Part shown: piece after piece, positions 1 to 64,000 of the stretch
Layout of the letters: the number at the start of each line of letters is the position of its first letter
Position numbering within the stretch: position 1 is the stretch's first letter
Virus record (IMG/VR): IMGVR_UViG_3300035698_029839
Coordinates: 62,001 to 126,000 of that record
Reading direction: 5' to 3' (one strand)
Length of the DNA: 64,000 nucleotides
Translations under genes and position numbers: made by a program
The notes under the pieces: generated by a model
What the model was told of the DNA's origin: nothing
Seen by the model: the letters and a program-made list of their open reading frames with translations, nothing else
Databases searched by the model: none

Positions 1-149
1 ATATTCAAGCGGAACCAGAGAATGAAAAATTGATACCTTCTTTTATAAAAAGGTGTTTAGATCTAGATGATAGTTATAAGTTTATAAAAGATTTACCCAT
101 GGTAAAGAGTCATAATGATAAAATTAATACAGATGGTTTTGAGGATTAG
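1..149 (+). CDS. 3' end of a hypothetical protein (partial)
   Basis: Open frame from position 3 (IQAEPENEKLIPSF...DGFED) to TAG at 147-149; not in the ORF track because it has no start in the window. Confidence 0.5.
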   Translation, partial: IQAEPENEKLIPSFIKRCLDLDDSYKFIKDLPMVKSHNDKINTDGFED

Positions 150-174
150 TTAAAGGGGGGCAGATATTTAAAAT

Positions 175-723
175 ATGAGTAAAAAAGGGCCAGTAATAAA
201 AAATACTAATAAGAGTCACAATCGTCATGGGAGTAATTGTAACGATAATAGTAGAGTTATAGTTGGCAAATCCCCTGGTGATCATATTCCTTATAGTTGG
301 TCTGTTCAAAAGTCTGTAGAGCATTATATAACTAAATATGAGTTGAAATGTTCTCTTTTACAGTTTCCTAGTAGAGCACCGTGGCAGAAGCTTCTTTCTG
401 ATAACAAAGTATCTAATGAGTTTTTAGATGTTTTTGCTAATAGGGTAATTTGGAGTGCGGTTTGTAGGTATCAAAAATTATCTGAAAAGATTATGGACAA
501 ACATGCTAATCTATTAGATTGGCCAATAGTTTCTTCTTGCCAGAAAATGTCTAAAAGATTTATTTTTAGGCATAAAAAAGAATTAGATATGGATATTGTT
601 AGTAATAGATTTTTGATTACTCAAGAGGATTTAGACCAGTGTGAGAAAGAAGAAAAAGAAAGAGTCGCATTTATGGAAGGCGGCGAGGAGATAGAAGATC
701 GTTTTGATATTTTGGATATGTAG
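175..723 (+). CDS. Tryptophan-repeat-like protein
   Basis: About 3 imperfect ~22-aa repeats (W..V...Q.LS..FI..H...LDW); acidic C-terminus ending EDRFDILDM. Confidence 0.6.
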   Translation: MSKKGPVIKNTNKSHNRHGSNCNDNSRVIVGKSPGDHIPYSWSVQKSVEHYITKYELKCSLLQFPSRAPWQKLLSDNKVSNEFLDVFANRVIWSAVCRYQKLSEKIMDKHANLLDWPIVSSCQKMSKRFIFRHKKELDMDIVSNRFLITQEDLDQCEKEEKERVAFMEGGEEIEDRFDILDM

Positions 724-740
724 AAAGGTAAGAAAACAAT

Positions 741-968
741 ATGAAAGAAGAAATGGTTAAATGCCCTATATGTCAAAGAAAAACTAATTCGTCTTTTGTG
801 TGTAATGATTGTTTGAAAGTTACTGAATCTTTTCATAAATGGATGGAATCTCTTAAAAAAGATAGAAAAAAGATGACAGATCAGGGAAGGATGGTTGCTT
901 TAAAGTCAATACTTACGAGAGTTGGAGAGGTAGGACAAAAAACATTGAGAGAATGGGGCACAAAGTAA
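741..968 (+). CDS. Small zinc-ribbon hypothetical protein
   Basis: CPIC...CNDC motif; SD-like GAAAGG upstream. Confidence 0.6.
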   Translation: MKEEMVKCPICQRKTNSSFVCNDCLKVTESFHKWMESLKKDRKKMTDQGRMVALKSILTRVGEVGQKTLREWGTK

Positions 969-1009
969 TATTTATAGATAGATAAAATGGTTAAGGAGGG
1001 TTTGGAATA

Positions 1010-1282
1010 ATGGCAGGAACTGGTCATTTTCAGTCTAATATAGGAGATGATGGAGTAAAAAGATGGAAGTATATTGGTCCTCCTATTGAGATAGTAGAGA
1101 TTCCGTTTGTGGGGGGAGTATTTAATGAGCATACTTATCGAGTAGGGAGATGTTTTTTAACTGATGATTATATTCTAAGATTAGATTTTTCTAATGATGG
1201 ATATATATACATATATGGATATGATAAAATTATGGACGCTATGATATATATAGAGAAAGAAAGGATAAACAATGAAGACTAA
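1010..1282 (+). CDS. Hypothetical protein
   Basis: 90 aa ORF collinear with neighbours. Confidence 0.55.
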   Translation: MAGTGHFQSNIGDDGVKRWKYIGPPIEIVEIPFVGGVFNEHTYRVGRCFLTDDYILRLDFSNDGYIYIYGYDKIMDAMIYIEKERINNED

Positions 1283-1350
1283 AAGTTATTATGAAACTTT
1301 AAAAGAAAATAAATAAAGGATTTTGTTCTGTAATACAGAAATAATATATA

Positions 1351-1533
1351 ATGAAAAAGAATAAAGAAAAAATGACAGAGGAAATTAGAGTTATGGTTCA
1401 ACCTTCATTATATAAGTCTTTTAAAAAAACCTGTAAGGATGATTATAAAACCATATCAGATGTAATTAGAAATTATATGGTTCAATATTCCAAACAGGAG
1501 AAAAACAATGGGAAGAGTAAAAGATATAAGTAA
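1351..1533 (+). CDS. Ribbon-helix-helix (CopG/MetJ-like) DNA-binding protein
   Basis: EEIRVMVQPSLYKSFKKTCKDDYKTISDVIRNYM fits the RHH strand-helix-helix pattern; overlaps the HNH start by 26 nt; true start may be ATG 1372. Confidence 0.7.
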   Translation: MKKNKEKMTEEIRVMVQPSLYKSFKKTCKDDYKTISDVIRNYMVQYSKQEKNNGKSKRYK

Positions 1534-2088
1534 TACGAGAGTTAATAAATTATATGTTACAGATAAAAAAGAAATTAGATTTAGTTCTAATAGTAAAAAT
1601 AAAAAAATAGAGTTTCTAGTCAAAGAAGCACTTATTGGTTATGCAGGTGTGATTGTGGAAAGGAATTATGGGTTAGGTCGGATGTGTTAGCAAAAAGAAA
1701 AAGTTGTGGTTGTGATAAACGTGCTGGAGAACTTGGAGATGGAGTAATGGGGGCTGTTTATGCTAGTTATAAAGGAAATGCCAAAAGAAGAAGTATTGAG
1801 TTTGATATATCTAAAGAATTTTTTAAAGAGATAACTAGTAAACTTTGTTATTATTGTGGCTCTCTTCCAAGTAATTATAGGTGTATAAAAAATTATTATG
1901 GAGATTTTAAATATAATGGTATTGATAGAATAGATAATAATATTGGTTATGAAAAAAGTAATTGTGTTCCGTGTTGTAAAAAATGCAATAGAGCGAAGGA
2001 TATAATGTCTAAAGATGAATTTGTAAGTTGGGTTAAAAATATATATAATAATTTGAAAAATAATGGAGTTTTAAATGAAGATAACTGA
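1508..2088 (+). pseudogene. HNH-type endonuclease split by a frameshift at an A7 tract (1601-1607)
   Basis: N-terminus MGRVKDISNTRVNKLYV is in one frame. The -1 frame after 1603 reads NRVSSQRSTYWLCRCDCGKELWVRSDVLAKRKSCGC and continues into CYYCG...GIDRIDNNIGY...NCVPCCKKCNRAK. Joined product is 193 aa. Confidence 0.8.
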
Positions 2089-2593
2089 TAAATATATATT
2101 TTTTTATGGTGGAGTTTTTTCACAATGGGCAGGGAAAAGTTTTATATTAGATGGGAGTCTTTTTGGCACAGCGGAGCAGTATATGATGTATAGAAAAGCT
2201 AAACTTTTTGGGGATCATGAATCTGCCAAAAAGATATGGAGTTCTGGAGATCCTGCAAAACAAAAAGCATTGGGAAGAAAAGTAAAAAATTTCGATAAAG
2301 ATAAATGGGAAGCAATAGCAAAGACTGTTGTTTATGAAGCAAACTGGGCTAAATTTACTCAACATAAAGATTTGCAAAAGCAATTGTTAGATACAGATGA
2401 AAAAATAATAGTTGAGGCAAGTCCTTCGGATTGTATATGGGGAGTTGGTTTGTGGGCTAATGATCCTAAGATATTAGATTCTAAAAATTGGAGAGGAACT
2501 AATTGGTTGGGTGAGGCTATAATGGAAGTAAGAAGTGTTTTAAAACAATTAAATAGTACGAATGATAATCCAGATTTAAAAATAACGTGTTAA
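2075..2593 (+). CDS. NADAR family protein (YbiA/COG3236-like)
   Basis: FSQW, TAEQYMMYRKAKLFGD, GRKVKNFD, EASPSDCIWGVG and GTNWLGEAIMEVR motifs. Confidence 0.92.
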   Translation: MKITDKYIFFYGGVFSQWAGKSFILDGSLFGTAEQYMMYRKAKLFGDHESAKKIWSSGDPAKQKALGRKVKNFDKDKWEAIAKTVVYEANWAKFTQHKDLQKQLLDTDEKIIVEASPSDCIWGVGLWANDPKILDSKNWRGTNWLGEAIMEVRSVLKQLNSTNDNPDLKITC

Positions 2594-2605
2594 AGGAGAA
2601 ATAAA

Positions 2606-2875
2606 ATGGCAGATAGTCAAAAAGAGACAGAGAAAGTAACAGAGAAAAAGAAAAAAGTTGGGATAGAGATTCATGGCCCTACAATTTTACATGGGAAGAG
2701 AGCTAGATTCATGAGGGGCGAGAATGAGGTAGTAGGTGTTTTGTTAGCAAATGATCATCAAGTTAATTCTGATAAATTTGTATTTCAATTTGTTGATAAA
2801 AATGGGACAACATGCGTTAGTCCTCTTACGAGTGATGAATTAAAGAATATTGATGAAGCATTAGTGGATTTTTAA
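2606..2875 (+). CDS. Hypothetical protein
   Basis: SD AAGGAG 7-8 nt upstream; 89 aa. Confidence 0.65.
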   Translation: MADSQKETEKVTEKKKKVGIEIHGPTILHGKRARFMRGENEVVGVLLANDHQVNSDKFVFQFVDKNGTTCVSPLTSDELKNIDEALVDF

Positions 2876-2876
2876 T

Positions 2877-3260
2877 ATGGATAAGAATGTTCTTGATATT
2901 TTTATTTTAGAAGATAGCCCAGAAAGGATAAAGTGGTTCCAGCAATTTTTTGGAGATAGTAATTTAGTTCATACTAAAGATGTTAAAACTGCTTGCGATG
3001 AGTTAAGAACTAAAGATTATGATCTTGTATTTTTAGACAGAGATCTTGGTCATCCCAAAGAGAATGGGGAGGATGTTGCATGGGTTATGAAGGAAGAACA
3101 ATTATGCAAGAATGCTTGTGTTATTGTTCATACAGTTAATCCTCGCGGACAAAGAAATATTAAAAAATATTTGGGAGAGTATCATAAGAATTTCCATATT
3201 ATTAATTTTACCCAATTGAGAAAAATGAAAAGATCTGATTTTCAAATATCAGGTTCTTAA
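2877..3260 (+). CDS. Stand-alone receiver (CheY-like) domain, cyclic-phosphate-processing REC type
   Basis: IFILEDSPERIKWF, YDLVFLDRDLG (family LDHDLG) and VIVHTVNPRG motifs. Confidence 0.75.
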   Translation: MDKNVLDIFILEDSPERIKWFQQFFGDSNLVHTKDVKTACDELRTKDYDLVFLDRDLGHPKENGEDVAWVMKEEQLCKNACVIVHTVNPRGQRNIKKYLGEYHKNFHIINFTQLRKMKRSDFQISGS

Positions 3261-4085
3261 TTTATCTCTTTGCTCTTTTTCAATTTCATCGAGTTTGTCA
3301 GGTTTATATTTTAAAGTTTTAGATATAGCCTTTAAATCTCTAATAACTTTAGAAAGGCCTTGTGGTTCCAAGCTGCAAGCTGAGTCCGTATGCAAAAATG
3401 TGCGATCATCTATAAAGTGCGTTTCAAAATATGTGGCTCCTAAAGTATATGCTACGGGGAAGATAGCAATTCCAAGAGAGTGATTACTATATCCTACTTT
3501 AGGGAATATTTTTTTTATATTTTCTATTTCTTTTAAGTAGGTTTGTTCGAAGGGAACGGGATAGCCGCTAACACAACTATAAATAACAACTTTATCTTTG
3601 TAGGGAAGTAGTTTTTTATAAAGTTCTTCTCGTTCTTTTTTAGAGGTCATTCCTGTAGAGATATGTACTTCTCCTTTATAATCATTTAATAATAGATTTA
3701 TGATTTCACGATTGTGGTTGCAAGCAGAAGGTATTTTTATAAATTTAGGATTTATATTAATTATTTCTTTTGTCGAGGCTATGTCCCACACGCTCGTGGA
3801 GTAATCTATTTCTATATTTTCACAATATTCTTTTAACTCTTTGTGTTCTTCTATAGATAGTTCTAAATTTAATCTATGTTGAAGATATGTTTCCCCATAA
3901 GAGAATAATTGATTTGGATGGGGTTTGTTCCATAGTTCTTTCTTAACAGATTTGTAAGGATTTCTTTTTTGTGTTTTTAAGATATTAGCTCCTGCTAATT
4001 TGGCTAATTTGGCTAATTTCTTAGCTCTTTCTAGTGATCCGATATGAGTCCCACCTATTTCTGCTATAAAAGTAAAGTTGTTCAT
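3249..4085 (-). CDS. neuB: NeuB/SpsE family ulosonic acid synthase (no C-terminal AFP/SAF domain)
   Basis: IAEIGGTHIG, KTQKR, IKIPSA, GYSNH and FETHF motifs; start placed at ATG 4085 because of SD AGGAG at 4093-4089. Confidence 0.88.
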   Translation of the reverse strand: MNNFTFIAEIGGTHIGSLERAKKLAKLAKLAGANILKTQKRNPYKSVKKELWNKPHPNQLFSYGETYLQHRLNLELSIEEHKELKEYCENIEIDYSTSVWDIASTKEIININPKFIKIPSACNHNREIINLLLNDYKGEVHISTGMTSKKEREELYKKLLPYKDKVVIYSCVSGYPVPFEQTYLKEIENIKKIFPKVGYSNHSLGIAIFPVAYTLGATYFETHFIDDRTFLHTDSACSLEPQGLSKVIRDLKAISKTLKYKPDKLDEIEKEQRDKLRT

Positions 4086-4100
4086 ATTTCTCCTTTTTAT

Positions 4101-4117
4101 CGATATATTATATATCG
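4101..4117. promoter_or_regulatory. Palindrome CGATATAT-T-ATATATCG in the divergent neuB/kdsC intergenic region
   Basis: Perfect 8-bp arms; contains TATAAT on the - strand; near-identical site at 28892-28909. Confidence 0.6.
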
Positions 4118-4136
4118 TCAAAAAGTGAAAAATACT

Positions 4137-4166
4137 ATTTGAAAGTGATTGTGAAACGAATATAAT
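4137..4166 (+). promoter_or_regulatory. Putative sigma70-like promoter (TTGAAA-16-TATAAT)
   Basis: ATTTGAAAGTGA...TATAAT; same 12-mer at the same spacing at 62584. Confidence 0.6.
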
Positions 4167-4226
4167 GTATTTATAGATATGGTTGAAAAAGTTATTTTAA
4201 CATAAGTCTTTATTATCTGGTGATTT

Positions 4227-4796
4227 ATGATTAGTTTTAGTGATATAAAAGTTTGTTTTATAGATATTGATGGTACATTGACTAATGGCATATATCAAAT
4301 TTCTGAAAATGGAGTAGTTACAAAATCTTTTTATACAAGGGATTTTTATGCTATTGAGAGAATAATGAAAGCAGGTATAAAGGTTGTTATATTAACTCAA
4401 TCTCATGATGGTGTGATATACAAGCAAATAGAAAGAATTTGCAATCATTCTGATTATTGGAGAGATTGTTATGAAGAAAATGGGCAGTTAACTATTTTTA
4501 CAGGAATAAAAAATAAAGAATATGTTGTAGAGATTTGTTTGCAAGCAGAAGAATTAAAATGGGATAATGTTGCTTATATAGGCGATGCTGAAAATGATGT
4601 GGGATGTATGAAAAAATCATTATATATAGGTTGTCCTAAAGATGCTATTGATGATGTGATTAGTGAGGTGGAAGATAAAAAACTTGAAGAGGTAGAGGGA
4701 GAAGGATGGAGATCTACATTTAATGGTGGTAAGGGTGCTGTTCATGAAATATGTTTAAAAATTTTAAGGGAAAAAAGTGAGAATTTTAAAACCTAA
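4227..4796 (+). CDS. kdsC: KdsC/YrbI-family HAD phosphatase (Kdo-8-P or KDN-9-P phosphatase-like)
   Basis: DIDGTLTNG, GDAEND and GGKGAVHE motifs. Confidence 0.88.
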   Translation: MISFSDIKVCFIDIDGTLTNGIYQISENGVVTKSFYTRDFYAIERIMKAGIKVVILTQSHDGVIYKQIERICNHSDYWRDCYEENGQLTIFTGIKNKEYVVEICLQAEELKWDNVAYIGDAENDVGCMKKSLYIGCPKDAIDDVISEVEDKKLEEVEGEGWRSTFNGGKGAVHEICLKILREKSENFKT

Positions 4797-5121
4797 TACA
4801 GGCGAAAAAGTTGTTCCAATTGCTAAGTATCATGTATATATTTTTGCGACAGATACTAAGAATAAGTTTTTTCTAAAAGAAATAAAAGTTGATCATGGAC
4901 AACATACTTGGGAATGGGTTTCATTAAGGACAGATCGTTTTATTGATATAACTAATATAAGTGGTAATTATTGTTCTTTTGATCACGCTATCAATAAGGC
5001 AGTCAATGATCCCTATAGTACAGTTTATGAATTTGATAATTTTGATGAAGTGTTTAGTAATTGGGAAGATATTAAGTATGTTGATAGTATAATAACTATT
5101 TACACTAGCGTAGATAGTTGA
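4777..5121 (+). CDS. Hypothetical protein
   Basis: GTG start overlapping the kdsC end; 114 aa. Confidence 0.55.
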   Translation: MRILKPNTGEKVVPIAKYHVYIFATDTKNKFFLKEIKVDHGQHTWEWVSLRTDRFIDITNISGNYCSFDHAINKAVNDPYSTVYEFDNFDEVFSNWEDIKYVDSIITIYTSVDS

Positions 5122-5168
5122 AAGAAAATAGAAATTTAATTAAAAGTTAATTAAGGAAAGGATTTGAT

Positions 5169-5558
5169 ATGAGTTCATATCATGTTGTAGAGGTCGGTTT
5201 TAAAGATGAGTCATTGTTAATTCAATCTCTTAAGGAGTTAGGTTATGCTCCAACCATGCATAAAGAAGGGGTTCAATTATCTAATAGCTACAGTAAAAGT
5301 GCAGCTAAGGTTCAGATTGTTGTCCCTAAGTCACAATTTAATGGATCTTATGGAGATCTGGGTTTTGAGAAAACTAAAAAGGGTTTTACAATGCATGCAG
5401 ACCATATAGATATTTCAAAATTTAATTTAAAAGGTCTTAATAAGACATATGCAGAGAACAAATTGAAAAGATTTGTTAGTAGTACTGCACGATTTAACGT
5501 GTTCTCTCGTAGAGAAAAAGAAAATGGTCAGGTAGAGGTTCAATTGAGATTACAATAG
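5169..5558 (+). CDS. DUF1257 (Ycf35-like) protein
   Basis: N-terminal MSSYHVVEVGFKDESLLIQSLKELG, then DLGFEK and C-terminal GQVEVQL. Confidence 0.7.
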   Translation: MSSYHVVEVGFKDESLLIQSLKELGYAPTMHKEGVQLSNSYSKSAAKVQIVVPKSQFNGSYGDLGFEKTKKGFTMHADHIDISKFNLKGLNKTYAENKLKRFVSSTARFNVFSRREKENGQVEVQLRLQ

Positions 5559-5573
5559 TTGTAGGAGTGGTAT

Positions 5574-6272
5574 ATGTCTAAGATTAAAGGCAAAGCAAGA
5601 GCAAACGCTAATAGAAAAAAGAAAAATAAACAAAAAAATGATTTTTTCTTAAGACGGAAATCTCTCATAAAAGAAATTAGGAAATATGATGATCCCGCAT
5701 TAGTATATAAGTGCGAGGTAGTTTCTGAGAGCGATAGTGATATAAAAAATATCTTTAAGAAAATGAAACAAGTTCTTAATGTTACTGATAATGGAGTTGG
5801 TTTGGCTGCTTCTCAAATCGGAGTACTTAAAACAATGGTTATTATAAAGCCAGATTCTAATTCCGCTAGCATAACGTGCATGATTAATCCTGAGATAGTT
5901 TCTCATTCAGAAGAAATGAAATTTGGACGCGAGGGATGTCTTTCTTATCCAGAAACATTTGCTTTTATAGAGAGATTTACTTCGATTAAAATTTCTTATT
6001 TTGATGAAGAGTGGAAGAATCATGTTGTAGAATATAAAGAGGGTGATATTCTTGGGATTGTTGTTCAGCACGAATTAGAGCATCTTAGCTTCGGCCATTG
6101 CCAGGTTTATGGGTGGTGGAAAGATCCAGAAGGTAAGAAAAAAGAGTTAGAAGAAAGAATGAAAAAGAAAGAAGAAACTCAAGAATCATCTTCAAGTTAT
6201 GCGATAGAAGAATCTGAAGATAGAAAAAGAGAAAAAGAAGAGGAGGAGAAAAAAGAGAAAAAGAATGATTAA
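5574..6272 (+). CDS. def: Peptide deformylase with basic N-terminal and charged C-terminal extensions
   Basis: GVGLAASQIG, EGCLS and QHELEHL motifs; SD AGGAG upstream. Confidence 0.92.
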   Translation: MSKIKGKARANANRKKKNKQKNDFFLRRKSLIKEIRKYDDPALVYKCEVVSESDSDIKNIFKKMKQVLNVTDNGVGLAASQIGVLKTMVIIKPDSNSASITCMINPEIVSHSEEMKFGREGCLSYPETFAFIERFTSIKISYFDEEWKNHVVEYKEGDILGIVVQHELEHLSFGHCQVYGWWKDPEGKKKELEERMKKKEETQESSSSYAIEESEDRKREKEEEEKKEKKND

Positions 6273-6606
6273 ATCTATAAATGATGACAAATGGTTTGGG
6301 ATTCAAACTCCTGATAATATAGTGTGGTGGATAACAAATGATGAACATGATTCATGGATGACGTTTTTTTGTCGTGATACATCTAAAGGAGGAGCTGCAT
6401 ATCATCATTTGCCTATAGCAGAAGCAATAAGAGCTTATGAGTCCATTGGGTATAAGTGTGTAGAACTTGAAGTTACTATTAAAGAGAAAAAATTATTTAG
6501 AGAAGAATGTATTACTTGTGATCATATGGTTAAGGGAGAAAAGGGAGAAGCATGTTGTGATAGAGAAATCTGTAAATTTGAAGAGAATGATGGTATTTCT
6601 TCTTGA
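6265..6606 (+). CDS. Hypothetical protein with Cys-rich C-terminus
   Basis: ATGA-type overlap with def; CITC...CC...C. Confidence 0.6.
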   Translation: MIKSINDDKWFGIQTPDNIVWWITNDEHDSWMTFFCRDTSKGGAAYHHLPIAEAIRAYESIGYKCVELEVTIKEKKLFREECITCDHMVKGEKGEACCDREICKFEENDGISS

Positions 6607-6631
6607 CAATTATCTTAAAATATGATATAAT
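6603..6631 (+). promoter_or_regulatory. Consensus sigma70 promoter with extended -10
   Basis: TTGACA (6603-6608), 17 nt spacer, TG at 6623-6624, TATAAT (6626-6631); predicted +1 is about 6638, the A of the ATG. Confidence 0.88.
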
Positions 6632-6637
6632 ACTGTA

Positions 6638-7483
6638 ATGACTAATTTAAAATTATATAAAGAATCTTATGAGGACAAAGAATGCTTACTTTGTCCTCAT
6701 TTTTGTTTATTAAAGAATGGAGAAACTGGTAAATGTCGTGTTCGTAAAAATGATGGAGAAAAAATAGTATTAACTAATTATGGAATAATTACTTCTATGA
6801 CTATTTCTCCTATAGAAATAAAACCTTTTAAACATTTTCTACCAGGGACTAAGATTTTGAGTGTTGGAGGGGTAGGGTGTAATTTAAATTGCAAATTTTG
6901 CGAAAATTTTAAACTTAGTCAAAATAATAATTTAGAAGGAAAATATATTTCTCCTGAAAATATTGTTTTAGATGCCATAGAAAAACATTGTGAAAGTGTT
7001 TGTATGTCATTTAATGAACCTACTATCTCTTATGAGTTTTTAATGGATTTAGCAGAAGAATGTCATAAAAAAGATTTAAAATTTCTTCTTAAAACTAATG
7101 CGTTTATTAATAAAGAGCCATGGAGGGAGATATGCAAGGTAACAGACGCGATGAATATAGATCTTAAAGCAGGGACTAAAGAGAGTTTTAAAGCAATTAC
7201 TGGTGCTTATCAATATGTAACAAAAGATAGAATTAGAGAAGCATATGATTTAGGTGTTCATATAGAGACTAGTATTCCTTTATATTATTCTGATGATATT
7301 TTAGATAAAGAGGTTAATAATATAGGAGAATTTTTGTCATCTATTGATAAAGATATTCCTTGTCACTTGCTAAGAATCCAACCTGCGTATAAATATAGTG
7401 ATTTCATTTTTAATCCAGAGAATATGAAAAAGGCTAAAAACATATTATCAAAATATATGAATAATATATACGAAGTCATTTAG
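6638..7483 (+). CDS. amrS: AmmeMemoRadiSam-system radical SAM enzyme (PflA-like), short form
   Basis: CLLCPHFC, GKCRVR, PIEIKP..HFLPG, GCNLNCKFCEN and NEPTI motifs. Confidence 0.85.
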   Translation: MTNLKLYKESYEDKECLLCPHFCLLKNGETGKCRVRKNDGEKIVLTNYGIITSMTISPIEIKPFKHFLPGTKILSVGGVGCNLNCKFCENFKLSQNNNLEGKYISPENIVLDAIEKHCESVCMSFNEPTISYEFLMDLAEECHKKDLKFLLKTNAFINKEPWREICKVTDAMNIDLKAGTKESFKAITGAYQYVTKDRIREAYDLGVHIETSIPLYYSDDILDKEVNNIGEFLSSIDKDIPCHLLRIQPAYKYSDFIFNPENMKKAKNILSKYMNNIYEVI

Positions 7484-7510
7484 TAAGCTACATTTCTAAA
7501 AAATGTATTT

Positions 7511-7544
7511 AAGCCTCTTATCTATTAAATAAGAGGCTTTTTTT
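7511..7544 (+). terminator. Rho-independent terminator
   Basis: Perfect 11-bp stem AAGCCTCTTAT/ATAAGAGGCTT, 7-nt loop, T-run ending at 7544. Confidence 0.88.
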
Positions 7545-7619
7545 ACGCTTGTAATTTATTTTATATTTTTTTTAAAAAATAAAAAGGTAATTCATAGAAT
7601 AGTTAGAATTGTATATTTA

Positions 7620-7639
7620 TATTATGCGCGTATTATGCG
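7620..7639 (+). repeat. Direct repeat TATTATGCG x2 (11-bp period), candidate RHH operator
   Basis: Copies at 7620-7628 and 7631-7639, ending 9 nt before the RHH ATG. Confidence 0.5.
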
Positions 7640-7648
7640 TATATCATT

Positions 7649-7816
7649 ATGAAAGATAGAAAAATGGAAAGATATCATTTATACGTAACTTCTCGTCAAA
7701 AAAAACTCTTAAAGAGCAAATCGAAAGAGATAGGAATTTCTTGTGCAGAGTTGATTCGTAGAGTTTTGGACAAATATATAGATCAAAAAGAGAGGGAGGG
7801 GAAGAATGGAAAGTAA
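7649..7816 (+). CDS. Ribbon-helix-helix protein (55 aa, below the ORF-track cutoff)
   Basis: Translated by hand: MKDRKMERYHLYVTSRQKKLLKSKSKEIGISCAELIRRVLDKYIDQKEREGKNGK; overlaps the HNH start by 11 nt. Confidence 0.75.
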   Translation: MKDRKMERYHLYVTSRQKKLLKSKSKEIGISCAELIRRVLDKYIDQKEREGKNGK

Positions 7817-8804
7817 AAAATGTAGGGTTTGTGGAGAGGAGAAGTTCTTGGATGATTTTTATTTTCGTAAGGACAGTGGGACGTATAGAGGAGATTGTAA
7901 AAAGTGCAATCTATCGGGAAGAAAAAAGTATAAGAAAAAATATAGAGAAGAGAATAGAGAAAAAATAAAAGAACAAAACAAGAAGTATAAAGAGAATCTC
8001 AGTGAAGAAAAAAAATTAAAACGAAAAGATTATTTAAAGACATATCAAGAAGAAAATAAAGAAAAAAGAAAAAAATATGCTAAAGGATATCGATCAGGAA
8101 ATAAGGAAAAAGTTAGAGAAGGGCAGAAAAGATATAGAGAAGAGAATAAAGAGAAAGTTGAAGAATGCAATAAAAAATATTATAATAATAACAGAGAAAA
8201 GATACTAGAAAAGAACAAAGAATATTATCAAAATAATAAAGAAAAATTTGCAGCTAATGATAAAAAGTGGAGAGAAAATAATAAAGAAAAAATGAAAGAA
8301 ATTTATAGGGTATACGAAGAAACCAATAAAGAAGAAATAGCAGAAAGAAAAAAAGAATATTATAAAAATAATAAAGATGTAATAGATAAAAGAAATAAAG
8401 AATATAGCAAGACTCCAGAAGGAATAAGACAACGCAGGGAGAGAGATAATAAGAGAAGGGAATGTCTTATGTTTAGGTTGAACGGGAATATGTCTAGTGG
8501 AATAAGGATTTCTTTAGAAAGAGATAATTTAAGTAAAAATGGTAGGCACTGGGAATATATAGTCGGATATACCACTAAAGAATTGAAATCTCATATAGAA
8601 AAATTATTTACTAAAGGTATGAATTGGGAAAATTATGGAGAGTGGCATATAGATCATATTACGCCAAAATCATTTTTTAAATATAAATCTACAGATGATG
8701 TAGAGTTCCGTTATTGTTGGTCTCTAAATAATTTGCAGCCTTTGTGGGCGGCAGATAATATAAGAAAAAGTGATAAAATTATTTTAAGGAAAATAGCAGT
8801 ATGA
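7806..8804 (+). CDS. HNH-type (endonuclease VII-like) homing endonuclease with N-terminal Zn finger and 15-aa charged repeats
   Basis: KKCRVCG...CKKC; about 10 Y.E.NKEK..E..K repeats; GMNWENYGEWHIDHITP and NLQPLWAADNIRKSDK motifs. Confidence 0.85.
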   Translation: MESKKCRVCGEEKFLDDFYFRKDSGTYRGDCKKCNLSGRKKYKKKYREENREKIKEQNKKYKENLSEEKKLKRKDYLKTYQEENKEKRKKYAKGYRSGNKEKVREGQKRYREENKEKVEECNKKYYNNNREKILEKNKEYYQNNKEKFAANDKKWRENNKEKMKEIYRVYEETNKEEIAERKKEYYKNNKDVIDKRNKEYSKTPEGIRQRRERDNKRRECLMFRLNGNMSSGIRISLERDNLSKNGRHWEYIVGYTTKELKSHIEKLFTKGMNWENYGEWHIDHITPKSFFKYKSTDDVEFRYCWSLNNLQPLWAADNIRKSDKIILRKIAV

Positions 8805-10753
8805 ATATCGTGCATTGCATAGAAAGCCTTGGTATCGGAGGAGCACAAAGCTGTGCTTTTGAGTTATACCACTCCATTAATACTTATTATCCTCAATATT
8901 CTCAGACATTTATATATACTCAAAACAATAGGATAGATAAACAATTTGTTGCTTCTTATGGAGTCCCTTGTAGGCTCTCAAAAAATAATGATTGGATATT
9001 AAAAAAAATTAATAAAATGGGTAACGTTATAGTTGTTTTTCACAAATTAGCCAGTTCTAGTTATAAATTATTAGATTTAATTAAATCTAGAACGAAAGCT
9101 CGTATCATGGTCATCAATCATACGCTTTACAAATCTTCATCATGGAAGAATACTAAGAGTGTAGATGTAATGGTTGCTGTTAGTAAGAATATGATGGAAG
9201 CTATGAAAAAATGGTATCCTAACATTAAAAATAAAGTTCAAATTTACAACTCTGTTTCGGCTTTTAGATATGATGCAGTTGCTCCAAGAAATGGTAATAA
9301 AAAAGATATTTTTTTAACAGGCCGTTGCAATCGCATTTGCGGCTGGAAGCACTCCAATGATTGGAACACATGGTGTAGGGATATGAAGCTACCTAAGAAA
9401 ATGGTTCATGAATATATAGGTAGTGGTATTGGTAGAGGAAATAGAAGTAGTAAGCCAAGAAGAGAAAAAGGTAGAAATGTTGTTATGATGATGGGGGGTA
9501 TTAGTGATTTTTCTCAAAAAGTTTCTATTATGAAAGATTGGGACTTATTCCTTTACGAGACAAAAAAAAATGAGGGGGTTAGTATGGCTATTTTAGAGTC
9601 TTTAGCATGCGGGGTACCCGTAATGTGTAGCAGCAACTATGGTAATCTAGAGATAATAGAGGAAGGAATAAATGGATATGTTTTTAAGGACAAGAGACAT
9701 GCTCAGAAGATCCTGACTCATCTAATTAATAACCCAAAAGAATTAAAAAAATTAAGAAGAACTACAAAGGAGCATTTCCTGGAAAAATTAGATTCAAAAT
9801 TTATGGCATATAGTTATATAAAAACTATGGAAGAAATGATGGGAAATAATTCAGATAAAATTAAAAAACCTGATCAGGATTTAACAATGATTGACAAATT
9901 AAAAGAAGATAGAGTTATGGAATCAAGTATACAATTAGAGAAGCCTATAGAGATAGTTGAAAAAGATATAACCAAAGAACCTAATAGAAAATTCTCTATT
10001 CTCACATCTAGTTACAATAAAGCAGAGTTTTTAAACGATTGGTCTAGATCTGTTCTTGCACAAAAATATAGACCATTAGAAGTTGTATTCGCTAATGATT
10101 GTTCTACCGATAGTACATTACAAATGGTGGAAAATTTTAAAAAGCAATGTGATGATAATGGGATTGAGTTTGTATTAGTGAATAATGAGCAAAGATTATA
10201 TTGCGGATCATCATATAAAAACTTACTCTCATATGCTACTGGCTCTTATTTCGGAGTATTAGATGCTGATGATATGTTGGTAGATGATTCTGTAGAGTAT
10301 ATAATGAAAAAGTATGATGAGTACAAAAATGTTTCTTGGATTTATACTCAATATGAAAATTGCGATATAAAAATGAAGCCTCGTAGAAAAGGTTTCTGTT
10401 GTTGTCCAGGGAAAGGTGAAACTTTGTTGGATCTTGGTAATAAAAGAGTTCATGGTTTTGGTCATTGGAGAACATTTTGTTATAGATTTCCAAGACCAGG
10501 TAAATTATTTGAAAAAAAATTGAAATGTGGTGTTGATAAGTTTATGGGGTATAGGCTGGAAGAGTTTGGTCAGGGTATGTTTGTTGATAGGGTTTGTTAT
10601 AAATATAGGCAACATCCTGTAGGATCTCTTAAATCAGTTTCTTCTACTAAAGAAGCTATTAATGTATGGGGAGATATTAAGAGAAGGGCGAGTGCTCGTA
10701 GAAAAAGATATAATTTAAGACCTTCTCAAATAATTAATTGCAAAAAAGTTTAG
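8801..10753 (+). CDS. Two-domain glycosyltransferase: GT4 (GT-B) fused to GT2 (GT-A)
   Basis: EGVSMAILESLACGVPV in the N-half; SILTSSYN, VFANDCSTD and VLDADD in the C-half. Confidence 0.9.
   Translation: MNIVHCIESLGIGGAQSCAFELYHSINTYYPQYSQTFIYTQNNRIDKQFVASYGVPCRLSKNNDWILKKINKMGNVIVVFHKLASSSYKLLDLIKSRTKARIMVINHTLYKSSSWKNTKSVDVMVAVSKNMMEAMKKWYPNIKNKVQIYNSVSAFRYDAVAPRNGNKKDIFLTGRCNRICGWKHSNDWNTWCRDMKLPKKMVHEYIGSGIGRGNRSSKPRREKGRNVVMMMGGISDFSQKVSIMKDWDLFLYETKKNEGVSMAILESLACGVPVMCSSNYGNLEIIEEGINGYVFKDKRHAQKILTHLINNPKELKKLRRTTKEHFLEKLDSKFMAYSYIKTMEEMMGNNSDKIKKPDQDLTMIDKLKEDRVMESSIQLEKPIEIVEKDITKEPNRKFSILTSSYNKAEFLNDWSRSVLAQKYRPLEVVFANDCSTDSTLQMVENFKKQCDDNGIEFVLVNNEQRLYCGSSYKNLLSYATGSYFGVLDADDMLVDDSVEYIMKKYDEYKNVSWIYTQYENCDIKMKPRRKGFCCCPGKGETLLDLGNKRVHGFGHWRTFCYRFPRPGKLFEKKLKCGVDKFMGYRLEEFGQGMFVDRVCYKYRQHPVGSLKSVSSTKEAINVWGDIKRRASARRKRYNLRPSQIINCKKV
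10256..10311 (+). repeat. 56-nt block identical to 11772-11827 (GT2 paralogues)
   Basis: Direct comparison; encodes VLDADDMLVDDSVEYIMK. Confidence 0.9.
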
Positions 10754-10762
10754 GAAAATAAT

Positions 10763-11494
10763 ATGTTTAATTTAACTAAGGAGCAATTGGTAGAAATTGC
10801 TAAATGTGACACACCTAGTATTGCTAATGCTCTTGAAATGTGTTGCGGCAGGTCTCGTCTAGAAGGTTTTAATAAGGAGGAAGCTCATGATTTTATGCCA
10901 GATATGGGTACTATGGTTGGTTATGCAGTAACATTTAAAGTTTGTGCTAGTAGACCTCCAACAAAAGAGGAAGAACTTGTTTTTGAAAAAACTCTCAGAC
11001 TTATAGAAGGATTTCCTAAACCAATAATTATGGTGATGGAAGATATTGACTCTCCAAATGAGATAGTTGGTTCTATGTGGGGGAGAGTTACTGCAATTAC
11101 TTATAAAGCTATGGGGGTTGTTGGAGTTATTGCTGATGGGGGTGTTCGAGATTTGCCTTCAATGGCAGAGGCGGGCTTTCATGCTCTCGCTAGACGTGTT
11201 TGTGTTTCTCATGGTTATGCTCATCATATTGCCAGTGGGGAACCTGTCAATGTATTTGGCACAGAAGTTAAAACAGGTAATCTTATTGCTGCTGATCAGC
11301 ATGGTTTTATTACTATTCCATATGATTGTGCTGATAGGGTAGCAGAAATAGCGGGCATAATCGACAAACTGGAAAGAGAGTATTTGACAGATTTGACAGA
11401 AAAACCTGGTTATAATGTAGATATAAGACTTGGTGGTTTTAAGATTTTTCAAGAAAAAATGATTGCTACAAAAAATAATTTTAAAAAGACATAG
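10763..11494 (+). CDS. RraA/HMG-aldolase family protein
   Basis: DTPSIANALE, GYAVT, DGGVRDLP and GNLIAADQHG motifs. Confidence 0.85.
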   Translation: MFNLTKEQLVEIAKCDTPSIANALEMCCGRSRLEGFNKEEAHDFMPDMGTMVGYAVTFKVCASRPPTKEEELVFEKTLRLIEGFPKPIIMVMEDIDSPNEIVGSMWGRVTAITYKAMGVVGVIADGGVRDLPSMAEAGFHALARRVCVSHGYAHHIASGEPVNVFGTEVKTGNLIAADQHGFITIPYDCADRVAEIAGIIDKLEREYLTDLTEKPGYNVDIRLGGFKIFQEKMIATKNNFKKT

Positions 11495-11495
11495 T

Positions 11496-12257
11496 ATGAA
11501 TAATAAATTTACTATTTTAACAGCTTCATCTAATAAGTATCCTTATTTAAAGGATTGGATGAATTCTATTCTTGTTCAGAAATACAGGCCATTAGAAGTT
11601 GTTATGGTTGATGATTGTTCTGATGATATGACTAGAAAACTTATTAAAAGATTTAGAAAAAGATTTGGAGAAAATGATATATCTTTTAATTATTTGAGAA
11701 ATAAAAAAAGATTACATTGTAGTAGTTCTTATAGAGTAGCTATAAAAACAGCTACGGGTGATTTTATGGGGGTATTAGATGCTGATGATATGTTGGTAGA
11801 TGATTCTGTAGAGTATATAATGAAAAAATATAATCAGTATGAATATATGGCTTGGATTTATACTCAATTCCAAATTTGCGATGCTCGTATGGGGTATATT
11901 AAGGATGGTTTTTGTAGATCACCAATACCGTGGGGATCTATGCTAGATTCTGGAGAAAAAAGAAAGCAGGTTTATTCTCATTGGAGAACATTTTCTAGGC
12001 GTTGTAGTGATTTGAGTAATTTATTGCCTAAAGGACTTAGATGCGCTGTTGATAAATATATGGGGTATAAATTAGAAGAATTGGGTAATGGGATGTTTAT
12101 TAATAGGGTGTGTTATAAATATAGACAAGGAGTTAAGAGAGGAGTAGTGGCTAAAGAAAGCACAAAGAATACTTGGAAAAAATTGGTTGCTAATTTGGTA
12201 GAGGATAGGAAAAAGAATAATATAAAGCCATTTCCAATTATAGAAGGAAAAGTATAA
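11496..12257 (+). CDS. GT2 glycosyltransferase, paralogue of the C-terminal domain of 8801
   Basis: VMVDDCSDD and VLDADD motifs; start moved to ATG 11496 by alignment with the paralogue. Confidence 0.88.
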   Translation: MNNKFTILTASSNKYPYLKDWMNSILVQKYRPLEVVMVDDCSDDMTRKLIKRFRKRFGENDISFNYLRNKKRLHCSSSYRVAIKTATGDFMGVLDADDMLVDDSVEYIMKKYNQYEYMAWIYTQFQICDARMGYIKDGFCRSPIPWGSMLDSGEKRKQVYSHWRTFSRRCSDLSNLLPKGLRCAVDKYMGYKLEELGNGMFINRVCYKYRQGVKRGVVAKESTKNTWKKLVANLVEDRKKNNIKPFPIIEGKV

Positions 12258-12928
12258 TGGTAAGAACAAAAAAACAGTGGCATAGATATTTTATAAAAGA
12301 AATTTCTATGATAGTTTCTAAATATGTTGATAAAAATAAAGATTTCTTTGTTGAGTGTGGTGTTAAGCAGGGATCATCATCTGTAATAATGGCATCTAAT
12401 TTAAACATTGATGGGTATTTATTTGATACTTGGCAAGGTTTTCCTCATTTCACAGATATTGATTTAGATTTAGGTATTAATAAAGCTAAAGATAGTATGG
12501 AATATAGAATAAGAGTAGCCAAAAATACATATAAAGAGTGTGTTGATAATCTTACTAGTCATGGAGTAATTGATTTATGTCAAATGATGCAGGGTGATAT
12601 TTTAAAAATAGTTCCTAAATTTATTGAGAATTTAGAAGATTTTAATATTTCTATGATGCATATAGATACAGATCTTTATGAACCTGCAAAAGTTTCTTTA
12701 GAATCTTTTTGGCCATATGTTAAAGAATCTGGGGTAGTTTATTTTCATGACTACGAAGATAAGAAATGGAGAGGAATAAAAAAAGTTGTCGATAAATTAG
12801 TAGAGATAGATAAAAATTTGTATTTTCATATTTTTGATGCAAATAAGTTATTTTCAGCATGTGTTGTGAAAGGAAAGAGTAATGCCAGTGAAGATATTTT
12901 TAATAATATAGTTAGTTTTGATCGATAA
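12257..12928 (+). CDS. TylF/MycF-family sugar O-methyltransferase
   Basis: VECGV, LFDTWQGFP, HIDTDLYEP and GVVYFHDY motifs. Confidence 0.85.
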   Translation: MVRTKKQWHRYFIKEISMIVSKYVDKNKDFFVECGVKQGSSSVIMASNLNIDGYLFDTWQGFPHFTDIDLDLGINKAKDSMEYRIRVAKNTYKECVDNLTSHGVIDLCQMMQGDILKIVPKFIENLEDFNISMMHIDTDLYEPAKVSLESFWPYVKESGVVYFHDYEDKKWRGIKKVVDKLVEIDKNLYFHIFDANKLFSACVVKGKSNASEDIFNNIVSFDR

Positions 12929-13874
12929 TATGAAACTTCTTATGATAATGAAAAAATTTAGTGGTGGTCCAAATATATTCAGGAGGAGACTTTCGAATAT
13001 TTTAGAAAAAAGAGTTAAAGAAACTGGTATAGAAATAGTTCATGATCCAAAAGGGAATTTTGATGCTGAATTAGCTTTTGTGAGAACCTTAACACAACAT
13101 AGGAAACCTACTATTTTAAGGGTTGATGGTTGTTATCTGGGAGGTGGTTATGAGGGTAAAAATCGTCTTTATAAAGAAGCTGCTAAAAATGCTAAGTTTA
13201 TAATTTATCAGTCTGAGTTTTCTCGTAGAATGTGTGAAAGTGTATGGGGTATTAATAAACCTAATGTTGTTATTCATAATGGAATTAATTTTGATGATTT
13301 AAAAGGAATAGATAAAGATCCTGCCATACCAGAGGGATCTTTTGTTGCTTCAGCTATATGGAGAAAAAATAAAAGACCTGTTTCTATGATCCAGGGTTTT
13401 ATAGATGCTGGAATAAAAAATCATTTTTATATTATAGGTGATACATATGGTATACCAGATAAATATTTGAATAGATTTAGAAAACATAGGAATATTCATT
13501 TTCCTGGTCCTTGTGATTTTGAAAGATCTATGTCTATTTTTAAGTCATGTGATTATTTGTTACATCTTGCACAAATAGATTCGTGTCCTAATGTTGTTAT
13601 TGAGGGACTTGCATCTGGTCTTAAAGTTTTATATAGTAATTTACAAGGAACAAAAGAATTTGTACCTCCTGAAAATGGGATTAAGATTAAAACTGATAAA
13701 TGGAAGTTTCAACCAATAGGTCTAGGTCAACATGATAGAATAAAACCAGGGTTAGTAGCAGATGGAATACATAGATTAATGCAATTAAAAGGAGAGAGGA
13801 TAATGTACCCACCAGAAATTAATATTAATTTAGTAGCAGATAGATATATAAAGGTGATAAAAGAAAATGTTTAA
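12918..13874 (+). CDS. GT4 glycosyltransferase
   Basis: IYQSEFS, VIHNGI and DSCPNVVIEGLASG motifs. Confidence 0.85.
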   Translation: MIDNMKLLMIMKKFSGGPNIFRRRLSNILEKRVKETGIEIVHDPKGNFDAELAFVRTLTQHRKPTILRVDGCYLGGGYEGKNRLYKEAAKNAKFIIYQSEFSRRMCESVWGINKPNVVIHNGINFDDLKGIDKDPAIPEGSFVASAIWRKNKRPVSMIQGFIDAGIKNHFYIIGDTYGIPDKYLNRFRKHRNIHFPGPCDFERSMSIFKSCDYLLHLAQIDSCPNVVIEGLASGLKVLYSNLQGTKEFVPPENGIKIKTDKWKFQPIGLGQHDRIKPGLVADGIHRLMQLKGERIMYPPEININLVADRYIKVIKENV

Positions 13875-14598
13875 AGTATCAGTAATAACAACTTTATATA
13901 ATTATAGTGATTATATTGTAGATTGTATCGAGTCTTTTCTTAATCAAAATTTTAAAGATTCAGAGATGATTATAGTTGATGATAATTCTTTAGACAATCC
14001 TTATCCTAATATTAAAAAATATAAATCTAATAGAATTAGATATATTAGATTAAATAAAAACATGGGATATTCTTTTGCTAAAAATATAGGAATTGAAAAT
14101 TGTAATTCTGATATTTTAGTAATGTTAGATGCTGATGATATGACTACAGAAAATGGTATATCTTTGAGGTATAATAAAATACAGGAAGGTTTTGATTTTG
14201 TTCACGGTCCAGTTTTAGATTTTACAGTTAAGAATGAGGAGATGAAAACAAAAGAGTCAAGACTTTGGCCAAAATGGAAAAAAAGTAAGAAAGATGCTTC
14301 TTGCTATAGGTTAATTCATGCTCAAAGTGTAATGCTTAAAAAGAATATACATAGAAAGATTGGCTTGTATGATGAAACTTTAAGAAGCAAAAGTGATAGA
14401 GAGATGTGGGCAAGAATATTAAATCATGGTTATAAAATGTTTTATGTGGAAGATTACGTGAGCTTGTATCGTAGACATAATAAGCAAATGCACAGATCCC
14501 CAGAAAAACTAAAAATAAATGACAAATTACAGAAGCATGTTTTAGCGTTGATAGAAAAAAGAAAAAAAGATTTGTCTGGTATTAAAATGTTAAAATAG
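13867..14598 (+). CDS. GT2 glycosyltransferase
   Basis: VSVITTLYNY, IIVDDNS and MLDADD motifs. Confidence 0.9.
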   Translation: MFKVSVITTLYNYSDYIVDCIESFLNQNFKDSEMIIVDDNSLDNPYPNIKKYKSNRIRYIRLNKNMGYSFAKNIGIENCNSDILVMLDADDMTTENGISLRYNKIQEGFDFVHGPVLDFTVKNEEMKTKESRLWPKWKKSKKDASCYRLIHAQSVMLKKNIHRKIGLYDETLRSKSDREMWARILNHGYKMFYVEDYVSLYRRHNKQMHRSPEKLKINDKLQKHVLALIEKRKKDLSGIKMLK

Positions 14599-14606
14599 GA
14601 GTTATT

Positions 14607-14957
14607 GTGGATAAGCAAGGAAAAATATGGGGGTTTACTTCGGAAATATTTAATAAAAACAATGTAGAGATTCATAGAATTGTAGGAAATACTAATAGTC
14701 ATTGCTCTAAGCACAAACATGATCATAAGTTTAATATGTTTTTTGTGGAAAAAGGAATGATAATTATCAAAATATGGAAAAATGATTATGACCTTGTTGA
14801 TACAACTGTTCTAAATGAAGGACAATCATGTACTGTTCCTCCAGGGGAGTATCATCAATTTTTAGTTCAAGATAATTGTGTTGTTTATGAATTTTATTGG
14901 GTTGAAATAAGTTCAAAAGATATAGTTAGAGAAAATGTGGGAGGTATAAATGAGTAA
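14607..14957 (+). CDS. Cupin-domain protein (sugar isomerase-like)
   Basis: CSKHKH...FFVEKG and PPGEYHQF cupin motifs; GTG start with SD AGGAG. Confidence 0.8.
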   Translation: MDKQGKIWGFTSEIFNKNNVEIHRIVGNTNSHCSKHKHDHKFNMFFVEKGMIIIKIWKNDYDLVDTTVLNEGQSCTVPPGEYHQFLVQDNCVVYEFYWVEISSKDIVRENVGGINE

Positions 14958-15699
14958 AAAAGTAATATTAGTTCAAACTCCAGCATTCCTGTTTGAAGTA
15001 ATTCCCATGTTTTATGCGGAGACAAAAAAACTTGGATTTTTTGATAAAATTTATGTGGTTAGTGATTATGATGGAGATATATCTTTTGCTGAAGATGATT
15101 TTAAATTAATAAAATTAAATAAAGATTTACAATTTAGTTCTAACATACTATATGCATTAGATTTTATTGAAGAAGATATCATAACACTTTGTTGTGAAGA
15201 TCATATTTTTACTGATAAAAATAATTTAGAAAGATGGAGTGAGCATTTTGATTATTTTTATTTACATCCCGATATGGGTTTTTTAAGATTGTCTAATACT
15301 AAGAAGAAAGTTATTCCAGCTCCAGGACATGAAAAAGAAGATATATTTCCAATATCTACTAGATATAGATATCACATATCTTTACAGGTGGCTTTTTGGA
15401 GAAAAGAATATCTAAAAATAGCTTTGAATCCAGGCAATGATGCTGCAGATTTTGAAAGACGAGGAGCTAAATTAACTAGAAGAGCCTTTAGAGATGGGGA
15501 AATCAATATGAGATCTTATTGTGTTAAAGATTGTGTTGCACGTAGAACCAATTTTTATAAAGATGGTAAATATTATAGAAGACAATTTATTGATTATGCT
15601 CTTGCTCATAATATGTCATATAATAACAAGAAAAAAATAAAAACCAAACATGGTATTATAACATGCGCTGAGTACATAGAAAAAAATAAAAGGTTATAA
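14950..15699 (+). CDS. Putative GT-A-fold glycosyltransferase
   Basis: CCEDH (DxD-like) and SLQVAFWRKEYL...DFE motifs; island context. Confidence 0.55.
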   Translation: MSKKVILVQTPAFLFEVIPMFYAETKKLGFFDKIYVVSDYDGDISFAEDDFKLIKLNKDLQFSSNILYALDFIEEDIITLCCEDHIFTDKNNLERWSEHFDYFYLHPDMGFLRLSNTKKKVIPAPGHEKEDIFPISTRYRYHISLQVAFWRKEYLKIALNPGNDAADFERRGAKLTRRAFRDGEINMRSYCVKDCVARRTNFYKDGKYYRRQFIDYALAHNMSYNNKKKIKTKHGIITCAEYIEKNKRL

Positions 15700-15703
15700 A
15701 GTT

Positions 15704-16702
15704 ATGAATATACCTCCAGATAAGTATAAGAGTTTAATAGCTGTGGATAAGAAAAATAATGTTATACCTATTCCTAATAAGTTAATGAGGAAACAAAGAT
15801 GGAAAGAGGAGCAAGATAAAAGATTAACTCCTAATTCTCTTTGTATAGTTTGTAATTTTTCATATTATTACAAAGACAGAGGATGGTCAAATAATGTTAA
15901 AGCAATTTGTCATCCCTTTAGAGAATATCAGCAACCTGTGGGAGATAGGGAATTATATTTATTTTCTGAATCTGATATGTGCGATACCTTATGGATGGAC
16001 GATATTTTATTGTTGAAAAATAGAGATAATTATGAATATGATTTTTTTATTTTTACTATAGATAGTGGACAGGGAGTTAAGTGTAAGGGGGCATATTTTT
16101 TACCTCTAATATTTGAAGTGGCTAAGGAATTAGGAATGAGAGGTTTGGTATTAGATTATTATCCTCGTCAAAGACCTATTTGTGATGGTATTGGGAAATG
16201 GGATATTCAGGTAAGAGAGGTGAGATCATCTTTAAAAAAAATGGATAATATAAATATCAAAAGAGGATGGATTAGCCAAAATAAAATAAATAAATTGATG
16301 AGCCATTGCAAATTTGTAATATTTCCAAATAATAGAGATGCTAGTCCAAGAACAATACCAGAAACATTATTGAGAGGTAAACCTATTATGGTTAATAAAA
16401 ACATTTTAGGAGGATGGAAATATTGCAATGATATTAATGGAATATTGTATGATGGTGCTTTTGATGTGGAACAGTTGAAAAATAATAAGCAATATTATTA
16501 CGATGAAATTAAAAAATCTTTGATTGAGATGAGTAATAAAAAAAGTGATGCTAGTAATATTAAAAAAAATTATTTAGAAAAATATGGATTTTCTAATACG
16601 TCAAAGAGGCTAGCGTCTATTATTAATAAAATGGAAGGTCATAAAAAGTATAAATATGTGGCTTATACAGATTTTAAAAATTATTTAAAAGCTTTTGTGT
16701 AG
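15704..16702 (+). CDS. GT-B (GT4-like) glycosyltransferase
   Basis: FVIFPNNRDASPRTIPETLLRGKPIMVNKNILGGWKY acceptor/donor motif. Confidence 0.7.
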   Translation: MNIPPDKYKSLIAVDKKNNVIPIPNKLMRKQRWKEEQDKRLTPNSLCIVCNFSYYYKDRGWSNNVKAICHPFREYQQPVGDRELYLFSESDMCDTLWMDDILLLKNRDNYEYDFFIFTIDSGQGVKCKGAYFLPLIFEVAKELGMRGLVLDYYPRQRPICDGIGKWDIQVREVRSSLKKMDNINIKRGWISQNKINKLMSHCKFVIFPNNRDASPRTIPETLLRGKPIMVNKNILGGWKYCNDINGILYDGAFDVEQLKNNKQYYYDEIKKSLIEMSNKKSDASNIKKNYLEKYGFSNTSKRLASIINKMEGHKKYKYVAYTDFKNYLKAFV

Positions 16703-16712
16703 AGGTGAAGTT

Positions 16713-17207
16713 ATGGGAAAAGGTTTTTTAATGTGTAATGAAATACATGAGTGGATTGAAAATAATATTTCTAATGGTAGTACTATATTAGAATTAGGTA
16801 GTGGTAAGGGAACAGCTAGGATGGTAAAAAATTATACTGTTTATTCTATTGAGCATAGTAAAAAATGGATGAATAGATATGGATCTAATTATATTTATGC
16901 TCCTATAAAAGATGGATGGTATGATGTAGAGGCAATTAAGAAGGGTATTCCAGAGCATTATGACTTGTTATTAGTTGATGGCCCTCCTAGAAAAGTAGAT
17001 GGAGTAAAAATAGGAAGAAGACCGCTAGGAGATCATTTGGATTTATTTAAGACTAATGTGCCTATTATTGTTGATGATTCGGATAGGGGAAGAGAAATGA
17101 AGCTTCTAAAGTATATGGTAGAAAAATTAGGAAGGGATTACACAAGTCATAAAGGGAGAGATCATAGAGGTAAAGGAACCATGTTTGCAATTTTTGATAA
17201 GGAATAA
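16713..17207 (+). CDS. Short class I SAM-dependent methyltransferase-like protein (copy 1)
   Basis: ILELGSGKGT, YSIEH and YDLLLVDGP motifs; start at ATG 16713 after SD GAGGTG. Confidence 0.75.
   Translation: MGKGFLMCNEIHEWIENNISNGSTILELGSGKGTARMVKNYTVYSIEHSKKWMNRYGSNYIYAPIKDGWYDVEAIKKGIPEHYDLLLVDGPPRKVDGVKIGRRPLGDHLDLFKTNVPIIVDDSDRGREMKLLKYMVEKLGRDYTSHKGRDHRGKGTMFAIFDKE
16881..16981 (+). repeat. 101-nt block with 2 mismatches to 17383-17483
   Basis: Direct comparison, offset 502 nt; 65 contiguous identical nt. Confidence 0.9.
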
Positions 17208-17211
17208 AAAT

Positions 17212-17706
17212 ATGACAAGTGGGCATGAAATGTGTGGAGAAATTCACGATTGGATTATTAATAATATCTCTAAGGGTAGTATAATATTAGAGATTGGTAG
17301 TGGTAAAGGGACTAAAAGATTAATCGATAATGGTTTTATTGTTTATTCTATTGAGCATAATCTAAAATGGATGAATAAATACGGATCTAATTATATCTAT
17401 GCTCCTATAAAAGATGGGTGGTATGATGTAGAGGCAATTAAGAAGGGTATTCCAGAGCATTATGACTTGTTATTAGTTGATGGGCCTATTTGGAAGAATA
17501 GTAAAAATATAGGTAGAATACATTTAGTAAAATATTTAGATTTATTTAATGTTAATTGTTGTATGATTTTTGATGATTTTCACCGTAATGATGTTCCCGA
17601 ATTGGTATCGAAGGTTTCAGAAAAAGTAGGAAGGGATTATATTGGTTATAGAGGGAAGAGTGGACATAGGAGAGTGAAATTTGCAATTTTTGATAAGGTG
17701 GAATAA
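17212..17706 (+). CDS. Short class I methyltransferase-like protein (copy 2, tandem paralogue)
   Basis: ILEIGSGKGT and YDLLLVDGP motifs; start moved to ATG 17212. Confidence 0.75.
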   Translation: MTSGHEMCGEIHDWIINNISKGSIILEIGSGKGTKRLIDNGFIVYSIEHNLKWMNKYGSNYIYAPIKDGWYDVEAIKKGIPEHYDLLLVDGPIWKNSKNIGRIHLVKYLDLFNVNCCMIFDDFHRNDVPELVSKVSEKVGRDYIGYRGKSGHRRVKFAIFDKVE

Positions 17707-18509
17707 TGAAATATAATTTATCGTTTGAAGATCTTATGGATTTATGCTCTAAAAAGATAATGGCCAAAGTGCCTAAAGTTCCAGGACCTATGAAGGGAGC
17801 TTTTAATGGTGGAGATTATTTAGGAAGACCAGGAAAAGATGTATATTTTGCTTTGCCTCGATTAGATGATGGTCAAATTAATAAGGTAATTGAGCAACTA
17901 AGCTTGAGGTTTCCCTATGATCCTCCAGTTAATCATGTTGGTTATGCTGGTTGTATTAGGTATATATACGGGCAATTTGAAAAACAGGGTATTCTACGTT
18001 CAGAAGAAGATCTTAAAAGAATGCAAAGAGAAGATATAAATTGGAGTATTCCAAGAAAATTTATGTTTTCTCTTAGAGATAAATTTGAAGAGCAAAAAAA
18101 TTATTATGGTTTGTGTCTATTTTATGAAATGGAAGCTCACAGGTTGGGAGATGAATCTTTTATTAATAATGATAAGGATAAAAGAGAAGAGATGGAAAAA
18201 TATTATTTAAAATCTGTGGAGTGTGCTTCTAAATGTAATAGTTTAAAACAGTTATTTACTCCTTATTTTTGGAGTTTTAAATATTATAATAGAATGGGGA
18301 ATCATAGTAAGGCATTGGAATATGTCTTAAAGACGTTAGAAGGAATGGAAAAATATTGTGAAAGTCCTAGACAGGGTTATTTAGTAAAAGCTATGGATTG
18401 TGCTAAATATATGAAAAAAAATCATCCTAAAAAGTGGAAAGAAACGTTGTTATATTATAGAAAAAATGGGAAAAATGATTGTATAAAGAAAATGGTTAAA
18501 AAATGTTAG
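17706..18509 (+). CDS. Hypothetical helical (TPR-like C-terminus) protein
   Basis: TAATG coupling; pattern A..YYLKSVECA...ALEYVLKTLE. Confidence 0.6.
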   Translation: MKYNLSFEDLMDLCSKKIMAKVPKVPGPMKGAFNGGDYLGRPGKDVYFALPRLDDGQINKVIEQLSLRFPYDPPVNHVGYAGCIRYIYGQFEKQGILRSEEDLKRMQREDINWSIPRKFMFSLRDKFEEQKNYYGLCLFYEMEAHRLGDESFINNDKDKREEMEKYYLKSVECASKCNSLKQLFTPYFWSFKYYNRMGNHSKALEYVLKTLEGMEKYCESPRQGYLVKAMDCAKYMKKNHPKKWKETLLYYRKNGKNDCIKKMVKKC

Positions 18510-18551
18510 AAAGTAAATGAGAAAAATTATAAAACAGAAAGGATATATCTT

Positions 18552-19115
18552 ATGTGTAGGAAAAATTGTATTGATTTTTGTTATAAAAATGTAATAAAAG
18601 AAGATATTTTTAACAAAAGAGTTTTGGAGGTTGGTTCTTTTGATATTAATGGGTCTGTTCAAGAATCTATAAAAGGGTTGGGTCCTAAAGAGTATATAGG
18701 TGTTGATATTATAGAAGGTAAGGGAGTGGATCTTGTGTGTGATGCTTGTGATATTCTTGATAAATGGGGAGCTGCTGCATTTGATATTTTAATATCTACT
18801 GAAATGTTGGAGCATGTAGAAGATTGGAAAAAAATAATTCATAATTTTAAAAATATAGTTGTGCCTGGGGGTATGATTTTCATAACAACTCGTTCTTATG
18901 GTTGTAAACGTCATGATCATCCTAATGATTTTTGGAGGTATGAGGTTGACGATATGGAAAGAATATTTTCAGACTTTATTGTAAATAAAATAGTTTCAGA
19001 TCCTATTCGTCCAGGGGTATTTGTTAAAGCCACAAAACCAGATAATTTTACAGAAAACGATCTTTCAAATCATGTTTTATACAGTATGGAAGGAAAGAAA
19101 AAAAGAGAAAAATGA
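18552..19115 (+). CDS. Class I SAM-dependent methyltransferase (Methyltransf_11-like)
   Basis: VLEVGSFDINGS, YIGVD, STEMLEHV and HDHPNDFWRY motifs. Confidence 0.88.
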   Translation: MCRKNCIDFCYKNVIKEDIFNKRVLEVGSFDINGSVQESIKGLGPKEYIGVDIIEGKGVDLVCDACDILDKWGAAAFDILISTEMLEHVEDWKKIIHNFKNIVVPGGMIFITTRSYGCKRHDHPNDFWRYEVDDMERIFSDFIVNKIVSDPIRPGVFVKATKPDNFTENDLSNHVLYSMEGKKKREK

Positions 19116-19786
19116 TAGATATTATAACAACAGCTACAATTCGTCCTAATTTATTTTATCAAACTCTTAAATCTTTTACTGATAATTTATTTACTAATAA
19201 AAAAGAGTATCGTTTGATTTTAAATATAGATCCTATAGGAGAAGATGTTGATCCTATAGAGATGGTAAAAGTAGGAAAGCAGTTTTTTGATAATGTGGTT
19301 TATAATATTCCTGATAAACCTAATTTTGCACAAGCTTGTAAATGGTGCTGGGGGAAAACTTCTTCTGAATTTGTTTTTCATTTGGAGGATGATTGGACTT
19401 TATCAAGGAAGATACTTATTGGAAATCTTGTGTCTTTAATGAGAGATAATCCTATAATGATGTCTTTAAGATTACCAAAATTAAATCTTAAAAGTTTAAA
19501 AAAAGAAGATAATAAAAATAATTTTATAAAACATCATAAACTTTTGTTGAATCCAGTTATGTTTAGAGGTGATTTTATTAGAAGTATAGCGGGGTGTATG
19601 AATATTATTGATAATCCAGAAAAGCAGTTAAGAAAAGTTTTTAAATTAGATAGTGATAAAATAGCAGGTATTTATTGTGGTATAGGTAGTGGAGAATATA
19701 TTAAACATCATGGCAGAAAGTGGCAAAAAACAAGTAGTTATAAGAAGGTTAAAGGATCTAATTTTATAACATGGGAGAAAAGGTAA
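19112..19786 (+). CDS. GT2-like glycosyltransferase
   Basis: IITTATIRP, LNIDP and VFHLEDDW motifs. Confidence 0.7.
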   Translation: MIDIITTATIRPNLFYQTLKSFTDNLFTNKKEYRLILNIDPIGEDVDPIEMVKVGKQFFDNVVYNIPDKPNFAQACKWCWGKTSSEFVFHLEDDWTLSRKILIGNLVSLMRDNPIMMSLRLPKLNLKSLKKEDNKNNFIKHHKLLLNPVMFRGDFIRSIAGCMNIIDNPEKQLRKVFKLDSDKIAGIYCGIGSGEYIKHHGRKWQKTSSYKKVKGSNFITWEKR

Positions 19787-19789
19787 AGA

Positions 19790-20704
19790 ATGAAAATTTG
19801 TGTATTAGAAGATTATAATCAAGAAAGAAGTGGAAAACATAAGTTCTTAAACAGATTAGTTAGATGTTTTAAGAATAAGGGGGTTAAGGTAGTAGATAAT
19901 AACTCTGATATATTGCTTCATATAGGTAGGGATCATAAGAAGATGAAGAAGATTAGTACTAGAAAAGTTGTAATGAGGATAGATGGGCTTATTCTTAATA
20001 AATCTGCAAAGCATGAAGAAAGTAATAGAAAAATAATTAAGTACATAGGTAGGAGTGATGCTATTATTTATCAGGGAGTTTTTTGCAAAAATGCTTATGA
20101 AAAATTTTTAAATGTTGATAAGAAGAATACATGTATTCATAATGGAGCATATCCTAATGAGTTTCTTAAAAGGGATGTTAAGAATTATTATTTAACTTGT
20201 TGTAAATGGAGACCTCACAAAAGATTAAGAAATGTGTGCGAAGGATTTATTTATGCATATGATAAGGGATTGGATTCTATCTTATATGTTGGTGGGAAGG
20301 TGAACGATAAAGATAAAATAAAACATCCTAAAATTAAATATCTTGGATGGAAGACAACAGAGGAAATGAAAGCGTATTTTGCAGGAGCAATAGCATCTAT
20401 TCATTTATCTTGGTTGGATTGGTGTCCTAATGCTATGGTTGAATCCATTGTAGCAGGATGCCCTATTATTTATTCTGACTCTGGAGGATCTCCAGAAATT
20501 GGCAAGTTTGGTGGAGTACCTATAAGGGATGTCCAATGGGATTTTAAAGCATTGGAGCTTTATGATCCTCCTAAATTAGATTTAGAAGAAATTTCTAATG
20601 CTCTGTTTTATGTTAAGAATAATAATGTAGAAGTTGATGGAAATTATTTACATATAGATTATATAGCAGATAAGTATATTGAATTTTTTAAGGAAGTATT
20701 ATGA
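19790..20704 (+). CDS. GT4 glycosyltransferase (paralogue of 12918)
   Basis: MRIDG, IIYQG and DWCPNAMVESIVAGCPII motifs. Confidence 0.85.
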   Translation: MKICVLEDYNQERSGKHKFLNRLVRCFKNKGVKVVDNNSDILLHIGRDHKKMKKISTRKVVMRIDGLILNKSAKHEESNRKIIKYIGRSDAIIYQGVFCKNAYEKFLNVDKKNTCIHNGAYPNEFLKRDVKNYYLTCCKWRPHKRLRNVCEGFIYAYDKGLDSILYVGGKVNDKDKIKHPKIKYLGWKTTEEMKAYFAGAIASIHLSWLDWCPNAMVESIVAGCPIIYSDSGGSPEIGKFGGVPIRDVQWDFKALELYDPPKLDLEEISNALFYVKNNNVEVDGNYLHIDYIADKYIEFFKEVL

Positions 20705-21363
20705 AAAGTGAATTAGATATTTTAGCTAGTAAATTCGGCACTGATAAATGTAGTTTAAAACATAATTATGTTAAATGGTACGAATGGTATTTTGGACATA
20801 TTCAAAATAAAAAAATGAATATATTAGAGATAGGTATTCAAAAAGGATATTCGTTGTTGACATGGAATGAATATTTTAAAAATAGCAAAATCTTTGGCAT
20901 AGATAGAAAAAAACGTAGTGGATATAATAAAAAATTAAAAATAAATGGAATACAGTTTTTTATAGGAGATGGATCTGATTCTAATTTTTTATCAACAGTT
21001 TTATCCAGTGTCGAAGGAGGTTTTGATATTATTATAGATGATGCTAGTCATAATCCTGCTCATCAGATAGATAGTTTTAAATACTTATTTCCTAATTTGA
21101 ATCATGGAGGTATCTATGTTATTGAGGATCTCCAGACATCTTATTTTGATGAGTATGTTTCTTCAGGTATCTCTGCTGTTGATTATTTTAAAAGTCTAGT
21201 GGATGATATTAATTTTAATGGCAAAAATAGATATTATCAGAATTTTGATACTATAGAAAAGGAAAAAATAAAAGAAGCAACGGAATATGAAAAAAATGTA
21301 GAGTCTATTCATTTTCATATGGGTATATGTTTTATTTTCAAAAGGAATTGTAATGCTAAGTAG
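20701..21363 (+). CDS. Class I sugar O-methyltransferase (MycE-like core), copy 1
   Basis: FGTDK, ILEIGI, FDIIIDDASH and GGIYVIEDLQTSY motifs. Confidence 0.85.
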   Translation: MKSELDILASKFGTDKCSLKHNYVKWYEWYFGHIQNKKMNILEIGIQKGYSLLTWNEYFKNSKIFGIDRKKRSGYNKKLKINGIQFFIGDGSDSNFLSTVLSSVEGGFDIIIDDASHNPAHQIDSFKYLFPNLNHGGIYVIEDLQTSYFDEYVSSGISAVDYFKSLVDDINFNGKNRYYQNFDTIEKEKIKEATEYEKNVESIHFHMGICFIFKRNCNAK

Positions 21364-21832
21364 ATTTGATATAATTTCATCAGATTTGTTTTTTTATCGT
21401 TATAAGCCAGATATGGAATATTATTATGAAAAATATTGGGGAAAAGATGGTAATTTTTTATATATCAAGAACCACCCATTGGCTATATTTGCATCTGATT
21501 ATGTAAAGTACGGTAAAGAAATATTAAATAATTTAGATAATCATATTTTTATAAGATATGAATATGATAGGTATTCTAGTGCAGAGACTGTTAAAAATGA
21601 CACTCATAAATATAATGCTTCAAAGAGAATTATGGATATGGTTGATTCTATAAGGAAGTATGGTTATTGTTCTGGGAAATATGATAAATCAAAACATTTG
21701 ATAAGAGTTATTAAAACTGTCGATAAAAGATATATACAAGGGAAAGAGGTATATGTTTTAAAAACTAGAAAGCATAGAGCATCAGCATGTTGTGCTTTAG
21801 GCATAAAAAATATAAAAGTTAAAGTTGTTTAA
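21353..21832 (+). CDS. ParB/Srx-like domain protein (degenerate motif)
   Basis: DSIRKYGY...RKHRASACCALGIKNIKV; similar to 53723. Confidence 0.5.
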   Translation: MLSRFDIISSDLFFYRYKPDMEYYYEKYWGKDGNFLYIKNHPLAIFASDYVKYGKEILNNLDNHIFIRYEYDRYSSAETVKNDTHKYNASKRIMDMVDSIRKYGYCSGKYDKSKHLIRVIKTVDKRYIQGKEVYVLKTRKHRASACCALGIKNIKVKVV

Positions 21833-22971
21833 TGAAAAGAATATTATTAATAGCTACCATTTATAGAGTTGGCGAAAAAATATATCCCATTATAGAGGGT
21901 TTATCTAAAGAGTTTGAAATAGATGTTCTACATATGTTCCAGATGAGTCCTGATACAAAATTGCCTAAAGAAGGAGATTATAGGAAGTTATTTCAATCCA
22001 AATATAGTGATTATATTTGTAACCAATATTATGGACCATGCTTTATAAAAACTGGTGATATAGATGGAGAAAGATCAAGAAATTTCTTAAAAAGTTTTGA
22101 GAATATTGTAAAGAATAATAATTATTCTCTTGCTATATGGGATAATAATCAACCTACAAAGGGAGGGGCAATTTCAGAATTCTATCAAATGCTTTCAAAA
22201 TACAATATAAAAGTTATAGCTTCTCCTCATGCTAATAAAGATTATAAGAAATATAAATTAAGTAAAAGGATAGGAGCCACATATGATTATTCTTTTGTTT
22301 TTGGTGAAAAAGAAAGATTTAAATTATCTAGGATAAAGAAGAGAACATTATTTAGTGCCGATAAAATATATGAGAGGTTTTTACCTGCTGGTATACCATC
22401 TAATGATGCTCTGAAAAATTACGATAAGCCAGGTAAATACATTTTGATTATACCTAATTTTACTGAGGCTCAACCTAAAAATTCTAGATCAAGACATTCG
22501 AAACCATTTACTAAAGAAGTTTTTTTAAAATTAAAAATTCTTGAATTAAGTAATAAATATGGTTGCCCTATTGTTATTAAGGAAAAACCAAGAGCTTTTT
22601 ATAAAGAATATAAATTTAGAGATGTATTGAATAAGTATGATAATATAGAATTTTTATATTATTGTGAAGATGATAATAAGCTTATGGCAGATGCTAAAAT
22701 GGTTATTGGGTCTCCTTCAACATTTATGCTCAAACCAATTCAGTTGGGTATACCTACGGTTATTTTAAATGGTCAGGGAGAGATAGGCAATTTTTCTGAT
22801 TATCCTGGTTTGGTAGAACCTTCGTATGAGAATATTTTAAGATCTATTAAATTTCAAATGGATAATGGTAGATTTGATGATTATATTAAGAGGACTTTAT
22901 CGGGAGGATTAGATTTTACATCTACTAATTTATATGTTAATAATATAAGGAATTTAGTTTATGAGAAATGA
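21832..22971 (+). CDS. GT-B-fold transferase-like protein, copy 1
   Basis: ASPH, PAGIPSND, ILIIPNF and DDNKL.ADAKMVI..PST...KPIQLG motifs. Confidence 0.6.
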   Translation: MKRILLIATIYRVGEKIYPIIEGLSKEFEIDVLHMFQMSPDTKLPKEGDYRKLFQSKYSDYICNQYYGPCFIKTGDIDGERSRNFLKSFENIVKNNNYSLAIWDNNQPTKGGAISEFYQMLSKYNIKVIASPHANKDYKKYKLSKRIGATYDYSFVFGEKERFKLSRIKKRTLFSADKIYERFLPAGIPSNDALKNYDKPGKYILIIPNFTEAQPKNSRSRHSKPFTKEVFLKLKILELSNKYGCPIVIKEKPRAFYKEYKFRDVLNKYDNIEFLYYCEDDNKLMADAKMVIGSPSTFMLKPIQLGIPTVILNGQGEIGNFSDYPGLVEPSYENILRSIKFQMDNGRFDDYIKRTLSGGLDFTSTNLYVNNIRNLVYEK

Positions 22972-23605
22972 ATTAGATTTATTTGCTCAAAAATACGGAA
23001 CAGATAAGCGTAGCTCAAAACATTATTATACCAAATGGTATAATAATTATTTTAGAGATTTACGTGATAAAAAAATAAATATACTTGAAATAGGTATTAA
23101 AAAAGGAGCATCTGTTTTGATGTGGAGGGATTATTTTAAAAATGGTAATGTGTTTGGGATAGATATAGAGGATCATAAAAGTTATAGTCGTAAGTTAAAA
23201 GGCATAAAGTGCTTTATAGGAGATGCTTCTGATGATTCTTTTTTATCTAAAGTTGAGTCTAAAGTTGCAGGTGGTTTTGACATTATTATAGATGACGCTA
23301 GTCATGAACCCTCTCATCAGATATCTGGGTTTGAGTGTTTGTTTTCTAAGCTCAATAAAGGTGGAATTTATGTTGTAGAAGATTTGCATACATCTTATGA
23401 AAATAAGGATATATCTTCTTATATTAATGCTGTTGATTATTTTAAAAGACTTGTAGATGAAGTTAATTTTAATGGTAAGAATAAATATCAAAATTTTAAT
23501 AGGATTAAAGAAGAGATTATGAAAGAATCAACATATTATGAAAGAACAATAGAATCTATATGCTTTCATATGGGCATATGTTTTATTTTTAAGAGGAAAG
23601 TATAA
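22961..23605 (+). CDS. Class I sugar O-methyltransferase, copy 2 (paralogue of 20701)
   Basis: YGTDK, ILEIGI, FDIIIDDASH and GGIYVVEDL motifs. Confidence 0.85.
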   Translation: MRNELDLFAQKYGTDKRSSKHYYTKWYNNYFRDLRDKKINILEIGIKKGASVLMWRDYFKNGNVFGIDIEDHKSYSRKLKGIKCFIGDASDDSFLSKVESKVAGGFDIIIDDASHEPSHQISGFECLFSKLNKGGIYVVEDLHTSYENKDISSYINAVDYFKRLVDEVNFNGKNKYQNFNRIKEEIMKESTYYERTIESICFHMGICFIFKRKV

Positions 23606-24765
23606 TGAAAAAAAATATATTATTTATTACTACCACATACTTAACTGGGGAAAAAATATATCCTATTATACCAGTATTAAGTAAAATACATAATATTGAA
23701 GTTTTGAATTTATATAGTATGTCAAAACATACTGATTGGTCATTTGATTATGATCCGAGACAACGTTTTTATAATATGTGTGATAATTTAAATATAAAAA
23801 TGACGGATGGCCCATCTGTTTGTAGTGATAAATCTGTTGATATAAAAAAATATTCTGAATTTTTTGATAATTTTGAAAAAGTTTTAAGTAGTAATTATGA
23901 TTTAGTTATTATAGATAATAACTGGAAAGACAAACATATGGGGTGGAAGAGAATGTCCCAGTATTTTTCACAAAATAAGATACCCATTATTGCCAGTCCG
24001 CATGGTAATACTGGGGATAAAACTAATAGATTGCTGAAGAGGATGGGTTATCTTTTTGATTTTTCTTTTATATTTGGAGAAAGAAGAAAAGAAAATGTAA
24101 TTAGATATGAAAAAAGTATCTCTCAAGAGAATCTTTATAAAATAGATAGGATGTTTCCAGCAGGTATTCCATCTAATGACAAGTTAAAAGAATATGAACG
24201 AGGTAATAAATATATACTGATAATTCCTAATTTTACGATGCCTCCACCTAAGCATGGTAAAAATAAAAAATGGAATTGGAAACAATTTACAGTGGAGTTG
24301 TTTGATGAATTAAAAATACATAAATTAAGTGAAGATAATAATTGCCCAATTGTTATAAAACGAAAACATAGATTATTTTATAAAACAGGATTATTAGAGT
24401 CATCTTTTAAAAAATATAAAAAAATAGTTAAAATTATAGATGTTTGTGAAGATGACAATAAATTAATAGCAGATGCTAAAATGGTTATTAGCGCTCCTTC
24501 CACTATGTCTTTTAAGCCTATCCAATTGGGAGTACCTACTGTTTTATTAAGGGGTCATGGTCAGATCGGAGATTTTAGTAATTATCCTGGATTAATAGAT
24601 CCATCTTATGATAAAATTAAAAGGTCTCTTGAGCAACAGAAAGAACAGGGGAGAAATGTTGAATTTATTGCTGAAACTTTATCTGGGGGGGTGGAATATA
24701 ATTCTATACAGATACATATGGAATATATTAACAAGATTTTAACAGGAGAAATAAAGTGTCATTAA
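23605..24765 (+). CDS. GT-B-fold transferase-like protein, copy 2 (paralogue of 21832)
   Basis: Same motifs as 21832. Confidence 0.6.
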   Translation: MKKNILFITTTYLTGEKIYPIIPVLSKIHNIEVLNLYSMSKHTDWSFDYDPRQRFYNMCDNLNIKMTDGPSVCSDKSVDIKKYSEFFDNFEKVLSSNYDLVIIDNNWKDKHMGWKRMSQYFSQNKIPIIASPHGNTGDKTNRLLKRMGYLFDFSFIFGERRKENVIRYEKSISQENLYKIDRMFPAGIPSNDKLKEYERGNKYILIIPNFTMPPPKHGKNKKWNWKQFTVELFDELKIHKLSEDNNCPIVIKRKHRLFYKTGLLESSFKKYKKIVKIIDVCEDDNKLIADAKMVISAPSTMSFKPIQLGVPTVLLRGHGQIGDFSNYPGLIDPSYDKIKRSLEQQKEQGRNVEFIAETLSGGVEYNSIQIHMEYINKILTGEIKCH

Positions 24766-25292
24766 AATTACATCTTGGTTGCGGAGATAAACATATAGAT
24801 GGATATATTAATATTGATATCCGACCAATGGAAGAAGTTGATAAAGTTGATAATATAAAATATTTACGTTCATTTCAGAAAGATAGCGTTGACGTTATTT
24901 ATTCTGCTTCTGTTTTAGAGCATTTTATAAGATGGGAATATAAAAATGCTTTAAGAAGGTGGTACGAGATATTAAAGCTAGGAGGGATATTGAGATTAGG
25001 GGTTCCTGATTTTGAGGCTATTATAAAATATTATCAAAAAACAAATGATTTAGATGCAGTAATGGGATTATTGTATGGAGGTCAAGATTATGATCAAAAT
25101 TTTCATTATGTTTGTTGGGATTTTTATAGATTGAGCAATGACTTAAAAGAAGTTGGTTTTAAAAATATAAAGAGATATGATTGGAGAGATACAGAGCATT
25201 CAAATGTGGATGATTTTAGTCAATGTTATTTACCCCATATGGATAAAGATAATGGCATGTTGATGCACTTAAATGTAGAGGCAATTAAGTAA
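24756..25292 (+). CDS. Class I methyltransferase (Methyltransf_11-like)
   Basis: LHLGCG...GYINIDI, SVLEHF and GGILRLGVPDF motifs. Confidence 0.88.
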   Translation: MSLKLHLGCGDKHIDGYINIDIRPMEEVDKVDNIKYLRSFQKDSVDVIYSASVLEHFIRWEYKNALRRWYEILKLGGILRLGVPDFEAIIKYYQKTNDLDAVMGLLYGGQDYDQNFHYVCWDFYRLSNDLKEVGFKNIKRYDWRDTEHSNVDDFSQCYLPHMDKDNGMLMHLNVEAIK

Positions 25293-26272
25293 TGAGTCAA
25301 ATTGGTATTTTATTAACTAGTCGTAATAATTATGATTTTATGGAAAAGTTCTGGGTGCCCAATACTATGGGTAAATGTGACGTGAATTGTAAAGTTTTAA
25401 ATATAGATGAAGGTTCAAGTCTAGATGAAAAAGCTAAGGGCAAAATTTTATGTGAAAAATATGGTATAGATTACATGGATCGCGAAGAGCCAGGTATGCA
25501 TCATAATGTCTCTTCGGCTATACGTTTTTTTGGTGAGGAAGTTAAATATATAATATGGTTTCAACATGATTGTTGGCCTTTGCAAAGAGATTTTTTTACG
25601 AGATTTAACAGTATTGTTAATAGTGGCAAATTAGATGTTTTTGGGACTATTGGTTTTAATAGTCTTGCTCAAAATATGTTTAAAAGAAATAATGAGCATG
25701 AAGATATTATTATGGAATTTAAAGAAGAGAAAAAACCTATCGGAGTAATATCTAGGAGTGTTTTAGAAAGTGCTGGAGGAAGAGATCTTTATTATTGTGG
25801 GAAGAAAGTGGGCAAGAGAATACGATATCCTGTTGATAGGGATAAATTTTCTAAGCCATGTGCTATAGCTGTTCCAGTGTGGTATGCTATATCTGTGAAT
25901 GCTTCTTTATTTAAAAAAGAGATAGAGTTGGATAGAGGTATGCATTTTTTTAGATCTTGGGACGATATATCTTTTCAGTTTTTAAATAAAAATATATACA
26001 ATATAGTTCTTCCAGATTTTTATATAGAGCATAGACCAGATCTAAAAAGAGTTATTGGCCTGCCGCAACTGTCCGTTAAAAGAGTGAAAAAAGATGATAC
26101 CTATCATTCGGCAATTGGGTCAGGTCCAGAAGCATGGATAAAGGTATGGGGCTGGAATTTTGAAAAACCATCTACTTTTGAGAATGTTAAAAAAAGGTAC
26201 AAAGGAACTTTGCTAGAAAAATTCTATAAATATGATTATACAGCAGGCCCTTTGAAGATTTTTAATTTATAA
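25292..26272 (+). CDS. GT2-like glycosyltransferase
   Basis: ILLTSRN, LNIDEGS, WFQHDCW and SWDDISF motifs. Confidence 0.65.
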   Translation: MSQIGILLTSRNNYDFMEKFWVPNTMGKCDVNCKVLNIDEGSSLDEKAKGKILCEKYGIDYMDREEPGMHHNVSSAIRFFGEEVKYIIWFQHDCWPLQRDFFTRFNSIVNSGKLDVFGTIGFNSLAQNMFKRNNEHEDIIMEFKEEKKPIGVISRSVLESAGGRDLYYCGKKVGKRIRYPVDRDKFSKPCAIAVPVWYAISVNASLFKKEIELDRGMHFFRSWDDISFQFLNKNIYNIVLPDFYIEHRPDLKRVIGLPQLSVKRVKKDDTYHSAIGSGPEAWIKVWGWNFEKPSTFENVKKRYKGTLLEKFYKYDYTAGPLKIFNL

Positions 26273-26890
26273 TTTATCTCTCCATCCGCTAATCATTTTT
26301 TTAGGATCGAAGAGGATACCTAATCCATTATTATAAGCGCATTCTGCGTATCTGAACTGAGGGTATTCTTTTTGAAATCTTTCAATCCCCTCCCGTAGTC
26401 TGGCTTTTTTAAGAATAACATCATGCATTAATATCATACTTGTGGGTTTTATTTTTTTATGCCATAGTGACAGTTCTTTAAAAATCATATCTGGTTTATG
26501 TTTTGTATCTATGAATAAGATATCAATTGATTCGTCTTCCCAGTCCTTATATACTTCTCGACTGTCTCCTATTTTAAAATCCCAAAAATCGTAAGATCTG
26601 CATTCTGGGAGTCTTTTTAGTATTCCCCATCCTTTAAAATAGCTATCAGGTTGTATTTCTTTTATATCATAGCTATAAAGTTTTCCATCTGGTATGTAGG
26701 ATGTTGCTGTTAGAAAAGCTTGTGTAGACAAACCAGCTCTAACTCCTAATTCGACAATAGTTTTTGCTTGTTTAGAAATACATAGATCAAAAAGTAATGG
26801 AAGATGTTCACAGATATCTGTTTCTATATCTATATTTGATAGAGCTATTAAATTGTCCATCAGTTTTTTTTGTAATTCTTTTGTTTTCAT
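26267..26890 (-). CDS. Class I methyltransferase (Methyltransf_24-like)
   Basis: IVELGVRAGLST, IDILFIDTKH, ILMHD and NNGLG motifs. Confidence 0.85.
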   Translation of the reverse strand: MKTKELQKKLMDNLIALSNIDIETDICEHLPLLFDLCISKQAKTIVELGVRAGLSTQAFLTATSYIPDGKLYSYDIKEIQPDSYFKGWGILKRLPECRSYDFWDFKIGDSREVYKDWEDESIDILFIDTKHKPDMIFKELSLWHKKIKPTSMILMHDVILKKARLREGIERFQKEYPQFRYAECAYNNGLGILFDPKKMISGWRDKL

Positions 26891-26902
26891 TATTTGTTCC
26901 TT

Positions 26903-27943
26903 TTATAAAAAGTTGATATGATTTTTTTCTTTTTTAATGTTCCATAATATTGTGTTAAAAGTATCAGCCCTACACAGTAGGGGGCATTCTTTTAATTTTA
27001 TTTCTGATACAGCTTTTTTTCTTTGTTCTGAGTTCCATATTTCTTTTATTGAATTCTTTTTAATGTCTCCTATTACCATAGATTGTATTCCTCTTCCATG
27101 ACAACAGATATACATTTCTCCAGAAGCAGATATAGTAGTAGCGAATTGATGTCCATAGCATTTATCGTACTGTCTTTTTATATTATTATTGATCATAGCA
27201 TCGTATTTATGTTTGGAGCACAGTATGTTAGTTGTTTCATTTGCCTTTGATAGGAATTGATTGAAATCTATCGGAGTAAAATCTGTTAGGTCTTTTTTGT
27301 TTAGAGGTTTGATAAATGGTCTAAATTGTGCATAATCTACTTCTAATTCTATAGATAAATTTACGAAGTCCATCATATCGTTAAAATTATTTGTACCTAC
27401 ACCAGTTAAATATCCCACTCCTATTGTGCAATCTGATTGAATTCTTTTTTTAGTATCTACTAATGTTTTGATATCTTCTACAACTTTGCTGAAGTCTTTT
27501 GTTCCATGTACTATACGGTGAATTCTTTCTGATCCCGCGTCTAAACTTATTCTTATCCAAGTACAATTAGATAGCAAAGATTCGTTGTTGAAGTTATGCA
27601 ATAGTCCTCCATTTGTGATAAGACCTACGTCCATATTTTTAGATTTTGCATATTTTATAGCTTCTCCAGCATAGGGGTGGCAAAGTGGCTCTCCTCCTCC
27701 TGTAAAGATAATTCCCTTACATCCCATTTCAGAAACTTCTTTTATAGTTTTATTTATTTCGTTTTTAGAGAGTTCTTCTTTTAGAGAAAGATCTCCTCCT
27801 ACACATCCTGGACAGTTATGATTACATTTGTTTGTTAAATCTATTTCTAATGTTATTGCAAAAGGATTTCCTTCTTTATACCACTCATTAACTTCATCTA
27901 AGTGATTTAGTATTTTATCAGATGTGAATTGTTTTGGATTCAT
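26903..27943 (-). CDS. Radical SAM/SPASM-domain protein
   Basis: CNHNCPGC, FTGGGEP and ITNG motifs; C-terminal CYG...ICCH...CPLLC. Confidence 0.92.
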   Translation of the reverse strand: MNPKQFTSDKILNHLDEVNEWYKEGNPFAITLEIDLTNKCNHNCPGCVGGDLSLKEELSKNEINKTIKEVSEMGCKGIIFTGGGEPLCHPYAGEAIKYAKSKNMDVGLITNGGLLHNFNNESLLSNCTWIRISLDAGSERIHRIVHGTKDFSKVVEDIKTLVDTKKRIQSDCTIGVGYLTGVGTNNFNDMMDFVNLSIELEVDYAQFRPFIKPLNKKDLTDFTPIDFNQFLSKANETTNILCSKHKYDAMINNNIKRQYDKCYGHQFATTISASGEMYICCHGRGIQSMVIGDIKKNSIKEIWNSEQRKKAVSEIKLKECPLLCRADTFNTILWNIKKEKNHINFL

Positions 27944-27945
27944 AT

Positions 27946-28866
27946 CTATTTTTTTCCTATAAATTCATGTGGCACATTTGGATTATAAAGCATGGCAGCA
28001 ATTGCCATATTTGTTTCTGGATGAATTATAAAATCACATTCCGCCAAACAGAGAGTGTCTATAATATTTTCTTTTCCTGCATCTCCTTTTGTTTTGCCGT
28101 CCATCGGTCCGTAGTCGGGGTCATTCCATTGGGGATCAATATCTGAAGAATGATATCTATATCTCATGTTATTTTTATGACATATTAGATTATTCCCGAA
28201 TTCTTTCTCGAATTTTTTAACAGATTCATGGCTGTCAGAAATTAAGTAGATATGATCAGCATCAATTTTTTTCATATAGTCTTGGCATTTTTTTATATAA
28301 TCATCTATTTCAAGTTTTTTGCCAGTTTTGAAAGTAGTATTTCCTGATATGGCATTAAATTTATTTGTTCCTCTGGCAAACGTACCAATTATTTTTTTCC
28401 CCTTCATATGCTTTTCGTAAAAGTCGTTTTTTTCTTTTAGTATGTAGGGTTTTATTTTTATATATTTATCAATTATTTTTTTGAAATGATTTCTATGTTT
28501 GAAATCAAAAGTAGGTGGAGTATTATTTTTAAATCTAGATAAATACCCCTTTGCTCCTCCAGCTATTCCTAAATAATAATGTAGGTGTTGAGGGTTAGAC
28601 ATAAAAGATGATCTGATTTTTTTATTTTTTTTATCTTTTTCACTTATATTTTTATCTGAGAATTGAGATACTGGTTCAAAGTAATATTCCCACACATTGT
28701 CTCCATATTTTAAATCGTAACATAGCAATTTTGGATTTTTCATACTTATTATTGGTATGAGATCTTTTTTTTCGCATTTGCTTAGATTATCCAGCACTTG
28801 TAAAAATATAGATGTTATGGAAGCTTTTCTGCTACTACGCGTTATATATGAAAATCTTTCATTCAT
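27946..28866 (-). CDS. NodZ/O-fucosyltransferase-like GT-B protein
   Basis: NVWEYYFEP, IGTFARGTNK (family GVHVRGTDK), IYLISDS and DTLCLAECDFII motifs. Confidence 0.72.
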   Translation of the reverse strand: MNERFSYITRSSRKASITSIFLQVLDNLSKCEKKDLIPIISMKNPKLLCYDLKYGDNVWEYYFEPVSQFSDKNISEKDKKNKKIRSSFMSNPQHLHYYLGIAGGAKGYLSRFKNNTPPTFDFKHRNHFKKIIDKYIKIKPYILKEKNDFYEKHMKGKKIIGTFARGTNKFNAISGNTTFKTGKKLEIDDYIKKCQDYMKKIDADHIYLISDSHESVKKFEKEFGNNLICHKNNMRYRYHSSDIDPQWNDPDYGPMDGKTKGDAGKENIIDTLCLAECDFIIHPETNMAIAAMLYNPNVPHEFIGKK

Positions 28867-28891
28867 TTATTTATCTTTCTTATAAATTTTG

Positions 28892-28909
28892 TCGATATAT
28901 TTATATCGA
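28892..28909. promoter_or_regulatory. Palindrome TCGATATA-TT-TATATCGA in the divergent intergenic region between the two island operons
   Basis: Perfect 8-bp arms; reads TATAAATA on the - strand; matches 4101-4117. Confidence 0.62.
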
Positions 28910-28949
28910 ATTTTATAATAAAAAAGATTAATATAAGAGGAATATTAAT

Positions 28950-29903
28950 ATGAGAAAAATAATTTGTATAACACCTGTTAAACACATAGATGGAGCTATG
29001 GAAGCTCTTCAAGGACATGGAGAAGTTATTTATGACCCGTACATTAGTAAAGTAGATCTTAAAAATAAAATAATTAATAATGAAATAGATACTATATTTT
29101 GCAATCCCTGTAAACAGATTTTTAAGATTGATGAGGAATTATTGAGTGGAACAAAGATTAATACTATTTGCACTTCTTCTACGGGTAATAATCATATAGA
29201 CATGGTTTATTGTAAAATTAACAATATAAATGTTTTGGCTATAACTAAAGATTATAAAATACTTAAGACTATAACAGCTACAGCGGAAATGGCTTTTACT
29301 CTTACCCTAGCTATTATTAGGAATTTAATAAAAGCTGTTAAAAGTTCTAGTGAGTATGATTGGGACTATGAGAAACATAAGAGTAGACAATTAGATCATC
29401 TGTCTGTTGGTATTATCGGATATGGTAGACTGGGAGAGATTTATGCTAGGTTTTGTAGTCCTTTCTTTAAAGATATTTTGGTTGTAGATCCTTATAAAAA
29501 TGTCCCCAACGATTATCAACAAGTAGAGTTTGATGAATTATTGAAAGAGTCAGATGTTATTGCTCTTCATATTCATCTTAACAAAGAGAATCGTCATATA
29601 ATAAATGAAAAGTCAATTAATAAAATGAAAGATGGTGTTTATTTAATTAATACTTCTAGGGGTGACATAGTAGATGAAAAAGCGGTTATAGAAGCTATTA
29701 GAAGCGGAAAGATAAAAGGTTATGCTGCCGATGTTATATCAGATGAGTATAAAGACGGAGTTGCAGGAAGCGAATTAATTAAAGCTATGAATGAAGGATT
29801 GAATATTATTATTACTCCTCATATTTCTGGTTGTACTAAAGAATCTCAAAAAATAGCGTACTTATATGTTATATCTAAATTAGGAAAGAAGAGAAATGAT
29901 TAA
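28950..29903 (+). CDS. D-isomer-specific 2-hydroxyacid dehydrogenase (SerA-like)
   Basis: GIIGYGRLG, LINTSRGDIVDE and ITPHISG motifs. Confidence 0.9.
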   Translation: MRKIICITPVKHIDGAMEALQGHGEVIYDPYISKVDLKNKIINNEIDTIFCNPCKQIFKIDEELLSGTKINTICTSSTGNNHIDMVYCKINNINVLAITKDYKILKTITATAEMAFTLTLAIIRNLIKAVKSSSEYDWDYEKHKSRQLDHLSVGIIGYGRLGEIYARFCSPFFKDILVVDPYKNVPNDYQQVEFDELLKESDVIALHIHLNKENRHIINEKSINKMKDGVYLINTSRGDIVDEKAVIEAIRSGKIKGYAADVISDEYKDGVAGSELIKAMNEGLNIIITPHISGCTKESQKIAYLYVISKLGKKRND

Positions 29904-30606
29904 TAATAAAAAAATATTAGCTATCACTCTGGCAAGAGGAGGATCTAAAGCAGTTAAAAAGAAAAATATTGTCGATATCTGCGGCAAACCATTATTACAA
30001 TATACAACTGACGAAGTTAAGAAAAGTAAATATATTGATAGATATATAGTTTCTACTGACGCTGATGATATTAAAGAAGTTTGTGAAGAATTAGATGTTG
30101 AATATTATAATAGATCTAAAGAATTTGCTCAATCCACTTCTACAACTGAAGATGCATTGATAGAGGTTGTAAACAATATAGGTGAAAATTTTGATTATAT
30201 TGTTGAAATAATGTGTACAAATCCACTTAAGACTATTGAAGATATAGATGGATGTATAGAAAAAATAGAAAATACTGATGCTGATTCTGTTACGTCAGTT
30301 GTAAGGATATGGGACCATCATCCATCAAGAGCAAAATATATTGAGGACGATTTATTAAAAGATTTTTTTCCAGAAAAGCAGCACAGGCGACAAGATTTAA
30401 AACCTCCTGCTTATGTTAGGAATGGATCTGTCTATATTACATATGTAGATAAATTATTAAAATACAAAAATAGATTAAATGGTCTTATTAGGCCATATAT
30501 TATGTCAGAGGATAATACAATCAATATAGATGAACATAGAGATTTAGAATTAGCTAGAATTTTAATAAAAATATTAAGTAAGGATAAAAAAAATGAAAAA
30601 AATTAA
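29896..30606 (+). CDS. neuA: Acylneuraminate cytidylyltransferase (CMP-ulosonate synthetase)
   Basis: LARGGSKAVKKKNI, VSTD, RRQDL, RNGSVY and INIDE..D motifs. Confidence 0.9.
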   Translation: MINNKKILAITLARGGSKAVKKKNIVDICGKPLLQYTTDEVKKSKYIDRYIVSTDADDIKEVCEELDVEYYNRSKEFAQSTSTTEDALIEVVNNIGENFDYIVEIMCTNPLKTIEDIDGCIEKIENTDADSVTSVVRIWDHHPSRAKYIEDDLLKDFFPEKQHRRQDLKPPAYVRNGSVYITYVDKLLKYKNRLNGLIRPYIMSEDNTINIDEHRDLELARILIKILSKDKKNEKN

Positions 30607-31405
30607 GTTAATAGCGGAATTAGGATGGAATTGGATCGGAGATATTTCTCTTGCTAAAGAGATGATTTCAGCAGCAAAAGAATCAGGTGCTGATTATGCC
30701 AAATTTCAATCTTGGAAGGTTGATAGATTATTACCAGGTGCTTGGGATACAGATGGTAGAAGAGAGATATATAAAAAAGCAGAATTAACAGAAGAAAAAC
30801 ATCATATTATGAAAGAATACTGCGATTCTGTAGGAATTAAATTTCTTACTTCTTGTTTTTGCGAGAGAGATATAGATACTATGTTAAATTCTATTTTAAA
30901 TTTTACTAATGAGATTAAAATCCCAGGTGGCGATACGGGATGTCCTGAATTGGTGGAACCAGCTATAGAGAAATTTGATCATGTTTATATGTCTGTAGGT
31001 GCATTGGGTCTAGAAGAATATATTAAATGGGCATCTTATGACAACGTGACATTGATGCATTGTGTTTCTTCTTATCCTTGTAGTTTAGATCACGCTAACT
31101 TCCCAAAAATGAAATTCTTACAATCTCTTACTCCTCGAGTTGGGTATAGCGGACATGTTTTAGGTAATAGAGATGCGATGATTGCTATTGCCATGGGCGC
31201 TACTGTTATTGAGAAGCATTTTACTATTGATAATAATTTACCAGGAAAAGACAATCAGTTTTCTATTGAACCTCATGAGATGAAAGAAATAAAAGATTTT
31301 ATCGATGATTATGAAAAAGTAACAATTAATAGAGGGCTATTAGTACAAGAATGTGAGAGAGTTTATAAGGATAATTATGTAGGTAGATGGATGGGAGGAG
31401 AGTAA
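30593..31405 (+). CDS. neuB: NeuB-family synthase, tandem copy 1
   Basis: IAELGWNWIG, AKFQ, MHCVSSYP, GYSGH and IEKHFT motifs. Confidence 0.88.
   Translation: MKKIKLIAELGWNWIGDISLAKEMISAAKESGADYAKFQSWKVDRLLPGAWDTDGRREIYKKAELTEEKHHIMKEYCDSVGIKFLTSCFCERDIDTMLNSILNFTNEIKIPGGDTGCPELVEPAIEKFDHVYMSVGALGLEEYIKWASYDNVTLMHCVSSYPCSLDHANFPKMKFLQSLTPRVGYSGHVLGNRDAMIAIAMGATVIEKHFTIDNNLPGKDNQFSIEPHEMKEIKDFIDDYEKVTINRGLLVQECERVYKDNYVGRWMGGE
31025..31166 (+). repeat. 142-nt block with 3 mismatches to 31829-31970; 31194-31251 is also identical to 31998-32055
   Basis: Direct comparison, offset 804 nt. Confidence 0.9.
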
Positions 31406-31408
31406 AAA

Positions 31409-32203
31409 ATGAAAAAAGTTAAATTAGTTGCGGAGTTAGGTTGGAGTTGGGTTGGAGATGTTTCTCTTGCTAAAGAGATGGTTTTTGCAGCAAAAGAATC
31501 AGGTGCTGATTGTGCTAAATTTCAAACTTGGAAAGCGGAAAGATTAATACCTGGGCCTTGGGACGAGGATGGCAGAAGAGAGATATATAAAAAAGCAGAA
31601 TTTACAGTAGAAAAACATCATATTATGAAGGACTACTGTGATTCTCTAGGAATAGAATTTATGACTTCTTGTTTTTGCGAGAGAGATATAGATACTATTT
31701 TAGAGTTTGCCAATGAAGTTAAGATTCCAGGTGCAGATGGAAGTTGTATTCCATTAATAGAAAAAGTAGTAGAGAAATTTGATCACGTTTATTTGTCTAC
31801 TGGTGCATTGGGTTTAGAAGAATATATCAAATGGGCATCTTATGACAACGTGACATTGATGCATTGTGTTTCTTCTTATCCTTGTAGTTTAGAGAATGCT
31901 AACTTCCCAAAAATGAAATTCTTACAATCTCTTACTCCTCGAGTTGGGTATAGCGGACATGTTTTAGGTAGCCTGGATGCTATTCTTGCTATCGCTTTGG
32001 GCGCTACTGTTATTGAGAAGCATTTTACTATTGATAATAATTTACCAGGAAAAGATAATAAAATGTCTATTCTTCCAAGTCATATGAAAGAAATAAAAGA
32101 TTTTAGAGATGCTTATGATAAAATGACAATTGATAATGGATTATTAATACAAGAATGTGAGAAAAATTTTAGAAAATGTATGACTGGAAGGTGGGATGGG
32201 TGA
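31409..32203 (+). CDS. neuB: NeuB-family synthase, tandem copy 2
   Basis: VAELGWSWVG, MHCVSSYP, GYSGH and IEKHFT motifs. Confidence 0.88.
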   Translation: MKKVKLVAELGWSWVGDVSLAKEMVFAAKESGADCAKFQTWKAERLIPGPWDEDGRREIYKKAEFTVEKHHIMKDYCDSLGIEFMTSCFCERDIDTILEFANEVKIPGADGSCIPLIEKVVEKFDHVYLSTGALGLEEYIKWASYDNVTLMHCVSSYPCSLENANFPKMKFLQSLTPRVGYSGHVLGSLDAILAIALGATVIEKHFTIDNNLPGKDNKMSILPSHMKEIKDFRDAYDKMTIDNGLLIQECEKNFRKCMTGRWDG

Positions 32204-33012
32204 ATAAAGATTGGCTTTTAAATATTGAAAGTTATGAAAACAAAATATATTCTCAAGGAGGACAAGACGGAGTTATTGAATATATTTTTAATAATATAAG
32301 AACAAAAAATAACCCACCTTATTGTGTTGAGTTTGGATTTAATTCAGATACTTTAACTGGAGGTTCAGGTCCTAATGTTGCGAATCTTATTAAATATAAA
32401 GGATGGAAGGGTTTATTGTTAGATAGGGATTATGAGAATTTGGAAATTAATTTACATAAGCATTTTTTAACAAGCGATAATATTTGTGATATATTTAAAA
32501 TACATAATGTTCCTAAAGAGCCAGAATATGTTAGTATTGATATTGACTCTATAGACTTATGGTTATTTGAAGCGATTTTATCAGATTATAGGCCACTTGT
32601 TGTTTCGGTTGAATATAATTCTCTTTTTCCATTTGAGAGGGCTATAACTGTTTGTAATAACAATGATTTTAAAAAAAGAAAAGGTATGTATGGAGCATCT
32701 TTAAAAGCTTTAAAATTAGTTGGTGATAAATTCGGTTATGATATTATTAACATAGTGAGGGAAGATGTATTTTTTATAAGACATGATTTAATTGAAGATG
32801 TTAGTGCTATTCCTATAGAATATTTTAGAAATAAAACTTCTGTGGTTAGTAAGACACCTATACTTATATCAAAAAGGGGTTATAAGCTTGCTGATAAACT
32901 AGCTAAAAACTCTTTAGATTATGAAGTTTATTTAAAAACAGGCGGGGATATAAAAAAAAGTAGACAAGAAGCTTTTTTAATTAGCAGAGAATGTCTTCTA
33001 AAAAAGAAATAA
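32200..33012 (+). CDS. FkbM-like methyltransferase-fold protein
   Basis: YSQGGQDGVIEYIF, CVEFG, SIDIDSID and RPLVVSVEYN motifs; GTGA overlap start. Confidence 0.7.
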   Translation: MNKDWLLNIESYENKIYSQGGQDGVIEYIFNNIRTKNNPPYCVEFGFNSDTLTGGSGPNVANLIKYKGWKGLLLDRDYENLEINLHKHFLTSDNICDIFKIHNVPKEPEYVSIDIDSIDLWLFEAILSDYRPLVVSVEYNSLFPFERAITVCNNNDFKKRKGMYGASLKALKLVGDKFGYDIINIVREDVFFIRHDLIEDVSAIPIEYFRNKTSVVSKTPILISKRGYKLADKLAKNSLDYEVYLKTGGDIKKSRQEAFLISRECLLKKK

Positions 33013-33022
33013 TGGAGTAATA

Positions 33023-33667
33023 ATGAATAGAACATTAATAGTTATACTTACATGGAATCGTTTGGAAAAAACTAAACATACCCTTAAGACTTTAAAAAAA
33101 CATAATGGTAGAGATCTAGATTTTTTATTCGTTGATAATGGATCAACTGATGGTACTGTAGAATTTGTAGAAAGAAAAGGCTGGAAAATAATTAAGAACA
33201 AAACTAATGAGGGTATTTTTAGAGCCACTACTAAAGCTTGGATGGAAGGAGTTAAGATGGGATATGATTTTATTCTGAATCTTCAGAACGATTTCCCATG
33301 TTCACGAAGAATACCTTTTAATACTCTTGAGTCATATATGGACAATAATTCTGATGTTTGTTATATAAGGTTAAATAAGAAGAAAGATAAAAAGAAAAAT
33401 ATTGTCACAAATGCTCTTATTAAATATCAGGAGGAAGAGAAATTTGAAGACTATAGAATATTAAAATGTAATTACCATGCAGGTTTTAATCCTTCTATGA
33501 TTAGATCTACTATTATAAAAGACTATATAAAATATGATGGAGACAATCCGAGAGAACGTATTCTTATGAATAATTTTGAAAAAATGGGTAAGCAGTGTGC
33601 CAAATTGTATCCAGAAGTTTTTGAAACATTAAGACAGAACCATCATATACCAGGTTGGATACATTAA
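33023..33667 (+). CDS. GT2 glycosyltransferase
   Basis: VILTWNR, FVDNGSTDGT and NLQND motifs. Confidence 0.85.
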   Translation: MNRTLIVILTWNRLEKTKHTLKTLKKHNGRDLDFLFVDNGSTDGTVEFVERKGWKIIKNKTNEGIFRATTKAWMEGVKMGYDFILNLQNDFPCSRRIPFNTLESYMDNNSDVCYIRLNKKKDKKKNIVTNALIKYQEEEKFEDYRILKCNYHAGFNPSMIRSTIIKDYIKYDGDNPRERILMNNFEKMGKQCAKLYPEVFETLRQNHHIPGWIH

Positions 33668-34407
33668 TGGGTCTTTTTTTAAATCATGAATTTGATAAAA
33701 ATAATAGAACTAAAACTGTAGTTATATATGGTTGTGGATCTTCTTTGAATGATCTTACCGATTTAGATAGTTATGTTCTGAGCCAGTTCGATAGTGTGGC
33801 GTTCAACTGGTTTTGTTTTTCCCATATTCCTGTTACTTATTACTTAGTTAGAGAGCAGGCTAATATTCCTAAAAGAGTTCATGGAGAAGAGACAGTCGAT
33901 AATTTTTACAATTTAATTAACAAGTATTATAAAAAAAGTTGTTTAGTTATTCATGATTTATATAATCATTCTCCTAATGCTTATCCTTACTGGCATGTCA
34001 ATAATGAAAAAGAATTTATTCCTAATTCTATTTATGTGCAAGATACAAAATTAAAAGGGAATGATCCAGGAGTGGATAGGTGGGGGAAAGAGAATATTTT
34101 GAAAGATGGTATATATCATGGAAAAACTACATTAACTAATACTTTACATTTTGCGGTATGGATGGGTTATGAAAGAATTATTTTTGTTGGTATAGATCTT
34201 TATGATTCTAAATATTTTTGGTTGAAAGATAATGAAACAAGATATTCTGTAAAGAATAAGAAAAAGACAAAAGATTCTAAGCACCAAGCGGCAAAGGACA
34301 CTTTGGGTTTAATTGAAAAAGTTAAAAAAATTTATCCAGATATAGAAATGTATACATATAATAAAAAATCTTTGTTATCTGGTGTTATTGGGGTGTGGAA
34401 TAGCTAA
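33667..34407 (+). CDS. Maf/DUF115 (Cst-II sialyltransferase-like) protein 1
   Basis: VVIYGCGSSL, VAFNW and GYERIIFVGIDLY motifs; TAATG-coupled start. Confidence 0.65.
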   Translation: MGLFLNHEFDKNNRTKTVVIYGCGSSLNDLTDLDSYVLSQFDSVAFNWFCFSHIPVTYYLVREQANIPKRVHGEETVDNFYNLINKYYKKSCLVIHDLYNHSPNAYPYWHVNNEKEFIPNSIYVQDTKLKGNDPGVDRWGKENILKDGIYHGKTTLTNTLHFAVWMGYERIIFVGIDLYDSKYFWLKDNETRYSVKNKKKTKDSKHQAAKDTLGLIEKVKKIYPDIEMYTYNKKSLLSGVIGVWNS

Positions 34408-34921
34408 GCCAAGAAATAAAAGATATGAGTATATCCTTAAACATCTTAAGAGATTAAGAGTAAGGCCAGGTTCAGTAGTTATCGATTGTGCTTGTGGAGA
34501 TGGATATGGATCTAGTATTTTAAATTCAGCAGATATGAGTGTTATAGGGTATGATATATCAGAAGAATTAGTATTTGCAGCTATCGAAAGAGGCATAGAA
34601 GCAGATATATCTAATATTTGTAATCTTCCATGCGAAGATGATATGGCTGATGTATTTGTTTGTTCAGAAACGCTGGAACATTTAGATAAACAAGAATCTC
34701 AAAAGGCAGTTAATGAAATAAAAAGAACTACTAAAAAAAATGGAATTATTTGTGTGACGGTTCCATCAGATCCTAAGTTGTGTCTTAGAAATAAAAATCA
34801 TAAACAATATTTATCTTTGAAAAATTTGAAAGATATTTTTAGCGATTGTCATATATTATTTCATGGAGAGTTTTGTAAGAAACCAGGAAAATGTAATACA
34901 GTAGTTTTTTTTAGAAAATAG
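34382..34921 (+). CDS. Class I methyltransferase (start uncertain)
   Basis: VIDCACGDGYG, GYDIS and VCSETLEHL motifs. Confidence 0.85.
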   Translation: MLLGCGIAKPRNKRYEYILKHLKRLRVRPGSVVIDCACGDGYGSSILNSADMSVIGYDISEELVFAAIERGIEADISNICNLPCEDDMADVFVCSETLEHLDKQESQKAVNEIKRTTKKNGIICVTVPSDPKLCLRNKNHKQYLSLKNLKDIFSDCHILFHGEFCKKPGKCNTVVFFRK

Positions 34922-34923
34922 AT

Positions 34924-35784
34924 ATGAACATACTTTTTGTAACTGATAAACAAGGCAGGATTCAGTATAACAGGGCAAAGATATTACAAAATTTAATTAA
35001 GAATCATTCAATAGAAGTCGCCACATTAAAAGATAGAAATATTAATTGGAAGAGATATGATTTAATTTACTATTCTCATTTTTCCCTGCATAAGAAAATT
35101 CCTGCTCCAGAAAATAAAACAATTCTCACATCTATAACTAGTCATAAATGTTTGTCAGATTTTAAAAAGACTTTAAAAATTTTAGATAAGTTTGATAGAG
35201 TATCGGTCAATAATACAATTCTGTTTGATAAATTTAAAGATAATATTAAAAACTTATATTACACTCCTAATGGGGTAGACACTTCTTTTTTCGCACCTGA
35301 TTATAATGATCTTCATGATGATATTATTTTTGGGTGGGTTGGGAATATTGATAGAGCTACTAAAAGGTATAATGAAATTGTTATTCCTTTGAGTAAGAAA
35401 TATACTTTCAAGATAATAGGGACTTCTAAAAAAGATTGTATAGATAAATTATTAAACAAGCAAGAGATGAGAGATTATTATAATAGTATCGATTATTTTG
35501 TTGTTTCTAGTGATACGGAGGGAACTCCAAATCCTGCTCTTGAGGCCATGTCCTGTGGTATTCCTGTAATAACCACTAAAGTGGGCAATATGATAGAGAT
35601 TGTTGATTCTGGGGTATCTGGTTTCTTTGTAGAGGGTGATATGCAATCATTTATAGATGTTATAAAAAATTTATCAAAAAGTGATTACCAAGAAATGTGT
35701 ATTAAATCTAGAAATAGGATTGAATCATGGGATTGGTCGATAAAATATAGGGATTGGTGTAATTTTTTATTTAATAAAGGTTAG
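34924..35784 (+). CDS. GT4 glycosyltransferase
   Basis: TPNGVD and EGTPNPALEAMSCGIPV motifs. Confidence 0.9.
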   Translation: MNILFVTDKQGRIQYNRAKILQNLIKNHSIEVATLKDRNINWKRYDLIYYSHFSLHKKIPAPENKTILTSITSHKCLSDFKKTLKILDKFDRVSVNNTILFDKFKDNIKNLYYTPNGVDTSFFAPDYNDLHDDIIFGWVGNIDRATKRYNEIVIPLSKKYTFKIIGTSKKDCIDKLLNKQEMRDYYNSIDYFVVSSDTEGTPNPALEAMSCGIPVITTKVGNMIEIVDSGVSGFFVEGDMQSFIDVIKNLSKSDYQEMCIKSRNRIESWDWSIKYRDWCNFLFNKG

Positions 35785-35787
35785 TTT

Positions 35788-36660
35788 ATGGCAAACATAG
35801 ATTTTATTACTTTTTTGACCAGGCACTCGTCAGCATATGCTGCTTTTCTTAGAAAAACAGGAGAAGCTCTTAAAAGTAATAAGCATAATATTTTATGGAA
35901 ATGTGTTTTATCTAATAAAGCGAAAAAAATTCCAGAAAATTATGAGAATATTAATAAAGTTAATTTTGCTGTAAAGAATTCATCGCTAAGACATGGCTTA
36001 ACAATTAACTCGACCTTGCCCAAGGTTTCTAGTGACTATGTTATTATATCAGATGTAGATGTAGCTATGACATATAAAAATTGGGACGATGAAATTGTAA
36101 AAATCTTAGATGGAGATTATTCATGTTTTGGCTCTGAAAATATTGTAAGAGAAAGGGAGCATTTACATTTTCCTAATGTGCCTTTCTTTTGTTTTAAAAA
36201 AGATATCATGAAAGAAATACAATTAGATTTTACACCAAGAATGAAAAATGGTGATCTCGAGAGATTGATTATAAAAACTAAGGAAGAGGCAGAATTTTAC
36301 GAAAAAAAGATAGGAGAAATAGTAATTTTTAATAGCGGAAGTAGATTGTATAAGCTTTTTAAAGAATCTGGGTTAAAAGGTAAAAGTTTATCTCCAGTAT
36401 TAATTGGATCTAATGATATTCAACTAGAATTTATGAGCAAAAAAGAAAAAGGTGATATATTAAAAGATAATGAAATATCTACTCGTGGTTTATCAGAATT
36501 TCATTATAATGGAAATGTGTTTTTAACACATGTTGGAAGAAGTCATAAAAGAAATTTTAAAATAGGTTATATTAAAAACTGGGTAGAGAGAATTCAAAAA
36601 TATGTTAAAAAGAAATATAATATAGTTTTAAGGAATGAGCCGTATGGATATAAAACTTAA
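35788..36660 (+). CDS. GT-A-like protein (paralogue of 38009)
   Basis: SDYVIISDVDVAMTYKNWD motif. Confidence 0.6.
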   Translation: MANIDFITFLTRHSSAYAAFLRKTGEALKSNKHNILWKCVLSNKAKKIPENYENINKVNFAVKNSSLRHGLTINSTLPKVSSDYVIISDVDVAMTYKNWDDEIVKILDGDYSCFGSENIVREREHLHFPNVPFFCFKKDIMKEIQLDFTPRMKNGDLERLIIKTKEEAEFYEKKIGEIVIFNSGSRLYKLFKESGLKGKSLSPVLIGSNDIQLEFMSKKEKGDILKDNEISTRGLSEFHYNGNVFLTHVGRSHKRNFKIGYIKNWVERIQKYVKKKYNIVLRNEPYGYKT

Positions 36661-37348
36661 TAAATTTAATTGTTGTGATTTTTCTAAAGTAGATTCTATA
36701 GGAGTGATGTGTAGAGGAAGATCTTTGGGAAGCATAGGAGAATATAAAAAGCATTTTAAAAATATATTTATTGTGGGTCAACATGTGAGATCTCTTAGTC
36801 TTATAGGAAAATATGTTAAGGGGGCTAATATGGTGAGAGTGTGGGGAAGTACTTACGATAAGCCATCTGTAGAAGTTAAAGCGATGTATAAAGAGTATAA
36901 TATAAGAGATATTCAAACATATTTAGCTCCTACTGTGAGCGATAGAAAAGCTCATAAATTTAAAAAACTTTTTAAGAGATTTTCTGATTTAGCGCAGGTA
37001 TTTCCTCTTCCTTTGAATTTTCATCAAAGAAACAAGAGATTTATTTTAAAGAGAAAATATAGAGATAGAGAGAGATTGCATCATCCTACTTTGGGGTTGT
37101 ATGGTGTTGATTTGGCTTGTGCCTACAAACCTATATCAATTCATATTATAGGTTTAGATTTCTATACTGTCCCTGATTTTGTAGCGGAAAAAAATCATAT
37201 TAATATTGCTAAAAATGCGCCTAGATGCCATGGGATGATCGAATATTTTAAGTTATTGTGTAAAGAAGAATCAGATATACAATTTTATTTATACACATGC
37301 TGTAAAACAATAAAGAGTGAAGGTAATTTAAAAGTCATAAGAGTATGA
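36635..37348 (+). CDS. Maf/Cst-II-like protein 2 (divergent)
   Basis: IGVMCRGRSL and IHIIGLDFY motifs. Confidence 0.5.
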   Translation: MSRMDIKLNKFNCCDFSKVDSIGVMCRGRSLGSIGEYKKHFKNIFIVGQHVRSLSLIGKYVKGANMVRVWGSTYDKPSVEVKAMYKEYNIRDIQTYLAPTVSDRKAHKFKKLFKRFSDLAQVFPLPLNFHQRNKRFILKRKYRDRERLHHPTLGLYGVDLACAYKPISIHIIGLDFYTVPDFVAEKNHINIAKNAPRCHGMIEYFKLLCKEESDIQFYLYTCCKTIKSEGNLKVIRV

Positions 37349-38016
37349 TAAAATTGCATGGAATGATAGATGTTTTTATTATAACAAATGGACGTTCTAC
37401 TTTTGAGTATTGTAAAAAATCTATTAAGAATCAGTTGGGAGTGCATTTTAGTCCTATTTATATTAGAGATAAGGACTGGCAGGAATCTCATGAAATATTA
37501 TTAAAAAAGTGTAGATCTAATTATGCTCTTAGAGTAGATGATGATATGCTCCTTCACCAATTAGCTTTAAAATTCATGTATAAATGTATTAAAAACCAGA
37601 ATAGTAATATAGCTTTAAGAGGATGGAGGTTATGGGAGCCGTGGAGTAATAAGATTTGTAAGGGTATTAAGGTATATAATACTAAAATAGCAAGACAAAT
37701 AGGTTTTAAATTAGATCATTTGGGAAAAATTGATAAGCCGTTTACAAAAAATGCAGAAAAAGCTGGTTATAAAATAAAATATTCTAAAGATATAGTTGCT
37801 ATTCATTCTTGCGGCACTTTTGATGAGCATTTTAAATATTGGGTAATGAGGGGAGAATCAAATGGTAAAAAATTTGAAGAAAAAAGGAAGTGGGCTAAGA
37901 ATCTTATAGAAAATTGTCCTTATAGTTTAAAAGAGCAATATAATTTAAATAAAAAATTTATTCCAAAAGAGAATATTAAAAGAGGGACGAAATTCGGAGA
38001 CTTTTTAAATGAATAA
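37345..38016 (+). CDS. GT2-like protein
   Basis: VFIITNGR and LRVDDDMLLH motifs. Confidence 0.6.
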   Translation: MIKLHGMIDVFIITNGRSTFEYCKKSIKNQLGVHFSPIYIRDKDWQESHEILLKKCRSNYALRVDDDMLLHQLALKFMYKCIKNQNSNIALRGWRLWEPWSNKICKGIKVYNTKIARQIGFKLDHLGKIDKPFTKNAEKAGYKIKYSKDIVAIHSCGTFDEHFKYWVMRGESNGKKFEEKRKWAKNLIENCPYSLKEQYNLNKKFIPKENIKRGTKFGDFLNE

Positions 38017-38845
38017 AATTGATTTATTTACATTCGTCTATGCTGATTTATATAAGTATGCGGAACTATTTCATAGATCTTGTGAAGCAATGAAGAGTGG
38101 TGATGTTGAAATTAATTATAAATGTATAGAATCTATTTCTATGGATAAAAAACCAGAAGGATATAAACGTGTTGCCACAACAGGCAAGAGTAATAAAGGA
38201 GATTCTTTTAATCATTCTATTGCTGTGAATGAGGCATTTAATCATATTGAGAGTAAATATGTTATTTTTGCTGATGCAGACGTAGCTATTACTTACAAGG
38301 ACTGGGATAAGGTAGTTATAGATAAATTAGATTCTGGATTGTCATGTTTCGGTTTCGATTATTATAGGAAGTCAAGACGTTATTTTAATTTTCCTAATAT
38401 TTATTTCTTTGCTTTTAATAATGAATTGATTAGTGATGTTAATTTGGATTTTAGACCTAGAATAAGTAATGGGAAAATAGACGATGAAAATATTGATACT
38501 GATCAAAAATCTTATCTTTCAGGCAAACCATTTGGCGAATATATTAAATGTGATACAGGATGGAACGTTCCTTTTACTATTAAGGGTGCTGGGTTGAAAG
38601 GAGAATCTATTCCTTGTTTTAGAAGTGATACGGAGGGTCAAATTTTACCATTTAGAAATGATAAGCAAAAGAAATTATCCTTTAAGAAGCATAGGTTAAT
38701 GAATGAGTTTATTTACAATGGAGAATTATTTGGAACTCATTTGAAGAGATGTAGATTTAATAATTATGATAGCAAATATGGAAAAATATGGAGAGATAGA
38801 ATTTCTTTATATTTTAATAAAAAGTATGGTATTAAATTTGAATAG
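38009..38845 (+). CDS. GT-A-like protein (paralogue of 35788)
   Basis: SKYVIFADADVAITYKDWD and KCDTGW motifs. Confidence 0.62.
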   Translation: MNKIDLFTFVYADLYKYAELFHRSCEAMKSGDVEINYKCIESISMDKKPEGYKRVATTGKSNKGDSFNHSIAVNEAFNHIESKYVIFADADVAITYKDWDKVVIDKLDSGLSCFGFDYYRKSRRYFNFPNIYFFAFNNELISDVNLDFRPRISNGKIDDENIDTDQKSYLSGKPFGEYIKCDTGWNVPFTIKGAGLKGESIPCFRSDTEGQILPFRNDKQKKLSFKKHRLMNEFIYNGELFGTHLKRCRFNNYDSKYGKIWRDRISLYFNKKYGIKFE

Positions 38846-38849
38846 CAAT

Positions 38850-39755
38850 ATGAAAAAAATATTATTCAATATTTTAACGTGTAACAGATTTTATTATTTT
38901 AAAAATTGTATAGAATCAATTATTAAATGTGTTGATATGAATTGTATTGATATATTGATATGTGATAACAATACTATTGAAAAAGGTTTTGATGAATATG
39001 TTAATAATTTATGTTCTAAACATAGTAATATTGTTATTAAGAAATTCACTGATAGGACAAGAGGTGAATTATATAGAGCTATGAACTGGGCTATTGACTA
39101 CGCAAAAAAGAACGAATATGGGATAATAAATTTTATTCAAGATGATATCCAATATCTTTATAATATACCTTCTCATTTGGATGATATCGTTAATATTTTT
39201 GAAAATTATAAAAATATAGTTCAAATTAATTGTAATTTAGCATGGAGAAGAAAAATAGACAAGATCGGAAAAATTAAAAATATAGAAACTAACGGTCATA
39301 AATATGGGATATTGTTAGATAAGAGAGCTTGCGATAGCGGGTTTACAAGGGTGGCTATTTACGATCAAATAGGGAGTTATCCGATGGAAGCTATAAGCTG
39401 GGGGATGGAAAAAGATAGATATGTGGGTAAAACTAATGGGGAGATATGGTTTGGTAAAAGATGTTATAAGCATGGTTATAATAGAGCATTAACTTATCAT
39501 GCTAATTCGGGAATGATTTTTGATTGTGCCTATGTCAGAGGTGATGAAAGATATGGAAATTACTTTCCTGCTCCTAAAGAATTTTATTTTAAAATGCTTG
39601 ATAAATCTCATATTAGAAAAATAAGGGAAAGATCTAAAAAGAATAAGTTTTCTTATATGGAAGATTTTTGCATACCTGATGGATGGAAACCTAAAACATA
39701 TGGGAAGCATGGAGATATTAATATTATAAATAAAATTGGAGAACAGAATGAGTAA
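38850..39755 (+). CDS. GT2-like glycosyltransferase
   Basis: ILTCNR, ILICDNNT and FIQDD motifs; start moved to ATG 38850. Confidence 0.7.
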   Translation: MKKILFNILTCNRFYYFKNCIESIIKCVDMNCIDILICDNNTIEKGFDEYVNNLCSKHSNIVIKKFTDRTRGELYRAMNWAIDYAKKNEYGIINFIQDDIQYLYNIPSHLDDIVNIFENYKNIVQINCNLAWRRKIDKIGKIKNIETNGHKYGILLDKRACDSGFTRVAIYDQIGSYPMEAISWGMEKDRYVGKTNGEIWFGKRCYKHGYNRALTYHANSGMIFDCAYVRGDERYGNYFPAPKEFYFKMLDKSHIRKIRERSKKNKFSYMEDFCIPDGWKPKTYGKHGDINIINKIGEQNE

Positions 39756-40569
39756 ATTTTATTATGTAACACACGCTGCTGGAGATAAATTTATAAAAGA
39801 TTATGCTCACTATGCCATTAAAACATTAATAAATGTAGGTGTTGATAAAAATGATATTCATATGATTTGTAATAATCGTAAAGAAATAAATTTATTTGAG
39901 AAGTTTGGTTGTAAGGGTATTAATTATTATGAAGCTAATATAGATTTTTCTCATGTTAAATGGAAATATATGGGAGGTAAAAGAAGGTACGCGTGGTTAA
40001 AATCAGCTTCTATAAATAAGTTTTTTCCTAAGCCTATTGAAGGTAGGCATATGGTTTATTTTGATGGTGATGTTCTTTTTTATAAGAACCCTGAATCATT
40101 TTTAGAAAAGCATTGTAGTAAAACATGGTACCATCATGGGAAATCGTTAAGAGAAAGATGCCCAGCAGGGAAGGCTGGTAAAACTGTTAACGATATAGAC
40201 GTTACAAATTATGATAGTTTATCACAATGGGCTAGTGCTCCTCAAGCTCATTTGATGGTTAAATTTGGAGCTAAGAAAGTTCCTGAGTACGAAGTATGTT
40301 CTGGATTTTATATCCTTCACCCAAAAGATCATGAAGCTCTCATGAAATGGACTTTAAAAGGATGCGAAGAAAATGCTGATAAATTTGTCAAGCATGAGGG
40401 GGGTGGAGAGCAGAAGCCCATGAACGCGGCTTTAGCTATCTGCGATATAGATTGGGATGGTGGTAGCAAGTTCTTTTGTCCTGATTGGATAAAATATTTT
40501 GATCATTTTTTTGGAGCAAAAAATTATAAAGATAGATTTAGAAAAAAAGTTATAGAGATGAGTTTGTAA
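39748..40569 (+). CDS. Nucleotide-diphospho-sugar transferase (GT8/GT77-like)
   Basis: YAWLK, VYFDGDVLF, CSGFY and EQKPMN motifs. Confidence 0.65.
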   Translation: MSKFYYVTHAAGDKFIKDYAHYAIKTLINVGVDKNDIHMICNNRKEINLFEKFGCKGINYYEANIDFSHVKWKYMGGKRRYAWLKSASINKFFPKPIEGRHMVYFDGDVLFYKNPESFLEKHCSKTWYHHGKSLRERCPAGKAGKTVNDIDVTNYDSLSQWASAPQAHLMVKFGAKKVPEYEVCSGFYILHPKDHEALMKWTLKGCEENADKFVKHEGGGEQKPMNAALAICDIDWDGGSKFFCPDWIKYFDHFFGAKNYKDRFRKKVIEMSL

Positions 40570-40572
40570 TAT

Positions 40573-41067
40573 ATGGATGTTATTAGACCAGTTATTGGGA
40601 TACCCAATTACCCTTGGAAAAAAGCGGCAATTAAATTTGTAAAAAATAATCCATATATCATAAAATTAGAGGTTAAAAATTTATGTTATGAATGTGATCG
40701 GCATCGTGATCTTCTAAAAATGTTTGATGAAGAAAAAACAGATTATGAGAACAGTATTTATTTTAAGTACAGTATAGAAAAAAGTAAAAAAACAAAGAAA
40801 GTTGCTTTAAAAAAAATACATAAATATAAAGATTTATATTTCAACATGAAAAAAGTTATTTGCGAACTTCCTAAAAATAAATTACCAATCATAACAGAGG
40901 ACGGTTGTCGTTTAGATGGTTCTCATAAATTAACTATTTTAGAACATCTAAATTATGAAGAAGCAGATGTTAATATTGTTTTTTATAATAAAATATTTTC
41001 TAAAAAAGAAATTAAAAAAATACTGAAAGATAATCTTAACTACAGGAAAGAAGTATATAATTTATGA
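40573..41067 (+). CDS. ParB/Srx-like domain protein
   Basis: LPIIT..GCRLDGSHKLTILEHLNYEEADV motif. Confidence 0.55.
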   Translation: MDVIRPVIGIPNYPWKKAAIKFVKNNPYIIKLEVKNLCYECDRHRDLLKMFDEEKTDYENSIYFKYSIEKSKKTKKVALKKIHKYKDLYFNMKKVICELPKNKLPIITEDGCRLDGSHKLTILEHLNYEEADVNIVFYNKIFSKKEIKKILKDNLNYRKEVYNL

Positions 41068-41972
41068 AAATTTTAATTTTAGTAGACAAACCAAATTGGG
41101 CATATCATAGTATAGCTAAATCTTTGTGTAAGTATAACACGTGTAAATCTTGTTTTTTTAATATTATTGCTATAAAAAATGGTGTGGATAAGATTCAGAG
41201 AGAATATAAAAAATATGATTTATTTTACGTAATGGGGTTTCAGACTTATAAGAAAATAGAATTTTTACCTAAAAATAAAACAATGGTTGGTATTCATTCT
41301 TGCCACTCATGGGATAACAAGAAAACTACTCCTACGAATATTGTTTATCCTGATAAGAAGCTGATTAAATATTTAAATGGATTTTTAAGAGTTAACGCTG
41401 TTTCTAAGTACTTGTATGATATTTTTAAAAAATCAGGATTAAATAATTTATATTACACACCGAATGGAGTAGATTCTAACGTTTTTGTCCCTATTAGTAG
41501 GGATGGTGATTGTTTTACCGTGGGTTATTCTGGTACTAAATCACATGACTGGAGAAAAGGGATAACAGAGTTTATAATTCCTGCTGCTAAAAAATCTAAA
41601 GTTAAGATTAATTTAGCAATGAGGGCAACTGGTAGCCATATATCTTTAGAAGAAATGCCATCATTTTATAATACTTTAGATGCTTATATATGTGCTTCTT
41701 CGTCTGAAGGTTTTTCATTAAGCGTTCTAGAAGCAGCTTCTTGCGGAGTTCCTATTATTTCAACAAGAGTAACTGGATGTACAGAATTAATACGACATGG
41801 AGAGAATGGTTTATTTGTCGATAGAACTGTAGAAGATATTGTTGAAAAAATAAATATTATGAAAGATTATGAGTTTAGAAAATTTATGAGTAAAAATATT
41901 AGGAGTGATGTTGTTAAGTACCATTGTTGGGCTAAGAAGATAAATGAATGGATTAATTTTTTGATAGGATAA
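41064..41972 (+). CDS. GT4 glycosyltransferase (paralogue of 34924)
   Basis: TPNGVD and EGFSLSVLEAASCGVPII motifs. Confidence 0.9.
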   Translation: MKILILVDKPNWAYHSIAKSLCKYNTCKSCFFNIIAIKNGVDKIQREYKKYDLFYVMGFQTYKKIEFLPKNKTMVGIHSCHSWDNKKTTPTNIVYPDKKLIKYLNGFLRVNAVSKYLYDIFKKSGLNNLYYTPNGVDSNVFVPISRDGDCFTVGYSGTKSHDWRKGITEFIIPAAKKSKVKINLAMRATGSHISLEEMPSFYNTLDAYICASSSEGFSLSVLEAASCGVPIISTRVTGCTELIRHGENGLFVDRTVEDIVEKINIMKDYEFRKFMSKNIRSDVVKYHCWAKKINEWINFLIG

Positions 41973-41978
41973 ATTTTT

Positions 41979-42497
41979 ATGCCAATTTCAGAAGATTTAT
42001 TAAAAAATAATATAAATGATTTTTTTATAGAAACGGGATCTGCTAATGGGGTAACAATATCCAAAGCCCTTACGGCTGGTTTTAAAAAGATATTTAGTGT
42101 AGAAATTTTTAAACGAAGATATAAACGTTGTAAAAAGAAATTTTTAAAAAATAATAAAGTTAATTTATTTTTTGGAGAGTCTCCTCAGTTTATTAGAAAA
42201 GTAATAAACGAAATAGATGGCAATATAACATTTTGGCTAGATGCTCATCCTAACAGTGTGGAAAATATCAACCCATTACTTGATGAATTGTCTGAAATTT
42301 CAAAGCATCATATAAAAACTCATACAATTTTAATAGATGATATGAGGCTAATGGGGCATGGAGTTTGGCCTTCCAAAGAAAAAATAATAGAATGTATTAA
42401 GAAAATTAATAATGATTATATTATTTCTTATGAAGATAACTATGATGCTAAGCATGATATTCATAGACAAAATGAAGTTATGGTATGTAAGGTATGA
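41979..42497 (+). CDS. Class I methyltransferase-fold protein
   Basis: FIETGS, SVEI, TFWLDAH and ILIDDMR motifs. Confidence 0.7.
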   Translation: MPISEDLLKNNINDFFIETGSANGVTISKALTAGFKKIFSVEIFKRRYKRCKKKFLKNNKVNLFFGESPQFIRKVINEIDGNITFWLDAHPNSVENINPLLDELSEISKHHIKTHTILIDDMRLMGHGVWPSKEKIIECIKKINNDYIISYEDNYDAKHDIHRQNEVMVCKV

Positions 42498-43327
42498 TTA
42501 TAGTTTTAAATCATTATAACACAAATAGGGAGAGTCCTTATGGTGACACTTGGAGAAATATTATTTTTTCTTGTTTGAAAAATTTCCCCAATATTAAGAA
42601 AATAGTTATAGATTGGGGTTCTAATGATGGCTCTAATATTTTAGCAAAAGAGACATGTGAAAAAGAAGGATATATATATGAGGAAATAAGAAAAGAAGGA
42701 AAAAATAAAAAGTTTAGCTGGTTTGAATATTTATGTTATTGGATGGATATTATGTTGAAATATATTGATTATAAGGAATATATTTTATATTTAGAAGCTG
42801 ATACCTATATATGTGGAGATGAAAATCAATTATTTAAAGCTGAGCAAATTTTAAAAAATAATAAGAACATAGGAATGGTTAATTTGCTTAGGTTGGATTG
42901 GGACGGACTAAGACCAACATATGTTTATAGACAAATAGAAAATGGTTTTATATTGCCTAGAATAAAAGAACCCAAGAAGTCATTAGAATTTAAAAAACAA
43001 AATAATGAGTTGTTATCAGCTAGGAGACATATAAGAGGAATATGGAATAATTGGGATATTAAATGCACCTTATTTAAATTTTCTTGTTTTCACTCAGCGT
43101 TTAAAGATCTGCATCGTTCTAAAATTCATAGGAAGGATAAAAAAAGGGGGTTTTATAATTTTGCTGTTATATTTTGTAATAAGTATCAATGTTCAATAAG
43201 TGATTATTTTTTCTCTTATAATTACGGGACTCTTGGCCGTCAATATGATAAAGCTATAGAAATTTGTAATAATTATTGGAATGATAAAATAATAGATATT
43301 TGTAAAGAATCTATTTTATATGTATAA
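42494..43327 (+). CDS. GT2-like protein
   Basis: VIDWGSNDGS and LYLEADT motifs. Confidence 0.6.
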   Translation: MIIVLNHYNTNRESPYGDTWRNIIFSCLKNFPNIKKIVIDWGSNDGSNILAKETCEKEGYIYEEIRKEGKNKKFSWFEYLCYWMDIMLKYIDYKEYILYLEADTYICGDENQLFKAEQILKNNKNIGMVNLLRLDWDGLRPTYVYRQIENGFILPRIKEPKKSLEFKKQNNELLSARRHIRGIWNNWDIKCTLFKFSCFHSAFKDLHRSKIHRKDKKRGFYNFAVIFCNKYQCSISDYFFSYNYGTLGRQYDKAIEICNNYWNDKIIDICKESILYV

Positions 43328-43345
43328 ATTAAAGGAACTACCCAA

Positions 43346-44005
43346 ATGAAAAAAATTAAAGAATATAAAAGGAAATGGGATAATTATGAAATTGGGAATG
43401 TTAAATGGATCGATATTAATAGAGAACATTATAGTAGAAGAAAATTTATAGAATATATTAAAAAAGATAAAATAAAAACAATTATAGAAGTTGGAGGAGG
43501 AGAGCTTATTGAAGCTCAAGATATATTATCTAAGGGTTTGGTTGATAATTATTCTGTTGTTGATGTTTCAGATGTGTTTTTAAAATTTGCTCAAAGTATT
43601 AATGGGCTGAAATCATTCAGGGGGGACATGATTGATATTCCTATGAAAGATAAAGAGTTTGATCTTATTTATTGTAGTTCTGTATTAGAGCATTCTCCAG
43701 ATATTAGAAAGACTATTTCTGAAGCTAGAAGAGTGAGTAGAAAATTTTATTTTACTATGTTTAAATGGAGAATGAAGACAGGTGGGTTAGAATCTGTTTT
43801 TCGTCATAAAAAGGGATATTTTTCGACAGAGTTTAATATAGATATGTTATTAGATTTAATAACAAAATATGGGAATATTAAATATCTTGGAATAAATGGT
43901 AGAGAGGGAGGGGAAGAAGTATTTGATGAATATAGGAAAAATAATCAAGATATCGATTTAAATAGAAATGGCAAGTATCTGAGTATTCAGGGGTCCTGGG
44001 GATAA
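43346..44005 (+). CDS. Class I methyltransferase (Methyltransf_11-like)
   Basis: IIEVGGG, VVDVS and FDLIYCSSVLEH motifs. Confidence 0.85.
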   Translation: MKKIKEYKRKWDNYEIGNVKWIDINREHYSRRKFIEYIKKDKIKTIIEVGGGELIEAQDILSKGLVDNYSVVDVSDVFLKFAQSINGLKSFRGDMIDIPMKDKEFDLIYCSSVLEHSPDIRKTISEARRVSRKFYFTMFKWRMKTGGLESVFRHKKGYFSTEFNIDMLLDLITKYGNIKYLGINGREGGEEVFDEYRKNNQDIDLNRNGKYLSIQGSWG

Positions 44006-44014
44006 TAACTTTTT

Positions 44015-44551
44015 ATGAGTAAAATTGAAAAATATATGAAAAGATATTGTCTAAAGTTTGCTGAATTTAAAAAAGTAGATTTGCGGACTTTATATTGCCA
44101 ATATCGTCCTGGCATTGATCCTAGCGATTTAAAAATTATCAATTCTTCTCATTTTGAATTGGCAGATTTATATTATAAAAATGGATTATCTTGGTTGGAA
44201 AAAAACTTTAGTAATACCAAATATTTTACATTCCAAAAATATATATTAAAAATAAATCCTCATTTTCCTAAAAAAAAGATACATTTATTTGATTCCTTAA
44301 AGAAAGGATATCTAAGGAAAGGTCATGAAAAAGATCATGTTGTGATTTTGAATATCCCTTTTATTTGTAGTAGATATGGATTGAAAAATGTTTTTGCATA
44401 TTCTCCTGAAATTTATATAGGCCATCATAGATCCGCTGCATTAATTGCTTTAGGAGAATATATGTCGGAGGTTATGGTAGCTACTGATGACCAACCAATG
44501 ACTCATAAATGCAATAGTAAATTACATAAGATATATAAGGAAATAAAATAA
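44015..44551 (+). CDS. ParB/Srx-like domain protein
   Basis: LFDSLKKGY...EIYIGHHRSAALIALG motif. Confidence 0.6.
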   Translation: MSKIEKYMKRYCLKFAEFKKVDLRTLYCQYRPGIDPSDLKIINSSHFELADLYYKNGLSWLEKNFSNTKYFTFQKYILKINPHFPKKKIHLFDSLKKGYLRKGHEKDHVVILNIPFICSRYGLKNVFAYSPEIYIGHHRSAALIALGEYMSEVMVATDDQPMTHKCNSKLHKIYKEIK

Positions 44552-44552
44552 T

Positions 44553-45227
44553 ATGGAATATTTAAAAGATTATGTTGGTAGTGGTGAAAATAAAGATTTT
44601 CTTATTGTCGGTGGAGGACGTACTATTAAGGATTATGAAGATAAAATTATAGATTTTATAAAGTCTAATTCTATTGTGACTATAGGTATCAATAAATTAC
44701 TTCCATCTATACCAATAAATTATCAATTATGGACTAATAAACAAAGATATATTACTTTGAAAGATGGTGTTATTAAAGAATCTAAATTAATGTTTGGGTG
44801 TAATTTAGATAAGAGGATTATTAAAAAGAATTATGAAGGAGAAGATTATATTTGTGTTAATTATACTTCTCAGTTTTCTGAAGCTATGAAAGAAGAAATA
44901 GATTATAAAGATGGCAAGATATTTGGATTTTTTAGAACGGCAGGAACTTTAGCTATTATGATTGCTCATATTTTTGGAGCTAATAATATTTATATAGTAG
45001 GTATGGATGGTTATACTCTATATGGTAAGGAAGATTTGTTATCTAAGAACAAACATCACCATTGTTATGGGGAAGGATATACTGATGATGCTAATTGGGA
45101 GAAATGTAAGAAAAAAGATGATCAAGTTGATGAAAATTTAAAAGAACTACATAGTTATGGGGTTAATTTTAAAATTATTACCCCTACTAAATTTAAAGAT
45201 TTTTATGATTTTAATATTTTAGGATAA
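44553..45227 (+). CDS. Maf/DUF115 (Cst-II-like) protein 3
   Basis: FLIVGGGRTI, TIGINK and GANNIYIVGMDGY motifs. Confidence 0.68.
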   Translation: MEYLKDYVGSGENKDFLIVGGGRTIKDYEDKIIDFIKSNSIVTIGINKLLPSIPINYQLWTNKQRYITLKDGVIKESKLMFGCNLDKRIIKKNYEGEDYICVNYTSQFSEAMKEEIDYKDGKIFGFFRTAGTLAIMIAHIFGANNIYIVGMDGYTLYGKEDLLSKNKHHHCYGEGYTDDANWEKCKKKDDQVDENLKELHSYGVNFKIITPTKFKDFYDFNILG

Positions 45228-45231
45228 TAAT

Positions 45232-45834
45232 ATGGGAAGTCCAAATAAGGAAGAGCTAAAAATATTATATAAATATGCTAGTAGATGTAATTTTATTATT
45301 GAAACTGGAGGTGGGGGAAAATCAACAATATGGTTAGCTAAAGCTGCTTTAAAATCTGGAGCTACTTTTGTATCCATAGAGGCTGATAAGAATAGAAAGA
45401 TTCCTATTGAAAAAGAATTGGAAGAAGTAATTAATTATAAATATGGATGGTCTGTTACTTATGATGATATTGTTAAAATAGGGGACTCTAGATTTGTAGA
45501 GTCCAGATATAAAACTATAGATGCAGAGATAGCATTTGGGAGAAAAGATCTTATGATAGGAGAAGTGGATTTAATAAGGAAAACTATTGAAGAATTAAAA
45601 TTGCATCTTGATTTCTTTTTTTGTGATACTGGAGAGTATTGCGGTATAGCAGAGTGGAATATAGTAAAAAATAAAATTAAACAGGGAGGCTATTTTGTAG
45701 CCCATGATATATATTTTCCGAAAAGTATAAAATGTTTTCAAGTTATTGAAGAAATTGAAAATAGTAAGGATTGGGAAATGATTATTAAAACTAATAGCAG
45801 ACAGGAATTAGCAGTGGCATGTAAATTAAGGTGA
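45232..45834 (+). CDS. Class I methyltransferase-fold protein
   Basis: IIETGGG, VSIEAD, DFFFCD and GGYFVAHD motifs. Confidence 0.7.
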   Translation: MGSPNKEELKILYKYASRCNFIIETGGGGKSTIWLAKAALKSGATFVSIEADKNRKIPIEKELEEVINYKYGWSVTYDDIVKIGDSRFVESRYKTIDAEIAFGRKDLMIGEVDLIRKTIEELKLHLDFFFCDTGEYCGIAEWNIVKNKIKQGGYFVAHDIYFPKSIKCFQVIEEIENSKDWEMIIKTNSRQELAVACKLR

Positions 45835-45837
45835 TTT

Positions 45838-46542
45838 ATGAAATATCCGATAATGAATAATTTAAATACTGATTTTAAAATGAATAATACATATAGTAAG
45901 TATATTGATGATCAGATGAGTGCAGGGAAAGATTTTCTATTTTCATTGGATGGAGTACCAATTTCTAAAGAGTATCCTGAAAAAGAAGTTTCTTCAGAGA
46001 TATATGATAAGATTTGGGATAAGAAACCTCATCATAATAATGTGCATCCATATATGTCAATAATGGCAGAATTATGTAAAAAGCATTCTCCAGATGTTAA
46101 GCATATTATTGATGTTGGAGCAGGGTTTGGGAATATGGCAATTATGTTTATAGATAAAATTAAACCATTGTCTTATACAGCTTATGAATTTTCAAATGCT
46201 CATGAGAAGATAACGGAACGTTTTAAAAATGTCTCTTGTGAAACAAATGTGATAGTAGATTCATTCAGAGAATGTAGTTTAGAAAAATTTGACTGTGTTG
46301 TTGCAACAGAAATATTTGAACATATTTGTTGGGATATTGAATTTTTATCTAAGATACCTAGCGGTACATATATTTATTTTTCCGTACCATCTCATCACTC
46401 TATAGTGCATGTTCGTGCATTTTTGGTCCCTGAAAGTATATATCTTAGGTATGATGATGTGGTTGATATTATTGATATAAAGACTGTTTATAGACATAAA
46501 GATATTCCTAAATGGTGGTGTGTTGCTGCTAGGAAAAAATAA
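45838..46542 (+). CDS. Class I methyltransferase
   Basis: IIDVGAGFG and FDCVVATEIFEHI motifs. Confidence 0.82.
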   Translation: MKYPIMNNLNTDFKMNNTYSKYIDDQMSAGKDFLFSLDGVPISKEYPEKEVSSEIYDKIWDKKPHHNNVHPYMSIMAELCKKHSPDVKHIIDVGAGFGNMAIMFIDKIKPLSYTAYEFSNAHEKITERFKNVSCETNVIVDSFRECSLEKFDCVVATEIFEHICWDIEFLSKIPSGTYIYFSVPSHHSIVHVRAFLVPESIYLRYDDVVDIIDIKTVYRHKDIPKWWCVAARKK

Positions 46543-46563
46543 TTATAGTTTAGGAGAATAAAA

Positions 46564-47379
46564 ATGAAAGAAGAAACATATATAGGTATTATACCTGCAA
46601 GATATCAATCATCACGTTTCCCAGGAAAACCTCTTTGTGATATCTTAGGACAACCTATGATTAGAATAGTTTATGATTCGGTTATGAAGTGGAATAGGTG
46701 GAAAAATGTTTATGTAGCCACTGATAGTGAAAAAATAAAAAAGAGATGTGAGGAATTTAAAGTGCCTGTTATTATGACAAAAGATACTCATACTGATTGT
46801 TTAGATAGAGCGGCAGAAGTGGTGGAAATTTTAGAATCTAATAAAAATGGTGCTGATAAATATGTAGTAGTGCAAGGAGATGAACCTCTATTTAATGTTG
46901 ACACTTTAGATACTGATCTAACTCCTTCCATTATTAATTTTTATACGGAAGTTCATGATCAATATGATAAATATGATAGTAATGCTGTTAAAGTAGTAAT
47001 TTCAAATAATTGTAAGGCTTTATATTTTTCAAGATATTCAGTGCCATATCATGATAATAAAACTAAAAGAACTGATGATGAAGAAGTTGTTTTAAAACAA
47101 ATAGGTGTATATGTTTTTAGCGGAGAAATGTTGAAAATTTATACTAGTTTAAAACAAACTTCTTTAGAGAATATGGAGGGAATTGGGCTAAATCGTCTTA
47201 TAGAAAATGATATAGAAGTACATATGAGATATACTAAGCACGATAGTATAAGTGTTGATACTCCAGAAGATAGAAATAGAATTATAAAATTAATTAAAAA
47301 ATATTATAGTGATATTGGTTCTTCTATTAATGATGATGGTAGTGTTATAAATTGTGATGGAAATAGTAGGATGATATAA
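46564..47379 (+). CDS. kdsB: 3-deoxy-manno-octulosonate cytidylyltransferase family (CMP-Kdo synthetase)
   Basis: IIPARYQSSRFPGKPL, VQGDEP, ALYFSR and SVDTPED motifs. Confidence 0.92.
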   Translation: MKEETYIGIIPARYQSSRFPGKPLCDILGQPMIRIVYDSVMKWNRWKNVYVATDSEKIKKRCEEFKVPVIMTKDTHTDCLDRAAEVVEILESNKNGADKYVVVQGDEPLFNVDTLDTDLTPSIINFYTEVHDQYDKYDSNAVKVVISNNCKALYFSRYSVPYHDNKTKRTDDEEVVLKQIGVYVFSGEMLKIYTSLKQTSLENMEGIGLNRLIENDIEVHMRYTKHDSISVDTPEDRNRIIKLIKKYYSDIGSSINDDGSVINCDGNSRMI

Positions 47380-48308
47380 TGAAATTAATATTGTCAGTTA
47401 CTAAAAGATGTAATATGAGATGTCCTAATTGTTTGTGGATTTTAGAAAAAGGAGATTTTTTTAATAAAGACGATATGCCTCTTCAAGATGCTATAGATAT
47501 TTTTGAATATTATAAAAAAAATAAGTTAAAAAACGTAGTTTTGCAAGGAGAGGGAGAGGTTTTTTTATATCCTTATTTTAAAGAACTTTATTCTTATTTT
47601 CTTAAATCTAAAGTTGCTTTGAATGGAATTACAACTAATGGTTTGATTCTTGATAAATTTTTATATGTTGCTAAAGATGTTGGGCTAACAATTAGCTTAG
47701 ATGGATATGATAGTCAAAGTTATATGGAACATAGAGGTGGTGGGGAAGATCAATTTAACAAAGTATTAGATAATATAAGAGAAGTTTTAAAAGTTAAAAA
47801 TAGAAAAAAAATAGTTATAAATTGTATCGTCTCCCTTACTGATTATAAAAAAATACCAGGCATGATAGCACTAGCAGAATCCTTAGGCGTAGATTATATG
47901 AGATTTGGAAACTACCATCCCATAGCGGGTGATTTAAAACCTTTGTTTGATACTGATAAAGAAGTTGTTGATTTTTATAAAAATATTATTAGCAAAGATG
48001 ATTATAAAGTTAATATCACGCTGCCAGGTTTGATGAGTACAAATAAAGGGAAGCTTAAATGCAGTATGCTTAAGTGCAAAAACGTTGGTTCTGAAGGTTT
48101 TTATTCTCCATGTTGTCATATATCTACAGATGTTAAATATGGATCTTTCCCTAATGAATCAAAAAGTTTAACGGAATTTAAAAAACAATTTAGTAATGCT
48201 AAAAAAATAACCGATCTTCCAGAGCCATGTAGATTATGTCCTAGATTATTTAAAAATAGAATAATTTTTAATAAAGATAGCAAAAAGTGGAGTAAAAAAT
48301 TATTGTGA
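47379..48308 (+). CDS. Radical SAM/SPASM(twitch)-domain protein
   Basis: CNMRCPNC and TTNG motifs; C-terminal C...SPCC...CRLCP. Confidence 0.9.
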   Translation: MKLILSVTKRCNMRCPNCLWILEKGDFFNKDDMPLQDAIDIFEYYKKNKLKNVVLQGEGEVFLYPYFKELYSYFLKSKVALNGITTNGLILDKFLYVAKDVGLTISLDGYDSQSYMEHRGGGEDQFNKVLDNIREVLKVKNRKKIVINCIVSLTDYKKIPGMIALAESLGVDYMRFGNYHPIAGDLKPLFDTDKEVVDFYKNIISKDDYKVNITLPGLMSTNKGKLKCSMLKCKNVGSEGFYSPCCHISTDVKYGSFPNESKSLTEFKKQFSNAKKITDLPEPCRLCPRLFKNRIIFNKDSKKWSKKLL

Positions 48309-49255
48309 ATATACTAATAACTGTATATCCATTTGGTAAGTGTGGAGATAAACCTATTACACTTCTTGAAGGTAGGGGGTGGAATCTAATATTTAATCCT
48401 TTAGAGAGAAGATTGAAAGAAGACGAAGTTAGAGAAATGGTAAAAGGAGTGGATGCAGTAATAGCTGGAACTGAACCATATAACAGAAGAACTATTCAAT
48501 ATGCTAAAGATTTAAAAGTTATTTCTAGATCAGGAATAGGTCTTGATAGTATCGATTATCAAGCGTGTAAAGAGAAAAATATATTAGTTGCAAATACTCC
48601 AGAAGCTCCTTCTGATGCTGTGTCAGATTTAACTATTGCTCAAATTTTTAATTTATTGAGAAATATTTATATATCTAATCAATTCATTAAAAATGGCATG
48701 TGGAAAAGGTTTACAGGCTTATCAATTAGGCAAATAAAAATAGGTATTTTGGGAGTAGGTAGGATAGGTGGTAGAGTTATAAATAGATTAAAGTCATTTG
48801 ATGCAAATATTTTAGCTTGTGATGTAGATATAAATAAAGATATAGATGGAGTTATATGGGTTGATAAGGATACTTTATTTAAAGAATCTGATTTAATATC
48901 TATTCATATCCCGTTAACTAAAAAAAATTATCATTTTGTTGGTATGAATGAATTGAGCATGATGAAAAAAGGTGCATATTTAATTAATACTTCTAGAGGC
49001 AGCGTGTTGAATGAGAGAGATCTGGAATCATGTCTTATTAACCATCATCTAGCAGGGGCAGCTTTAGATGTTTTTGAAAAAGAGCCATATGAGGGATGTA
49101 TGAAGGATATGGATAATGTTCTATTGACTGCTCATCATGCTTCTTCTGATAGATTATCAAAATATAAAATGGAATTAGGAGCAGTTGAAAATTGTATAAA
49201 ACTTCTTAATGGAGAAATTCCAAAAGACATAGTTACGGAGAAAGATTTTGAATAA
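48305..49255 (+). CDS. Phosphoglycerate-dehydrogenase-like 2-hydroxyacid dehydrogenase
   Basis: SRSGIGLDSID, GILGVGRIG, LINTSRG and LDVFEKEP motifs. Confidence 0.9.
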   Translation: MNILITVYPFGKCGDKPITLLEGRGWNLIFNPLERRLKEDEVREMVKGVDAVIAGTEPYNRRTIQYAKDLKVISRSGIGLDSIDYQACKEKNILVANTPEAPSDAVSDLTIAQIFNLLRNIYISNQFIKNGMWKRFTGLSIRQIKIGILGVGRIGGRVINRLKSFDANILACDVDINKDIDGVIWVDKDTLFKESDLISIHIPLTKKNYHFVGMNELSMMKKGAYLINTSRGSVLNERDLESCLINHHLAGAALDVFEKEPYEGCMKDMDNVLLTAHHASSDRLSKYKMELGAVENCIKLLNGEIPKDIVTEKDFE

Positions 49256-50000
49256 ATTAAAAGAAGCATTAAAAAATAATAAAGTATCGTTGGGGACTTG
49301 GATTCAAATTCCTCATCCTTCTATCGTAGAAATTATTGCTCATAATTGTAGAGGTAAATTAGATTGGATGTGTATAGATATGGAGCATGGTTCTATAGAT
49401 ATAGAGTCTATGACTAATCTAATTAGAACTATTGAGAAGTATAATATCACTCCTATTGTGAGGATACCTAAGAATGATTATATATGGATTCACAGGGTTT
49501 TAGATGCTGGGGCTAAGGGTCTAGTCATACCTATGGTGAAAAGTGAATCTGAGGCATCTGATGCTGTTTTAGAGACATTGTATCCTCCGTTAGGAAATAG
49601 AAGCTTTGGATATAGTCGTGCTAATATATATGGGGCTGATTTTGAAGAATATATTAAAAGTGCTAATGACGATATAGCTATAATTATTCAAATTGAACAT
49701 ATTGATTCTATAAATGAATTAGATTTTATTTTATCTGTTAAGGGTATAGATGGGACATTTATTGGACCTTATGATCTGTCAGGATCTTTAGGAGTATCTG
49801 GAGATTTTGATAATGAAGCATATCAGAATGCTTTATCATTTTATATATCAAAATCTAATGAGCATAAAATTCCGATGGGTATTCATATTGTTAGACCGAA
49901 TTTGGAAAAAGTAAAATTTTGTAAAAATGTTGGGTATAAAATGATAGCAATTGGTACTGATGCTGTTCTTCTTGAAGAGAAATGCAAAGAAATTTTTTAA
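49248..50000 (+). CDS. HpcH/HpaI class II pyruvate aldolase
   Basis: CIDMEHG, VLDAGA, YPPLGNRS, QIEH and FIGPYDLSGSLG motifs. Confidence 0.92.
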   Translation: MNKLKEALKNNKVSLGTWIQIPHPSIVEIIAHNCRGKLDWMCIDMEHGSIDIESMTNLIRTIEKYNITPIVRIPKNDYIWIHRVLDAGAKGLVIPMVKSESEASDAVLETLYPPLGNRSFGYSRANIYGADFEEYIKSANDDIAIIIQIEHIDSINELDFILSVKGIDGTFIGPYDLSGSLGVSGDFDNEAYQNALSFYISKSNEHKIPMGIHIVRPNLEKVKFCKNVGYKMIAIGTDAVLLEEKCKEIF

Positions 50001-50010
50001 GGATATATCT

Positions 50011-50673
50011 ATGAGTAAAAATGAAGAGTTATTTTTATTTGGTAATAAGGGTAAATTAGATAATCCACCACAAGTAAAAATTATTGATATAATTCCTCTT
50101 TATCCTAATAAAGATAATATGTTTTTTATAGAAGTTGGTGCTAACAACGGAGTTGATAATGATCCAATTAGAGGTTGGGTTGAAGAATACAATTGGACAG
50201 GTATTTTAATAGAGCCTGTTGAGCAAGCATTTGAAGAGTTGAGGAGTAATTATGAAGGTATAAAAAATGTTTATTTTGAGAATGTGGCTATTTCTAACTC
50301 TGATGAAAAAAATGTTATCATGTATAAACCAAAATCTTCTAAAATAGCATCTCTTGATAAGAATCATCCTCCTATGAAAAACAAATACAAAAAAATAGAT
50401 GTTAGATTAAAAAAACTTAATGATATAGTCGATAAATATAATGTAGATCATATAGATTTGTTAAATATAGATGCGGAAGGTTATGATTTTGAAGTTATAA
50501 AGAGTTTAGATTTAAATAAGTGTAGGCCTATTATAGTTCATTATGAGCATAGGCATTTAGGTGATTGGAAAGTTGATTGTGAAACTTATTTACTTAATAA
50601 TGGATATTTTTTATGTTGGAATAGAAATAATACAATAGCAATAGATAGGGTGTTTAAGGAGAGTTTTGAATGA
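50011..50673 (+). CDS. FkbM-family methyltransferase
   Basis: FIEVGANNG, ILIEP, IDAEGYD and YEHRH motifs; start moved to ATG 50011. Confidence 0.88.
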   Translation: MSKNEELFLFGNKGKLDNPPQVKIIDIIPLYPNKDNMFFIEVGANNGVDNDPIRGWVEEYNWTGILIEPVEQAFEELRSNYEGIKNVYFENVAISNSDEKNVIMYKPKSSKIASLDKNHPPMKNKYKKIDVRLKKLNDIVDKYNVDHIDLLNIDAEGYDFEVIKSLDLNKCRPIIVHYEHRHLGDWKVDCETYLLNNGYFLCWNRNNTIAIDRVFKESFE

Positions 50674-51674
50674 AAGTTTTATATCAGGGGCCATTAAAAC
50701 AAGGGACACCATTGCCCGATTTAATAAAGATGGTTCATTATAATCATCCAAAAGTGGAATTTGTTCCTTATGAAAGAGGAAGAGAAGGAGATGTTATATT
50801 GACCCTTAATAGAACTGGAATTACTCCTGAGGATATTAATAAAAAGGATGAAATAATTAGAAAAGACATAAGAAGGATAGTTCATATCGGATCTATTCCT
50901 ACTTTTATGAAAAGAGGGCGTAACAAATATTCTGATAAAATTAGCCATGTTTTTTATAATTCCAATTTTTGTAAAAATATTATTCAGCCCACTTCCGATT
51001 TTAAAGAATTTTCTTCATTTTTAGTTTTTGGAGGGATGCCCGCTGATGATAATATGTCCCCAATAAGAGGCCCTCGTAAAATTAATGGGAACATCCATTT
51101 TATTGCTTTGGCAAAATGGTTTAAAAGACCATACAAAAGACTTCCACAAATAATTAGGCTTTATAATAAATTTTTGATAAAGGAATATCCTGATTCTATA
51201 TTGAATATTGTAGGATTTAAAAAAGATTATAGAGAAGGTAATATACATTATTATAGGAAGAGTTCTCATGACAAACGTTTGATAAGTATTTTTAAAAACT
51301 CTCATATCCAGTTAATGCCAACTCCTTTTGATACAGGTCCCAAAACTTTAGCTGAATCTCTTCATTATAGAGTTCCATTTATTTGTAGTAATAATTGTGC
51401 TGGCAAAGAGTATATAAAAATTTTAGGGAAATGCGGTATAGAAATAGAAACTGATATTTTTATTGATACTTATTCAAAATATAGAATACATCAACCTATT
51501 TCTATTATTGCTAAAAATAAATTTTACAAAAATGCACTTCCTTATGAAAAATATTTTGAAGCTGTGAAAGAAATAGTAAATAATTTTGAAGAATATACTT
51601 CATGGGAGTGGAATGAAAAATTAAATTATAAAGATCAATCTGATAAATTATATAATATACTAAAGGGTAAATAA
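50670..51674 (+). CDS. GT4-like glycosyltransferase
   Basis: FYNSNF and DTGPKTLAESLHYRVP motifs. Confidence 0.7.
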   Translation: MKVLYQGPLKQGTPLPDLIKMVHYNHPKVEFVPYERGREGDVILTLNRTGITPEDINKKDEIIRKDIRRIVHIGSIPTFMKRGRNKYSDKISHVFYNSNFCKNIIQPTSDFKEFSSFLVFGGMPADDNMSPIRGPRKINGNIHFIALAKWFKRPYKRLPQIIRLYNKFLIKEYPDSILNIVGFKKDYREGNIHYYRKSSHDKRLISIFKNSHIQLMPTPFDTGPKTLAESLHYRVPFICSNNCAGKEYIKILGKCGIEIETDIFIDTYSKYRIHQPISIIAKNKFYKNALPYEKYFEAVKEIVNNFEEYTSWEWNEKLNYKDQSDKLYNILKGK

Positions 51675-52349
51675 ATGCAATTATCTAAAAGATTAAATTA
51701 TTTAACCCATCTTCCAGTATTAAAAGCTATGTGTAAAACATTTTCTCCAACAGGTATTTTAGAATTGGGGTGTGGGAAACATAGTACTTCTTTTTTTTAT
51801 AATTATGATGGTGATATTGTGTCTTTGGAAAATGATGAAAAGTGGTGTGAAAGTATTAGAAAAATATGCCCAGATAAGGATAATTTTAAATTGATTTTTC
51901 ACGATGTCGGAGACGGAATTACTAAAAGAACAAAACATAATGAATTATCTGAAGAAAAAATTAATAATATAAATAATTTTTATGATGATATATTGTCTCG
52001 ATATAATTTGAATTTTTTATTTGTAGATCACTGGAAGTCCATTCGTTGCAGGTCTATAAGATATTTATCTCATAAATTTGACATAATAGCTTATCACGAT
52101 GCAGAAGATAAAAATAAGCAGTACTATTATAGGACTTTAATTTCTGAACCATTGGATGGTTTTTTCCATTGGATATATTGTTCTTTTACTACTCAGACTG
52201 GTATTCTAATTAATAAAAAATATAGTGATAAATTAGAAATTTTTGATAAGAATATTGAGTACTATCACGAAGAATTTTGTAAAAGTATAGGTAAAAAGTG
52301 TAAGTGTAAAATTAAAAGGATAAAAAATGAAAAAAATAATATTACTTAG
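51675..52349 (+). CDS. Class I methyltransferase-fold protein
   Basis: ILELGCGKHST, VSLEND, LFVDH and AYHD motifs. Confidence 0.65.
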   Translation: MQLSKRLNYLTHLPVLKAMCKTFSPTGILELGCGKHSTSFFYNYDGDIVSLENDEKWCESIRKICPDKDNFKLIFHDVGDGITKRTKHNELSEEKINNINNFYDDILSRYNLNFLFVDHWKSIRCRSIRYLSHKFDIIAYHDAEDKNKQYYYRTLISEPLDGFFHWIYCSFTTQTGILINKKYSDKLEIFDKNIEYYHEEFCKSIGKKCKCKIKRIKNEKNNIT

Positions 52350-53043
52350 TACAGATACAATGCATCATCGATATTTTATAAACAAACTTATTGATGAAAA
52401 CATATATATTGACAAATGCTTTTTTCAGACGGATCATCTACAGCCAAAATTTCCTGTTGCCCCTTTGTATGAGAAAGAGGAAGAGTTGTTCGAGTCGAAT
52501 AACTTCTTTAAATCGACTAGAAAAGATCTTGATAGAGTGCAGGTTGAGTATGTTCCCACATTCAATTGTAGGGAATGTATCGAACAAATCTCCGATTTGA
52601 AACCTGATTTCGGTATTGTATTTGGTGCAGGTATAATATATGTTCCTACAATAGAACTATTCAAAGATTATCTAATTAATGTGCATCGAGGTATAGCTCA
52701 AAAATACCGAGGTCTTGAATCCGATCTATGGGCGATATATCATAAAGATTATGCTAATATTGGAGTGACGGTTCATTTTGTTGAAAAAGAGCTTGATACG
52801 GGAGATATTGTCGGCCAAAAAAGGATACCTATCAATAATAATATGAAAATATGGCAGCTAAGATATCACTGGACTCTAATAGCCACGGAGTTAGTAACCA
52901 ATGCTATTGAAATGTATGTTGCAGGAAAAATGAGTGCATATAGCCAGCAAAGTAAGGGGAGATATTATTCATTCATGCCTTCGGAACTGAAAAATATTAT
53001 GGCTTCCCGCTTTAATACTTATTGTGAGAAACTCGATGAATAA
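52327..53043 (+). CDS. N10-formyl-THF-dependent formyltransferase (sugar N-formyltransferase-like)
   Basis: INVHRGIAQKYRG and GVTVHFVEKELDTGDIV motifs. Confidence 0.85.
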   Translation: MKKIILLSTDTMHHRYFINKLIDENIYIDKCFFQTDHLQPKFPVAPLYEKEEELFESNNFFKSTRKDLDRVQVEYVPTFNCRECIEQISDLKPDFGIVFGAGIIYVPTIELFKDYLINVHRGIAQKYRGLESDLWAIYHKDYANIGVTVHFVEKELDTGDIVGQKRIPINNNMKIWQLRYHWTLIATELVTNAIEMYVAGKMSAYSQQSKGRYYSFMPSELKNIMASRFNTYCEKLDE

Positions 53044-53092
53044 AAATAAGAATGACATAATATATTATATATAAATTGTAATAAGAAATTAA

Positions 53093-53710
53093 ATGAAAAA
53101 AATTAATTTAACTAATCAAGATAAAAAAGAAATTTTAGAAGTAGTAAAACTTACTAATAAAAAACATAGAAAAGATCCATATCAGGCAATTGGGGATATA
53201 AAAGGAGTTAGAAACACAGATTATAGATGCGAGTTTATGAAACTGCCAAAAGATTTCAAAGGGAAATCGGTATTAGATATAGGATGTAATTTAGGAGCTA
53301 TGTGTTATATTGCTAAAAGTAGAGGTGCGGGTCGCGTTGTCGGTATCGATTACAATACAGTTCTTTTAGATATGTCATCTAATGTGTTTTCAAGACATAA
53401 TTACGATATATCTCTTATTAGTTATGATTTAAATACTCAAGGGTATACTCCTTTGACAGAAATTTTAGGAAAAGATAAATTTGATTATATATTTGCGTTA
53501 TCAATTTATCATCATATTAACGATAAAAATGTATTATGGAATATTATTAATAATTATTGTTGCGATACTTGCTGGTTTGAAGGCCATAAAAGAAACAAGA
53601 GGGAAGAATTACAAAAAGTTTTAACACTGAATATTAAAGCAAAAAAAATAGATTTTGTAGGCAATATAGATGACCATGTTCGTAGATCAATTTTTAAATG
53701 TGTATTTTAA
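53093..53710 (+). CDS. Class I methyltransferase
   Basis: GKSVLDIGCNLG, VVGID and FDYIFALSIYHHI motifs. Confidence 0.85.
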   Translation: MKKINLTNQDKKEILEVVKLTNKKHRKDPYQAIGDIKGVRNTDYRCEFMKLPKDFKGKSVLDIGCNLGAMCYIAKSRGAGRVVGIDYNTVLLDMSSNVFSRHNYDISLISYDLNTQGYTPLTEILGKDKFDYIFALSIYHHINDKNVLWNIINNYCCDTCWFEGHKRNKREELQKVLTLNIKAKKIDFVGNIDDHVRRSIFKCVF

Positions 53711-53722
53711 AAGGAAAAGAAT

Positions 53723-54349
53723 ATGGTAAAAGGAGAAACTTCTGAAGAAAGAAAAAAGAGAAAATTAGCGAAAAAAAGAGAAAATAGAAGACAGAGGAAA
53801 GAAAGAAGAATACAGAGAGGAGAACGTCATAATAATATTTTAAGAGAAATAAAAGATATAGATGTAGAATTAATATATTATCCATATCGTACTTGGGATG
53901 AACCGTATGTAAAATATTGGAGACAAAATAATGGGCACCTATTAAGATTTATTAATTGCCCATGGGCATTATTTATTGAAGATTATGTGAGATTGGGAGA
54001 TAAGATATGGAGAGATTTAGACAATCATATTTTTATTCAATGGGAACGTGATATATTCTTAACAGCTAATAGGAAGGTAGATAGGCTGGAGAGAGAAAAG
54101 ATTGAAAAAGGTACTCATTCAATAAAAGCAGCTTTAAGGTTGATAAAATTGGCAAACAGTATACAAAAGTATGGATATTGTAAGGGGGTACATGCTGTAG
54201 ATAAGAATCTTATTAATGTTGTAGCGAATTACACATCTCCACATGGAGGTAGTGGATATAGAGTATTATGGGGGAATCATAGAGCAGCGGTATGTGCTGG
54301 TCTGGGGATGAAAAAAATAAAAGTGAGATGTTGGGATTCTTATTCTTAA
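53723..54349 (+). CDS. ParB/Srx-like domain protein with basic N-terminal extension
   Basis: NSIQKYGY...YRVLWGNHRAAVCAGLGMKKIKV motif. Confidence 0.62.
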   Translation: MVKGETSEERKKRKLAKKRENRRQRKERRIQRGERHNNILREIKDIDVELIYYPYRTWDEPYVKYWRQNNGHLLRFINCPWALFIEDYVRLGDKIWRDLDNHIFIQWERDIFLTANRKVDRLEREKIEKGTHSIKAALRLIKLANSIQKYGYCKGVHAVDKNLINVVANYTSPHGGSGYRVLWGNHRAAVCAGLGMKKIKVRCWDSYS

Positions 54350-54406
54350 ATTATAAAATTAAGGGTAAATGATATAAAAAAGTTATGTAAAAGAAGAGAG
54401 AATTAA

Positions 54407-55480
54407 ATGAAAAAAGTTTTTGTTTCTGGATGTTATGATATTATTCATGGAGGACACATCCAGTTTTTTAAGGATGCTAAAAAATATGGAGATTTTTTAA
54501 TTGTTAATATAGCTTCTGATGAAGTTATTAAATTAGCTAAAAATAAAAGACCTTCATTACCAGTTGAGCATAGGATATCAATTTTAGAATCATTAGAAAT
54601 AGTGGATAAAGTTTATGTTAGTAGCGATGTTGATAGTGTGTTAGATTTTAAAACTAATTTTATAAATGAGAAACCTGATTTACTAGTGTTTTCTGGAGAT
54701 GAAAAAAACAAAGATATTAAGAAAGAGTTTTGTAAAGAAGTTGGATCAGAGTGTGTCCAGATAGATAAGATTAATCCTTTTAATTATGATTCATCAATTT
54801 CTACTTCTAAAATAATTAATCTGGTTAAAAGACCAAAGAAAATACCTTTAAGAGTAGATTTTGCTGGCGGTTGGTTAGATGTCCCTTCTTTATCAAGACA
54901 AAATGCTTTTATAGTTAATTGTACAATTAATAAATTTATGGATGAAGATTGTGAGTTCGATCCAGGAGCTGGTGTAGGAGGATCTGCTGCTTACTGGCTT
55001 TATAAGGGACAGAATACATTAGAAAGTGAGTTAAAGAATGGAGCTGGATGGCAAGATCCTGCTGTTATTACAGAAACAGGATTATGTGTGTGGAGGTCTG
55101 GTATGATTCCTATTTTGGAATTAAAAATAAATCCTGATTTCCTAAATAATAAAATGGCTCTTTTATATGATAGAACTCCTCATGATACTCCCTCACTAAG
55201 AGAAATAGAAAGAGATTATAAATTGATTGAAGAAGCAGGATCTAAAGCTTATGAGGCAGTTATTAACAAAAATTTATTTCTTCTTAATGATGCGGTCGAT
55301 ATATCTTATAAAGCTCAATTAAAAGAGGGAATGAATAAATTAAAATCGTATGGAGAGATGAGTAAAAAATATTGTGGTTCAGGATGGGGAGGATGTTCTT
55401 TATATGTTTTTTATAATCATGAAAGAGTTCCTGACAATATGATAAAAATACAACCATATATAAGAAATATTGACGAATAG
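54407..55480 (+). CDS. Cytidylyltransferase (TagD/RfaE-like) fused to a GHMP sugar-kinase domain
   Basis: GCYDIIHGGH and SISTSKI, then PLRVDFAGGWLD, PGAGVGGSAA, GWQD and CGSGWGG. Confidence 0.85.
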   Translation: MKKVFVSGCYDIIHGGHIQFFKDAKKYGDFLIVNIASDEVIKLAKNKRPSLPVEHRISILESLEIVDKVYVSSDVDSVLDFKTNFINEKPDLLVFSGDEKNKDIKKEFCKEVGSECVQIDKINPFNYDSSISTSKIINLVKRPKKIPLRVDFAGGWLDVPSLSRQNAFIVNCTINKFMDEDCEFDPGAGVGGSAAYWLYKGQNTLESELKNGAGWQDPAVITETGLCVWRSGMIPILELKINPDFLNNKMALLYDRTPHDTPSLREIERDYKLIEEAGSKAYEAVINKNLFLLNDAVDISYKAQLKEGMNKLKSYGEMSKKYCGSGWGGCSLYVFYNHERVPDNMIKIQPYIRNIDE

Positions 55481-55509
55481 ATTATAAGTTAAAAGATACA
55501 GGAGATAAT

Positions 55510-56328
55510 ATGACCAAAGTAGGAATTATAGGTTATGGAATTATAGGAAAAGCAGTATTAAAAATGTTTAAGGACAAAGTAGAACTTTGTGTTCATGATA
55601 TAAATATTTCTACTGATGATAAAATATATTTAAATATGGTTGGAATAGAATATTCTGATAAGGAAGAAATTAATAGTTGTGATATTGCTTTTGTTTGTGT
55701 CCCTACCCCACATAATAAGTATGATGGCTTGGATATGTCTATTGTTGAAAGTGTTATAAAAGAGTTTAATCCAGGAATGTTTGTTATATGTTCTGCTTTA
55801 CAACCTGGCACAGCAGATATTTTAATGAATAAATATGGAAAGAAAATAGTTGTACAGCCAGAATATTTTGGAGAGACAACGAATCATCCTCTTACTAATT
55901 TATCTCAAAATCCATTTATGATTTTAGGCGGTAAAAATGAAGATGTTGATGAAGTCATAAAACTTTATCAAAAAGTTTATAATGCTAATATCAGAATTAG
56001 AAAGGTGACAGCTTTAGAAGCTGAAGTGATTAAACTTTCTGAGAATAGAGCTATAGCATATAAGGTTGCTCAATGTCAAGAATTGTATGATGCTTGTAAA
56101 AATTCTAAGGTAGATTATGAAACTATTAGACAAGCTGTTTATGGGGATGACCCAAGATTTAATTTATGGTGGACTTTTGTTTATGAAGATAACAGAGGTA
56201 TGAATAGTAAGTGTATTCCTAAGGATGTTTACGGGTGGTATAGGTGGGCAGATGATTCAGGAGTTAATCCACGATTAACTGAAGCCTTATTAGATTATAA
56301 CCACAGTTTAGTAAAGAAAGATGAGTAA
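55510..56328 (+). CDS. UDP-glucose/GDP-mannose dehydrogenase family protein (short, intein-free)
   Basis: GIIGYGIIG, CVPTP and divergent catalytic GMNSKCIPKD; lacks the C-terminal UDP-binding domain. Confidence 0.82.
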   Translation: MTKVGIIGYGIIGKAVLKMFKDKVELCVHDINISTDDKIYLNMVGIEYSDKEEINSCDIAFVCVPTPHNKYDGLDMSIVESVIKEFNPGMFVICSALQPGTADILMNKYGKKIVVQPEYFGETTNHPLTNLSQNPFMILGGKNEDVDEVIKLYQKVYNANIRIRKVTALEAEVIKLSENRAIAYKVAQCQELYDACKNSKVDYETIRQAVYGDDPRFNLWWTFVYEDNRGMNSKCIPKDVYGWYRWADDSGVNPRLTEALLDYNHSLVKKDE

Positions 56329-57421
56329 TATGAAAGATACTATTGGAGTAATTGGTTGCGGTTTTGTGGGGAAGGCAGTTGTAAAAGGTTTCGAGCAATT
56401 TGCAGATGTTAAAATCTATGATACGGATGAAAAAAAATCAATACATGATTTTAAAGAAGTAGTAAATTGTGATTTTGTTTTTATATGTTTGCCTACACCA
56501 ATGATATCATCAGAAGGAGGAAGAGCTAATTTATCAATACTTGAGAAATGTATGGAAGATATTAGTAATGTAGAAAATAGAAATAAAGATTCTATTTATG
56601 TTATTAAATCGACAGTCCCAATTGGGACAACAAAAAGATTTGTATCTCAGTATAAAAATTTGCGTATAGTTCATAATCCAGAATTTCTAACTGCACGTTC
56701 TGCTATAATAGATTTTATTTGTCCTGCAAGAAATATTGTTGGTGCAGATTGGGGACGTGATGGCAAACCTGTTCAGGATTTATTAATAGATAGATTTCCA
56801 GGTACTCGTTGTATAGCTATGACATCTGAAGAATCAGAAACGGTTAAATATATGGCAAATTCTTTTTTAGCAACAAAGGTTATATTTTTCAATGAAATGA
56901 GATTGCTAGTTGATAAGAAAAATTTAGACTGGGATAGAGTCATAAGTGGAGTTATGTCAGATGGTAGGATAGGAACTTCTCATTATCAAGTACCAGGACA
57001 TGATGGGGACAGGGGTTTTGGTGGATTGTGTGTTTTACCTGATGCTAAAGTTAGTGTGAGTAGTAATTTTTGTTACTTCCCAGAATTTTTAAATGATGAA
57101 GATAGTAGCTATATGAGAAGTCATGCTTATTCTAATAGGGAAATAAGAATAGAAGATTTATATGACGAATTTAAAGATAGAAAGAAATTTCATTTTTTGT
57201 TAATACAATCTTGCAATGATAAAATAGAAGAAATTGAAGATAAATATATCAGAGATGTGACTGTTAGGGATATAGATGAAGAAATTTATTGTTTTGAAAC
57301 TTCAAATGGTTTGTTTCGTTGCACATCTAATCATTTAATGCCTGTCGAAAGACAAGGAAAAATAATTATTATTCCTGCAAAAGAAATAAAGGAAACGGAT
57401 TTGCTTTTCTCGAAAGTATAA
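56321..57421 (+). CDS. ugd: UDP-glucose 6-dehydrogenase N-extein (236 aa) plus split intein N-fragment (130 aa)
   Basis: GCGFVG, KSTVP, NPEFL, KYMANSFLATK and GFGGL, then intein block A CVLPDAKV from 57029 and block B CTSNHLMPV. Confidence 0.92.
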   Translation: MSNMKDTIGVIGCGFVGKAVVKGFEQFADVKIYDTDEKKSIHDFKEVVNCDFVFICLPTPMISSEGGRANLSILEKCMEDISNVENRNKDSIYVIKSTVPIGTTKRFVSQYKNLRIVHNPEFLTARSAIIDFICPARNIVGADWGRDGKPVQDLLIDRFPGTRCIAMTSEESETVKYMANSFLATKVIFFNEMRLLVDKKNLDWDRVISGVMSDGRIGTSHYQVPGHDGDRGFGGLCVLPDAKVSVSSNFCYFPEFLNDEDSSYMRSHAYSNREIRIEDLYDEFKDRKKFHFLLIQSCNDKIEEIEDKYIRDVTVRDIDEEIYCFETSNGLFRCTSNHLMPVERQGKIIIIPAKEIKETDLLFSKV

Positions 57422-58364
57422 TGGATAAACAGGTTTCTTAAAATACTGGATAGAAAATGTTAATAGAATATTTATCAGAAAAAATTAATACAAAAACGAA
57501 TATAAGGTTCAAATGTGATCAGTGTGGAAACTTATATATTAGGAATAATAAACCATATATAAATATGAAAAAAAGTATTTATTATGATAAGGATTATTGT
57601 TGTTTATGCTGGAGAAAAATTTTAAATAATCGTCCTGAATATAAAAAGAATATGAGTATATCTATACGGAAGATGTATGAAGATCATCCAGAGATAAGAA
57701 GTAAAATTTCTAAAACTTTGAAAAAAAATGGGGCAAATATAGGGAATAAAAATGGGATGAAACAAATTAAAGCAAGAATAAAGGCATCGATGACAAGAAA
57801 AAAAAAGTTTTTAGATCCAGTTTTTAGAAAAGCTCATTCTGATATGATTAAAAAGGCGTGGGCAGATGGTAAATTTGATGGAGTTAGAGTTGGGCAGTGT
57901 AAATGGCATGAATATAAACATTCTAATGGGAATGTTTATAAAGTTCAGGGAACATGGGAGCTAGCATTTATAAAATGGTTAGATGAAAATAATTTGAAAT
58001 TTAAATGCCATAGAGGAAGAATTCCATACAGAATTAAAGGGGAAAATAGAAATTATTATCCAGATTTTTGGGTTGATAAATGGGATGCTTTTATCGATGT
58101 AAAGTGTAGATATTTTTATGATATAAGTAAGAATAAGTTTAAAGCTATAAAAAAAAGTAATCCAAATATAAATATAAAAATTTTATTTAAAAAAGATTTA
58201 TTAAAATTAGGAGTTGTTTTGTGAAAAAAATAAAAATTAATAAAATAAAAAAAGAAAGCTATAAGGGTAAAGTTTATAATCTTGAATTAGAAACAGAAAA
58301 TTTTGATACTGATGGAGATGATTTGTTCTGGATAGAGCAGGAAACAGGAATTGTTACTCATAAT
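57029..58364 (+). mobile_element. Split intein plus free-standing endonuclease (fractured-gene element)
   Basis: IntN 57029-57421, endonuclease 57457-58224 and IntC 58221-58364, each in a different reading frame. Confidence 0.88.
57457..58224 (+). CDS. Free-standing homing endonuclease: NUMOD3-like basic region plus PD-(D/E)xK (TnsA-N-like) nuclease domain
   Basis: CDQCG...CCLC; EIRSKISKTLK; VQGTWELAFIKWLD, IPY and YYPDFWV...FIDVK motifs. Confidence 0.8.
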   Translation: MLIEYLSEKINTKTNIRFKCDQCGNLYIRNNKPYINMKKSIYYDKDYCCLCWRKILNNRPEYKKNMSISIRKMYEDHPEIRSKISKTLKKNGANIGNKNGMKQIKARIKASMTRKKKFLDPVFRKAHSDMIKKAWADGKFDGVRVGQCKWHEYKHSNGNVYKVQGTWELAFIKWLDENNLKFKCHRGRIPYRIKGENRNYYPDFWVDKWDAFIDVKCRYFYDISKNKFKAIKKSNPNINIKILFKKDLLKLGVVL

Positions 58365-58523
58365 TGCTTTAGTAAAGATATTAATTCTTTAATTGATACC
58401 ATGGAAAAGGAAGGTCTTGATCCATTGGTTTTAAAAGCAGTATGGGAACAAAATAAAAGAGTTAGAAAAAAATGGGACTGGGCCGATGAGTCTTCAGCCG
58501 TTTTAGGGGAGGAAAAGTCATGA
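58221..58523 (+). CDS. ugd: Split intein C-fragment (48 aa) plus dehydrogenase C-extein (52 aa)
   Basis: GTG start with SD AGGAG at 58209-58213; block F KVYNLELE; block G GIVTHN, then CFSKDINSL. Confidence 0.92.
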   Translation: MKKIKINKIKKESYKGKVYNLELETENFDTDGDDLFWIEQETGIVTHNCFSKDINSLIDTMEKEGLDPLVLKAVWEQNKRVRKKWDWADESSAVLGEEKS

Positions 58524-59251
58524 GTGTTGTAAGGGGGGTTATATTAGCAGGTGGACATGGGAAGAGACTTTATCCTATGACTAAGGTTATAAATAAGCAT
58601 TTATTGAATGTTTATAATAAACCCATGATTTATTACCCGATAGAGACTATGATTAATGCTGGGATTGATCAAATTATGATAGTAACAGGGGGAAATAATG
58701 CAGGTAGTTTTTTGGAGCTTATTGGGAATGGGGAAGAGTTCGGATTAAAAGAAATGCACTATTCTTATCAAAAAGGAGCAGGAGGTATAGCGGAAGCTTT
58801 ATCTTTAGCAGAGAATTTTACGGCTGGAGATAAGTTTGTAGTTATTTTAGGAGATAATATACTAGAAAAAAGTATTAAGCCTTATGTGGATAATTTTAAA
58901 TGTCAACAAGGAGGAGCAAAAATACTTTTAACTAAGTCTATGACTCCAGAACGTTTTGGGGTAGCGGAGATTGACGATAATAATAATGTTACTTGTATAG
59001 TTGAGAAGCCACGAGAACCTAAAAGTGACAGTATAGTTATTGGCGTATATATGTATGATGGAGAAGTTTTCGAAGCTATTAAACAACAACAACGTTCTGA
59101 CAGAGGAGAATTAGAGATTACTGATGTGAATAATTATTATATAGAAAAGAGTAAGCTAACAAGTGATTTTATTGATGGATGGTGGACAGACGCTGGGACT
59201 ATTCCTTCTCTATTTAAAGCCAATGCGTTACTAAAGGATAATAATGAGTAA
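58520..59251 (+). CDS. rmlA: Glucose-1-phosphate thymidylyltransferase (short form)
   Basis: ILAGGHGKRLYPMT, EKP, SDRGELEITD and WWTDAGT motifs. Confidence 0.93.
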   Translation: MSVVRGVILAGGHGKRLYPMTKVINKHLLNVYNKPMIYYPIETMINAGIDQIMIVTGGNNAGSFLELIGNGEEFGLKEMHYSYQKGAGGIAEALSLAENFTAGDKFVVILGDNILEKSIKPYVDNFKCQQGGAKILLTKSMTPERFGVAEIDDNNNVTCIVEKPREPKSDSIVIGVYMYDGEVFEAIKQQQRSDRGELEITDVNNYYIEKSKLTSDFIDGWWTDAGTIPSLFKANALLKDNNE

Positions 59252-60068
59252 TATAATTTTTGGAAACGGTTTTATAGGTAATATTTTAAATAATAAGTTA
59301 GATGATTATGAATTATCAGATTTAAACCCATTATTTTATGGAACTCTTTGTAAGGCATTAGATGTACATAAACCAGAAGTTATTATTAATTGTATTGGTA
59401 AAACAGGAAGACCCAATATAGATTGGTGCGAGAATAATAAAGAAGATACAATATTATCCAATATCGCCGTACCATCAATACTTGCATCTGAATGTTCTAA
59501 AAGAGGTATATATTTTGTCCATATGGGAAGCGGTTGTATTTATTCTGATAGGGACGGAGAGAATAATTTTTCTGAAGATGATGAACCAAATTTCTATAAA
59601 TATCAGACTTACGCAAGAACTAAAATATTAGCTGAAAAAATTGTTAAAAATGTACCCTCTTTGCAGGTGCGTATTAGAATGCCTATTTGTTCTTATCCTC
59701 ATGATAGAAATTTAATAACAAAATTATCAAAGTATGAAAAAGTAATTGATATTAAAAATTCTATGACAGTTATAGAGGATTTTTTACCTGTGTTTAAGAC
59801 ACTTGTAGATAATAGGGCTACGGGTATATATAATGTTGTGAATGAAGGGGCTATATCTGCTTATGAGATTATGAAGTTGTATGCAGAAATTGTAGATTTA
59901 TCATATAGGGTGTCTTTATTAAGTAAAGAAGAGTTAAATAGGATAACAGTTGGTGAAAGATCCAATTGTATTATTTTGTCGGAAAAGATTAAAAAATATG
60001 GAATATCTATGCCCAATATAAGAGAATCTATAGAGAAAGTTCTTTATGAATATAAGGAAAATTTATGA
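59244..60068 (+). CDS. rmlD: NRS/ER-type NDP-4-keto-6-deoxyglucose 3,5-epimerase/4-reductase (RmlD-like)
   Basis: GNGFIG, GKTGRPNIDWCE, GSGCIY, RIRMPI and RSNC motifs. Confidence 0.85.
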   Translation: MSNIIFGNGFIGNILNNKLDDYELSDLNPLFYGTLCKALDVHKPEVIINCIGKTGRPNIDWCENNKEDTILSNIAVPSILASECSKRGIYFVHMGSGCIYSDRDGENNFSEDDEPNFYKYQTYARTKILAEKIVKNVPSLQVRIRMPICSYPHDRNLITKLSKYEKVIDIKNSMTVIEDFLPVFKTLVDNRATGIYNVVNEGAISAYEIMKLYAEIVDLSYRVSLLSKEELNRITVGERSNCIILSEKIKKYGISMPNIRESIEKVLYEYKENL

Positions 60069-61009
60069 ATATATTAGTTACGGGCGGTGCGGGTTTTATA
60101 GGCTCTAATTTTATAGAAATACTTTTAGAAAAAACAAATCATAATATTGTAGTTTATGATTGTTTAACATATGCTGGTAATATAAATAATATTAAAGAAT
60201 TTATAGAAGATCGAAGATTAACTTTTGTAGAAGGCGATATACGAAATGGAAGTGTTGTTGATTGTTCTATAAAGAGTACTGATGTGGTTGTTAACTTTGC
60301 AGCGGAGACTCATGTTGATAATAGTATTTCATCTTGTAAGGATTTCTTAACTACCAATATTATTGGGACTGCTGTGTTGGCTGATTCAGCTATAAAATAT
60401 AAGGTTAAGAAATTTGTTCAAATATCTACAGATGAGGTTTATGGAGCTATTAATTACCCACATTCTTCTATAGAAACAGATGTATTAAAACCTCAGAATC
60501 CATATAGTGCTTCTAAGGCTTCTGCTGATATGTTGTTACTTTCTTATTATAACACTTATAAATTTCCAGTTGTTATAACAAGGTGCACTAATAATTATGG
60601 GAAGAAACAATATCCTGAGAAAATTATACCTTTATTTATATCAAATTTAATGAATGATAAAAAGGTTCCTGTCTATGGAGATGGGCTACAAATAAGAGAC
60701 TGGATACATGTAAGTGATCATTGCAATGCTATTCTTAATGTTATGGAAAAAGGAAGGGTTGGGGAGGTATATAATATAGGTTCTTCCAATGAAATTAAAA
60801 ATATTGATTTAACAAAAATTTTAATAAGTAAAATGGAAAAAGATGAAACATCTATAAAATATGTAGAAGATCGTCTTGGACACGATAAAAGATATTCTTT
60901 AAATACCGAAAAAATAAAAAATGAGCTAGAATGGAAATCTGTAGTTAATTTTGAAGAAGGAATTGATTCTACTGTCAAATGGTACAAAGATGCATTTCAA
61001 CAGAAATAA
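60065..61009 (+). CDS. rmlB: dTDP-glucose 4,6-dehydratase
   Basis: GGAGFIGSN, TYAGN, AAETHVDNS, STDEVYG, PYSASK and DRLGHDKRY motifs. Confidence 0.95.
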   Translation: MNILVTGGAGFIGSNFIEILLEKTNHNIVVYDCLTYAGNINNIKEFIEDRRLTFVEGDIRNGSVVDCSIKSTDVVVNFAAETHVDNSISSCKDFLTTNIIGTAVLADSAIKYKVKKFVQISTDEVYGAINYPHSSIETDVLKPQNPYSASKASADMLLLSYYNTYKFPVVITRCTNNYGKKQYPEKIIPLFISNLMNDKKVPVYGDGLQIRDWIHVSDHCNAILNVMEKGRVGEVYNIGSSNEIKNIDLTKILISKMEKDETSIKYVEDRLGHDKRYSLNTEKIKNELEWKSVVNFEEGIDSTVKWYKDAFQQK

Positions 61010-61829
61010 AATAAAACAAAATAAATTAAAGATTTCTCCTAGGGGTGGAAAAAAAAAGAAAATAAAAACTGCTAGCTCAAATAAGATTGTTCGCCCTGTC
61101 AAGAAGTCTAAAAAGAAAAATAGAAAATTAAAAATAACTTCTACATCTGGTTCTAGTGCTTTAAATATTAAAAAATTCGGGGATAAATCTATTTATAAGC
61201 CTATGGATGAATGGAAAAATTTATTAGAAGGACATGTGGTATTTATACTAGGTAATTCTCCTGGGATATCTAAACAAAATTTAGATATTTTGAAACCTTA
61301 TTTTACGATAGGTATTAATAGAATATTTTATATTTATACTTCTACTATCTTAATGTGGCAAGATATTCAAATGTGGAACAGTGAAAAGAATAAAATAGCC
61401 AATAATAAATCATTAAGAATATGTAATACTGCTAGCGATCCTAGAAAATTTTTCTTAAATTTCAAAGTTAAGGGTGGAAGTTTTAAATTTGGTAAGAATC
61501 CTTCTGTTCTATATGGAACTGGAAATACGACAGCGCTTGCTGCTCAATTAGCTGTTAGTTTGGGTTGTTCAGATATAGTTTTATTGGGAACAGACTGTAA
61601 GTATCAGGGGGGTAAAACTGATTTTTATGGAAAGAATAAAGATCACAAATCATATACATTAAAAATGTGTGATACAGCCATGAAATGGATAAAAAATGAT
61701 TGTCCCATTCCAGTTCATAATTGTAGTAGTAATAAGTTATTACCAGAAGAGAATCTAATAGACGTTATAAAAAAATTAAGACCAGAAAAAATGAGTAGAA
61801 AAGAATATATAAGGAAATTCAAAATATAA
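60951..61829 (+). CDS. Maf/DUF115 (Cst-II-like) protein 4 with Lys-rich N-terminal extension (start may be 60990)
   Basis: VFILGNSPGI, FTIGINRI and GCSDIVLLGTDC motifs. Confidence 0.68.
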   Translation: MKKELILLSNGTKMHFNRNKIKQNKLKISPRGGKKKKIKTASSNKIVRPVKKSKKKNRKLKITSTSGSSALNIKKFGDKSIYKPMDEWKNLLEGHVVFILGNSPGISKQNLDILKPYFTIGINRIFYIYTSTILMWQDIQMWNSEKNKIANNKSLRICNTASDPRKFFLNFKVKGGSFKFGKNPSVLYGTGNTTALAAQLAVSLGCSDIVLLGTDCKYQGGKTDFYGKNKDHKSYTLKMCDTAMKWIKNDCPIPVHNCSSNKLLPEENLIDVIKKLRPEKMSRKEYIRKFKI

Positions 61830-62086
61830 TGTATGGAGTAGATTTTAATAACCAATTAGCCGATTATTTGTTAGATGATAACAGAAAAATTTCTAAGGCA
61901 CATTTGAATAGCGTCTGCAAAATAGAGCAGAAGGATAAAACTTGTAGGTATATATCTTTATCAAAAATAGGATATGTGTGCATGAAGAAAAGTCCAGCCA
62001 AAGAAAAATTAGACGAAATGGTAAAAGGTGAAAATATGATTGCACGATCAGATAACTGCGAAGGACTGGGAGATATGCATGGCTAA
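61829..62086 (+). CDS. Small Cys-containing hypothetical protein
   Basis: VCKIEQ...CRYI...YVCMK...DNCEG; TAATG coupling. Confidence 0.65.
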   Translation: MYGVDFNNQLADYLLDDNRKISKAHLNSVCKIEQKDKTCRYISLSKIGYVCMKKSPAKEKLDEMVKGENMIARSDNCEGLGDMHG

Positions 62087-62534
62087 AGCTACTAAGAAAA
62101 AGACTTTAAAAGTGAAAAGCAAAACGGTAAAATCTAAAAATAAGGTTACTAAGAAAAAAGTAACTAAAAAAAAGATTAAGAAAAAGTCCCTTGCTAAGAA
62201 AAAGACTACTAGAAAAAAGGTTAAGAAAAAAACTAAAAAGAGAGTCAAGAAGAGAGCAAGGAGAAAGAAAATATTAATGGAAGATATTTATTCTATCATC
62301 AATAAGGTACAATTTGGTAAAAGAAAAACTACATTTGTTACCGAAATAACGGACGCACCTACAATAGAAAATAATATTAAAGATGTAGATTTAAGGTATG
62401 ATAAGGTAGAAATGAAAACTCAAGTAGTTTTTACTCTTTATCCTAATGAACAACAACATAATGACGAAATGGATACTATACATTTCGAAATAATGGATGA
62501 TGAAATTCCCGATATAGGGCAAATTTTTGGGTAA
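62079..62534 (+). CDS. Protein with histone-H1-like Lys-rich N-terminus and acidic C-terminus
   Basis: MAKATKKKTLKVKSK...KKRARRKK; SD GGGAGA 5 nt before ATG 62079. Confidence 0.7.
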   Translation: MAKATKKKTLKVKSKTVKSKNKVTKKKVTKKKIKKKSLAKKKTTRKKVKKKTKKRVKKRARRKKILMEDIYSIINKVQFGKRKTTFVTEITDAPTIENNIKDVDLRYDKVEMKTQVVFTLYPNEQQHNDEMDTIHFEIMDDEIPDIGQIFG

Positions 62535-62555
62535 GTCGTTTGCTAATAACGATTT
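62533..62555 (+). terminator. Possible weak hairpin terminator
   Basis: AAGTCGTT-TGCTAAT-AACGATTT, 8-bp stem with one G.U pair; only a patchy T-rich tail. Confidence 0.3.
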
Positions 62556-62583
62556 ATATTATTTCTTTATAATTTAAAAAAAC

Positions 62584-62613
62584 ATTTGAAAGTGAAAACG
62601 AATCAATTATAAT
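62584..62613 (+). promoter_or_regulatory. Putative sigma70-like promoter (TTGAAA-16-TATAAT)
   Basis: ATTTGAAAGTGA...TATAAT, same as 4137-4166. Confidence 0.6.
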
Positions 62614-62668
62614 AATTATTCATAGTGGGTTGAGATCAATAAAAGTAGAAATTGTGATAGGATAAAGT

Positions 62669-63553
62669 GTGAAAGTAAAAGATGAACAATTATTAGAAGA
62701 AGCTCTTAAAACTCCAGATTTTCTTTGTGAATCAGGTAGTCATTTGTACGGAATGACTACGCCTACATCAGATTATGATTTGAGAGGTTTTGTATTCCCA
62801 CCATTTGCTTATTTTGTAGGTGTTAAGAAATTTGAATGTAGAGAGATGGAGGGAGATAAAAAAGTTTATAGTGCTGCTCATTTTCTTAAGTTAGTTATGA
62901 AAGGAGATCCTCAATGTTCAGAATTGTTCTTTGCTAGTGATAAGAATATCATTAATTGCTCTGATCTCGGTAAGGAAATAATGGATATGAGGGACGATAT
63001 AATTAGTAATGCTATTTATGGCAGGATTATGGGTTATAGTACTGGGGAATGGCGTAAGGCAATGGCTGTTCGTCTTGTCTCTAAAGAGCGTAGCAAAAAT
63101 AAGAAAGAAGTTATTAATGATGTCAGAACATTTTGGCAACTCAATAAAGAGAAGATGGATAATATTATTGAGATTTTAGATTCTGTTGATGAGAAAAAAA
63201 TGATTTCTTCTCAAGCTGGGTTGGGAGTAAAAAGAAAAGCAGATATTAAGAAATATGGCTTTTGTAGAAAAAGTGCTGCCCACTCTATTCGTCTTGTAAA
63301 GCAGTTAACAGAACTTATGAATACTGGCAAAATGGTATTTCCTCTTTCTTTCAAAGAGATGTTGTTGGATATTAAAAATGGCAAGTACACTAAAAAAGAG
63401 CTAGAATTAATTCATGATGAAGTTGTTGCTGATGCAGAAAAAATGCGTGATAGATCTGTTCTTCCAGATAAACCAAATGAGAAAAAAGTTTGGAATACAT
63501 ATCTAAAATTAGTAAAAAAAGTAATAAAAAAAGATAAAGAATTTTTAAATTAA
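62669..63553 (+). CDS. DNA polymerase beta superfamily nucleotidyltransferase (RlaP/YcgL-like)
   Basis: GSHLYGMTTPTSDYDLRGF, GDPQCSELFF, AAHSIRL and LLDIKNG motifs. Confidence 0.85.
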   Translation: MKVKDEQLLEEALKTPDFLCESGSHLYGMTTPTSDYDLRGFVFPPFAYFVGVKKFECREMEGDKKVYSAAHFLKLVMKGDPQCSELFFASDKNIINCSDLGKEIMDMRDDIISNAIYGRIMGYSTGEWRKAMAVRLVSKERSKNKKEVINDVRTFWQLNKEKMDNIIEILDSVDEKKMISSQAGLGVKRKADIKKYGFCRKSAAHSIRLVKQLTELMNTGKMVFPLSFKEMLLDIKNGKYTKKELELIHDEVVADAEKMRDRSVLPDKPNEKKVWNTYLKLVKKVIKKDKEFLN

Positions 63554-63567
63554 AGGAGCTTCTTGTT

Positions 63568-64000
63568 ATGCAATCAAAAAGAAAATATAGAGGTTTAAAA
63601 AAATATGAGTCTCTTTTGCAGGTTATTTGTAAAACTGAAAGTCCTGAGTGGCTTATGGCAAAGGAGTGGGAAAATTATTTGGGTATTCAAGGTCTTTCTT
63701 CTCATATAAAAAATAACTATGATAATTTAACAGAAGAAGAATGGGAGGGGTGCTTAGGGGTGGCGTGTGTTATTTCTGTTATAGAGGGCGTGAATTCTAG
63801 TTTGTTCTCTCTATCAAAACATTTAGATATTTCTAATAATAATCCTCATTTACAGAATGCTTTTGAGAGGTTAAGGGTTAGTGGTGTTTTTAATGCTAAG
63901 AGAGATATTAGGAATGATCCGTTATTGACGGGAAATGGTAAGGATAAGGAATTGAGAGCTGCTGCTGATTCTGAAAGAAGCGCATGGTGTCATATTGCTG
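63568..64000 (+). CDS. Hypothetical protein (partial, runs off the window)
   Basis: SD AGGAG at 63554-63558; open frame MQSKRKYRGLKKYESLLQVICK... to the window end. Confidence 0.7.
   Translation, partial: MQSKRKYRGLKKYESLLQVICKTESPEWLMAKEWENYLGIQGLSSHIKNNYDNLTEEEWEGCLGVACVISVIEGVNSSLFSLSKHLDISNNNPHLQNAFERLRVSGVFNAKRDIRNDPLLTGNGKDKELRAAADSERSAWCHIA

What the first reader, a model, noticed from the sequence alone, without database searches (positions are those of the whole stretch)
8801..61829. ~53 kb all-soluble glycosylation island in a phage-like genome: candidate autonomous virion-glycosylation system
Seen: about 60 contiguous, mostly stop/start-overlapping genes. They include about 22 GT-like, 4 Maf-like and about 17 MTase-like genes, nucleotide-sugar synthesis (rmlA/B/D, two UDP-sugar dehydrogenases, NeuA/NeuB, KdsB), aldolases and radical SAMs. 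I found no protein with an obvious transmembrane segment and no Wzx, Wzy, Wzz, Wzm/Wzt, Kps export or priming phosphoglycosyl transferase. Established: cellular O-antigen, capsule and S-layer loci normally carry or neighbour such membrane components, while Mimiviridae glycosylate fibrils with soluble enzymes and some mycobacteriophages glycosylate capsids with a few GTs. Inference: a large phage builds a complex, methylated, ulosonic-acid-containing glycan on its virion or another cytoplasmic target, at a scale closer to giant eukaryotic viruses than to described phages.
Basis: partly seen in the sequence, partly recalled or inferred. Interest (0 to 1): 0.92.

Follow-up and report, generated by a model that had tools for sequence, protein, structure and literature searches.

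The report
Huge-phage soluble glycan-building gene island
About a fifth of this 298-kb contig from a huge Antarctic-lake phage is one run of soluble sugar-making, sugar-transferring and methylating enzymes with no membrane export genes. Related huge phages carry the same island, so the clade probably builds a complex acidic glycan inside the infected cell, most plausibly on its own particles.

Summary
The island is real. Window 8801-61829 holds 68 tiling ORFs, 65 on one strand and mostly overlapping. None has a convincing transmembrane segment, and there is no Wzx, Wzy, ABC exporter or priming transferase.

- 11 glycosyltransferase ORFs
- 13 methyltransferases
- 3 weak MptE/Maf-like ORFs
- RmlA, RmlB and RmlD
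- 2 UDP-sugar dehydrogenases
- 2 NeuB
- NeuA-like and KdsB-like cytidylyltransferases
- 2 pyruvate aldolases and 2 radical SAM enzymes
- 21 ORFs with no family hit

Structure models add a NeuC-like 2-epimerase fold (two paralogues) and a sialyltransferase-like fold. Sugar genes also lie upstream, giving about 70 kb in all.

The parent is a 297,710-bp IMG/VR contig from Ace Lake. Its genes have Shine-Dalgarno sites. The flanks carry homing endonucleases, inteins, a Tad5 anti-defence gene and replication genes.

The island is collinear in relatives on 220-548 kb contigs (59-79% identity, 27-44% in a distant one), with a variable 3' sugar cassette. A terminase sits on the 548-kb relative. I did not find one on the parent contig.

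Virion glycosylation is the most plausible target but is untested. Remodelling of host surface glycans is the main rival. I found no published description.

The parts
3249..4121 (-). Outlying NeuB-like synthase, upstream of the contiguous block
   Evidence: 27-29% identity to the two island NeuB ORFs
8801..10753 (+). 650-aa fusion of a GT1/GT4-type and a GT2-type glycosyltransferase
   Evidence: Pfam Glycos_transf_1 and Glycos_transf_2. PDB hits to chondroitin synthase, GalT1, TarS and Gtf1
10763..11494 (+). RraA-like class II pyruvate aldolase
   Evidence: Pfam RraA-like, E=3e-16
11463..14598 (+). GT2, TylF/Methyltransf_24 sugar O-methyltransferase, GT4, GT2
   Evidence: Pfam. Same order in the 327-kb relative
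14607..14957 (+). Small cupin, candidate NDP-sugar isomerase or epimerase
   Evidence: Weak Pfam Cupin_2 hit. Conserved in the relative
14950..18509 (+). Five soluble ORFs with no family hit, including a tandem duplicate pair (16695 and 17185, 60% identity)
   Evidence: Homologues of g15704 in the distant island L059
18552..20704 (+). Class I methyltransferase, 224-aa unknown, GT1-like
   Evidence: Pfam. g19790 is 64% identical to its counterpart in L058
20701..24765 (+). Duplicated module: Methyltransf_24 + 159-aa ORF + 379-aa GT-B protein, then Methyltransf_24 + 386-aa paralogue
   Evidence: Paralogy 62% and 43%. The 379-aa model has pLDDT 93.7 and its best folds are UDP-GlcNAc 2-epimerases including NeuC
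24756..26272 (+). Methyltransferase and a conserved 326-aa unknown
   Evidence: Pfam. 75-79% identity in L058. g25292 travels with the ulosonic-acid module in L140 and L141
26267..28866 (-). Minus-strand trio: Methyltransf_24, radical SAM with SPASM domain, 306-aa unknown
   Evidence: Pfam
28950..32203 (+). 2-hydroxyacid dehydrogenase, CMP-sugar synthetase (CTP_transf_3), two NeuB synthases (75% identical, no SAF domain)
   Evidence: Pfam. PDB PseI, SpsE and NeuB, E=1e-22
32176..33012 (+). 278-aa unknown
   Evidence: No Pfam hit
33023..35784 (+). GT2, MptE/Maf-like, methyltransferase, GT1
   Evidence: Pfam. The same four genes in the same order at 66-71% identity in L058, and three of them (not the GT2) at about 40% in L059
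35788..41067 (+). GT2-like paralogue pair (35788 and 38009) and five conserved unknowns
   Evidence: g36635 and g37345 have homologues in L058; g37345, g38766 and g39736 have them in L059
41064..43327 (+). GT1/GT4 glycosyltransferase followed by two unknowns
   Evidence: Pfam Glycos_transf_1, E=4e-20
43346..46542 (+). Methyltransferase, unknown, MptE/Maf-like, Methyltransf_24, methyltransferase
   Evidence: Pfam
46564..50673 (+). KdsB-like CMP-ulosonate synthetase, radical SAM, 2-hydroxyacid dehydrogenase, HpcH/HpaI pyruvate aldolase, FkbM methyltransferase
   Evidence: Pfam. PDB KdsB, E=1e-33
50670..54349 (+). GT1-like, weak methyltransferase, formyltransferase, methyltransferase, unknown
   Evidence: Pfam
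54407..55480 (+). TagD-like cytidylyltransferase with an extra C-terminal part
   Evidence: Pfam CTP_transf_like. PDB glycerol-3-phosphate cytidylyltransferase, E=1e-12
55510..56328 (+). UDP-sugar dehydrogenase-like (N-terminal and central domains)
   Evidence: Pfam. 74% identity in L008
56321..58523 (+). Second UDP-sugar dehydrogenase-like gene, split by a homing-endonuclease ORF (57457-58224)
   Evidence: Both pieces align to one intact 282-aa homologue. Rfam detects no intron
58520..61009 (+). RmlA, RmlD-like reductase, RmlB 4,6-dehydratase
   Evidence: Pfam. Relatives carry other sugar genes at this position
60951..61829 (+). MptE/Maf-like protein with a sialyltransferase-like fold, closing the island
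   Evidence: Pfam 26.8 bits, below the cut-off. Foldseek best hits are Cst-II, ST8SiaIII and ST6GalNAc2. 107 homologues

Best explanation
The island is a vertically inherited glycan factory of a clade of huge tailed phages that infect bacteria, and it works in the host cytoplasm.

Encoded steps (shown by family or fold):
- Activated sugars: a dTDP-6-deoxyhexose branch (RmlA, RmlB, RmlD), UDP-sugar dehydrogenases, a TagD-like CDP-alcohol branch, and two or three ulosonic-acid branches. The ulosonic branches combine NeuC-like epimerases, NeuB synthases or pyruvate aldolases, and NeuA-like or KdsB-like CMP-activating enzymes.
- Assembly: at least 11 GT2 and GT4-type transferases plus 3-5 sialyltransferase-fold proteins.
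- Tailoring: about 13 methyltransferases, a formyltransferase and radical SAM enzymes.

Inferred: nothing in the island or its flanks can prime on a lipid, flip, polymerise or export. The glycan is therefore most likely built sugar by sugar directly on a protein made during infection, most plausibly an exposed virion protein. A conserved core of transferases would lay down a common backbone. The swappable 3' sugar cassette would vary the outer residues.
For: - Gene content and solubility.
- NeuC-like fold.
- Sialyltransferase-like fold.
- KdsB, NeuB and TagD identities.
- Viral and bacterial-host signals: the parent is an IMG/VR contig of 297,710 bp. Shine-Dalgarno motifs precede 64% of starts against 14% background. 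The flanks carry peptide deformylase, HNH and EndoVII endonucleases, three inteins, Tad5, RecA, DnaG and UvrD.
- In 95 kb of the parent contig, no ribosomal protein turned up among the ORFs I scanned. In the 64-kb window there is no tRNA and no Rfam match.
- A relative carries DNMK, ThyX and a T4-type RNA ligase.
- A terminase large subunit lies on the 548-kb contig that also carries three island markers.
- Collinear islands occur in relatives on 220-548 kb contigs, with differing 3' cassettes.
- The closing MptE-like gene has no relative in 185,579 reference genomes.
Against: - No acceptor and no structural gene was found in the 95 kb of the parent contig that I read.
- The terminase scan did not return the parent contig, so the contig is probably an incomplete genome.
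- Most glycosyltransferases of ordinary O-antigen loci are also soluble, so host lipid-linked intermediates cannot be excluded.
- The closing MptE-like gene family also occurs in other huge phages beside sigma-70, Macro, DHH and ribonucleotide reductase genes, away from any sugar genes in the 10 kb on either side.
- No aminotransferase or acetyltransferase for Pse or Leg synthesis is present.
- Twenty-one ORFs are unassigned.
Confidence: 0.5

Rival explanations
1. Host-surface remodelling. The phage enzymes extend or replace host undecaprenyl-linked LPS, capsule or S-layer glycan intermediates, or host flagellin glycans. They borrow the host's priming, flipping and ligation machinery, for example to block superinfection.
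For: This is how sugar and GT clusters in jumbo cyanophages have been read (PMC7824862; PMC9123017). Soluble GTs normally act at the inner membrane face. The variable 3' cassette resembles O-antigen diversity.
Against: - About 70 genes with no carrier-linked or export step.
- The transferase core stays collinear down to 27-44% identity. That fits a phage-encoded acceptor better than changing host glycans.
- Host flippases and ligases are usually selective for their own glycans (my own knowledge).
Confidence: 0.28
2. Another cytoplasmic product: a free or small-molecule-linked methylated oligosaccharide, or hypermodification of phage DNA or RNA with sugars.
For: - Phage GTs can build glycans on DNA (Pyle 2024, as cited).
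- The neighbourhood is rich in nucleotide-metabolism genes.
- TylF and FkbM methyltransferases and radical SAM enzymes are typical of natural-product tailoring.
Against: - No hydroxymethylase or base-modifying enzyme lies next to the island.
- Ulosonic acids and sialyltransferase-fold enzymes are not known on nucleic acids.
- No scaffold synthase (PKS or NRPS) is present.
Confidence: 0.1
3. Not viral: a cellular flagellin-type glycosylation island, or a piece of another large extrachromosomal element, wrongly filed as a virus.
For: - The Campylobacter flagella locus is a 50-gene region (cj1293-cj1342) with seven maf genes, two nonulosonic-acid pathways and the flagellin genes; that it lacks export genes is my own knowledge.
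- No terminase was found on the parent contig.
- Some relatives are binned in MAGs.
Against: - No flagellin, ribosomal or tRNA gene in the region read.
- Homing endonucleases, inteins and Tad5 flank the island.
- Runs of small ORFs, DNMK and an RNA ligase occur in a relative.
- A terminase is linked to island markers on the 548-kb contig. On the 461-kb contig it is linked only to the flank synteny.
Confidence: 0.05

Closest known systems
Giant-virus glycosylation machinery (Mimivirus fibril clusters, chlorovirus capsid glycans; my own knowledge)
   Same: Virus-encoded nucleotide-sugar synthesis plus many soluble GTs and sugar methyltransferases. Clade-specific sugar cassettes. No dependence on membrane pathways.
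   Different: The host is a bacterium and the genes are in operon-like, overlapping order. The island is larger than the Mimivirus clusters I know of. It adds ulosonic-acid branches and sialyltransferase-fold enzymes. Attachment to the virion is not shown here.
Mycobacteriophage virion glycosylation (Freeman 2023, as cited)
   Same: A phage-encoded cytoplasmic system that decorates capsid and tail-tube proteins.
   Different: Those phages use a few GTs placed next to structural genes. Here about 70 genes sit between replication modules, and no acceptor has been identified.
Campylobacter-type flagellin glycosylation island
   Same: A region of comparable size (50 genes) with several nonulosonic-acid pathways and multiple PF01973 paralogues; it acts on a protein in the cytoplasm and lacks export genes (my own knowledge).
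   Different: No flagellin gene is present and the genome context is viral. The MptE-like proteins are short (224-292 aa) and lack the flanking regions of full-length Maf proteins. Many GT2, GT4 and methyltransferase genes imply an oligosaccharide rather than single sugars.
Sugar and GT clusters of jumbo cyanophages (PMC7824862)
   Same: A polymorphic phage cluster of NDP-sugar enzymes and paralogous GTs.
   Different: Those clusters have 8-12 genes and are read as host polysaccharide modification. This island has 68 or more genes and stays collinear across deep divergence.

Membership tests
Wzx/Wzy- or ABC-transporter-dependent polysaccharide locus | Initiating phosphoglycosyl transferase (WbaP/PglC or WecA type) | tested here: not met
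   No such Pfam family in the 68 island ORFs. No unassigned ORF has a membrane or re-entrant helix.
Wzx/Wzy- or ABC-transporter-dependent polysaccharide locus | Flippase, polymerase, chain-length regulator or ABC exporter | tested here: not met
   No multi-pass membrane ORF in contig 40.7-135.5 kb. The method detects a 4-TM control protein.
Maf-type flagellin glycosylation island | PF01973 (MptE/Maf) glycosyltransferase paralogues | tested here: inconclusive
   Three window ORFs score 22.8-27.5 bits against a cut-off of 34.6. One upstream ORF scores 44.3. A PDB profile search did not find Maf. The fold is sialyltransferase-like.
Maf-type flagellin glycosylation island | Adjacent flagellin acceptor genes in a cellular genome | tested here: not met
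   No flagellin family hit in the window or flanks, and the context is viral.
NeuC-NeuB-NeuA type nonulosonic acid pathway | PEP-condensing synthase and CMP-activating enzyme | tested here: met
   NeuB E=1e-48 to 1e-50 and CTP_transf_3. PDB PseI and NeuB.
NeuC-NeuB-NeuA type nonulosonic acid pathway | Hydrolysing NDP-sugar 2-epimerase | tested here: inconclusive
   No Pfam Epimerase_2 hit. The 379-aa and 386-aa paralogues model as a GT-B fold closest to UDP-GlcNAc 2-epimerases, TM 0.60-0.68. Activity is untested.
Tailed phage (Caudoviricetes) genome | Terminase large subunit and structural genes on the same molecule | tested here: inconclusive
   None in the parent's 95 kb that I read, and the parent was not returned by the terminase scan. 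A terminase is present on the 548-kb relative that carries island markers, and on the 461-kb relative that shares the flank synteny.
Virus-encoded virion glycosylation | Glycan demonstrated on virion proteins | not testable with these tools
   Needs purified particles and glycoproteomics.
Phage DNA glycosylation | Base hydroxymethylase or an equivalent handle next to the GTs | tested here: not met
   None among the Pfam hits in the regions read. The rest of the genome was not seen.

The most novel reading that the evidence does not exclude
A widespread clade of huge aquatic phages coats its own virions with a complex, heavily methylated glycan rich in ulosonic acids. The glycan is made entirely by phage enzymes, on the scale of giant eukaryotic viruses. 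A conserved backbone and a swappable outer-sugar cassette would act in adsorption or in evasion of host and grazer recognition.
Probability: 0.4. Interest if true: 0.85.

Novelty: new variant of a known kind. Interest (0 to 1): 0.72.

Why it matters
Phage glycobiology is currently known from DNA glucosylation, serotype-converting prophages and a few glycosylated mycobacteriophages. This clade of 220-548 kb phages spends roughly a fifth of its genome on glycan synthesis. That would extend giant-virus-style autonomous glycosylation to bacterial viruses.

It would also supply new enzymes: short sialyltransferase-fold transferases, a divergent NeuC-like family and possible aldolase routes to ulosonic acids. 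It offers a testable reason for genome gigantism. And it would affect how marine and lake phage particles are recognised, adsorbed and counted.

Tried and rejected
- Megablast of the left flank against GenBank phages found nothing.
- Exact-protein look-ups of the window's edge genes gave only 1-2 kb ENA contigs.
- I walked 46 kb downstream in a relative and 21 kb upstream in the parent looking for capsid or terminase genes. Only replication, nucleotide and RNA-repair genes turned up. PHROGs gave no hit for ten large unknowns there.
- A eukaryotic giant virus was considered because of the 29% GC, topoisomerase IA and inteins. I rejected it on Shine-Dalgarno sites, overlapping co-directional genes and peptide deformylase.
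- An archaeal host was suggested by an Asgard MAG label. I judged it unlikely given peptide deformylase, RecA, DnaG, a bacterial-type clamp loader and Tad5.
- 'Moraphages' (PMC12619734) were checked as a possible identity, and nothing links them to this clade.
- The split dehydrogenase was tested for a group I intron, and Rfam found none.
- No Ser/Thr-rich candidate acceptor lies in the window.
- PDB sequence searches for the in-island MptE-like ORFs were empty.
Full report
**1. What is in the sequence**

The window is 29% GC with a steady positive GC skew, no tRNA and no Rfam match. Between 8801 and 61829 I count 68 tiling ORFs, 65 on the + strand. Across the window, 48 of 83 same-strand junctions overlap.

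A hydropathy scan finds no credible transmembrane segment in any tiling ORF. The same scan detects a 4-TM control protein from another locus.

Pfam scans of every island ORF give:
- GT2 or GT1/GT4 domains in ten ORFs, plus one paralogue (35788). One of the ten is a 650-aa two-domain fusion.
- 13 methyltransferases of TylF/Methyltransf_24, FkbM and class I types.
- 3 MptE/Maf-like ORFs, all below the gathering score.
- 2 NeuB and 2 CTP_transf_3. One of the latter is clearly KdsB-like against solved structures.
- A TagD-like cytidylyltransferase.
- 2 D-2-hydroxyacid dehydrogenases.
- HpcH and RraA pyruvate aldolases.
- 2 radical SAM enzymes, a formyltransferase and a cupin.
- 2 UDP-sugar dehydrogenases.
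- RmlA, RmlD and RmlB.

Twenty-one ORFs have no hit. No priming transferase, flippase, polymerase or exporter family appears.

**2. Two unknown families resolved by structure**

The 379-aa and 386-aa paralogues (21832 and 23605) have more than 150 unnamed homologues. They model with pLDDT 93.7 as a GT-B fold. The best matches are UDP-GlcNAc 2-epimerases, including NeuC. With NeuB and a CMP-synthetase this would complete a three-step nonulosonic-acid route.

The closing MptE-like ORF (60951) models with pLDDT 78.8. It matches the sialyltransferases Cst-II, ST8SiaIII and ST6GalNAc2 better than pyrophosphokinases.

**3. Boundaries**

Sugar genes also lie outside the stated range. There is a NeuB-like ORF at 3249-4121 (-). 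Upstream of the window there are two more MptE-like ORFs, one above the Pfam cut-off, and a third CTP_transf_3. The sugar-related region therefore spans about 70 kb, or 24% of the contig. It is interrupted by unrelated genes.

**4. What genome this is**

The window is positions 62001-126000 of IMGVR_UViG_3300035698_029839, which is 297,710 bp long. The sample is an Ace Lake, Antarctica metagenome.

Shine-Dalgarno motifs precede 64% of starts, against 14% at random positions.

The flanks hold:
- HNH and EndoVII homing endonucleases, NADAR, peptide deformylase and a QueE-like enzyme.
- RecA, DnaG primase, UvrD with an intein, and a Tad5 anti-Thoeris homologue.
- A topoisomerase IA with an intein.

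A relative continues downstream with DNMK, a clamp loader, ThyX and a T4-type RNA ligase.

I did not find structural genes in the 95 kb of the parent that I could read. A terminase profile scan did not return the parent contig. However, the 548-kb contig IMGVR_UViG_3300033145_003233 carries homologues of three island markers. The same contig carries a 632-aa protein that matches phage terminase large subunits. The 461-kb contig that shares the left-flank synteny also has this terminase.

Shorter contigs from the same Ace Lake sample carry the terminase at 75-76% identity, and the two I measured have 30% GC. The parent contig is therefore probably an incomplete genome of a tailed phage with a bacterial host.

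**5. Conservation**

The island is a trait of the lineage.
- In the phage represented by contigs of 327-351 kb, genes from 11463 to 37345 recur in the same order. Those I could align are 45-79% identical, most of them 59-79%. The relative lacks the window's tandem duplications and has a few extra or missing tailoring genes.
- A distant 483-kb relative keeps a collinear GT, methyltransferase, MptE-like and NeuB island at 27-44% identity, with a canonical NeuC-NeuB-NeuA trio.
- The last 10 kb before the closing MptE-like gene differs between relatives. Here it holds the formyltransferase, the TagD-like enzyme and RmlABD. Elsewhere it holds several epimerase/dehydratases, RmlC and B12 radical SAM enzymes, or LicD, an acetyltransferase, NeuC and a kinase.
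- Downstream, the 85-aa gene, RlaP and the topoisomerase are conserved.
- None of these island segments encodes a multi-pass membrane protein.
- The closing gene's family has no relative in 185,579 reference genomes.

**6. Mechanism**

Shown: the enzyme families and folds, their solubility, and the absence of carrier or export genes.

Inferred:
- Several ulosonic acids are made and CMP-activated. The HpcH aldolase next to the KdsB-like enzyme may be an aldolase route to a Kdo-like acid, since no KdsA is present.
- These acids are transferred by the sialyltransferase-fold proteins.
- Neutral sugars are added by the GT2 and GT4 enzymes, and the product is heavily methylated.
- A lipid-free, export-free pathway fits direct protein glycosylation in the cytoplasm.
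- A transferase core that stays conserved while hosts presumably change fits an acceptor encoded by the phage.

This gives virion glycosylation the edge, at about 0.5. Host-envelope remodelling stays a serious rival, because published readings of smaller phage clusters take that view.

One caution on the closing gene. In other huge phages its family lies beside sigma-70, Macro, DHH and ribonucleotide reductase genes, away from any sugar genes in the 10 kb on either side. It may have a wider role than the island.

**7. Novelty**

GenBank phages rarely carry these genes: 3 of 50,697 records for NeuB and 3 for the MptE-like protein. A 2026 review of jumbo phages does not mention glycosylation. 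Full-text searches that paired huge or jumbo phages with nonulosonic-acid terms found no paper holding both.

The closest known systems are giant-virus glycosylation clusters, mycobacteriophage virion glycosylation, the Campylobacter flagella locus and the small cyanophage sugar clusters. I rate this a new variant of a known kind. It is interesting mainly for its scale, its conservation across a clade and its chemistry.

Noticed in passing
window 56321-58523: A UDP-sugar dehydrogenase-like gene is split by a homing-endonuclease ORF (57457-58224). The two pieces align to residues 1-238 and 234-280 of an intact 282-aa homologue. Rfam detects no group I intron.
   Followed up: partly
L006:11696-15307; L017:6100-9081; L017:3543-5429: Three intein-bearing genes lie within 25 kb of the island: topoisomerase IA (with a LAGLIDADG domain), a UvrD helicase and a CxxCxxCC protein.
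   Followed up: no
L007:4320-4913: A homologue of the anti-Thoeris protein Tad5 (Pfam E=8e-32) sits among the upstream sugar genes.
   Followed up: no
L022-L057, e.g. L022:6777-20438: In other huge IMG/VR phages the closing gene's family sits in a conserved block of 4-TM protein, sigma-70, Macro, HNH, MptE-like, DHH, AAA and ribonucleotide reductase, with the terminase a few genes on. No sugar genes appear within the 10 kb read on either side.
   Followed up: partly
L140, L141; proteins P0058, P0132, P0198: Low-GC contigs with the ulosonic-acid module are binned as Pelagibacter and Pacearchaeota MAGs. One of them also carries a run of small phage-like ORFs. Proteins of the 548-kb phage contig are labelled Asgardarchaeia in NCBI. 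This is probably phage DNA mis-binned into MAGs.
   Followed up: partly
window 16695-17706, 20701-24765, 30593-32203: Recent tandem duplications inside the island: 60%, 62% with 43%, and 75% identity. The 327-351 kb relative lacks them.
   Followed up: yes
window 30593-32203: The NeuB ORFs are 264-270 aa and lack the C-terminal SAF domain of the 349-aa solved enzymes. A relative also carries a NeuB with the SAF domain.
   Followed up: no
IMG/VR contigs 3300035698_029912, _027542, _027145: Contigs from the same sample, two of them measured at about 30% GC, carry the clade's terminase, while the 298-kb parent contig was not returned by the terminase scan. The parent is likely an incomplete genome.
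   Followed up: partly

What the first reader, a model, noticed from the sequence alone, without database searches (positions are those of the whole stretch)
21353..54349. Four ParB/Sulfiredoxin-like proteins scattered through the glycan island
Seen: 21353, 40573, 44015 and 53723 share the pattern L..S(I/L)..(Y)G...(P)I.V...Y...G.HR..A...LG...I.V (GNHR, GHHR, GSHK, RKHR). None has an HTH or a partner ParA, and each is embedded among GT/MTase genes. Established: the ParB/Srx fold includes CTPases and the small-molecule kinases SerK and SbnI. Inference: these are an unrecognised enzyme class in glycan tailoring, such as sugar or glycan kinases or CTP/CMP-handling enzymes linked to the three cytidylyltransferase activities.
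Basis: partly seen in the sequence, partly recalled or inferred. Interest (0 to 1): 0.72.

Follow-up and report, generated by a model that had tools for sequence, protein, structure and literature searches.

The report
ParB/Srx-fold proteins in phage glycan island
Four small genes in the sugar-building island of a huge bacteriophage belong to an unannotated family with the nucleotide-binding ParB/sulfiredoxin fold, and this family sits next to, or is fused to, sugar-adding and methyl-adding enzymes in phages and bacteria alike, which points to an unstudied step in glycan decoration.

Summary
The four ORFs (21353, 40573, 44015, 53723) are homologous. A profile built only from outside sequences finds exactly these four among 1132 ORFs of the 298-kb phage record (E 1.6e-51 to 4e-23).

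AlphaFold2 models (pLDDT 93-94) have a ParB/Srx core. For 53723, the top 33 re-aligned PDB matches are all ParB, Noc, KorB, Srx, SerK or SbnI (Z up to 7.7). No Pfam, PHROGs or NCBIfam model detects any of the four.

The family has about 382 clusters at 50% identity. There is no HTH, and no ParA in the record. Copies lie in GT/methyltransferase islands of related huge phages (3-5 copies each) and in bacterial surface-glycan loci. Fusions exist to GT4, GT-A+MTase, SAM MTase and B12-radical-SAM enzymes.

The four split into three subtypes. 44015 and 40573 keep extra conserved polar residues (His, Tyr; Glu in 44015). 53723 and 21353 have lost them.

The conserved partners are methyltransferases and GT4s, not the cytidylyltransferases.

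Function is inferred, not shown. Most likely they are ATP/CTP-binding modules coupled to a neighbouring transferase. My leading guess is phosphotransfer to the glycan (about 0.35-0.4). A non-catalytic nucleotide-gated partner is nearly as likely. I class this as a new variant of a known fold family.

The parts
44015..44551 (+). Type I ParB/Srx-like protein (178 aa, Box II = GHHR). It keeps the full conserved set S-x-H46, T68, Y70, S94-L-x-x-G98-Y, R120, E132, G136-H-H-R139, D158.
   Evidence: E 1.6e-51. ESM Atlas model neighbours include RgpF and methyltransferase fusion clusters.
40573..41067 (+). Type II ParB/Srx-like protein (164 aa, Box II = GSHK; R in most orthologues). It has the conserved R43-H44, F51-D52 and D110-G-x-R-L-D-G-S-H118.
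   Evidence: AF2 model pLDDT 93.6. Fold matches.
53723..54349 (+). Type III ParB/Srx-like protein (208 aa, Box II = GNHR). It has a Lys/Arg-rich N-terminal helix (residues 7-37) and lacks the family's conserved His, Tyr and Glu.
   Evidence: AF2 model pLDDT 93.4. Fold matches (Z 7.7).
21353..21832 (+). Type III ParB/Srx-like protein (159 aa, Box II = RKHR, G replaced by R). It is a paralogue of 53723.
   Evidence: 36% identity, E 8e-31; E 4.1e-23.
43346..44005 (+). SAM methyltransferase (Methyltransf_11/25) directly upstream of 44015. It is a candidate partner.
   Evidence: The orthologous arrangement occurs in L001. The complex prediction gave no answer.
53093..53710 (+). SAM methyltransferase (Methyltransf_23/25/31, weak Methyltransf_9) directly upstream of 53723. 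The gene pair is conserved.
   Evidence: A methyltransferase with the same Pfam profile precedes the orthologue P0003 in L024, with a 44-nt overlap. In L015 a methyltransferase with the same Pfam profile lies directly upstream of a copy whose subtype was not assigned.
20701..21363 (+). SAM methyltransferase (Methyltransf_24) that overlaps the start of 21353 by 11 nt.
41064..41972 (+). GT4 glycosyltransferase (302 aa) that overlaps the end of 40573 by 4 nt. The order unknown ~270 aa, type II protein, GT4 ~303 aa is conserved.
   Evidence: The same order occurs in L002/L003 and L015.
39736..40569 (+). Conserved protein of unknown function (277 aa) upstream of 40573. It is part of the conserved trio.
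   Evidence: no Pfam. Counterparts of 273 aa and 268 aa occur in L002/L003 and L015.
54407..55480 (+). Cytidylyltransferase-like protein (357 aa) downstream of 53723. This adjacency is seen in some relatives but not all.
   Evidence: L004 has it two genes away. It is absent next to the orthologues in L023 and L024.
8801..61009 (.). Glycan biosynthesis and tailoring island of more than 52 kb. It encodes GT1/GT2/GT4 enzymes, more than 12 SAM methyltransferases, two NeuB, three cytidylyltransferases, RmlA/RmlD-like enzymes, UDP-sugar dehydrogenases, radical SAM enzymes, two MptE/Maf-like proteins and a formyltransferase. It has no multi-pass membrane protein.

Best explanation
The four genes are paralogues, in three subtypes, of an unannotated family with the ParB/sulfiredoxin (ParB-CTPase) fold. 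They are single-domain soluble proteins. A family-specific helical insert sits on a core that keeps the two nucleotide-contacting elements of the fold: the Box I helix-loop (S-I-x-x-x-G) and the Box II P-motif (G-x-H-R).

They do not act on DNA as partition proteins. Each works with a neighbouring glycan-tailoring transferase: a SAM methyltransferase, a GT4 glycosyltransferase, or in relatives a B12-radical-SAM methylase.

The mechanism I think most likely is that the type I and type II proteins (44015, 40573) bind ATP or CTP and transfer a phosphoryl group to a hydroxyl of the sugar or glycan acceptor, as the fold does for serine in SerK/SbnI and for a sulfinate in Srx. The partner then methylates or glycosylates that phosphate or the marked residue. 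This is the kinase-plus-methyltransferase logic of WbdD on a different fold. The type III proteins (53723, 21353) have lost the extra conserved His, Tyr and Glu and probably act as non-catalytic nucleotide-binding partners of their upstream methyltransferases.

Shown: homology, fold, family distribution, gene neighbourhoods, fusions. Inferred: nucleotide binding, phosphotransfer, physical pairing, and the target of the glycan.
For: - Homology of the four.
- Fold: for the 53723 model the top 49 Foldseek PDB hits are all ParB/Srx-fold proteins, many with bound ADP, ATP, CDP or CTPgS. The VIA re-alignment gives Z 7.7 for Noc, Z 7.3-7.5 for M. xanthus ParB (rmsd 1.5-2.1 A over 74-77 residues, 22-23% identity), 6.7 for Srx, 6.0 for SerK and 5.6 for SbnI at 29% identity. 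Unrelated rows score 4.2 or less.
- The 40573 model gives the same families at weaker scores. AlphaFold DB cluster matches at probability 1.0 are named ParB/Sulfiredoxin domain proteins.
- Box II His is kept in 97% and Arg in 99% of 147 sequences (four window proteins, the L014 fusion, 142 cluster representatives). Type I also conserves H46, T68, Y70, R120, E132 and D158.
- The best PDB sequence matches of the family profile are SerK (E 0.04-0.09) and SbnI (E 0.14), over the GHHR segment. Relatives give sub-threshold SerK and parB_part hits.
- Fusions: GT4 + domain (P0120), B12-radical-SAM + domain (P0080), domain + Methyltransf_11 (P0115), GT-A + Methyltransf_11 + domain (L014). AlphaFold DB fusions include FkbM and other methyltransferases, a heptosyltransferase and an O-antigen/teichoic export protein.
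- Neighbourhoods: copies in five other huge-phage contigs, in a Ca. Magnetobacteriaceae MAG and in another cellular contig nearly always have a GT or methyltransferase as direct neighbour, often with overlapping reading frames.
- Related huge phages carry 3 and 5 copies inside their islands.
- Published precedent: ParB-fold fusions to SAM methyltransferases bind ATP, and a Box II R-to-A change abolishes binding (PMC12704722). SerK is a ParB-annotated kinase (PMC5120207).
Against: - No biochemical data exist for any member.
- PDB fold matches are moderate (Foldseek E 0.02 or above, Z below 8). PF02195 does not detect the proteins.
- SerK and SbnI use an extra C-terminal domain of about 150 residues for substrate binding, which is absent here.
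- The domain is fused to several chemically different enzymes, which fits a generic accessory role at least as well as a dedicated kinase.
- Two of the four lack the putative catalytic residues, and 21353 has lost the Box II glycine.
- The co-fold of 44015 with its upstream methyltransferase gave a score of 0.01. The tool classes this as no answer.
- With about 23% of island genes being methyltransferases, three of four upstream methyltransferases has a chance probability of about 0.04 (my calculation). Adjacency inside this window alone is therefore weak. The fusions and the conserved pairs carry the argument.
Confidence: 0.45

Rival explanations
1. The proteins are non-catalytic, nucleotide-gated accessory subunits. 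They bind ATP or CTP and, like other ParB-fold switches, change association state. In doing so they dimerise, activate or target the partner methyltransferase, GT or radical-SAM enzyme without transferring phosphate.
For: - The fold is best known as an NTP-dependent switch (PMC12704722).
- Fusions to four different enzyme classes and paralogue-specific conserved pairs with overlapping genes suggest a generic partner module.
- Type III copies keep Box II but lack the other conserved polar residues.
Against: - Type I and II conserve more polar residues (His, Tyr, Arg, Glu, Asp) than nucleotide binding alone would need.
- The complex prediction gave no support, although the tool counts that as no evidence either way.
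- No dimerisation or clamp domain is present.
Confidence: 0.3
2. The proteins handle nucleotide-sugars. The ParB/Srx pocket binds the CMP, CDP or NDP handle of an activated sugar. The protein then presents it to the methyltransferase, GT or radical-SAM partner, or hydrolyses it.
For: - All partner enzyme classes can act on nucleotide-linked substrates (my own knowledge, not tested here).
- The island encodes three cytidylyltransferases and an RmlA-like enzyme.
- Canonical ParB binds CTP and CDP, and structures with these ligands are among the best matches.
Against: - Adjacency to cytidylyltransferases is not conserved.
- Nucleotide specificity cannot be predicted from sequence or co-folding for this fold (PMC12704722).
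- No ParB-fold protein is known to me that binds a nucleotide-sugar.
Confidence: 0.12
3. The proteins are DNA-directed. They would be ParB-like nucleases or DNA-binding partners of DNA methyltransferases or DNA glycosyltransferases, and the island would hypermodify the phage genome rather than a protein or polysaccharide.
For: - In phages the ParB fold is commonly fused to N6/N4 DNA methyltransferases (PMC12704722).
- Phage GTs can build glycans on DNA (bioRxiv 10.1101/2023.12.21.572611, title and abstract only).
- The island has no membrane or export genes.
- 53723 has a very basic N-terminal helix.
Against: - Partner methyltransferases are small-molecule or O-methyltransferase types (Methyltransf_11/23/24/25, TylF, FkbM; the P0115 domain resembles BioC/UbiG). 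None is N6_N4 or Dcm.
- Cellular homologues sit in surface-glycan loci with an ABC transporter, MBOAT, a teichoic-acid transferase and RmlA.
- There is no HTH or nuclease domain.
- NeuB and Maf-like genes point to protein O-glycosylation.
Confidence: 0.08
4. The shared motif is a chance resemblance among unrelated small ORFs in an AT-rich genome.
For: Three of the pairwise BLASTP comparisons are not significant, and no curated library recognises the proteins.
Against: - An independent profile finds exactly these four at E of 4e-23 or better.
- Profile-profile links.
- Two confident models share the same core.
- Conserved orthologues exist in other phages.
Confidence: 0.01

Closest known systems
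ParB-CTPase fold 'orphan' proteins and their SAM-methyltransferase fusions (Kaljevic et al., PNAS 2025, PMC12704722)
   Same: Same core fold with Box I and Box II. They are orphans without ParA, HTH or a dimerisation domain, enriched on phages and mobile elements, and fused or adjacent to SAM methyltransferases. The bacterial SAM-methyltransferase fusions tested there bind ATP.
   Different: That survey was seeded with PF02195, which does not detect this family. It interprets the phage methyltransferase fusions as DNA methyltransferases and never mentions glycosyltransferases, glycans or polysaccharides (0 occurrences). Here the context is glycan islands, with GT4, GT-A and B12-radical-SAM fusions and 3-5 paralogues per phage.
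Free serine kinases SerK (archaea) and SbnI (Staphylococcus)
   Same: ParB/Srx N-domain used as an ADP/ATP-dependent phosphotransferase on a small hydroxyl substrate. Box II reads G-H-H-R as in 44015. They are the best, though weak, PDB sequence matches of the family profile (E 0.04-0.4) and match structurally at Z 5.6-6.0, with up to 29% identity over the core.
   Different: SerK and SbnI are about 240-255 aa with a C-terminal substrate domain that is absent here. Only residues up to about 94 of those chains align. The NCBIfam SerK model does not hit the four proteins. The helical insert between the first strand and Box I is specific to this family.
Sulfiredoxin (Srx)
   Same: A minimal single-domain ParB/Srx protein that uses ATP to phosphorylate a substrate. 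It is the top Foldseek match (1xw4, E 0.024, probability 0.98) and scores Z 6.7.
   Different: The Srx motif G-G-C-H-R has a catalytic Cys before the His. Here that position is N, H, S or K. The biological context differs (peroxiredoxin repair).
Canonical ParB/Noc/KorB CTP-dependent DNA clamps
   Same: They give the highest structural Z-scores over the N-terminal nucleotide-binding domain (Z 6.0-7.7, rmsd 1.5-3.6 A).
   Different: No HTH, no C-terminal dimerisation domain, no ParA in the record. Box II is H-R instead of R-R. The genes are embedded in sugar-metabolism operons.
WbdD-type kinase-methyltransferase chain terminators of O-antigen synthesis (my own knowledge, not tested here)
   Same: It is a functional analogy only. 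A kinase and a SAM methyltransferase are coupled, fused in WbdD, to put a methyl-phosphate on a glycan. Here a candidate phosphotransferase is coupled or fused to SAM methyltransferases in glycan loci.
   Different: The WbdD kinase has a protein-kinase-like fold, not ParB/Srx. No phosphate or methyl-phosphate product is known for these loci.

Membership tests
ParB/Srx (ParB-CTPase) fold superfamily | Alpha/beta core of the ParB N-terminal domain | tested here: met
   AF2 models have pLDDT 93.4 and 93.6. For 53723 the top 33 VIA rows are all ParB/Srx proteins, Z 4.4-7.7, against 4.2 or less for unrelated rows. Foldseek probability is up to 0.99. 40573 is weaker but matches the same families. 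44015 rests on its ESM Atlas model. 21353 rests on homology to 53723.
ParB/Srx (ParB-CTPase) fold superfamily | Box II P-motif G-x-x-R | tested here: met
   GHHR (44015) and GNHR (53723) fit. GSHK (40573) has K in place of R; most orthologues have R. RKHR (21353) has lost the G, as have 6 of the 147 sequences. Family-wide, H is kept in 97% and R in 99%.
ParB/Srx (ParB-CTPase) fold superfamily | Box I helix plus loop before the central strands | tested here: met
   The conserved S-I-K-x-x-G-Y helix-loop precedes the two strands and Box II. It is diverged in 40573 (N-M-K-K-V-I). It aligns with the ParB N-domain.
ParB/Srx (ParB-CTPase) fold superfamily | Recognition by the Pfam ParB_N model PF02195 | tested here: not met
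   No hit for the four at E up to 1. No hit in the whole genome at E up to 10. None of 30 family members hit. Only the distant fusion P0115 reaches E 4e-4, below the cut-off.
ParB/Srx (ParB-CTPase) fold superfamily | Binding of an NTP or NDP | not testable with these tools
   This needs DRaCALA, ITC or a structure. The literature says co-folding cannot give specificity (PMC12704722).
Canonical ParB of ParABS systems | HTH DNA-binding domain and C-terminal dimerisation domain | tested here: not met
   The proteins are 159-208 aa. No HTH_ParB or ParB_C hit. The models show only the core, the helical insert and one terminal helix.
Canonical ParB of ParABS systems | Partner ParA ATPase gene | tested here: not met
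   A PF01656 search of the 297.7-kb record finds only a sub-threshold P-loop hit (E 0.007, 14 bits) outside the window. The record is estimated to be 62% complete.
SerK/SbnI free serine kinases | ParB/Srx N-domain with D-G-H-H-R | tested here: inconclusive
   44015 has I-G-H-H-R. The family profile aligns to SerK residues 62-93 at E 0.04-0.09 and to SbnI at E 0.14-0.4, which is not significant on its own.
SerK/SbnI free serine kinases | C-terminal substrate-binding domain (total length about 240-255 aa) and a match to the family model | tested here: not met
   Structural alignments end at about residue 94 of SerK and about 85 of SbnI. NCBIfam NF053625 gives no hit for the four.
Sulfiredoxin | Catalytic Cys in G-G-C-H-R | tested here: not met
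   The residue before the invariant His is K, S, H or N in the four proteins.
ParB-fold + DNA (N6/N4) methyltransferase proteins of phages | Partner or fused methyltransferase of the N6_N4 or other DNA-methyltransferase type | tested here: not met
   Adjacent and fused methyltransferases hit Methyltransf_11/23/24/25/31, FkbM and TylF. The P0115 methyltransferase resembles DVU_1556, BioC and UbiG.

The most novel reading that the evidence does not exclude
These proteins define a new functional branch of the ParB/Srx fold: glycan- or sugar-directed phosphotransferases (or nucleotide-gated switches) that form obligate two-component units with SAM methyltransferases, GT4 glycosyltransferases or B12-radical-SAM methylases. 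These units would install phosphate-based or phosphate-dependent decorations, such as methyl-phosphate caps or phosphodiester-linked sugars, on cytoplasmically assembled glycans of huge-phage virions and on bacterial surface glycans. Inactive paralogues (type III) would serve as regulatory partners.
Probability: 0.3. Interest if true: 0.8.

Novelty: new variant of a known kind. Interest (0 to 1): 0.62.

Why it matters
The ParB-CTPase fold has only recently been recognised as a general NTP-binding module beyond chromosome segregation. The published survey was seeded with PF02195, which misses this family entirely.

If the family does act in glycan tailoring, it adds a new biological arena to the fold: carbohydrate decoration in huge phages and in bacterial envelopes. 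It would also give a handle on the many uncharacterised methyltransferase and GT genes in such islands, and it suggests concrete, cheap experiments (nucleotide binding, phosphotransfer, partner pull-downs).

It also draws attention to an island of more than 52 kb in a huge phage that encodes only soluble glycan enzymes. Its product and target are unknown.

Tried and rejected
- Pfam, PHROGs and NCBIfam scans of the four proteins gave no family. PF02195, PF24392 and PF22674 searches of the genome gave nothing.
- tblastn against 50,697 phage records found no match for 53723 or 44015.
- Profiles of the three narrow subfamily alignments against PDB sequences gave only chance hits: HGPRT, SLFN14. 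Only the wider alignment A6 brought up SerK and SbnI, and weakly.
- The wide VIA search with the 40573 model put COMMD and ribosomal helical matches at or above the ParB/Srx rows (Z 5.6 or less). On its own it is not decisive for that protein.
- The co-fold of methyltransferase 43346 with 44015 scored 0.01, classed as no answer and not used as evidence.
'relatives' is not available for a virus record. A systematic count in cellular genomes was therefore not done.
- The contigs carrying the fusion proteins P0080, P0115 and P0120 were too short to give context.
- I considered a MeOPN-like pathway (cytidylyltransferase + APS-kinase), suggested by L004. I rejected it for this window because no APS kinase or PNK3P is in the genome.
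- I considered the cytidylyltransferase as the conserved partner of 53723. I rejected it because its orthologues have other downstream genes.
I could not map the conserved His, Tyr and Glu onto the nucleotide pocket. Their equivalence to ParB P-motif 1 is my inference only.

Full report
WHERE THE WINDOW LIES

The window is bases 62001-126000 of a single 297,710-bp IMG/VR virus record. The record is linear and CheckV estimates it 62% complete. It has 31% G+C and almost all genes are on one strand. It carries 33 clustered tRNA genes and a tmRNA. It is therefore a fragment of a huge tailed phage.

Relatives found through the genes studied here are records of 219 kb, 188 kb, 351 kb and a complete 548 kb.

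THE OBSERVATION

The four ORFs are real and lie at the stated coordinates. The correct assignment is 21353 = RKHR, 40573 = GSHK, 44015 = GHHR, 53723 = GNHR.

Evidence that they are homologous:
- 21353 and 53723 are clear paralogues (36% identity, E 8e-31).
- The remaining pairs are not significant by BLASTP. Alignments of each protein with its own homologues are related by hhalign. The 53723 family vs the 44015 family gives 87% probability, E 4e-6, over 133 columns. The 44015 family vs the 40573 family gives 71%, E 4e-5, over 106 columns. The 53723 family vs the 40573 family gives only 14%, but the alignment is centred on the same motif.
- A profile search of 1.84 billion cluster representatives found 382 clusters at E of 1e-3 or better. 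Most are stand-alone proteins of 150-250 aa. Several match two of the window proteins at once.
- A profile built from 138 of those outside representatives finds exactly the four ORFs among 1132 ORFs of the phage record (E 1.6e-51 to 4.1e-23), and nothing else up to E = 10 (one search agrees).

THE FOLD

No curated library sees these proteins:
- Pfam gives nothing at E up to 1.
- PF02195 finds nothing in the whole record at E up to 10.
- None of 30 family members matches any Pfam family meaningfully.
- PHROGs and NCBIfam give nothing.

AlphaFold2 models with family alignments are confident: 40573 has pLDDT 93.6 and pTM 0.86; 53723 has pLDDT 93.4 and pTM 0.85.

For 53723:
- The top 49 Foldseek hits in the PDB are all ParB/Srx-fold proteins: sulfiredoxin with ADP/ATP, Noc, ParB with CDP/CTPgS, SbnI with ADP, KorB, PadC, SerK. 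The best is E 0.024 at probability 0.98.
- Re-alignment gives Z 7.7 for Noc.
- M. xanthus ParB scores Z 7.3-7.5, with rmsd 1.5-2.1 A over 74-77 residues at 22-23% identity.
- Srx scores 6.7, SerK 6.0 and SbnI 5.6 (the last at 29% identity).
- Unrelated rows score 4.2 or lower.

For 40573 the same families appear with weaker scores. In the Foldseek-independent search they are mixed with helical chance matches.

AlphaFold DB cluster matches for both models are 'ParB/Sulfiredoxin domain-containing protein' at probability 1.0. The ESM Atlas searches agree.

The ParB/Srx core is about 75-80 residues. It consists of a first strand, the Box I helix-loop, two strands, the Box II helix and a last strand. 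Between the first strand and Box I lies a family-specific helical insert. The fold assignment is therefore supported. Membership in the Pfam family as currently defined is not.

THREE SUBTYPES

I aligned 147 sequences (the four window proteins, the L014 fusion and 142 cluster representatives).
- Box II is nearly invariant: G 95%, H 97%, R 99%.
- Box I (S-I-K-x-x-G-Y) is well kept.
- Most members also conserve a further set, numbered as in 44015: an S-P-H motif (His46, 71%), Thr68, Tyr70 (87%), Arg120, Glu132 (61%) and Asp158.

The subtypes are:
- Type I: 44015 has the whole set, except that its S-P-H motif reads S-S-H (Ser in place of Pro at position 45). The bacterial members P0082 and P0071 keep it all. 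P0112 and the fusion proteins P0115, P0120 and L014 keep His46, Tyr70, Glu132 and Box II but vary at Thr68, Arg120 and Asp158.
- Type II: 40573 keeps the His and Tyr and has its own acidic cluster (E-D-G-x-R-L-D-G-S-H).
- Type III: 53723 and 21353 have W/L for the His, F for the Tyr, and no Glu. 21353 has also lost the Box II glycine.

From its position about ten residues after the first strand, the S-P-H histidine may correspond to the phosphate- and Mg-contacting motif that follows strand 1 in ParB. This is my inference and I could not test it, because model coordinates are not exposed.

CONTEXT IN THE WINDOW

From at least 8.8 kb to 61 kb the window is one island of soluble glycan enzymes:
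- GT1/GT2/GT4 glycosyltransferases
- at least 12 SAM methyltransferases (Methyltransf_11/23/24/25, TylF-like, FkbM)
- two NeuB paralogues
- two CTP_transf_3 genes and one CTP_transf_like cytidylyltransferase
- RmlA-, RmlD- and GDP-mannose-dehydratase-like enzymes
- two UDP-sugar dehydrogenases
- three radical SAM proteins
- two MptE/Maf-like proteins
- two 2-hydroxyacid dehydrogenases
- aldolases and a formyltransferase

A hydropathy scan finds no multi-pass membrane protein. The island therefore has no flippase, polymerase, initiating phosphoglycosyltransferase or transporter of its own. Together with the Maf-like and NeuB genes, this suggests a cytoplasmic acceptor such as virion proteins. 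That is inference.

Direct neighbours of the four genes:
- 21353: upstream Methyltransf_24, overlapping by 11 nt.
- 40573: downstream GT4, overlapping by 4 nt.
- 44015: upstream Methyltransf_11; downstream a Maf-like gene.
- 53723: upstream Methyltransf_23/25/9-like; downstream the CTP_transf_like gene.

About 23% of island genes are methyltransferases. The chance of three or more of four upstream neighbours being methyltransferases is therefore about 0.04. This is suggestive but not strong on its own.

CONTEXT ELSEWHERE

This is where the case becomes strong.

Copy number and location:
- The related 219-kb and 548-kb phage records hold 3 and 5 copies. The five copies of the 548-kb record lie within 34 kb.
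- Every homologue with usable flanks sits among GT and methyltransferase genes.

Conserved micro-synteny:
- The order 'unknown ~270 aa, type II protein, GT4 ~303 aa' occurs in the window, in L002/L003 and in L015.
- A methyltransferase lies directly upstream of a ParB-like copy in the window, L002, L004, L015 and L024, with reading-frame overlaps of 44-52 nt in L024 and L002.
- One L015 copy lies between a methyltransferase and a B12-radical-SAM gene.

Domain fusions:
- GT4 + domain (P0120).
- B12-binding/radical-SAM + domain (P0080).
- Domain + Methyltransf_11 (P0115). Its domain reaches ParB_N at E 4e-4 and TIGR00180 at E 3.8e-5.
- GT-A + Methyltransf_11 + domain in viral contig L014.
- AlphaFold DB and Atlas neighbours include fusions to FkbM and other methyltransferases, RgpF, a heptosyltransferase, a radical SAM protein and an O-antigen/teichoic acid export protein.

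Cellular genomes:
- In a Candidatus Magnetobacteriaceae MAG the gene lies between two GTs. Nearby are an ABC transporter, an FkbM methyltransferase, B12-radical-SAM genes and an MBOAT/ACP module.
- In another contig, which carries a Phe-tRNA synthetase gene, the gene follows an FkbM methyltransferase. The locus also has RmlA, epimerases, GT4, CTP_transf_3 and a teichoic-acid-type glycerophosphotransferase.

WHAT IS NOT SUPPORTED

The proposed link to the cytidylyltransferases is weak. Only 53723 adjoins one. Its orthologues adjoin an epimerase (L023, L024) or a PNK3P-like phosphatase (L004).

An APS-kinase/PNK3P module seen in L004 is absent from this genome.

Nothing computed here shows catalysis.

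HOW IT MOST LIKELY WORKS

Shown: a nucleotide-binding fold with both base- and phosphate-contacting motifs kept; no DNA-binding parts; and obligate genomic coupling to group-transfer enzymes of glycan synthesis.

From the literature:
- Box II arginine is needed for NTP binding across the fold.
- ParB-fold fusions to SAM methyltransferases bind ATP.
- Nucleotide preference cannot be read from sequence or from co-folding (PMC12704722).
- SerK, long annotated as ParB, is an ADP-dependent kinase of free serine (PMC5120207).

The family's best PDB sequence matches are SerK and SbnI, over the G-H-H-R segment, though only at E 0.04-0.4.

My preferred reading, at about 0.35-0.4 for the chemistry itself, has two parts:
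- Types I and II are phosphotransferases acting on a sugar or glycan hydroxyl. The adjacent methyltransferase or GT then acts on the product. This resembles the kinase-methyltransferase logic of WbdD, but on another fold.
- Type III proteins are degenerate, nucleotide-binding but non-catalytic partners of their methyltransferases.

The alternatives rank as follows:
- Nearly as likely (about 0.3): all of them are nucleotide-gated accessory subunits without transfer chemistry. This fits the variety of fused enzymes.
- Less likely (about 0.12): they bind the nucleotide handle of activated sugars.
- Unlikely (about 0.08): they are DNA-directed. This is disfavoured by the types of methyltransferase involved and by the bacterial surface-glycan contexts.

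A co-fold of 44015 with its upstream methyltransferase scored 0.01. The tool says this must not be counted either way.

COMPARISON WITH WHAT IS KNOWN

The nearest described group is the set of divergent 'orphan' ParB-CTPase fold proteins of mobile elements and their SAM-methyltransferase fusions (PMC12704722).

This family differs in four ways:
- It is invisible to the PF02195 model used there.
- It sits in a glycan context. That paper contains no mention of glycosyltransferase, glycan or polysaccharide.
- It has GT and radical-SAM fusions.
- It has a multi-paralogue organisation in huge phages.

It is not a canonical ParB (no HTH, no dimerisation domain, no ParA). It is not a sulfiredoxin (no catalytic Cys). 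It is not a SerK/SbnI orthologue (no C-terminal domain, no model match).

Glycan gene clusters in jumbo phages are themselves known (PMC7824862), and virion glycosylation is known in mycobacteriophages (cited in PMC12619734). Neither source mentions a ParB-like component: 'ParB' occurs 0 times in either text.

VERDICT

I class it as a new variant of a known kind. It is a new, unannotated family of a known fold in a new functional setting.

Interest is 0.62. A specialist on the ParB-CTPase fold or on bacterial and phage glycobiology would find it worth bench work. The mechanism remains open.

Noticed in passing
whole genome record (window = bases 62001-126000 of it): The record is a 297.7-kb fragment of a huge phage, estimated 62% complete. 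Nearly all genes are on one strand. It has a cluster of 33 tRNA genes at 246-258 kb and a tmRNA at 177.3 kb (tag DTSYAKAA). Relatives include a complete 548-kb record.
   Followed up: partly
window 8801-61009: A glycan island of more than 52 kb encodes only soluble enzymes: two NeuB, three cytidylyltransferases, two Maf/MptE-like proteins and more than 12 methyltransferases. It has no flippase, polymerase, initiating transferase or transporter. The product and its acceptor (virion protein, DNA, or host carrier) are unknown.
   Followed up: partly
window 53723-53836 (residues 1-38 of the 208-aa protein): A Lys/Arg-rich N-terminal extension is predicted as one long helix (residues 7-37). It is partly shared by the orthologues P0001-P0003. 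It could bind nucleic acid or an acidic glycan. It remains unexplained.
   Followed up: no
window 26267-28866 (- strand): This is the only minus-strand block in the island: a Methyltransf_24 O-methyltransferase, a radical SAM/SPASM protein and an unknown 305-aa protein. It coincides with a local reversal of GC skew, which suggests an inserted or inverted cassette.
   Followed up: no
window 57457-58224: An ORF with weak matches to phage endonuclease I and DUF7487 sits between the UDP-sugar dehydrogenase genes and the RmlA-like gene. It may be a homing-type endonuclease inside the sugar-nucleotide operon.
   Followed up: no
L014:3-1823 (IMGVR_UViG_3300031227_004885): This is a natural three-domain protein: GT-A (PF03407) + Methyltransf_11 + ParB/Srx-like domain. 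The ORF reaches the edge of the fetched locus and may be longer. Its architecture recalls multi-domain GT/methyltransferase enzymes of giant viruses (my own knowledge).
   Followed up: partly
L001:10552-12561 (219-kb relative) and protein P0061: Mobile-element traces lie near family members. An NDP-sugar epimerase with an intein (Intein_splicing hit) lies directly downstream of P0007. One family representative (P0061) is joined to an endonuclease VII domain.
   Followed up: no
window 38766-40569; L002:8286-9999; L015:3298-4999: Two consecutive proteins without any Pfam match (about 300 and 270 aa) always precede the type II ParB-like gene and its GT4. They form a conserved four-gene module of unknown function.
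   Followed up: no
L004:9444-11602: In one relative, the 53723-type gene is followed by a PNK3P-like phosphatase, a CTP_transf_like gene and an APS-kinase-like gene. This set is reminiscent of phospho- or cytidylyl-activated decoration pathways. The phosphatase and the kinase are absent from the window's genome.
   Followed up: partly

What the first reader, a model, noticed from the sequence alone, without database searches (positions are those of the whole stretch)
30593..32203. Tandem NeuB pair with Trp replacing the conserved N-terminal Asn-His motif
Seen: AELGWNWIG and AELGWSWVG, versus family AEIGxNHxG; the third copy at 3249 has AEIGGTHIG. All three lack the C-terminal AFP-like domain. 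The pair has GYSGH rather than GxSDH. Established: the AFP-like domain contributes to the neighbouring active site in bacterial NeuB, and GYSGH occurs in 9-phosphate synthases such as human NANS. Inference: these make non-canonical ulosonic acids or act as a hetero-oligomer. No neuC, pse or leg precursor genes were seen, so the aldose substrate is probably unusual.
Basis: partly seen in the sequence, partly recalled or inferred. Interest (0 to 1): 0.7.

Follow-up and report, generated by a model that had tools for sequence, protein, structure and literature searches.

The report
Duplicated short sialic-acid-synthase-like genes in phage
Two adjacent genes in a very large salt-lake phage are a recent duplicate of a short, uncharacterised branch of the sialic-acid-synthase (NeuB) family, and this branch almost always sits beside a 2-hydroxyacid dehydrogenase and a CMP-activating enzyme in marine bacteria and their phages, which points to an acidic surface sugar pathway that has not been described.

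Summary
The two ORFs (30593-31405, 270 aa; 31409-32203, 264 aa) are real, intact, NeuB-only proteins that are 75% identical. They carry the quoted motifs. The title is imprecise. The first Trp fills the variable x position and is a hallmark of a whole subfamily (109/122). Asn is kept in copy 1 and is Ser in copy 2. Only His→Trp departs from canonical NeuB, where His is 33/33. His→Trp/Phe/Tyr has arisen several times within this subfamily.

Both copies keep the metal ligands and catalytic residues, and dN/dS between them is 0.38. The subfamily is about 265 aa, has no SAF domain, ends in an invariant Arg-Trp, and forms one clade (100/98) apart from labelled neuB/pseI references.

It is linked to a D-2-hydroxyacid dehydrogenase in 55/56 viral loci and 27/45 cellular loci, against 0/32 loci with SAF-bearing NeuB. 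It is also linked to a NeuA-like cytidylyltransferase, and the two partners are fused once.

Every relative examined has one copy, so the tandem pair is lineage-specific. A heterodimer is predicted (0.84; best control 0.00; mark reached by 51/78 solved complexes, 2/108 mismatches) but cannot be told from homodimers.

The most likely role is an active ulosonic-acid synthase feeding a CMP-sugar into a phage glycan island. The product is unknown.

The parts
30593..31405 (+). Short NeuB copy 1 (270 aa), the faster-evolving duplicate. Motifs: AELGWNWIG, KIPGGD, GYSGH, EKHF, C-terminal GRW.
   Evidence: Pfam NeuB E 4.5e-48. AF2 pLDDT 91.9, TIM barrel with TM 0.85 to NmNeuB. Branch length 0.22 against 0.042 for copy 2. 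An AAGGA sequence lies upstream of the ATG, and the start overlaps the last 14 nt of the cytidylyltransferase gene.
31409..32203 (+). Short NeuB copy 2 (264 aa), the conservative duplicate. Motifs: AELGWSWVG, KIPGAD, GYSGH, EKHF, C-terminal GRW.
   Evidence: Pfam NeuB E 1.2e-50. 89% identical to metagenome protein P0002, which is single-copy on its contig. A GGAGGAG sequence lies about 10 nt upstream of the ATG, inside the end of copy 1.
29896..30606 (+). NeuA-like CMP-ulosonate cytidylyltransferase (236 aa).
   Evidence: Pfam CTP_transf_3 E 1.7e-25. NCBIfam PseF E 3e-30, below cut-off. Best solved relatives are CMP-Neu5Ac synthetases. An ortholog lies within 8 kb of the short NeuB in 53/56 viral loci.
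28950..29903 (+). D-isomer-specific 2-hydroxyacid dehydrogenase (317 aa). It keeps the GxGxxG motif and the Arg/Glu/His catalytic motifs.
   Evidence: Pfam 2-Hacid_dh_C E 8.6e-45. An ortholog is present in 55/56 viral loci and in 27/45 cellular short-NeuB loci, against 0/32 long-NeuB loci. It is fused to the cytidylyltransferase in L020 (557 aa).
32176..33012 (+). Unknown 278-aa protein between copy 2 and the GT2. It overlaps the end of copy 2 by 28 nt.
   Evidence: No Pfam or NCBIfam hit. Relatives occur in only 4/56 viral loci.
33023..33667 (+). Small GT2 glycosyltransferase (214 aa) at the position conserved after the short NeuB.
   Evidence: Pfam Glycos_transf_2 E 5.6e-11. A small GT2 follows the NeuB in L012, L013, L017 and L018. 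The small-GT2 cluster is found in 44/56 viral and 32/45 cellular short-NeuB loci, against 0/32 long-NeuB loci.
33655..34407 (+). MptE-like (DUF115/Maf-type) protein (250 aa), a candidate ulosonic-acid transferase.
   Evidence: Pfam PF01973 E 3.2e-6, below the gathering score. The window holds three such ORFs. That Maf proteins transfer Pse/Leg is from my own knowledge.
34382..35784 (+). SAM methyltransferase (179 aa) followed by a GT4-type glycosyltransferase (286 aa), syntenic with relatives.
   Evidence: The same order is seen in L012 and L017.
21832..24765 (+). Two paralogous 379-aa and 386-aa GT-B-fold proteins ('cluster 5') flanking a methyltransferase. The predicted fold is closest to NeuC-type hydrolysing 2-epimerases.
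   Evidence: No Pfam hit. AF2 pLDDT 90. VIA-align Z 22.3 to NeuC against about 18 for generic GT-B chains. The top Swiss-Prot fold hits are hydrolysing 2-epimerases. hhalign against an Epimerase_2 profile gives probability 2.9%. Present in 35/56 viral loci but only 1/45 cellular loci.
25292..26272 (+). 'Cluster 6' protein (326 aa), probably a GT-A-fold glycosyltransferase, conserved upstream of the dehydrogenase.
   Evidence: Present in 35/56 viral loci. A profile search gives only weak hits to SpsA and DPM synthase (E 0.2-0.5).
3249..4121 (-). Third SAF-less NeuB (290 aa; AEIGGTHIG, GYSNH). It belongs to a different lineage, 26-27% identical to the pair.
   Evidence: It lies on a long separate branch in the family tree.
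4227..4796 (+). HAD-type phosphatase, divergently adjacent to the third NeuB. This fits a 9-phosphate synthase plus phosphatase pair.
   Evidence: Pfam Hydrolase/HAD hits, E 6.5e-8.
46564..50000 (+). Second, analogous module: cytidylyltransferase (271 aa), radical SAM (309 aa), 2-hydroxyacid dehydrogenase (316 aa) and HpcH/HpaI pyruvate aldolase (250 aa).
   Evidence: The genes were located.

Best explanation
ORF1 and ORF2 are a lineage-specific tandem duplicate of one gene. That gene belongs to a distinct branch of the NeuB family that is about 265 residues long and lacks the SAF domain. NeuB enzymes condense phosphoenolpyruvate with the aldehyde of a sugar to give a 3-deoxy-2-ulosonic acid.

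Both copies are most likely active enzymes. They are predicted to dimerise with each subunit's C-terminal tail, which ends in an invariant Arg-Trp, lying on the partner's active-site rim. That is the place the SAF lid and its Arg314 occupy in canonical NeuB.

The pair works in a conserved module with the upstream D-2-hydroxyacid dehydrogenase, the NeuA-like cytidylyltransferase and the downstream small GT2 and Maf-like transferases. The keto-acid sugar is CMP-activated and built into a glycan encoded by this phage's glycan island of more than 60 kb.

His to Trp is a tolerated, recurrent substitution in this branch. It is coupled to Met to Ile/Val/Leu at the next residue and does not define function.

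Shown: family membership, fold, retained catalytic residues, purifying selection, the duplication, and the gene linkage. Inferred: enzyme activity, the capping role of the tail, the order of steps, and use in a glycan. Unknown: the aldose, the product, and which step the dehydrogenase performs. The same dehydrogenase plus cytidylyltransferase pairing recurs in this window with a non-homologous aldolase (HpcH). I therefore infer that the dehydrogenase acts on the alpha-keto/alpha-hydroxy-acid end that both aldol products share.
For: Family and fold:
- Pfam NeuB.
- The AF2 model has TM 0.83-0.85 to NmNeuB, 6ncs, PseI and LegI.

Catalytic set: the equivalents of NmNeuB E25, K53, Q55, K129, S154, Y186, S213, H215, E234, H236 and D247 are kept in both copies (residue list from PMC6795526). 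They are invariant across the subfamily.

Selection: dN/dS 0.38 and dS 0.40 between the copies. Almost no subfamily-conserved position is lost.

Duplication:
- Tree topology is (ORF1,(ORF2,P0002)).
- There is one NeuB in six related contigs and in 54/56 IMG/VR loci.
- The junction is confirmed by independent unitigs.

Subfamily: one clade with 100/98 support, apart from labelled neuB/pseI and from SAF-bearing NeuBs.

Linkage:
- Dehydrogenase in 55/56 and cytidylyltransferase in 53/56 viral loci.
- Dehydrogenase in 27/45 cellular short-NeuB loci against 0/32 long-NeuB loci (Fisher p 1.8e-8 on the phmmer counts of 26/47 against 0/33).
- A cytidylyltransferase-dehydrogenase fusion exists.
- The three genes are contiguous in Neptuniibacter, Prochlorococcus and Synechococcus.

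Tail: GRW is invariant (R 119/122). Residues 242-269 lie in the predicted interface together with the rim loops 41, 89-90, 112-117 and 158-161. The ORF1/ORF2 differences are enriched in the tail (48% against 22%, p 0.012).

His position: H 92, F 14, W 12, Y 1 and A 1 of 122, with at least 4 origins. It covaries with position 15 (p 3.7e-9, not corrected for phylogeny).

Second module with an HpcH aldolase.
Against: - No activity, product or expression data exist. No RNA run was found that holds the sequence.
- The pair's clade replaces a Ser that is invariant in 33/33 long NeuBs, and that I recall as a PEP-phosphate ligand, with Gly. It also replaces the neighbouring Glu with Asp. This could alter or weaken catalysis.
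- The SAF Arg314 is essential in NmNeuB (PMC6795526). That the tail Arg replaces it is inference only, because no coordinates were available to me.
- The role of the dehydrogenase is unexplained by any known ulosonic-acid pathway.
- The record is only about 62% complete, so absent precursor genes may lie in the missing part.
- The record is classed as viral by IMG/VR and shows PHROG matches to phage replication genes. No terminase or capsid gene was found.
Confidence: 0.6

Rival explanations
1. They are ordinary nonulosonic-acid synthases making a Neu5Ac-, Leg- or Pse-type product. They have simply lost the SAF domain and use an N-acetyl-hexosamine precursor supplied by the host or by genes in the missing 38% of the genome.
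For: - The cytidylyltransferase is NeuA/PseF-like.
- Three Maf-like (MptE-like) ORFs lie in the window.
- In relatives, Epimerase_2 lies within 8 kb in roughly 11-20 of the 56 viral loci (the two tallies differ) and SDR epimerase/dehydratases in 48/56. Both are present in Neptuniibacter.
- The nearest reviewed fold matches are LegI, PseI and NANS.
- Two upstream proteins have a NeuC-like predicted fold.
Against: - The subfamily forms a separate clade from labelled neuB/pseI.
- It is only 25-33% identical to any characterised synthase.
- The N-acetyl-binding SAF Arg314 is absent.
- No DegT aminotransferase or Epimerase_2 occurs in the 297.7-kb record.
- The dehydrogenase is linked to this subfamily only, 0/32 for SAF-bearing NeuBs. 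No known Neu/Leg/Pse pathway needs such an enzyme.
Confidence: 0.2
2. Reduce-then-activate. The 2-keto acid made by the NeuB (or by the HpcH aldolase in the second module) is reduced at C2 by the dehydrogenase to a 3-deoxy-aldonic acid. The cytidylyltransferase then activates that acid for attachment through a phosphodiester. This would resemble ribulose-5-phosphate reductase plus cytidylyltransferase in CDP-ribitol synthesis, where the two enzymes are fused in some bacteria (my own knowledge).
For: - The dehydrogenase keeps the Arg/Glu/His motifs of enzymes that act on 2-oxo/2-hydroxy carboxylates.
- The pairing of dehydrogenase and cytidylyltransferase recurs with two unrelated aldol-type enzymes whose products share only the 4-hydroxy-2-oxo-acid end.
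- A fusion of the two exists.
- GYSGH, as in 9-phosphate synthases (from memory), together with the lack of a conserved phosphatase would fit a retained phosphate.
Against: - The cytidylyltransferase belongs to the CTP_transf_3/NeuA family. Its known members attack CTP with the anomeric hydroxyl of an intact 2-ulosonic acid, and reduction at C2 would remove that hydroxyl (family knowledge).
- No such pathway has been described.
- Nothing here shows the order of steps.
Confidence: 0.12
3. The two copies form an obligate heterodimer with divided labour. Alternatively copy 1 is a non-catalytic partner or is decaying.
For: - A heterodimer is predicted with ipSAE 0.84 and best control 0.00. The mark was reached by 51/78 solved complexes and 2/108 mismatches. 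Runs agree in at least 95% of contacts and the partner pLDDT is 90.
- Copy 1 evolves about five times faster than copy 2.
- Differences between the copies are concentrated in the partner-contacting tail.
- The close spacing and the Shine-Dalgarno-like sequence inside the end of copy 1 suggest translational coupling.
Against: - Every relative works with a single copy, so a homodimer is the ancestral state.
- Both copies keep every catalytic residue, and dN/dS is 0.38.
- A pass for close paralogues of a dimeric family does not say which member binds.
Confidence: 0.15

Closest known systems
Bacterial sialic acid synthase NeuB (N. meningitidis, PDB 1XUU/1XUZ) and its relatives PseI (8H2C) and LegI
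   Same: They share the TIM-barrel fold (TM 0.83-0.85) and the two metal-binding His. The equivalents of E25, K53, Q55, K129, Y186, S213, E234 and D247 are kept, and a dimer is predicted. A NeuA-like cytidylyltransferase lies next door.
   Different: - There is no SAF/AFP-like domain and so no Arg314 lid.
- The protein ends in GRW at the boundary where the SAF domain would start.
- The AE.G.NH motif becomes AELGW[NS]W.
- GxSDH becomes GYSGH.
- The KI[AG]S.E loop becomes KIPG[GA]D.
- Identity is 25-33%.
- The proteins fall in a separate clade.
- They score below the NCBIfam equivalog cut-offs.
- They are linked to a 2-hydroxyacid dehydrogenase.
SAF-less NeuB homologue of Leptospira borgpetersenii (PDB 6NCS, 290 aa; function not established to my knowledge)
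   Same: It is a solved precedent for a NeuB barrel without the SAF domain. TM by target is 0.79 and E-values are 5e-21 to 8e-22.
   Different: Identity is only 27%. 6NCS keeps AEAGLNHGG and GYSDH and lacks the W/W and GRW signatures. It aligns better with the window's third copy.
N-acetylneuraminate-9-phosphate synthase (human NANS, Q9NR45)
   Same: It shares the fold (TM 0.85, 28% identity). It also has GYSGH, which I state from memory and did not check here.
   Different: NANS has a SAF domain and works with a dedicated phosphatase. No phosphatase is conserved next to the pair, whereas the window's third copy does have a HAD neighbour.
Uncharacterised short 'GWNH...GRW' NeuB proteins of Pelagibacter, Prochlorococcus, Synechococcus, SAR86, Neptuniibacter caesariensis MED92 and many uncultivated phages
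   Same: They have the same length, signature motifs, GRW end and module (dehydrogenase, cytidylyltransferase, small GT2). Identity is 40-89%.
   Different: Most keep His at the NH position and Ser/Glu in the KIPS.E loop. All examined have a single copy. The window's clade has W, G and D at those positions, and only this genome has a tandem pair.

Membership tests
NeuB family (Pfam PF03102): PEP-dependent ulosonic-acid synthase barrel | Significant match to the family profile over the whole barrel | tested here: met
   E 4.5e-48 and 1.2e-50, profile positions 1-235 and 1-227 of 241.
NeuB family (Pfam PF03102): PEP-dependent ulosonic-acid synthase barrel | Two metal-binding His (NmNeuB H215, H236) and the catalytic/ligand residues E25, K53, Q55, K129, Y186, S213, E234, D247 | tested here: met
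   All align to identical residues in both copies and are invariant in the subfamily. Residue list from PMC6795526.
NeuB family (Pfam PF03102): PEP-dependent ulosonic-acid synthase barrel | (beta/alpha)8 barrel fold like solved NeuB/PseI | tested here: met
   AF2 pLDDT 91.9. Foldseek TM 0.83-0.85 to 1xuu, 6ncs and 8h2c.
NeuB family (Pfam PF03102): PEP-dependent ulosonic-acid synthase barrel | PEP + aldose condensation activity | not testable with these tools
   Needs an enzyme assay.
Canonical two-domain NeuB/LegI/PseI synthases | C-terminal SAF/AFP-like domain supplying Arg314 to the partner's active site | tested here: not met
   The proteins are 270 and 264 aa with NeuB as the only Pfam domain. 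The model ends after the linker helix.
Canonical two-domain NeuB/LegI/PseI synthases | N-terminal AE.G.NH.G motif with invariant Asn-His | tested here: not met
   His is 33/33 and Asn 32/33 in SAF-bearing NeuBs. The pair has N-W and S-W.
Canonical two-domain NeuB/LegI/PseI synthases | Score above the NCBIfam equivalog cut-offs (TIGR03569 NeuB, TIGR03586 PseI) | tested here: not met
   159-164 bits against 399.65 and 120-123 bits against 340.25. Part of the shortfall is due to the missing domain.
Canonical two-domain NeuB/LegI/PseI synthases | Clusters with characterised or labelled synthases in a family tree | tested here: not met
   The short subfamily is a clade with 100/98 support, apart from PGAP-labelled neuB and pseI. 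No labelled LegI was in the tree. LegI is 29-33% identical by fold search.
Canonical two-domain NeuB/LegI/PseI synthases | Precursor genes alongside (NeuC/LegG 2-epimerase; PseB/C/H/G or LegB/C/H) | tested here: inconclusive
   No Epimerase_2 or DegT occurs in the 297.7-kb record. However, the record is about 62% complete, and two upstream proteins have a NeuC-like predicted fold without sequence support.
9-phosphate synthases (NANS / Kdn-9-P synthase type) | GYSGH-type motif, a phosphorylated aldose substrate and a partner phosphatase | tested here: inconclusive
   GYSGH is present. No phosphatase is conserved in the module. Substrate not testable here. That NANS has this motif is from memory.
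   The pair departs only at H14, S112, E114 and R219.
   Both lie directly upstream. Subfamily frequencies are 55/56 and 53/56 in viral loci and 27/45 and 36/45 in cellular loci.

The most novel reading that the evidence does not exclude
The module of short NeuB, D-2-hydroxyacid dehydrogenase, NeuA-like cytidylyltransferase and small GT2 makes a nucleotide-activated acidic sugar that has not been described. Its synthesis includes a dehydrogenase step at an alpha-keto/alpha-hydroxy-acid function. This sugar would be a common surface component of the ocean's most abundant bacteria (SAR11, Prochlorococcus, Synechococcus, SAR86) and would be copied by their phages. On this reading, the duplicated pair with its altered active-site loop and divergent tails means this huge phage makes two variants of the sugar, or uses a heterodimer with a new specificity.
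Probability: 0.35. Interest if true: 0.8.

Novelty: new variant of a known kind. Interest (0 to 1): 0.55.

Why it matters
Ulosonic acids such as sialic, legionaminic and pseudaminic acids and Kdo cap many microbial surface glycans. They decide recognition by phages, grazers and immune systems. This work delimits a large, uncharacterised branch of the synthase family that has done away with the SAF lid thought to be essential in the model enzyme.

The branch is tied to a dehydrogenase that no known ulosonic-acid pathway uses. It is carried by SAR11, Prochlorococcus and many uncultivated phages. Working out its product would add a sugar, and possibly a new activation logic, to the surface chemistry of the most abundant marine bacteria. 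It would also help explain why phages invest in glycan islands tens of kilobases long. Cultured carriers such as Neptuniibacter caesariensis MED92 and Pelagibacter isolates make the question directly testable.

The specific observation that prompted the finding, Trp in the NH motif, is by itself a minor variation that this branch tolerates.

Tried and rejected
1. Giant eukaryotic virus origin. Rejected: the record shows phage-type DnaE-like polymerase, DnaB-like helicases and strong PHROG matches, with almost all genes on one strand.

2. Assembly artefact for the tandem pair. Rejected: the copies are 83% identical at DNA level, and unitigs from other runs cross the junction without differences.

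3. A remnant of a second copy in the closest relative's contig (L016). None found.

4. Trp-for-His as the key functional change. Rejected: the change is recurrent in the subfamily, covaries with the neighbouring residue, and the position is not a listed ligand contact in NmNeuB.

5. Enrichment of copy 1 / copy 2 differences in catalytic-face loops. Not seen (18% against 22%).

6. 'Cluster 5' as a cryptic NeuC. The fold search favours this. The profile-profile comparison does not (probability 2.9%), and the cluster co-occurs with a true Epimerase_2 in some phages. Left unresolved.

7. Profile searches of clusters 5 and 6 against PDB sequences gave nothing significant.

8. Seven literature searches found no description of this subfamily, of its dehydrogenase linkage, or of phage-encoded versions. 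The cyanophage 'cytidylyltransferase' AMG in PMC9146016 is compared there to glycerol-3-phosphate cytidylyltransferase, a different enzyme from the NeuA-type one here.

9. GenBank phage isolates hold no close relative. There were three hits, all at 30% identity or less.

10. A Terminase_6N search of the record was negative.

11. I considered dehydrogenase roles upstream of the synthase, supplying glyoxylate, hydroxypyruvate or a uronic-acid-derived aldose. I could find no evidence to choose among them.

Full report
WHAT IS THERE

The window is bases 62001-126000 of a 297.7-kb IMG/VR virus record that CheckV estimates to be 62% complete. The record is 31% G+C and has nearly every gene on the + strand. 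It encodes a phage-type DnaE-like polymerase, DnaB-like and other helicases, and several proteins with strong PHROG matches. No terminase or capsid gene was found in the part held. The sequence recurs in a dozen salt-lake metagenome runs and at low share in marine ones.

At the stated coordinates lie two intact ORFs, 30593-31405 (270 aa) and 31409-32203 (264 aa). Each matches only Pfam NeuB (E 4.5e-48 and 1.2e-50). They are 75% identical in protein and 83% in DNA. Each has a Shine-Dalgarno-like sequence upstream, and the one for copy 2 lies inside the end of copy 1. Unitigs from two other runs cross the junction without a single difference, so the tandem pair is real.

THE MOTIFS

Aligned to N. 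meningitidis NeuB, E25-I-G-I28-N29-H30 corresponds to E9-L-G-W12-N13-W14 in copy 1 and to E9-L-G-W12-S13-W14 in copy 2. Three points follow.

- The first Trp sits at the variable x position. Among 122 close homologues it is Trp in 109, so it is a subfamily hallmark.
- Asn is kept in copy 1.
- Only His to Trp departs from canonical NeuB. In 33 SAF-bearing NeuBs taken from genomes and plasmids the His is 33/33 and the Asn 32/33.

Within the short subfamily the His position reads H 92, F 14, W 12, Y 1 and A 1. On a tree the aromatic forms need at least four origins each for W and F. They covary with the next residue: Met follows His in 60/92 sequences but follows an aromatic residue in only 1/27 (p 3.7e-9, not corrected for phylogeny). 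Asn29 and His30 are not among the ligand-contact residues listed for NmNeuB (PMC6795526). I read the change as a packing swap that this branch tolerates.

GYSGH is the modal form of the subfamily (103/122), whereas long NeuBs have Asp there in 31/33.

The pair and four close relatives (clade support 100/98) change the KI[AP]S.E loop to KIPG[GA]D. This removes a Ser that is 33/33 in long NeuBs.

ARE THEY ENZYMES?

Both copies keep the two metal-binding His and the equivalents of E25, K53, Q55, K129, S154, Y186, S213, E234 and D247. These positions are invariant across the subfamily. Between the copies dN/dS is 0.38 with dS 0.40, and almost no subfamily-conserved position is lost in either.

The AF2 model of copy 1 (pLDDT 91.9) is a (beta/alpha)8 barrel with one linker helix. 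Its TM is 0.83-0.85 to NmNeuB, PseI and the SAF-less Leptospira chain 6ncs. The closest reviewed proteins are MJ1065, LegI, PseI and NANS at 25-33% identity. I therefore take both copies to be active PEP-condensing synthases. This is an inference.

THE MISSING LID

Canonical NeuB is a domain-swapped dimer. Arg314 of the SAF domain reaches the partner's active site and is essential (PMC6795526). The short proteins end exactly where the SAF domain would begin, in a Gly-Arg-Trp that is nearly invariant (R 119/122, W 102/122).

A complex prediction of copy 1 with copy 2 passed. The ipSAE was 0.84 and the best control 0.00. The mark was reached by 51 of 78 solved complexes and 2 of 108 mismatched pairs. 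The runs agreed in at least 95% of contacts and the partner's pLDDT was 90. The interface is made of residues 242-269 of each chain together with the partner's rim loops (41, 45-51, 89-90, 112-117, 158-172). This fits a tail that caps the partner's site in place of the SAF domain.

The pass may simply reflect the known family dimer. It cannot tell heterodimers from homodimers.

The differences between the two copies are not enriched in the catalytic-face loops (18% against 22%). They are enriched in the tail (48% against 22%, p 0.012).

THE SUBFAMILY AND ITS COMPANY

A homologue search returned 2740 proteins, and the best 120 were all 228-288 aa (nearly all 256-288). The Atlas clusters nearest to copy 2 are 66-100% viral.

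In a family tree containing PGAP-labelled neuB and pseI genes and 19 SAF-bearing NeuBs, the short GWNH...GRW proteins form one clade (100/98) apart from the references. The window's third copy and two archaeal short forms lie elsewhere, so the SAF domain has been lost at least three times.

The short NeuB is linked to partner genes as follows.

- Of 56 IMG/VR loci that encode a short NeuB, 55 encode a D-2-hydroxyacid dehydrogenase and 53 a CTP_transf_3 cytidylyltransferase within 8 kb. The usual order is dehydrogenase, cytidylyltransferase, a methyltransferase or unknown gene, NeuB, then a small GT2.
- In cellular genomes (Pelagibacter, Prochlorococcus, Synechococcus, SAR86, Scalindua, Neptuniibacter caesariensis MED92 and others) the dehydrogenase is present at 27/45 short-NeuB loci and at 0/32 long-NeuB loci. 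The small GT2 is present at 32/45 against 0/32. On the phmmer counts of 26/47 against 0/33, Fisher p is 1.8e-8.
- In one 461-kb phage contig the cytidylyltransferase and the dehydrogenase are fused into a 557-aa protein.
- In Neptuniibacter, Prochlorococcus and Synechococcus the three genes are contiguous.

The cytidylyltransferase is closest to CMP-Neu5Ac synthetases. The dehydrogenase keeps the Arg/Glu/His motifs of its family but is not close to any characterised member. I found no paper describing this module.

THE DUPLICATION

Six related contigs and 54 of 56 viral loci have one NeuB. In the tree copy 1 is sister to copy 2 plus the metagenome protein P0002, with support 95/66 and 93/71 in the two trees. 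Its branch is five times longer (0.22 against 0.042). P0002's contig carries a single copy and no remnant of a second. The pair is thus a lineage-specific tandem duplicate in which copy 2 stays conservative and copy 1 drifts under purifying selection.

PRECURSORS

Neither Epimerase_2 nor DegT was found.

Two caveats apply. First, the record is incomplete. Second, two paralogous proteins at 21832-22971 and 23605-24765 have no Pfam match, yet their confident model (pLDDT 90) is closest to NeuC and other hydrolysing 2-epimerases: VIA-align Z is 22.3 against about 18 for generic GT-B enzymes, and the top Swiss-Prot hits are LegG/NeuC/GNE. A profile-profile comparison with true Epimerase_2 proteins gives only 2.9% probability. 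Some phages carry both kinds. These proteins may equally be GT-B transferases.

In relatives, true Epimerase_2, SDR epimerase/dehydratases and UDP-sugar dehydrogenases often accompany the module. An N-acetyl-hexosamine-derived aldose therefore remains possible.

A SECOND MODULE

At 46564-50000 the window has a cytidylyltransferase, a radical SAM protein, a second 2-hydroxyacid dehydrogenase and an HpcH/HpaI pyruvate aldolase. NeuB and HpcH are unrelated enzymes, but both make 4-hydroxy-2-oxo acids. The repeated pairing with a dehydrogenase and a cytidylyltransferase suggests that the dehydrogenase acts on the alpha-keto/alpha-hydroxy-acid end. This inference leaves two readings. In one, the dehydrogenase modifies or generates the keto acid that is then CMP-activated. 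In the other, it reduces the acid before a CDP-ribitol-like activation. I could not decide between them.

VERDICT

The pair is a new, duplicated variant within a large, uncharacterised, SAF-less branch of the NeuB family. Its most informative feature is its conserved company rather than its Trp residues. The product is unknown. A non-canonical acidic sugar is plausible but unproven.

Noticed in passing
window 1-64000: Almost the whole 64-kb window is a glycan-building island in a huge phage. Among 82 ORFs there are at least 5 GT2, 5 GT4-type and many SAM methyltransferases. There are also 3 NeuB, 3 MptE/Maf-like and 3 radical SAM proteins, 2 SDR epimerases, a GDP-mannose dehydratase, a nucleotidyltransferase and UDP-sugar dehydrogenases. 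About half of the ORFs have no Pfam match.
   Followed up: partly
window 46564-50000: A second module pairs a cytidylyltransferase and a 2-hydroxyacid dehydrogenase with a radical SAM enzyme and an HpcH/HpaI pyruvate aldolase in place of a NeuB. A Maf-like gene (44553-45227) and methyltransferases lie upstream.
   Followed up: partly
window 3249-4796: A third SAF-less NeuB of a different lineage (GYSNH) lies divergently next to a HAD phosphatase. This is the arrangement expected for a 9-phosphate synthase plus phosphatase.
   Followed up: partly
window 21832-22971 and 23605-24765: Two paralogous proteins have no Pfam family. Their predicted fold is closest to NeuC-type hydrolysing UDP-sugar 2-epimerases, but profile comparison with Epimerase_2 is negative. 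They are common in phage versions of the module (35/56) and almost absent from cellular ones (1/45).
   Followed up: partly
L020:5556-7229 (IMGVR_UViG_3300037247_001786, 461 kb) and L015:2438-4084: The cytidylyltransferase and the 2-hydroxyacid dehydrogenase are fused into one protein of 548-557 aa in a related huge phage.
   Followed up: partly
window 10763-11494: An RraA-like / HMG-CHA-aldolase-family protein (Pfam E 3.4e-16). It is a third kind of pyruvate-type aldolase fold in the same island.
   Followed up: no
window 2075-3260 and 5574-6272: A NADAR-domain protein (E 3e-49), a cREC/receiver-domain protein and a peptide deformylase sit at the edge of the glycan island.
   Followed up: no
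window 26267-28866 (- strand): The only block on the minus strand is a methyltransferase, a radical SAM/SPASM protein and an unknown 306-aa protein. It is inserted between the conserved GT-A-like gene and the dehydrogenase. Relatives L012 and L013 lack it or carry other genes there.
   Followed up: no
window 55510-58523: A profile built from the UDP-sugar dehydrogenase cluster of related phages hits three adjacent ORFs (55510-56328, 56321-57421, 58221-58523). These may be separate dehydrogenases or a split gene.
   Followed up: no
G000 whole record; L019-L023: The closest relatives of this island lie on IMG/VR contigs of 341-548 kb. The window's record has nearly all genes on one strand, a strongly positive GC skew and 31% G+C. 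No host was established. The nearest cellular copies of the short NeuB are in SAR11, picocyanobacteria and SAR86.
   Followed up: partly
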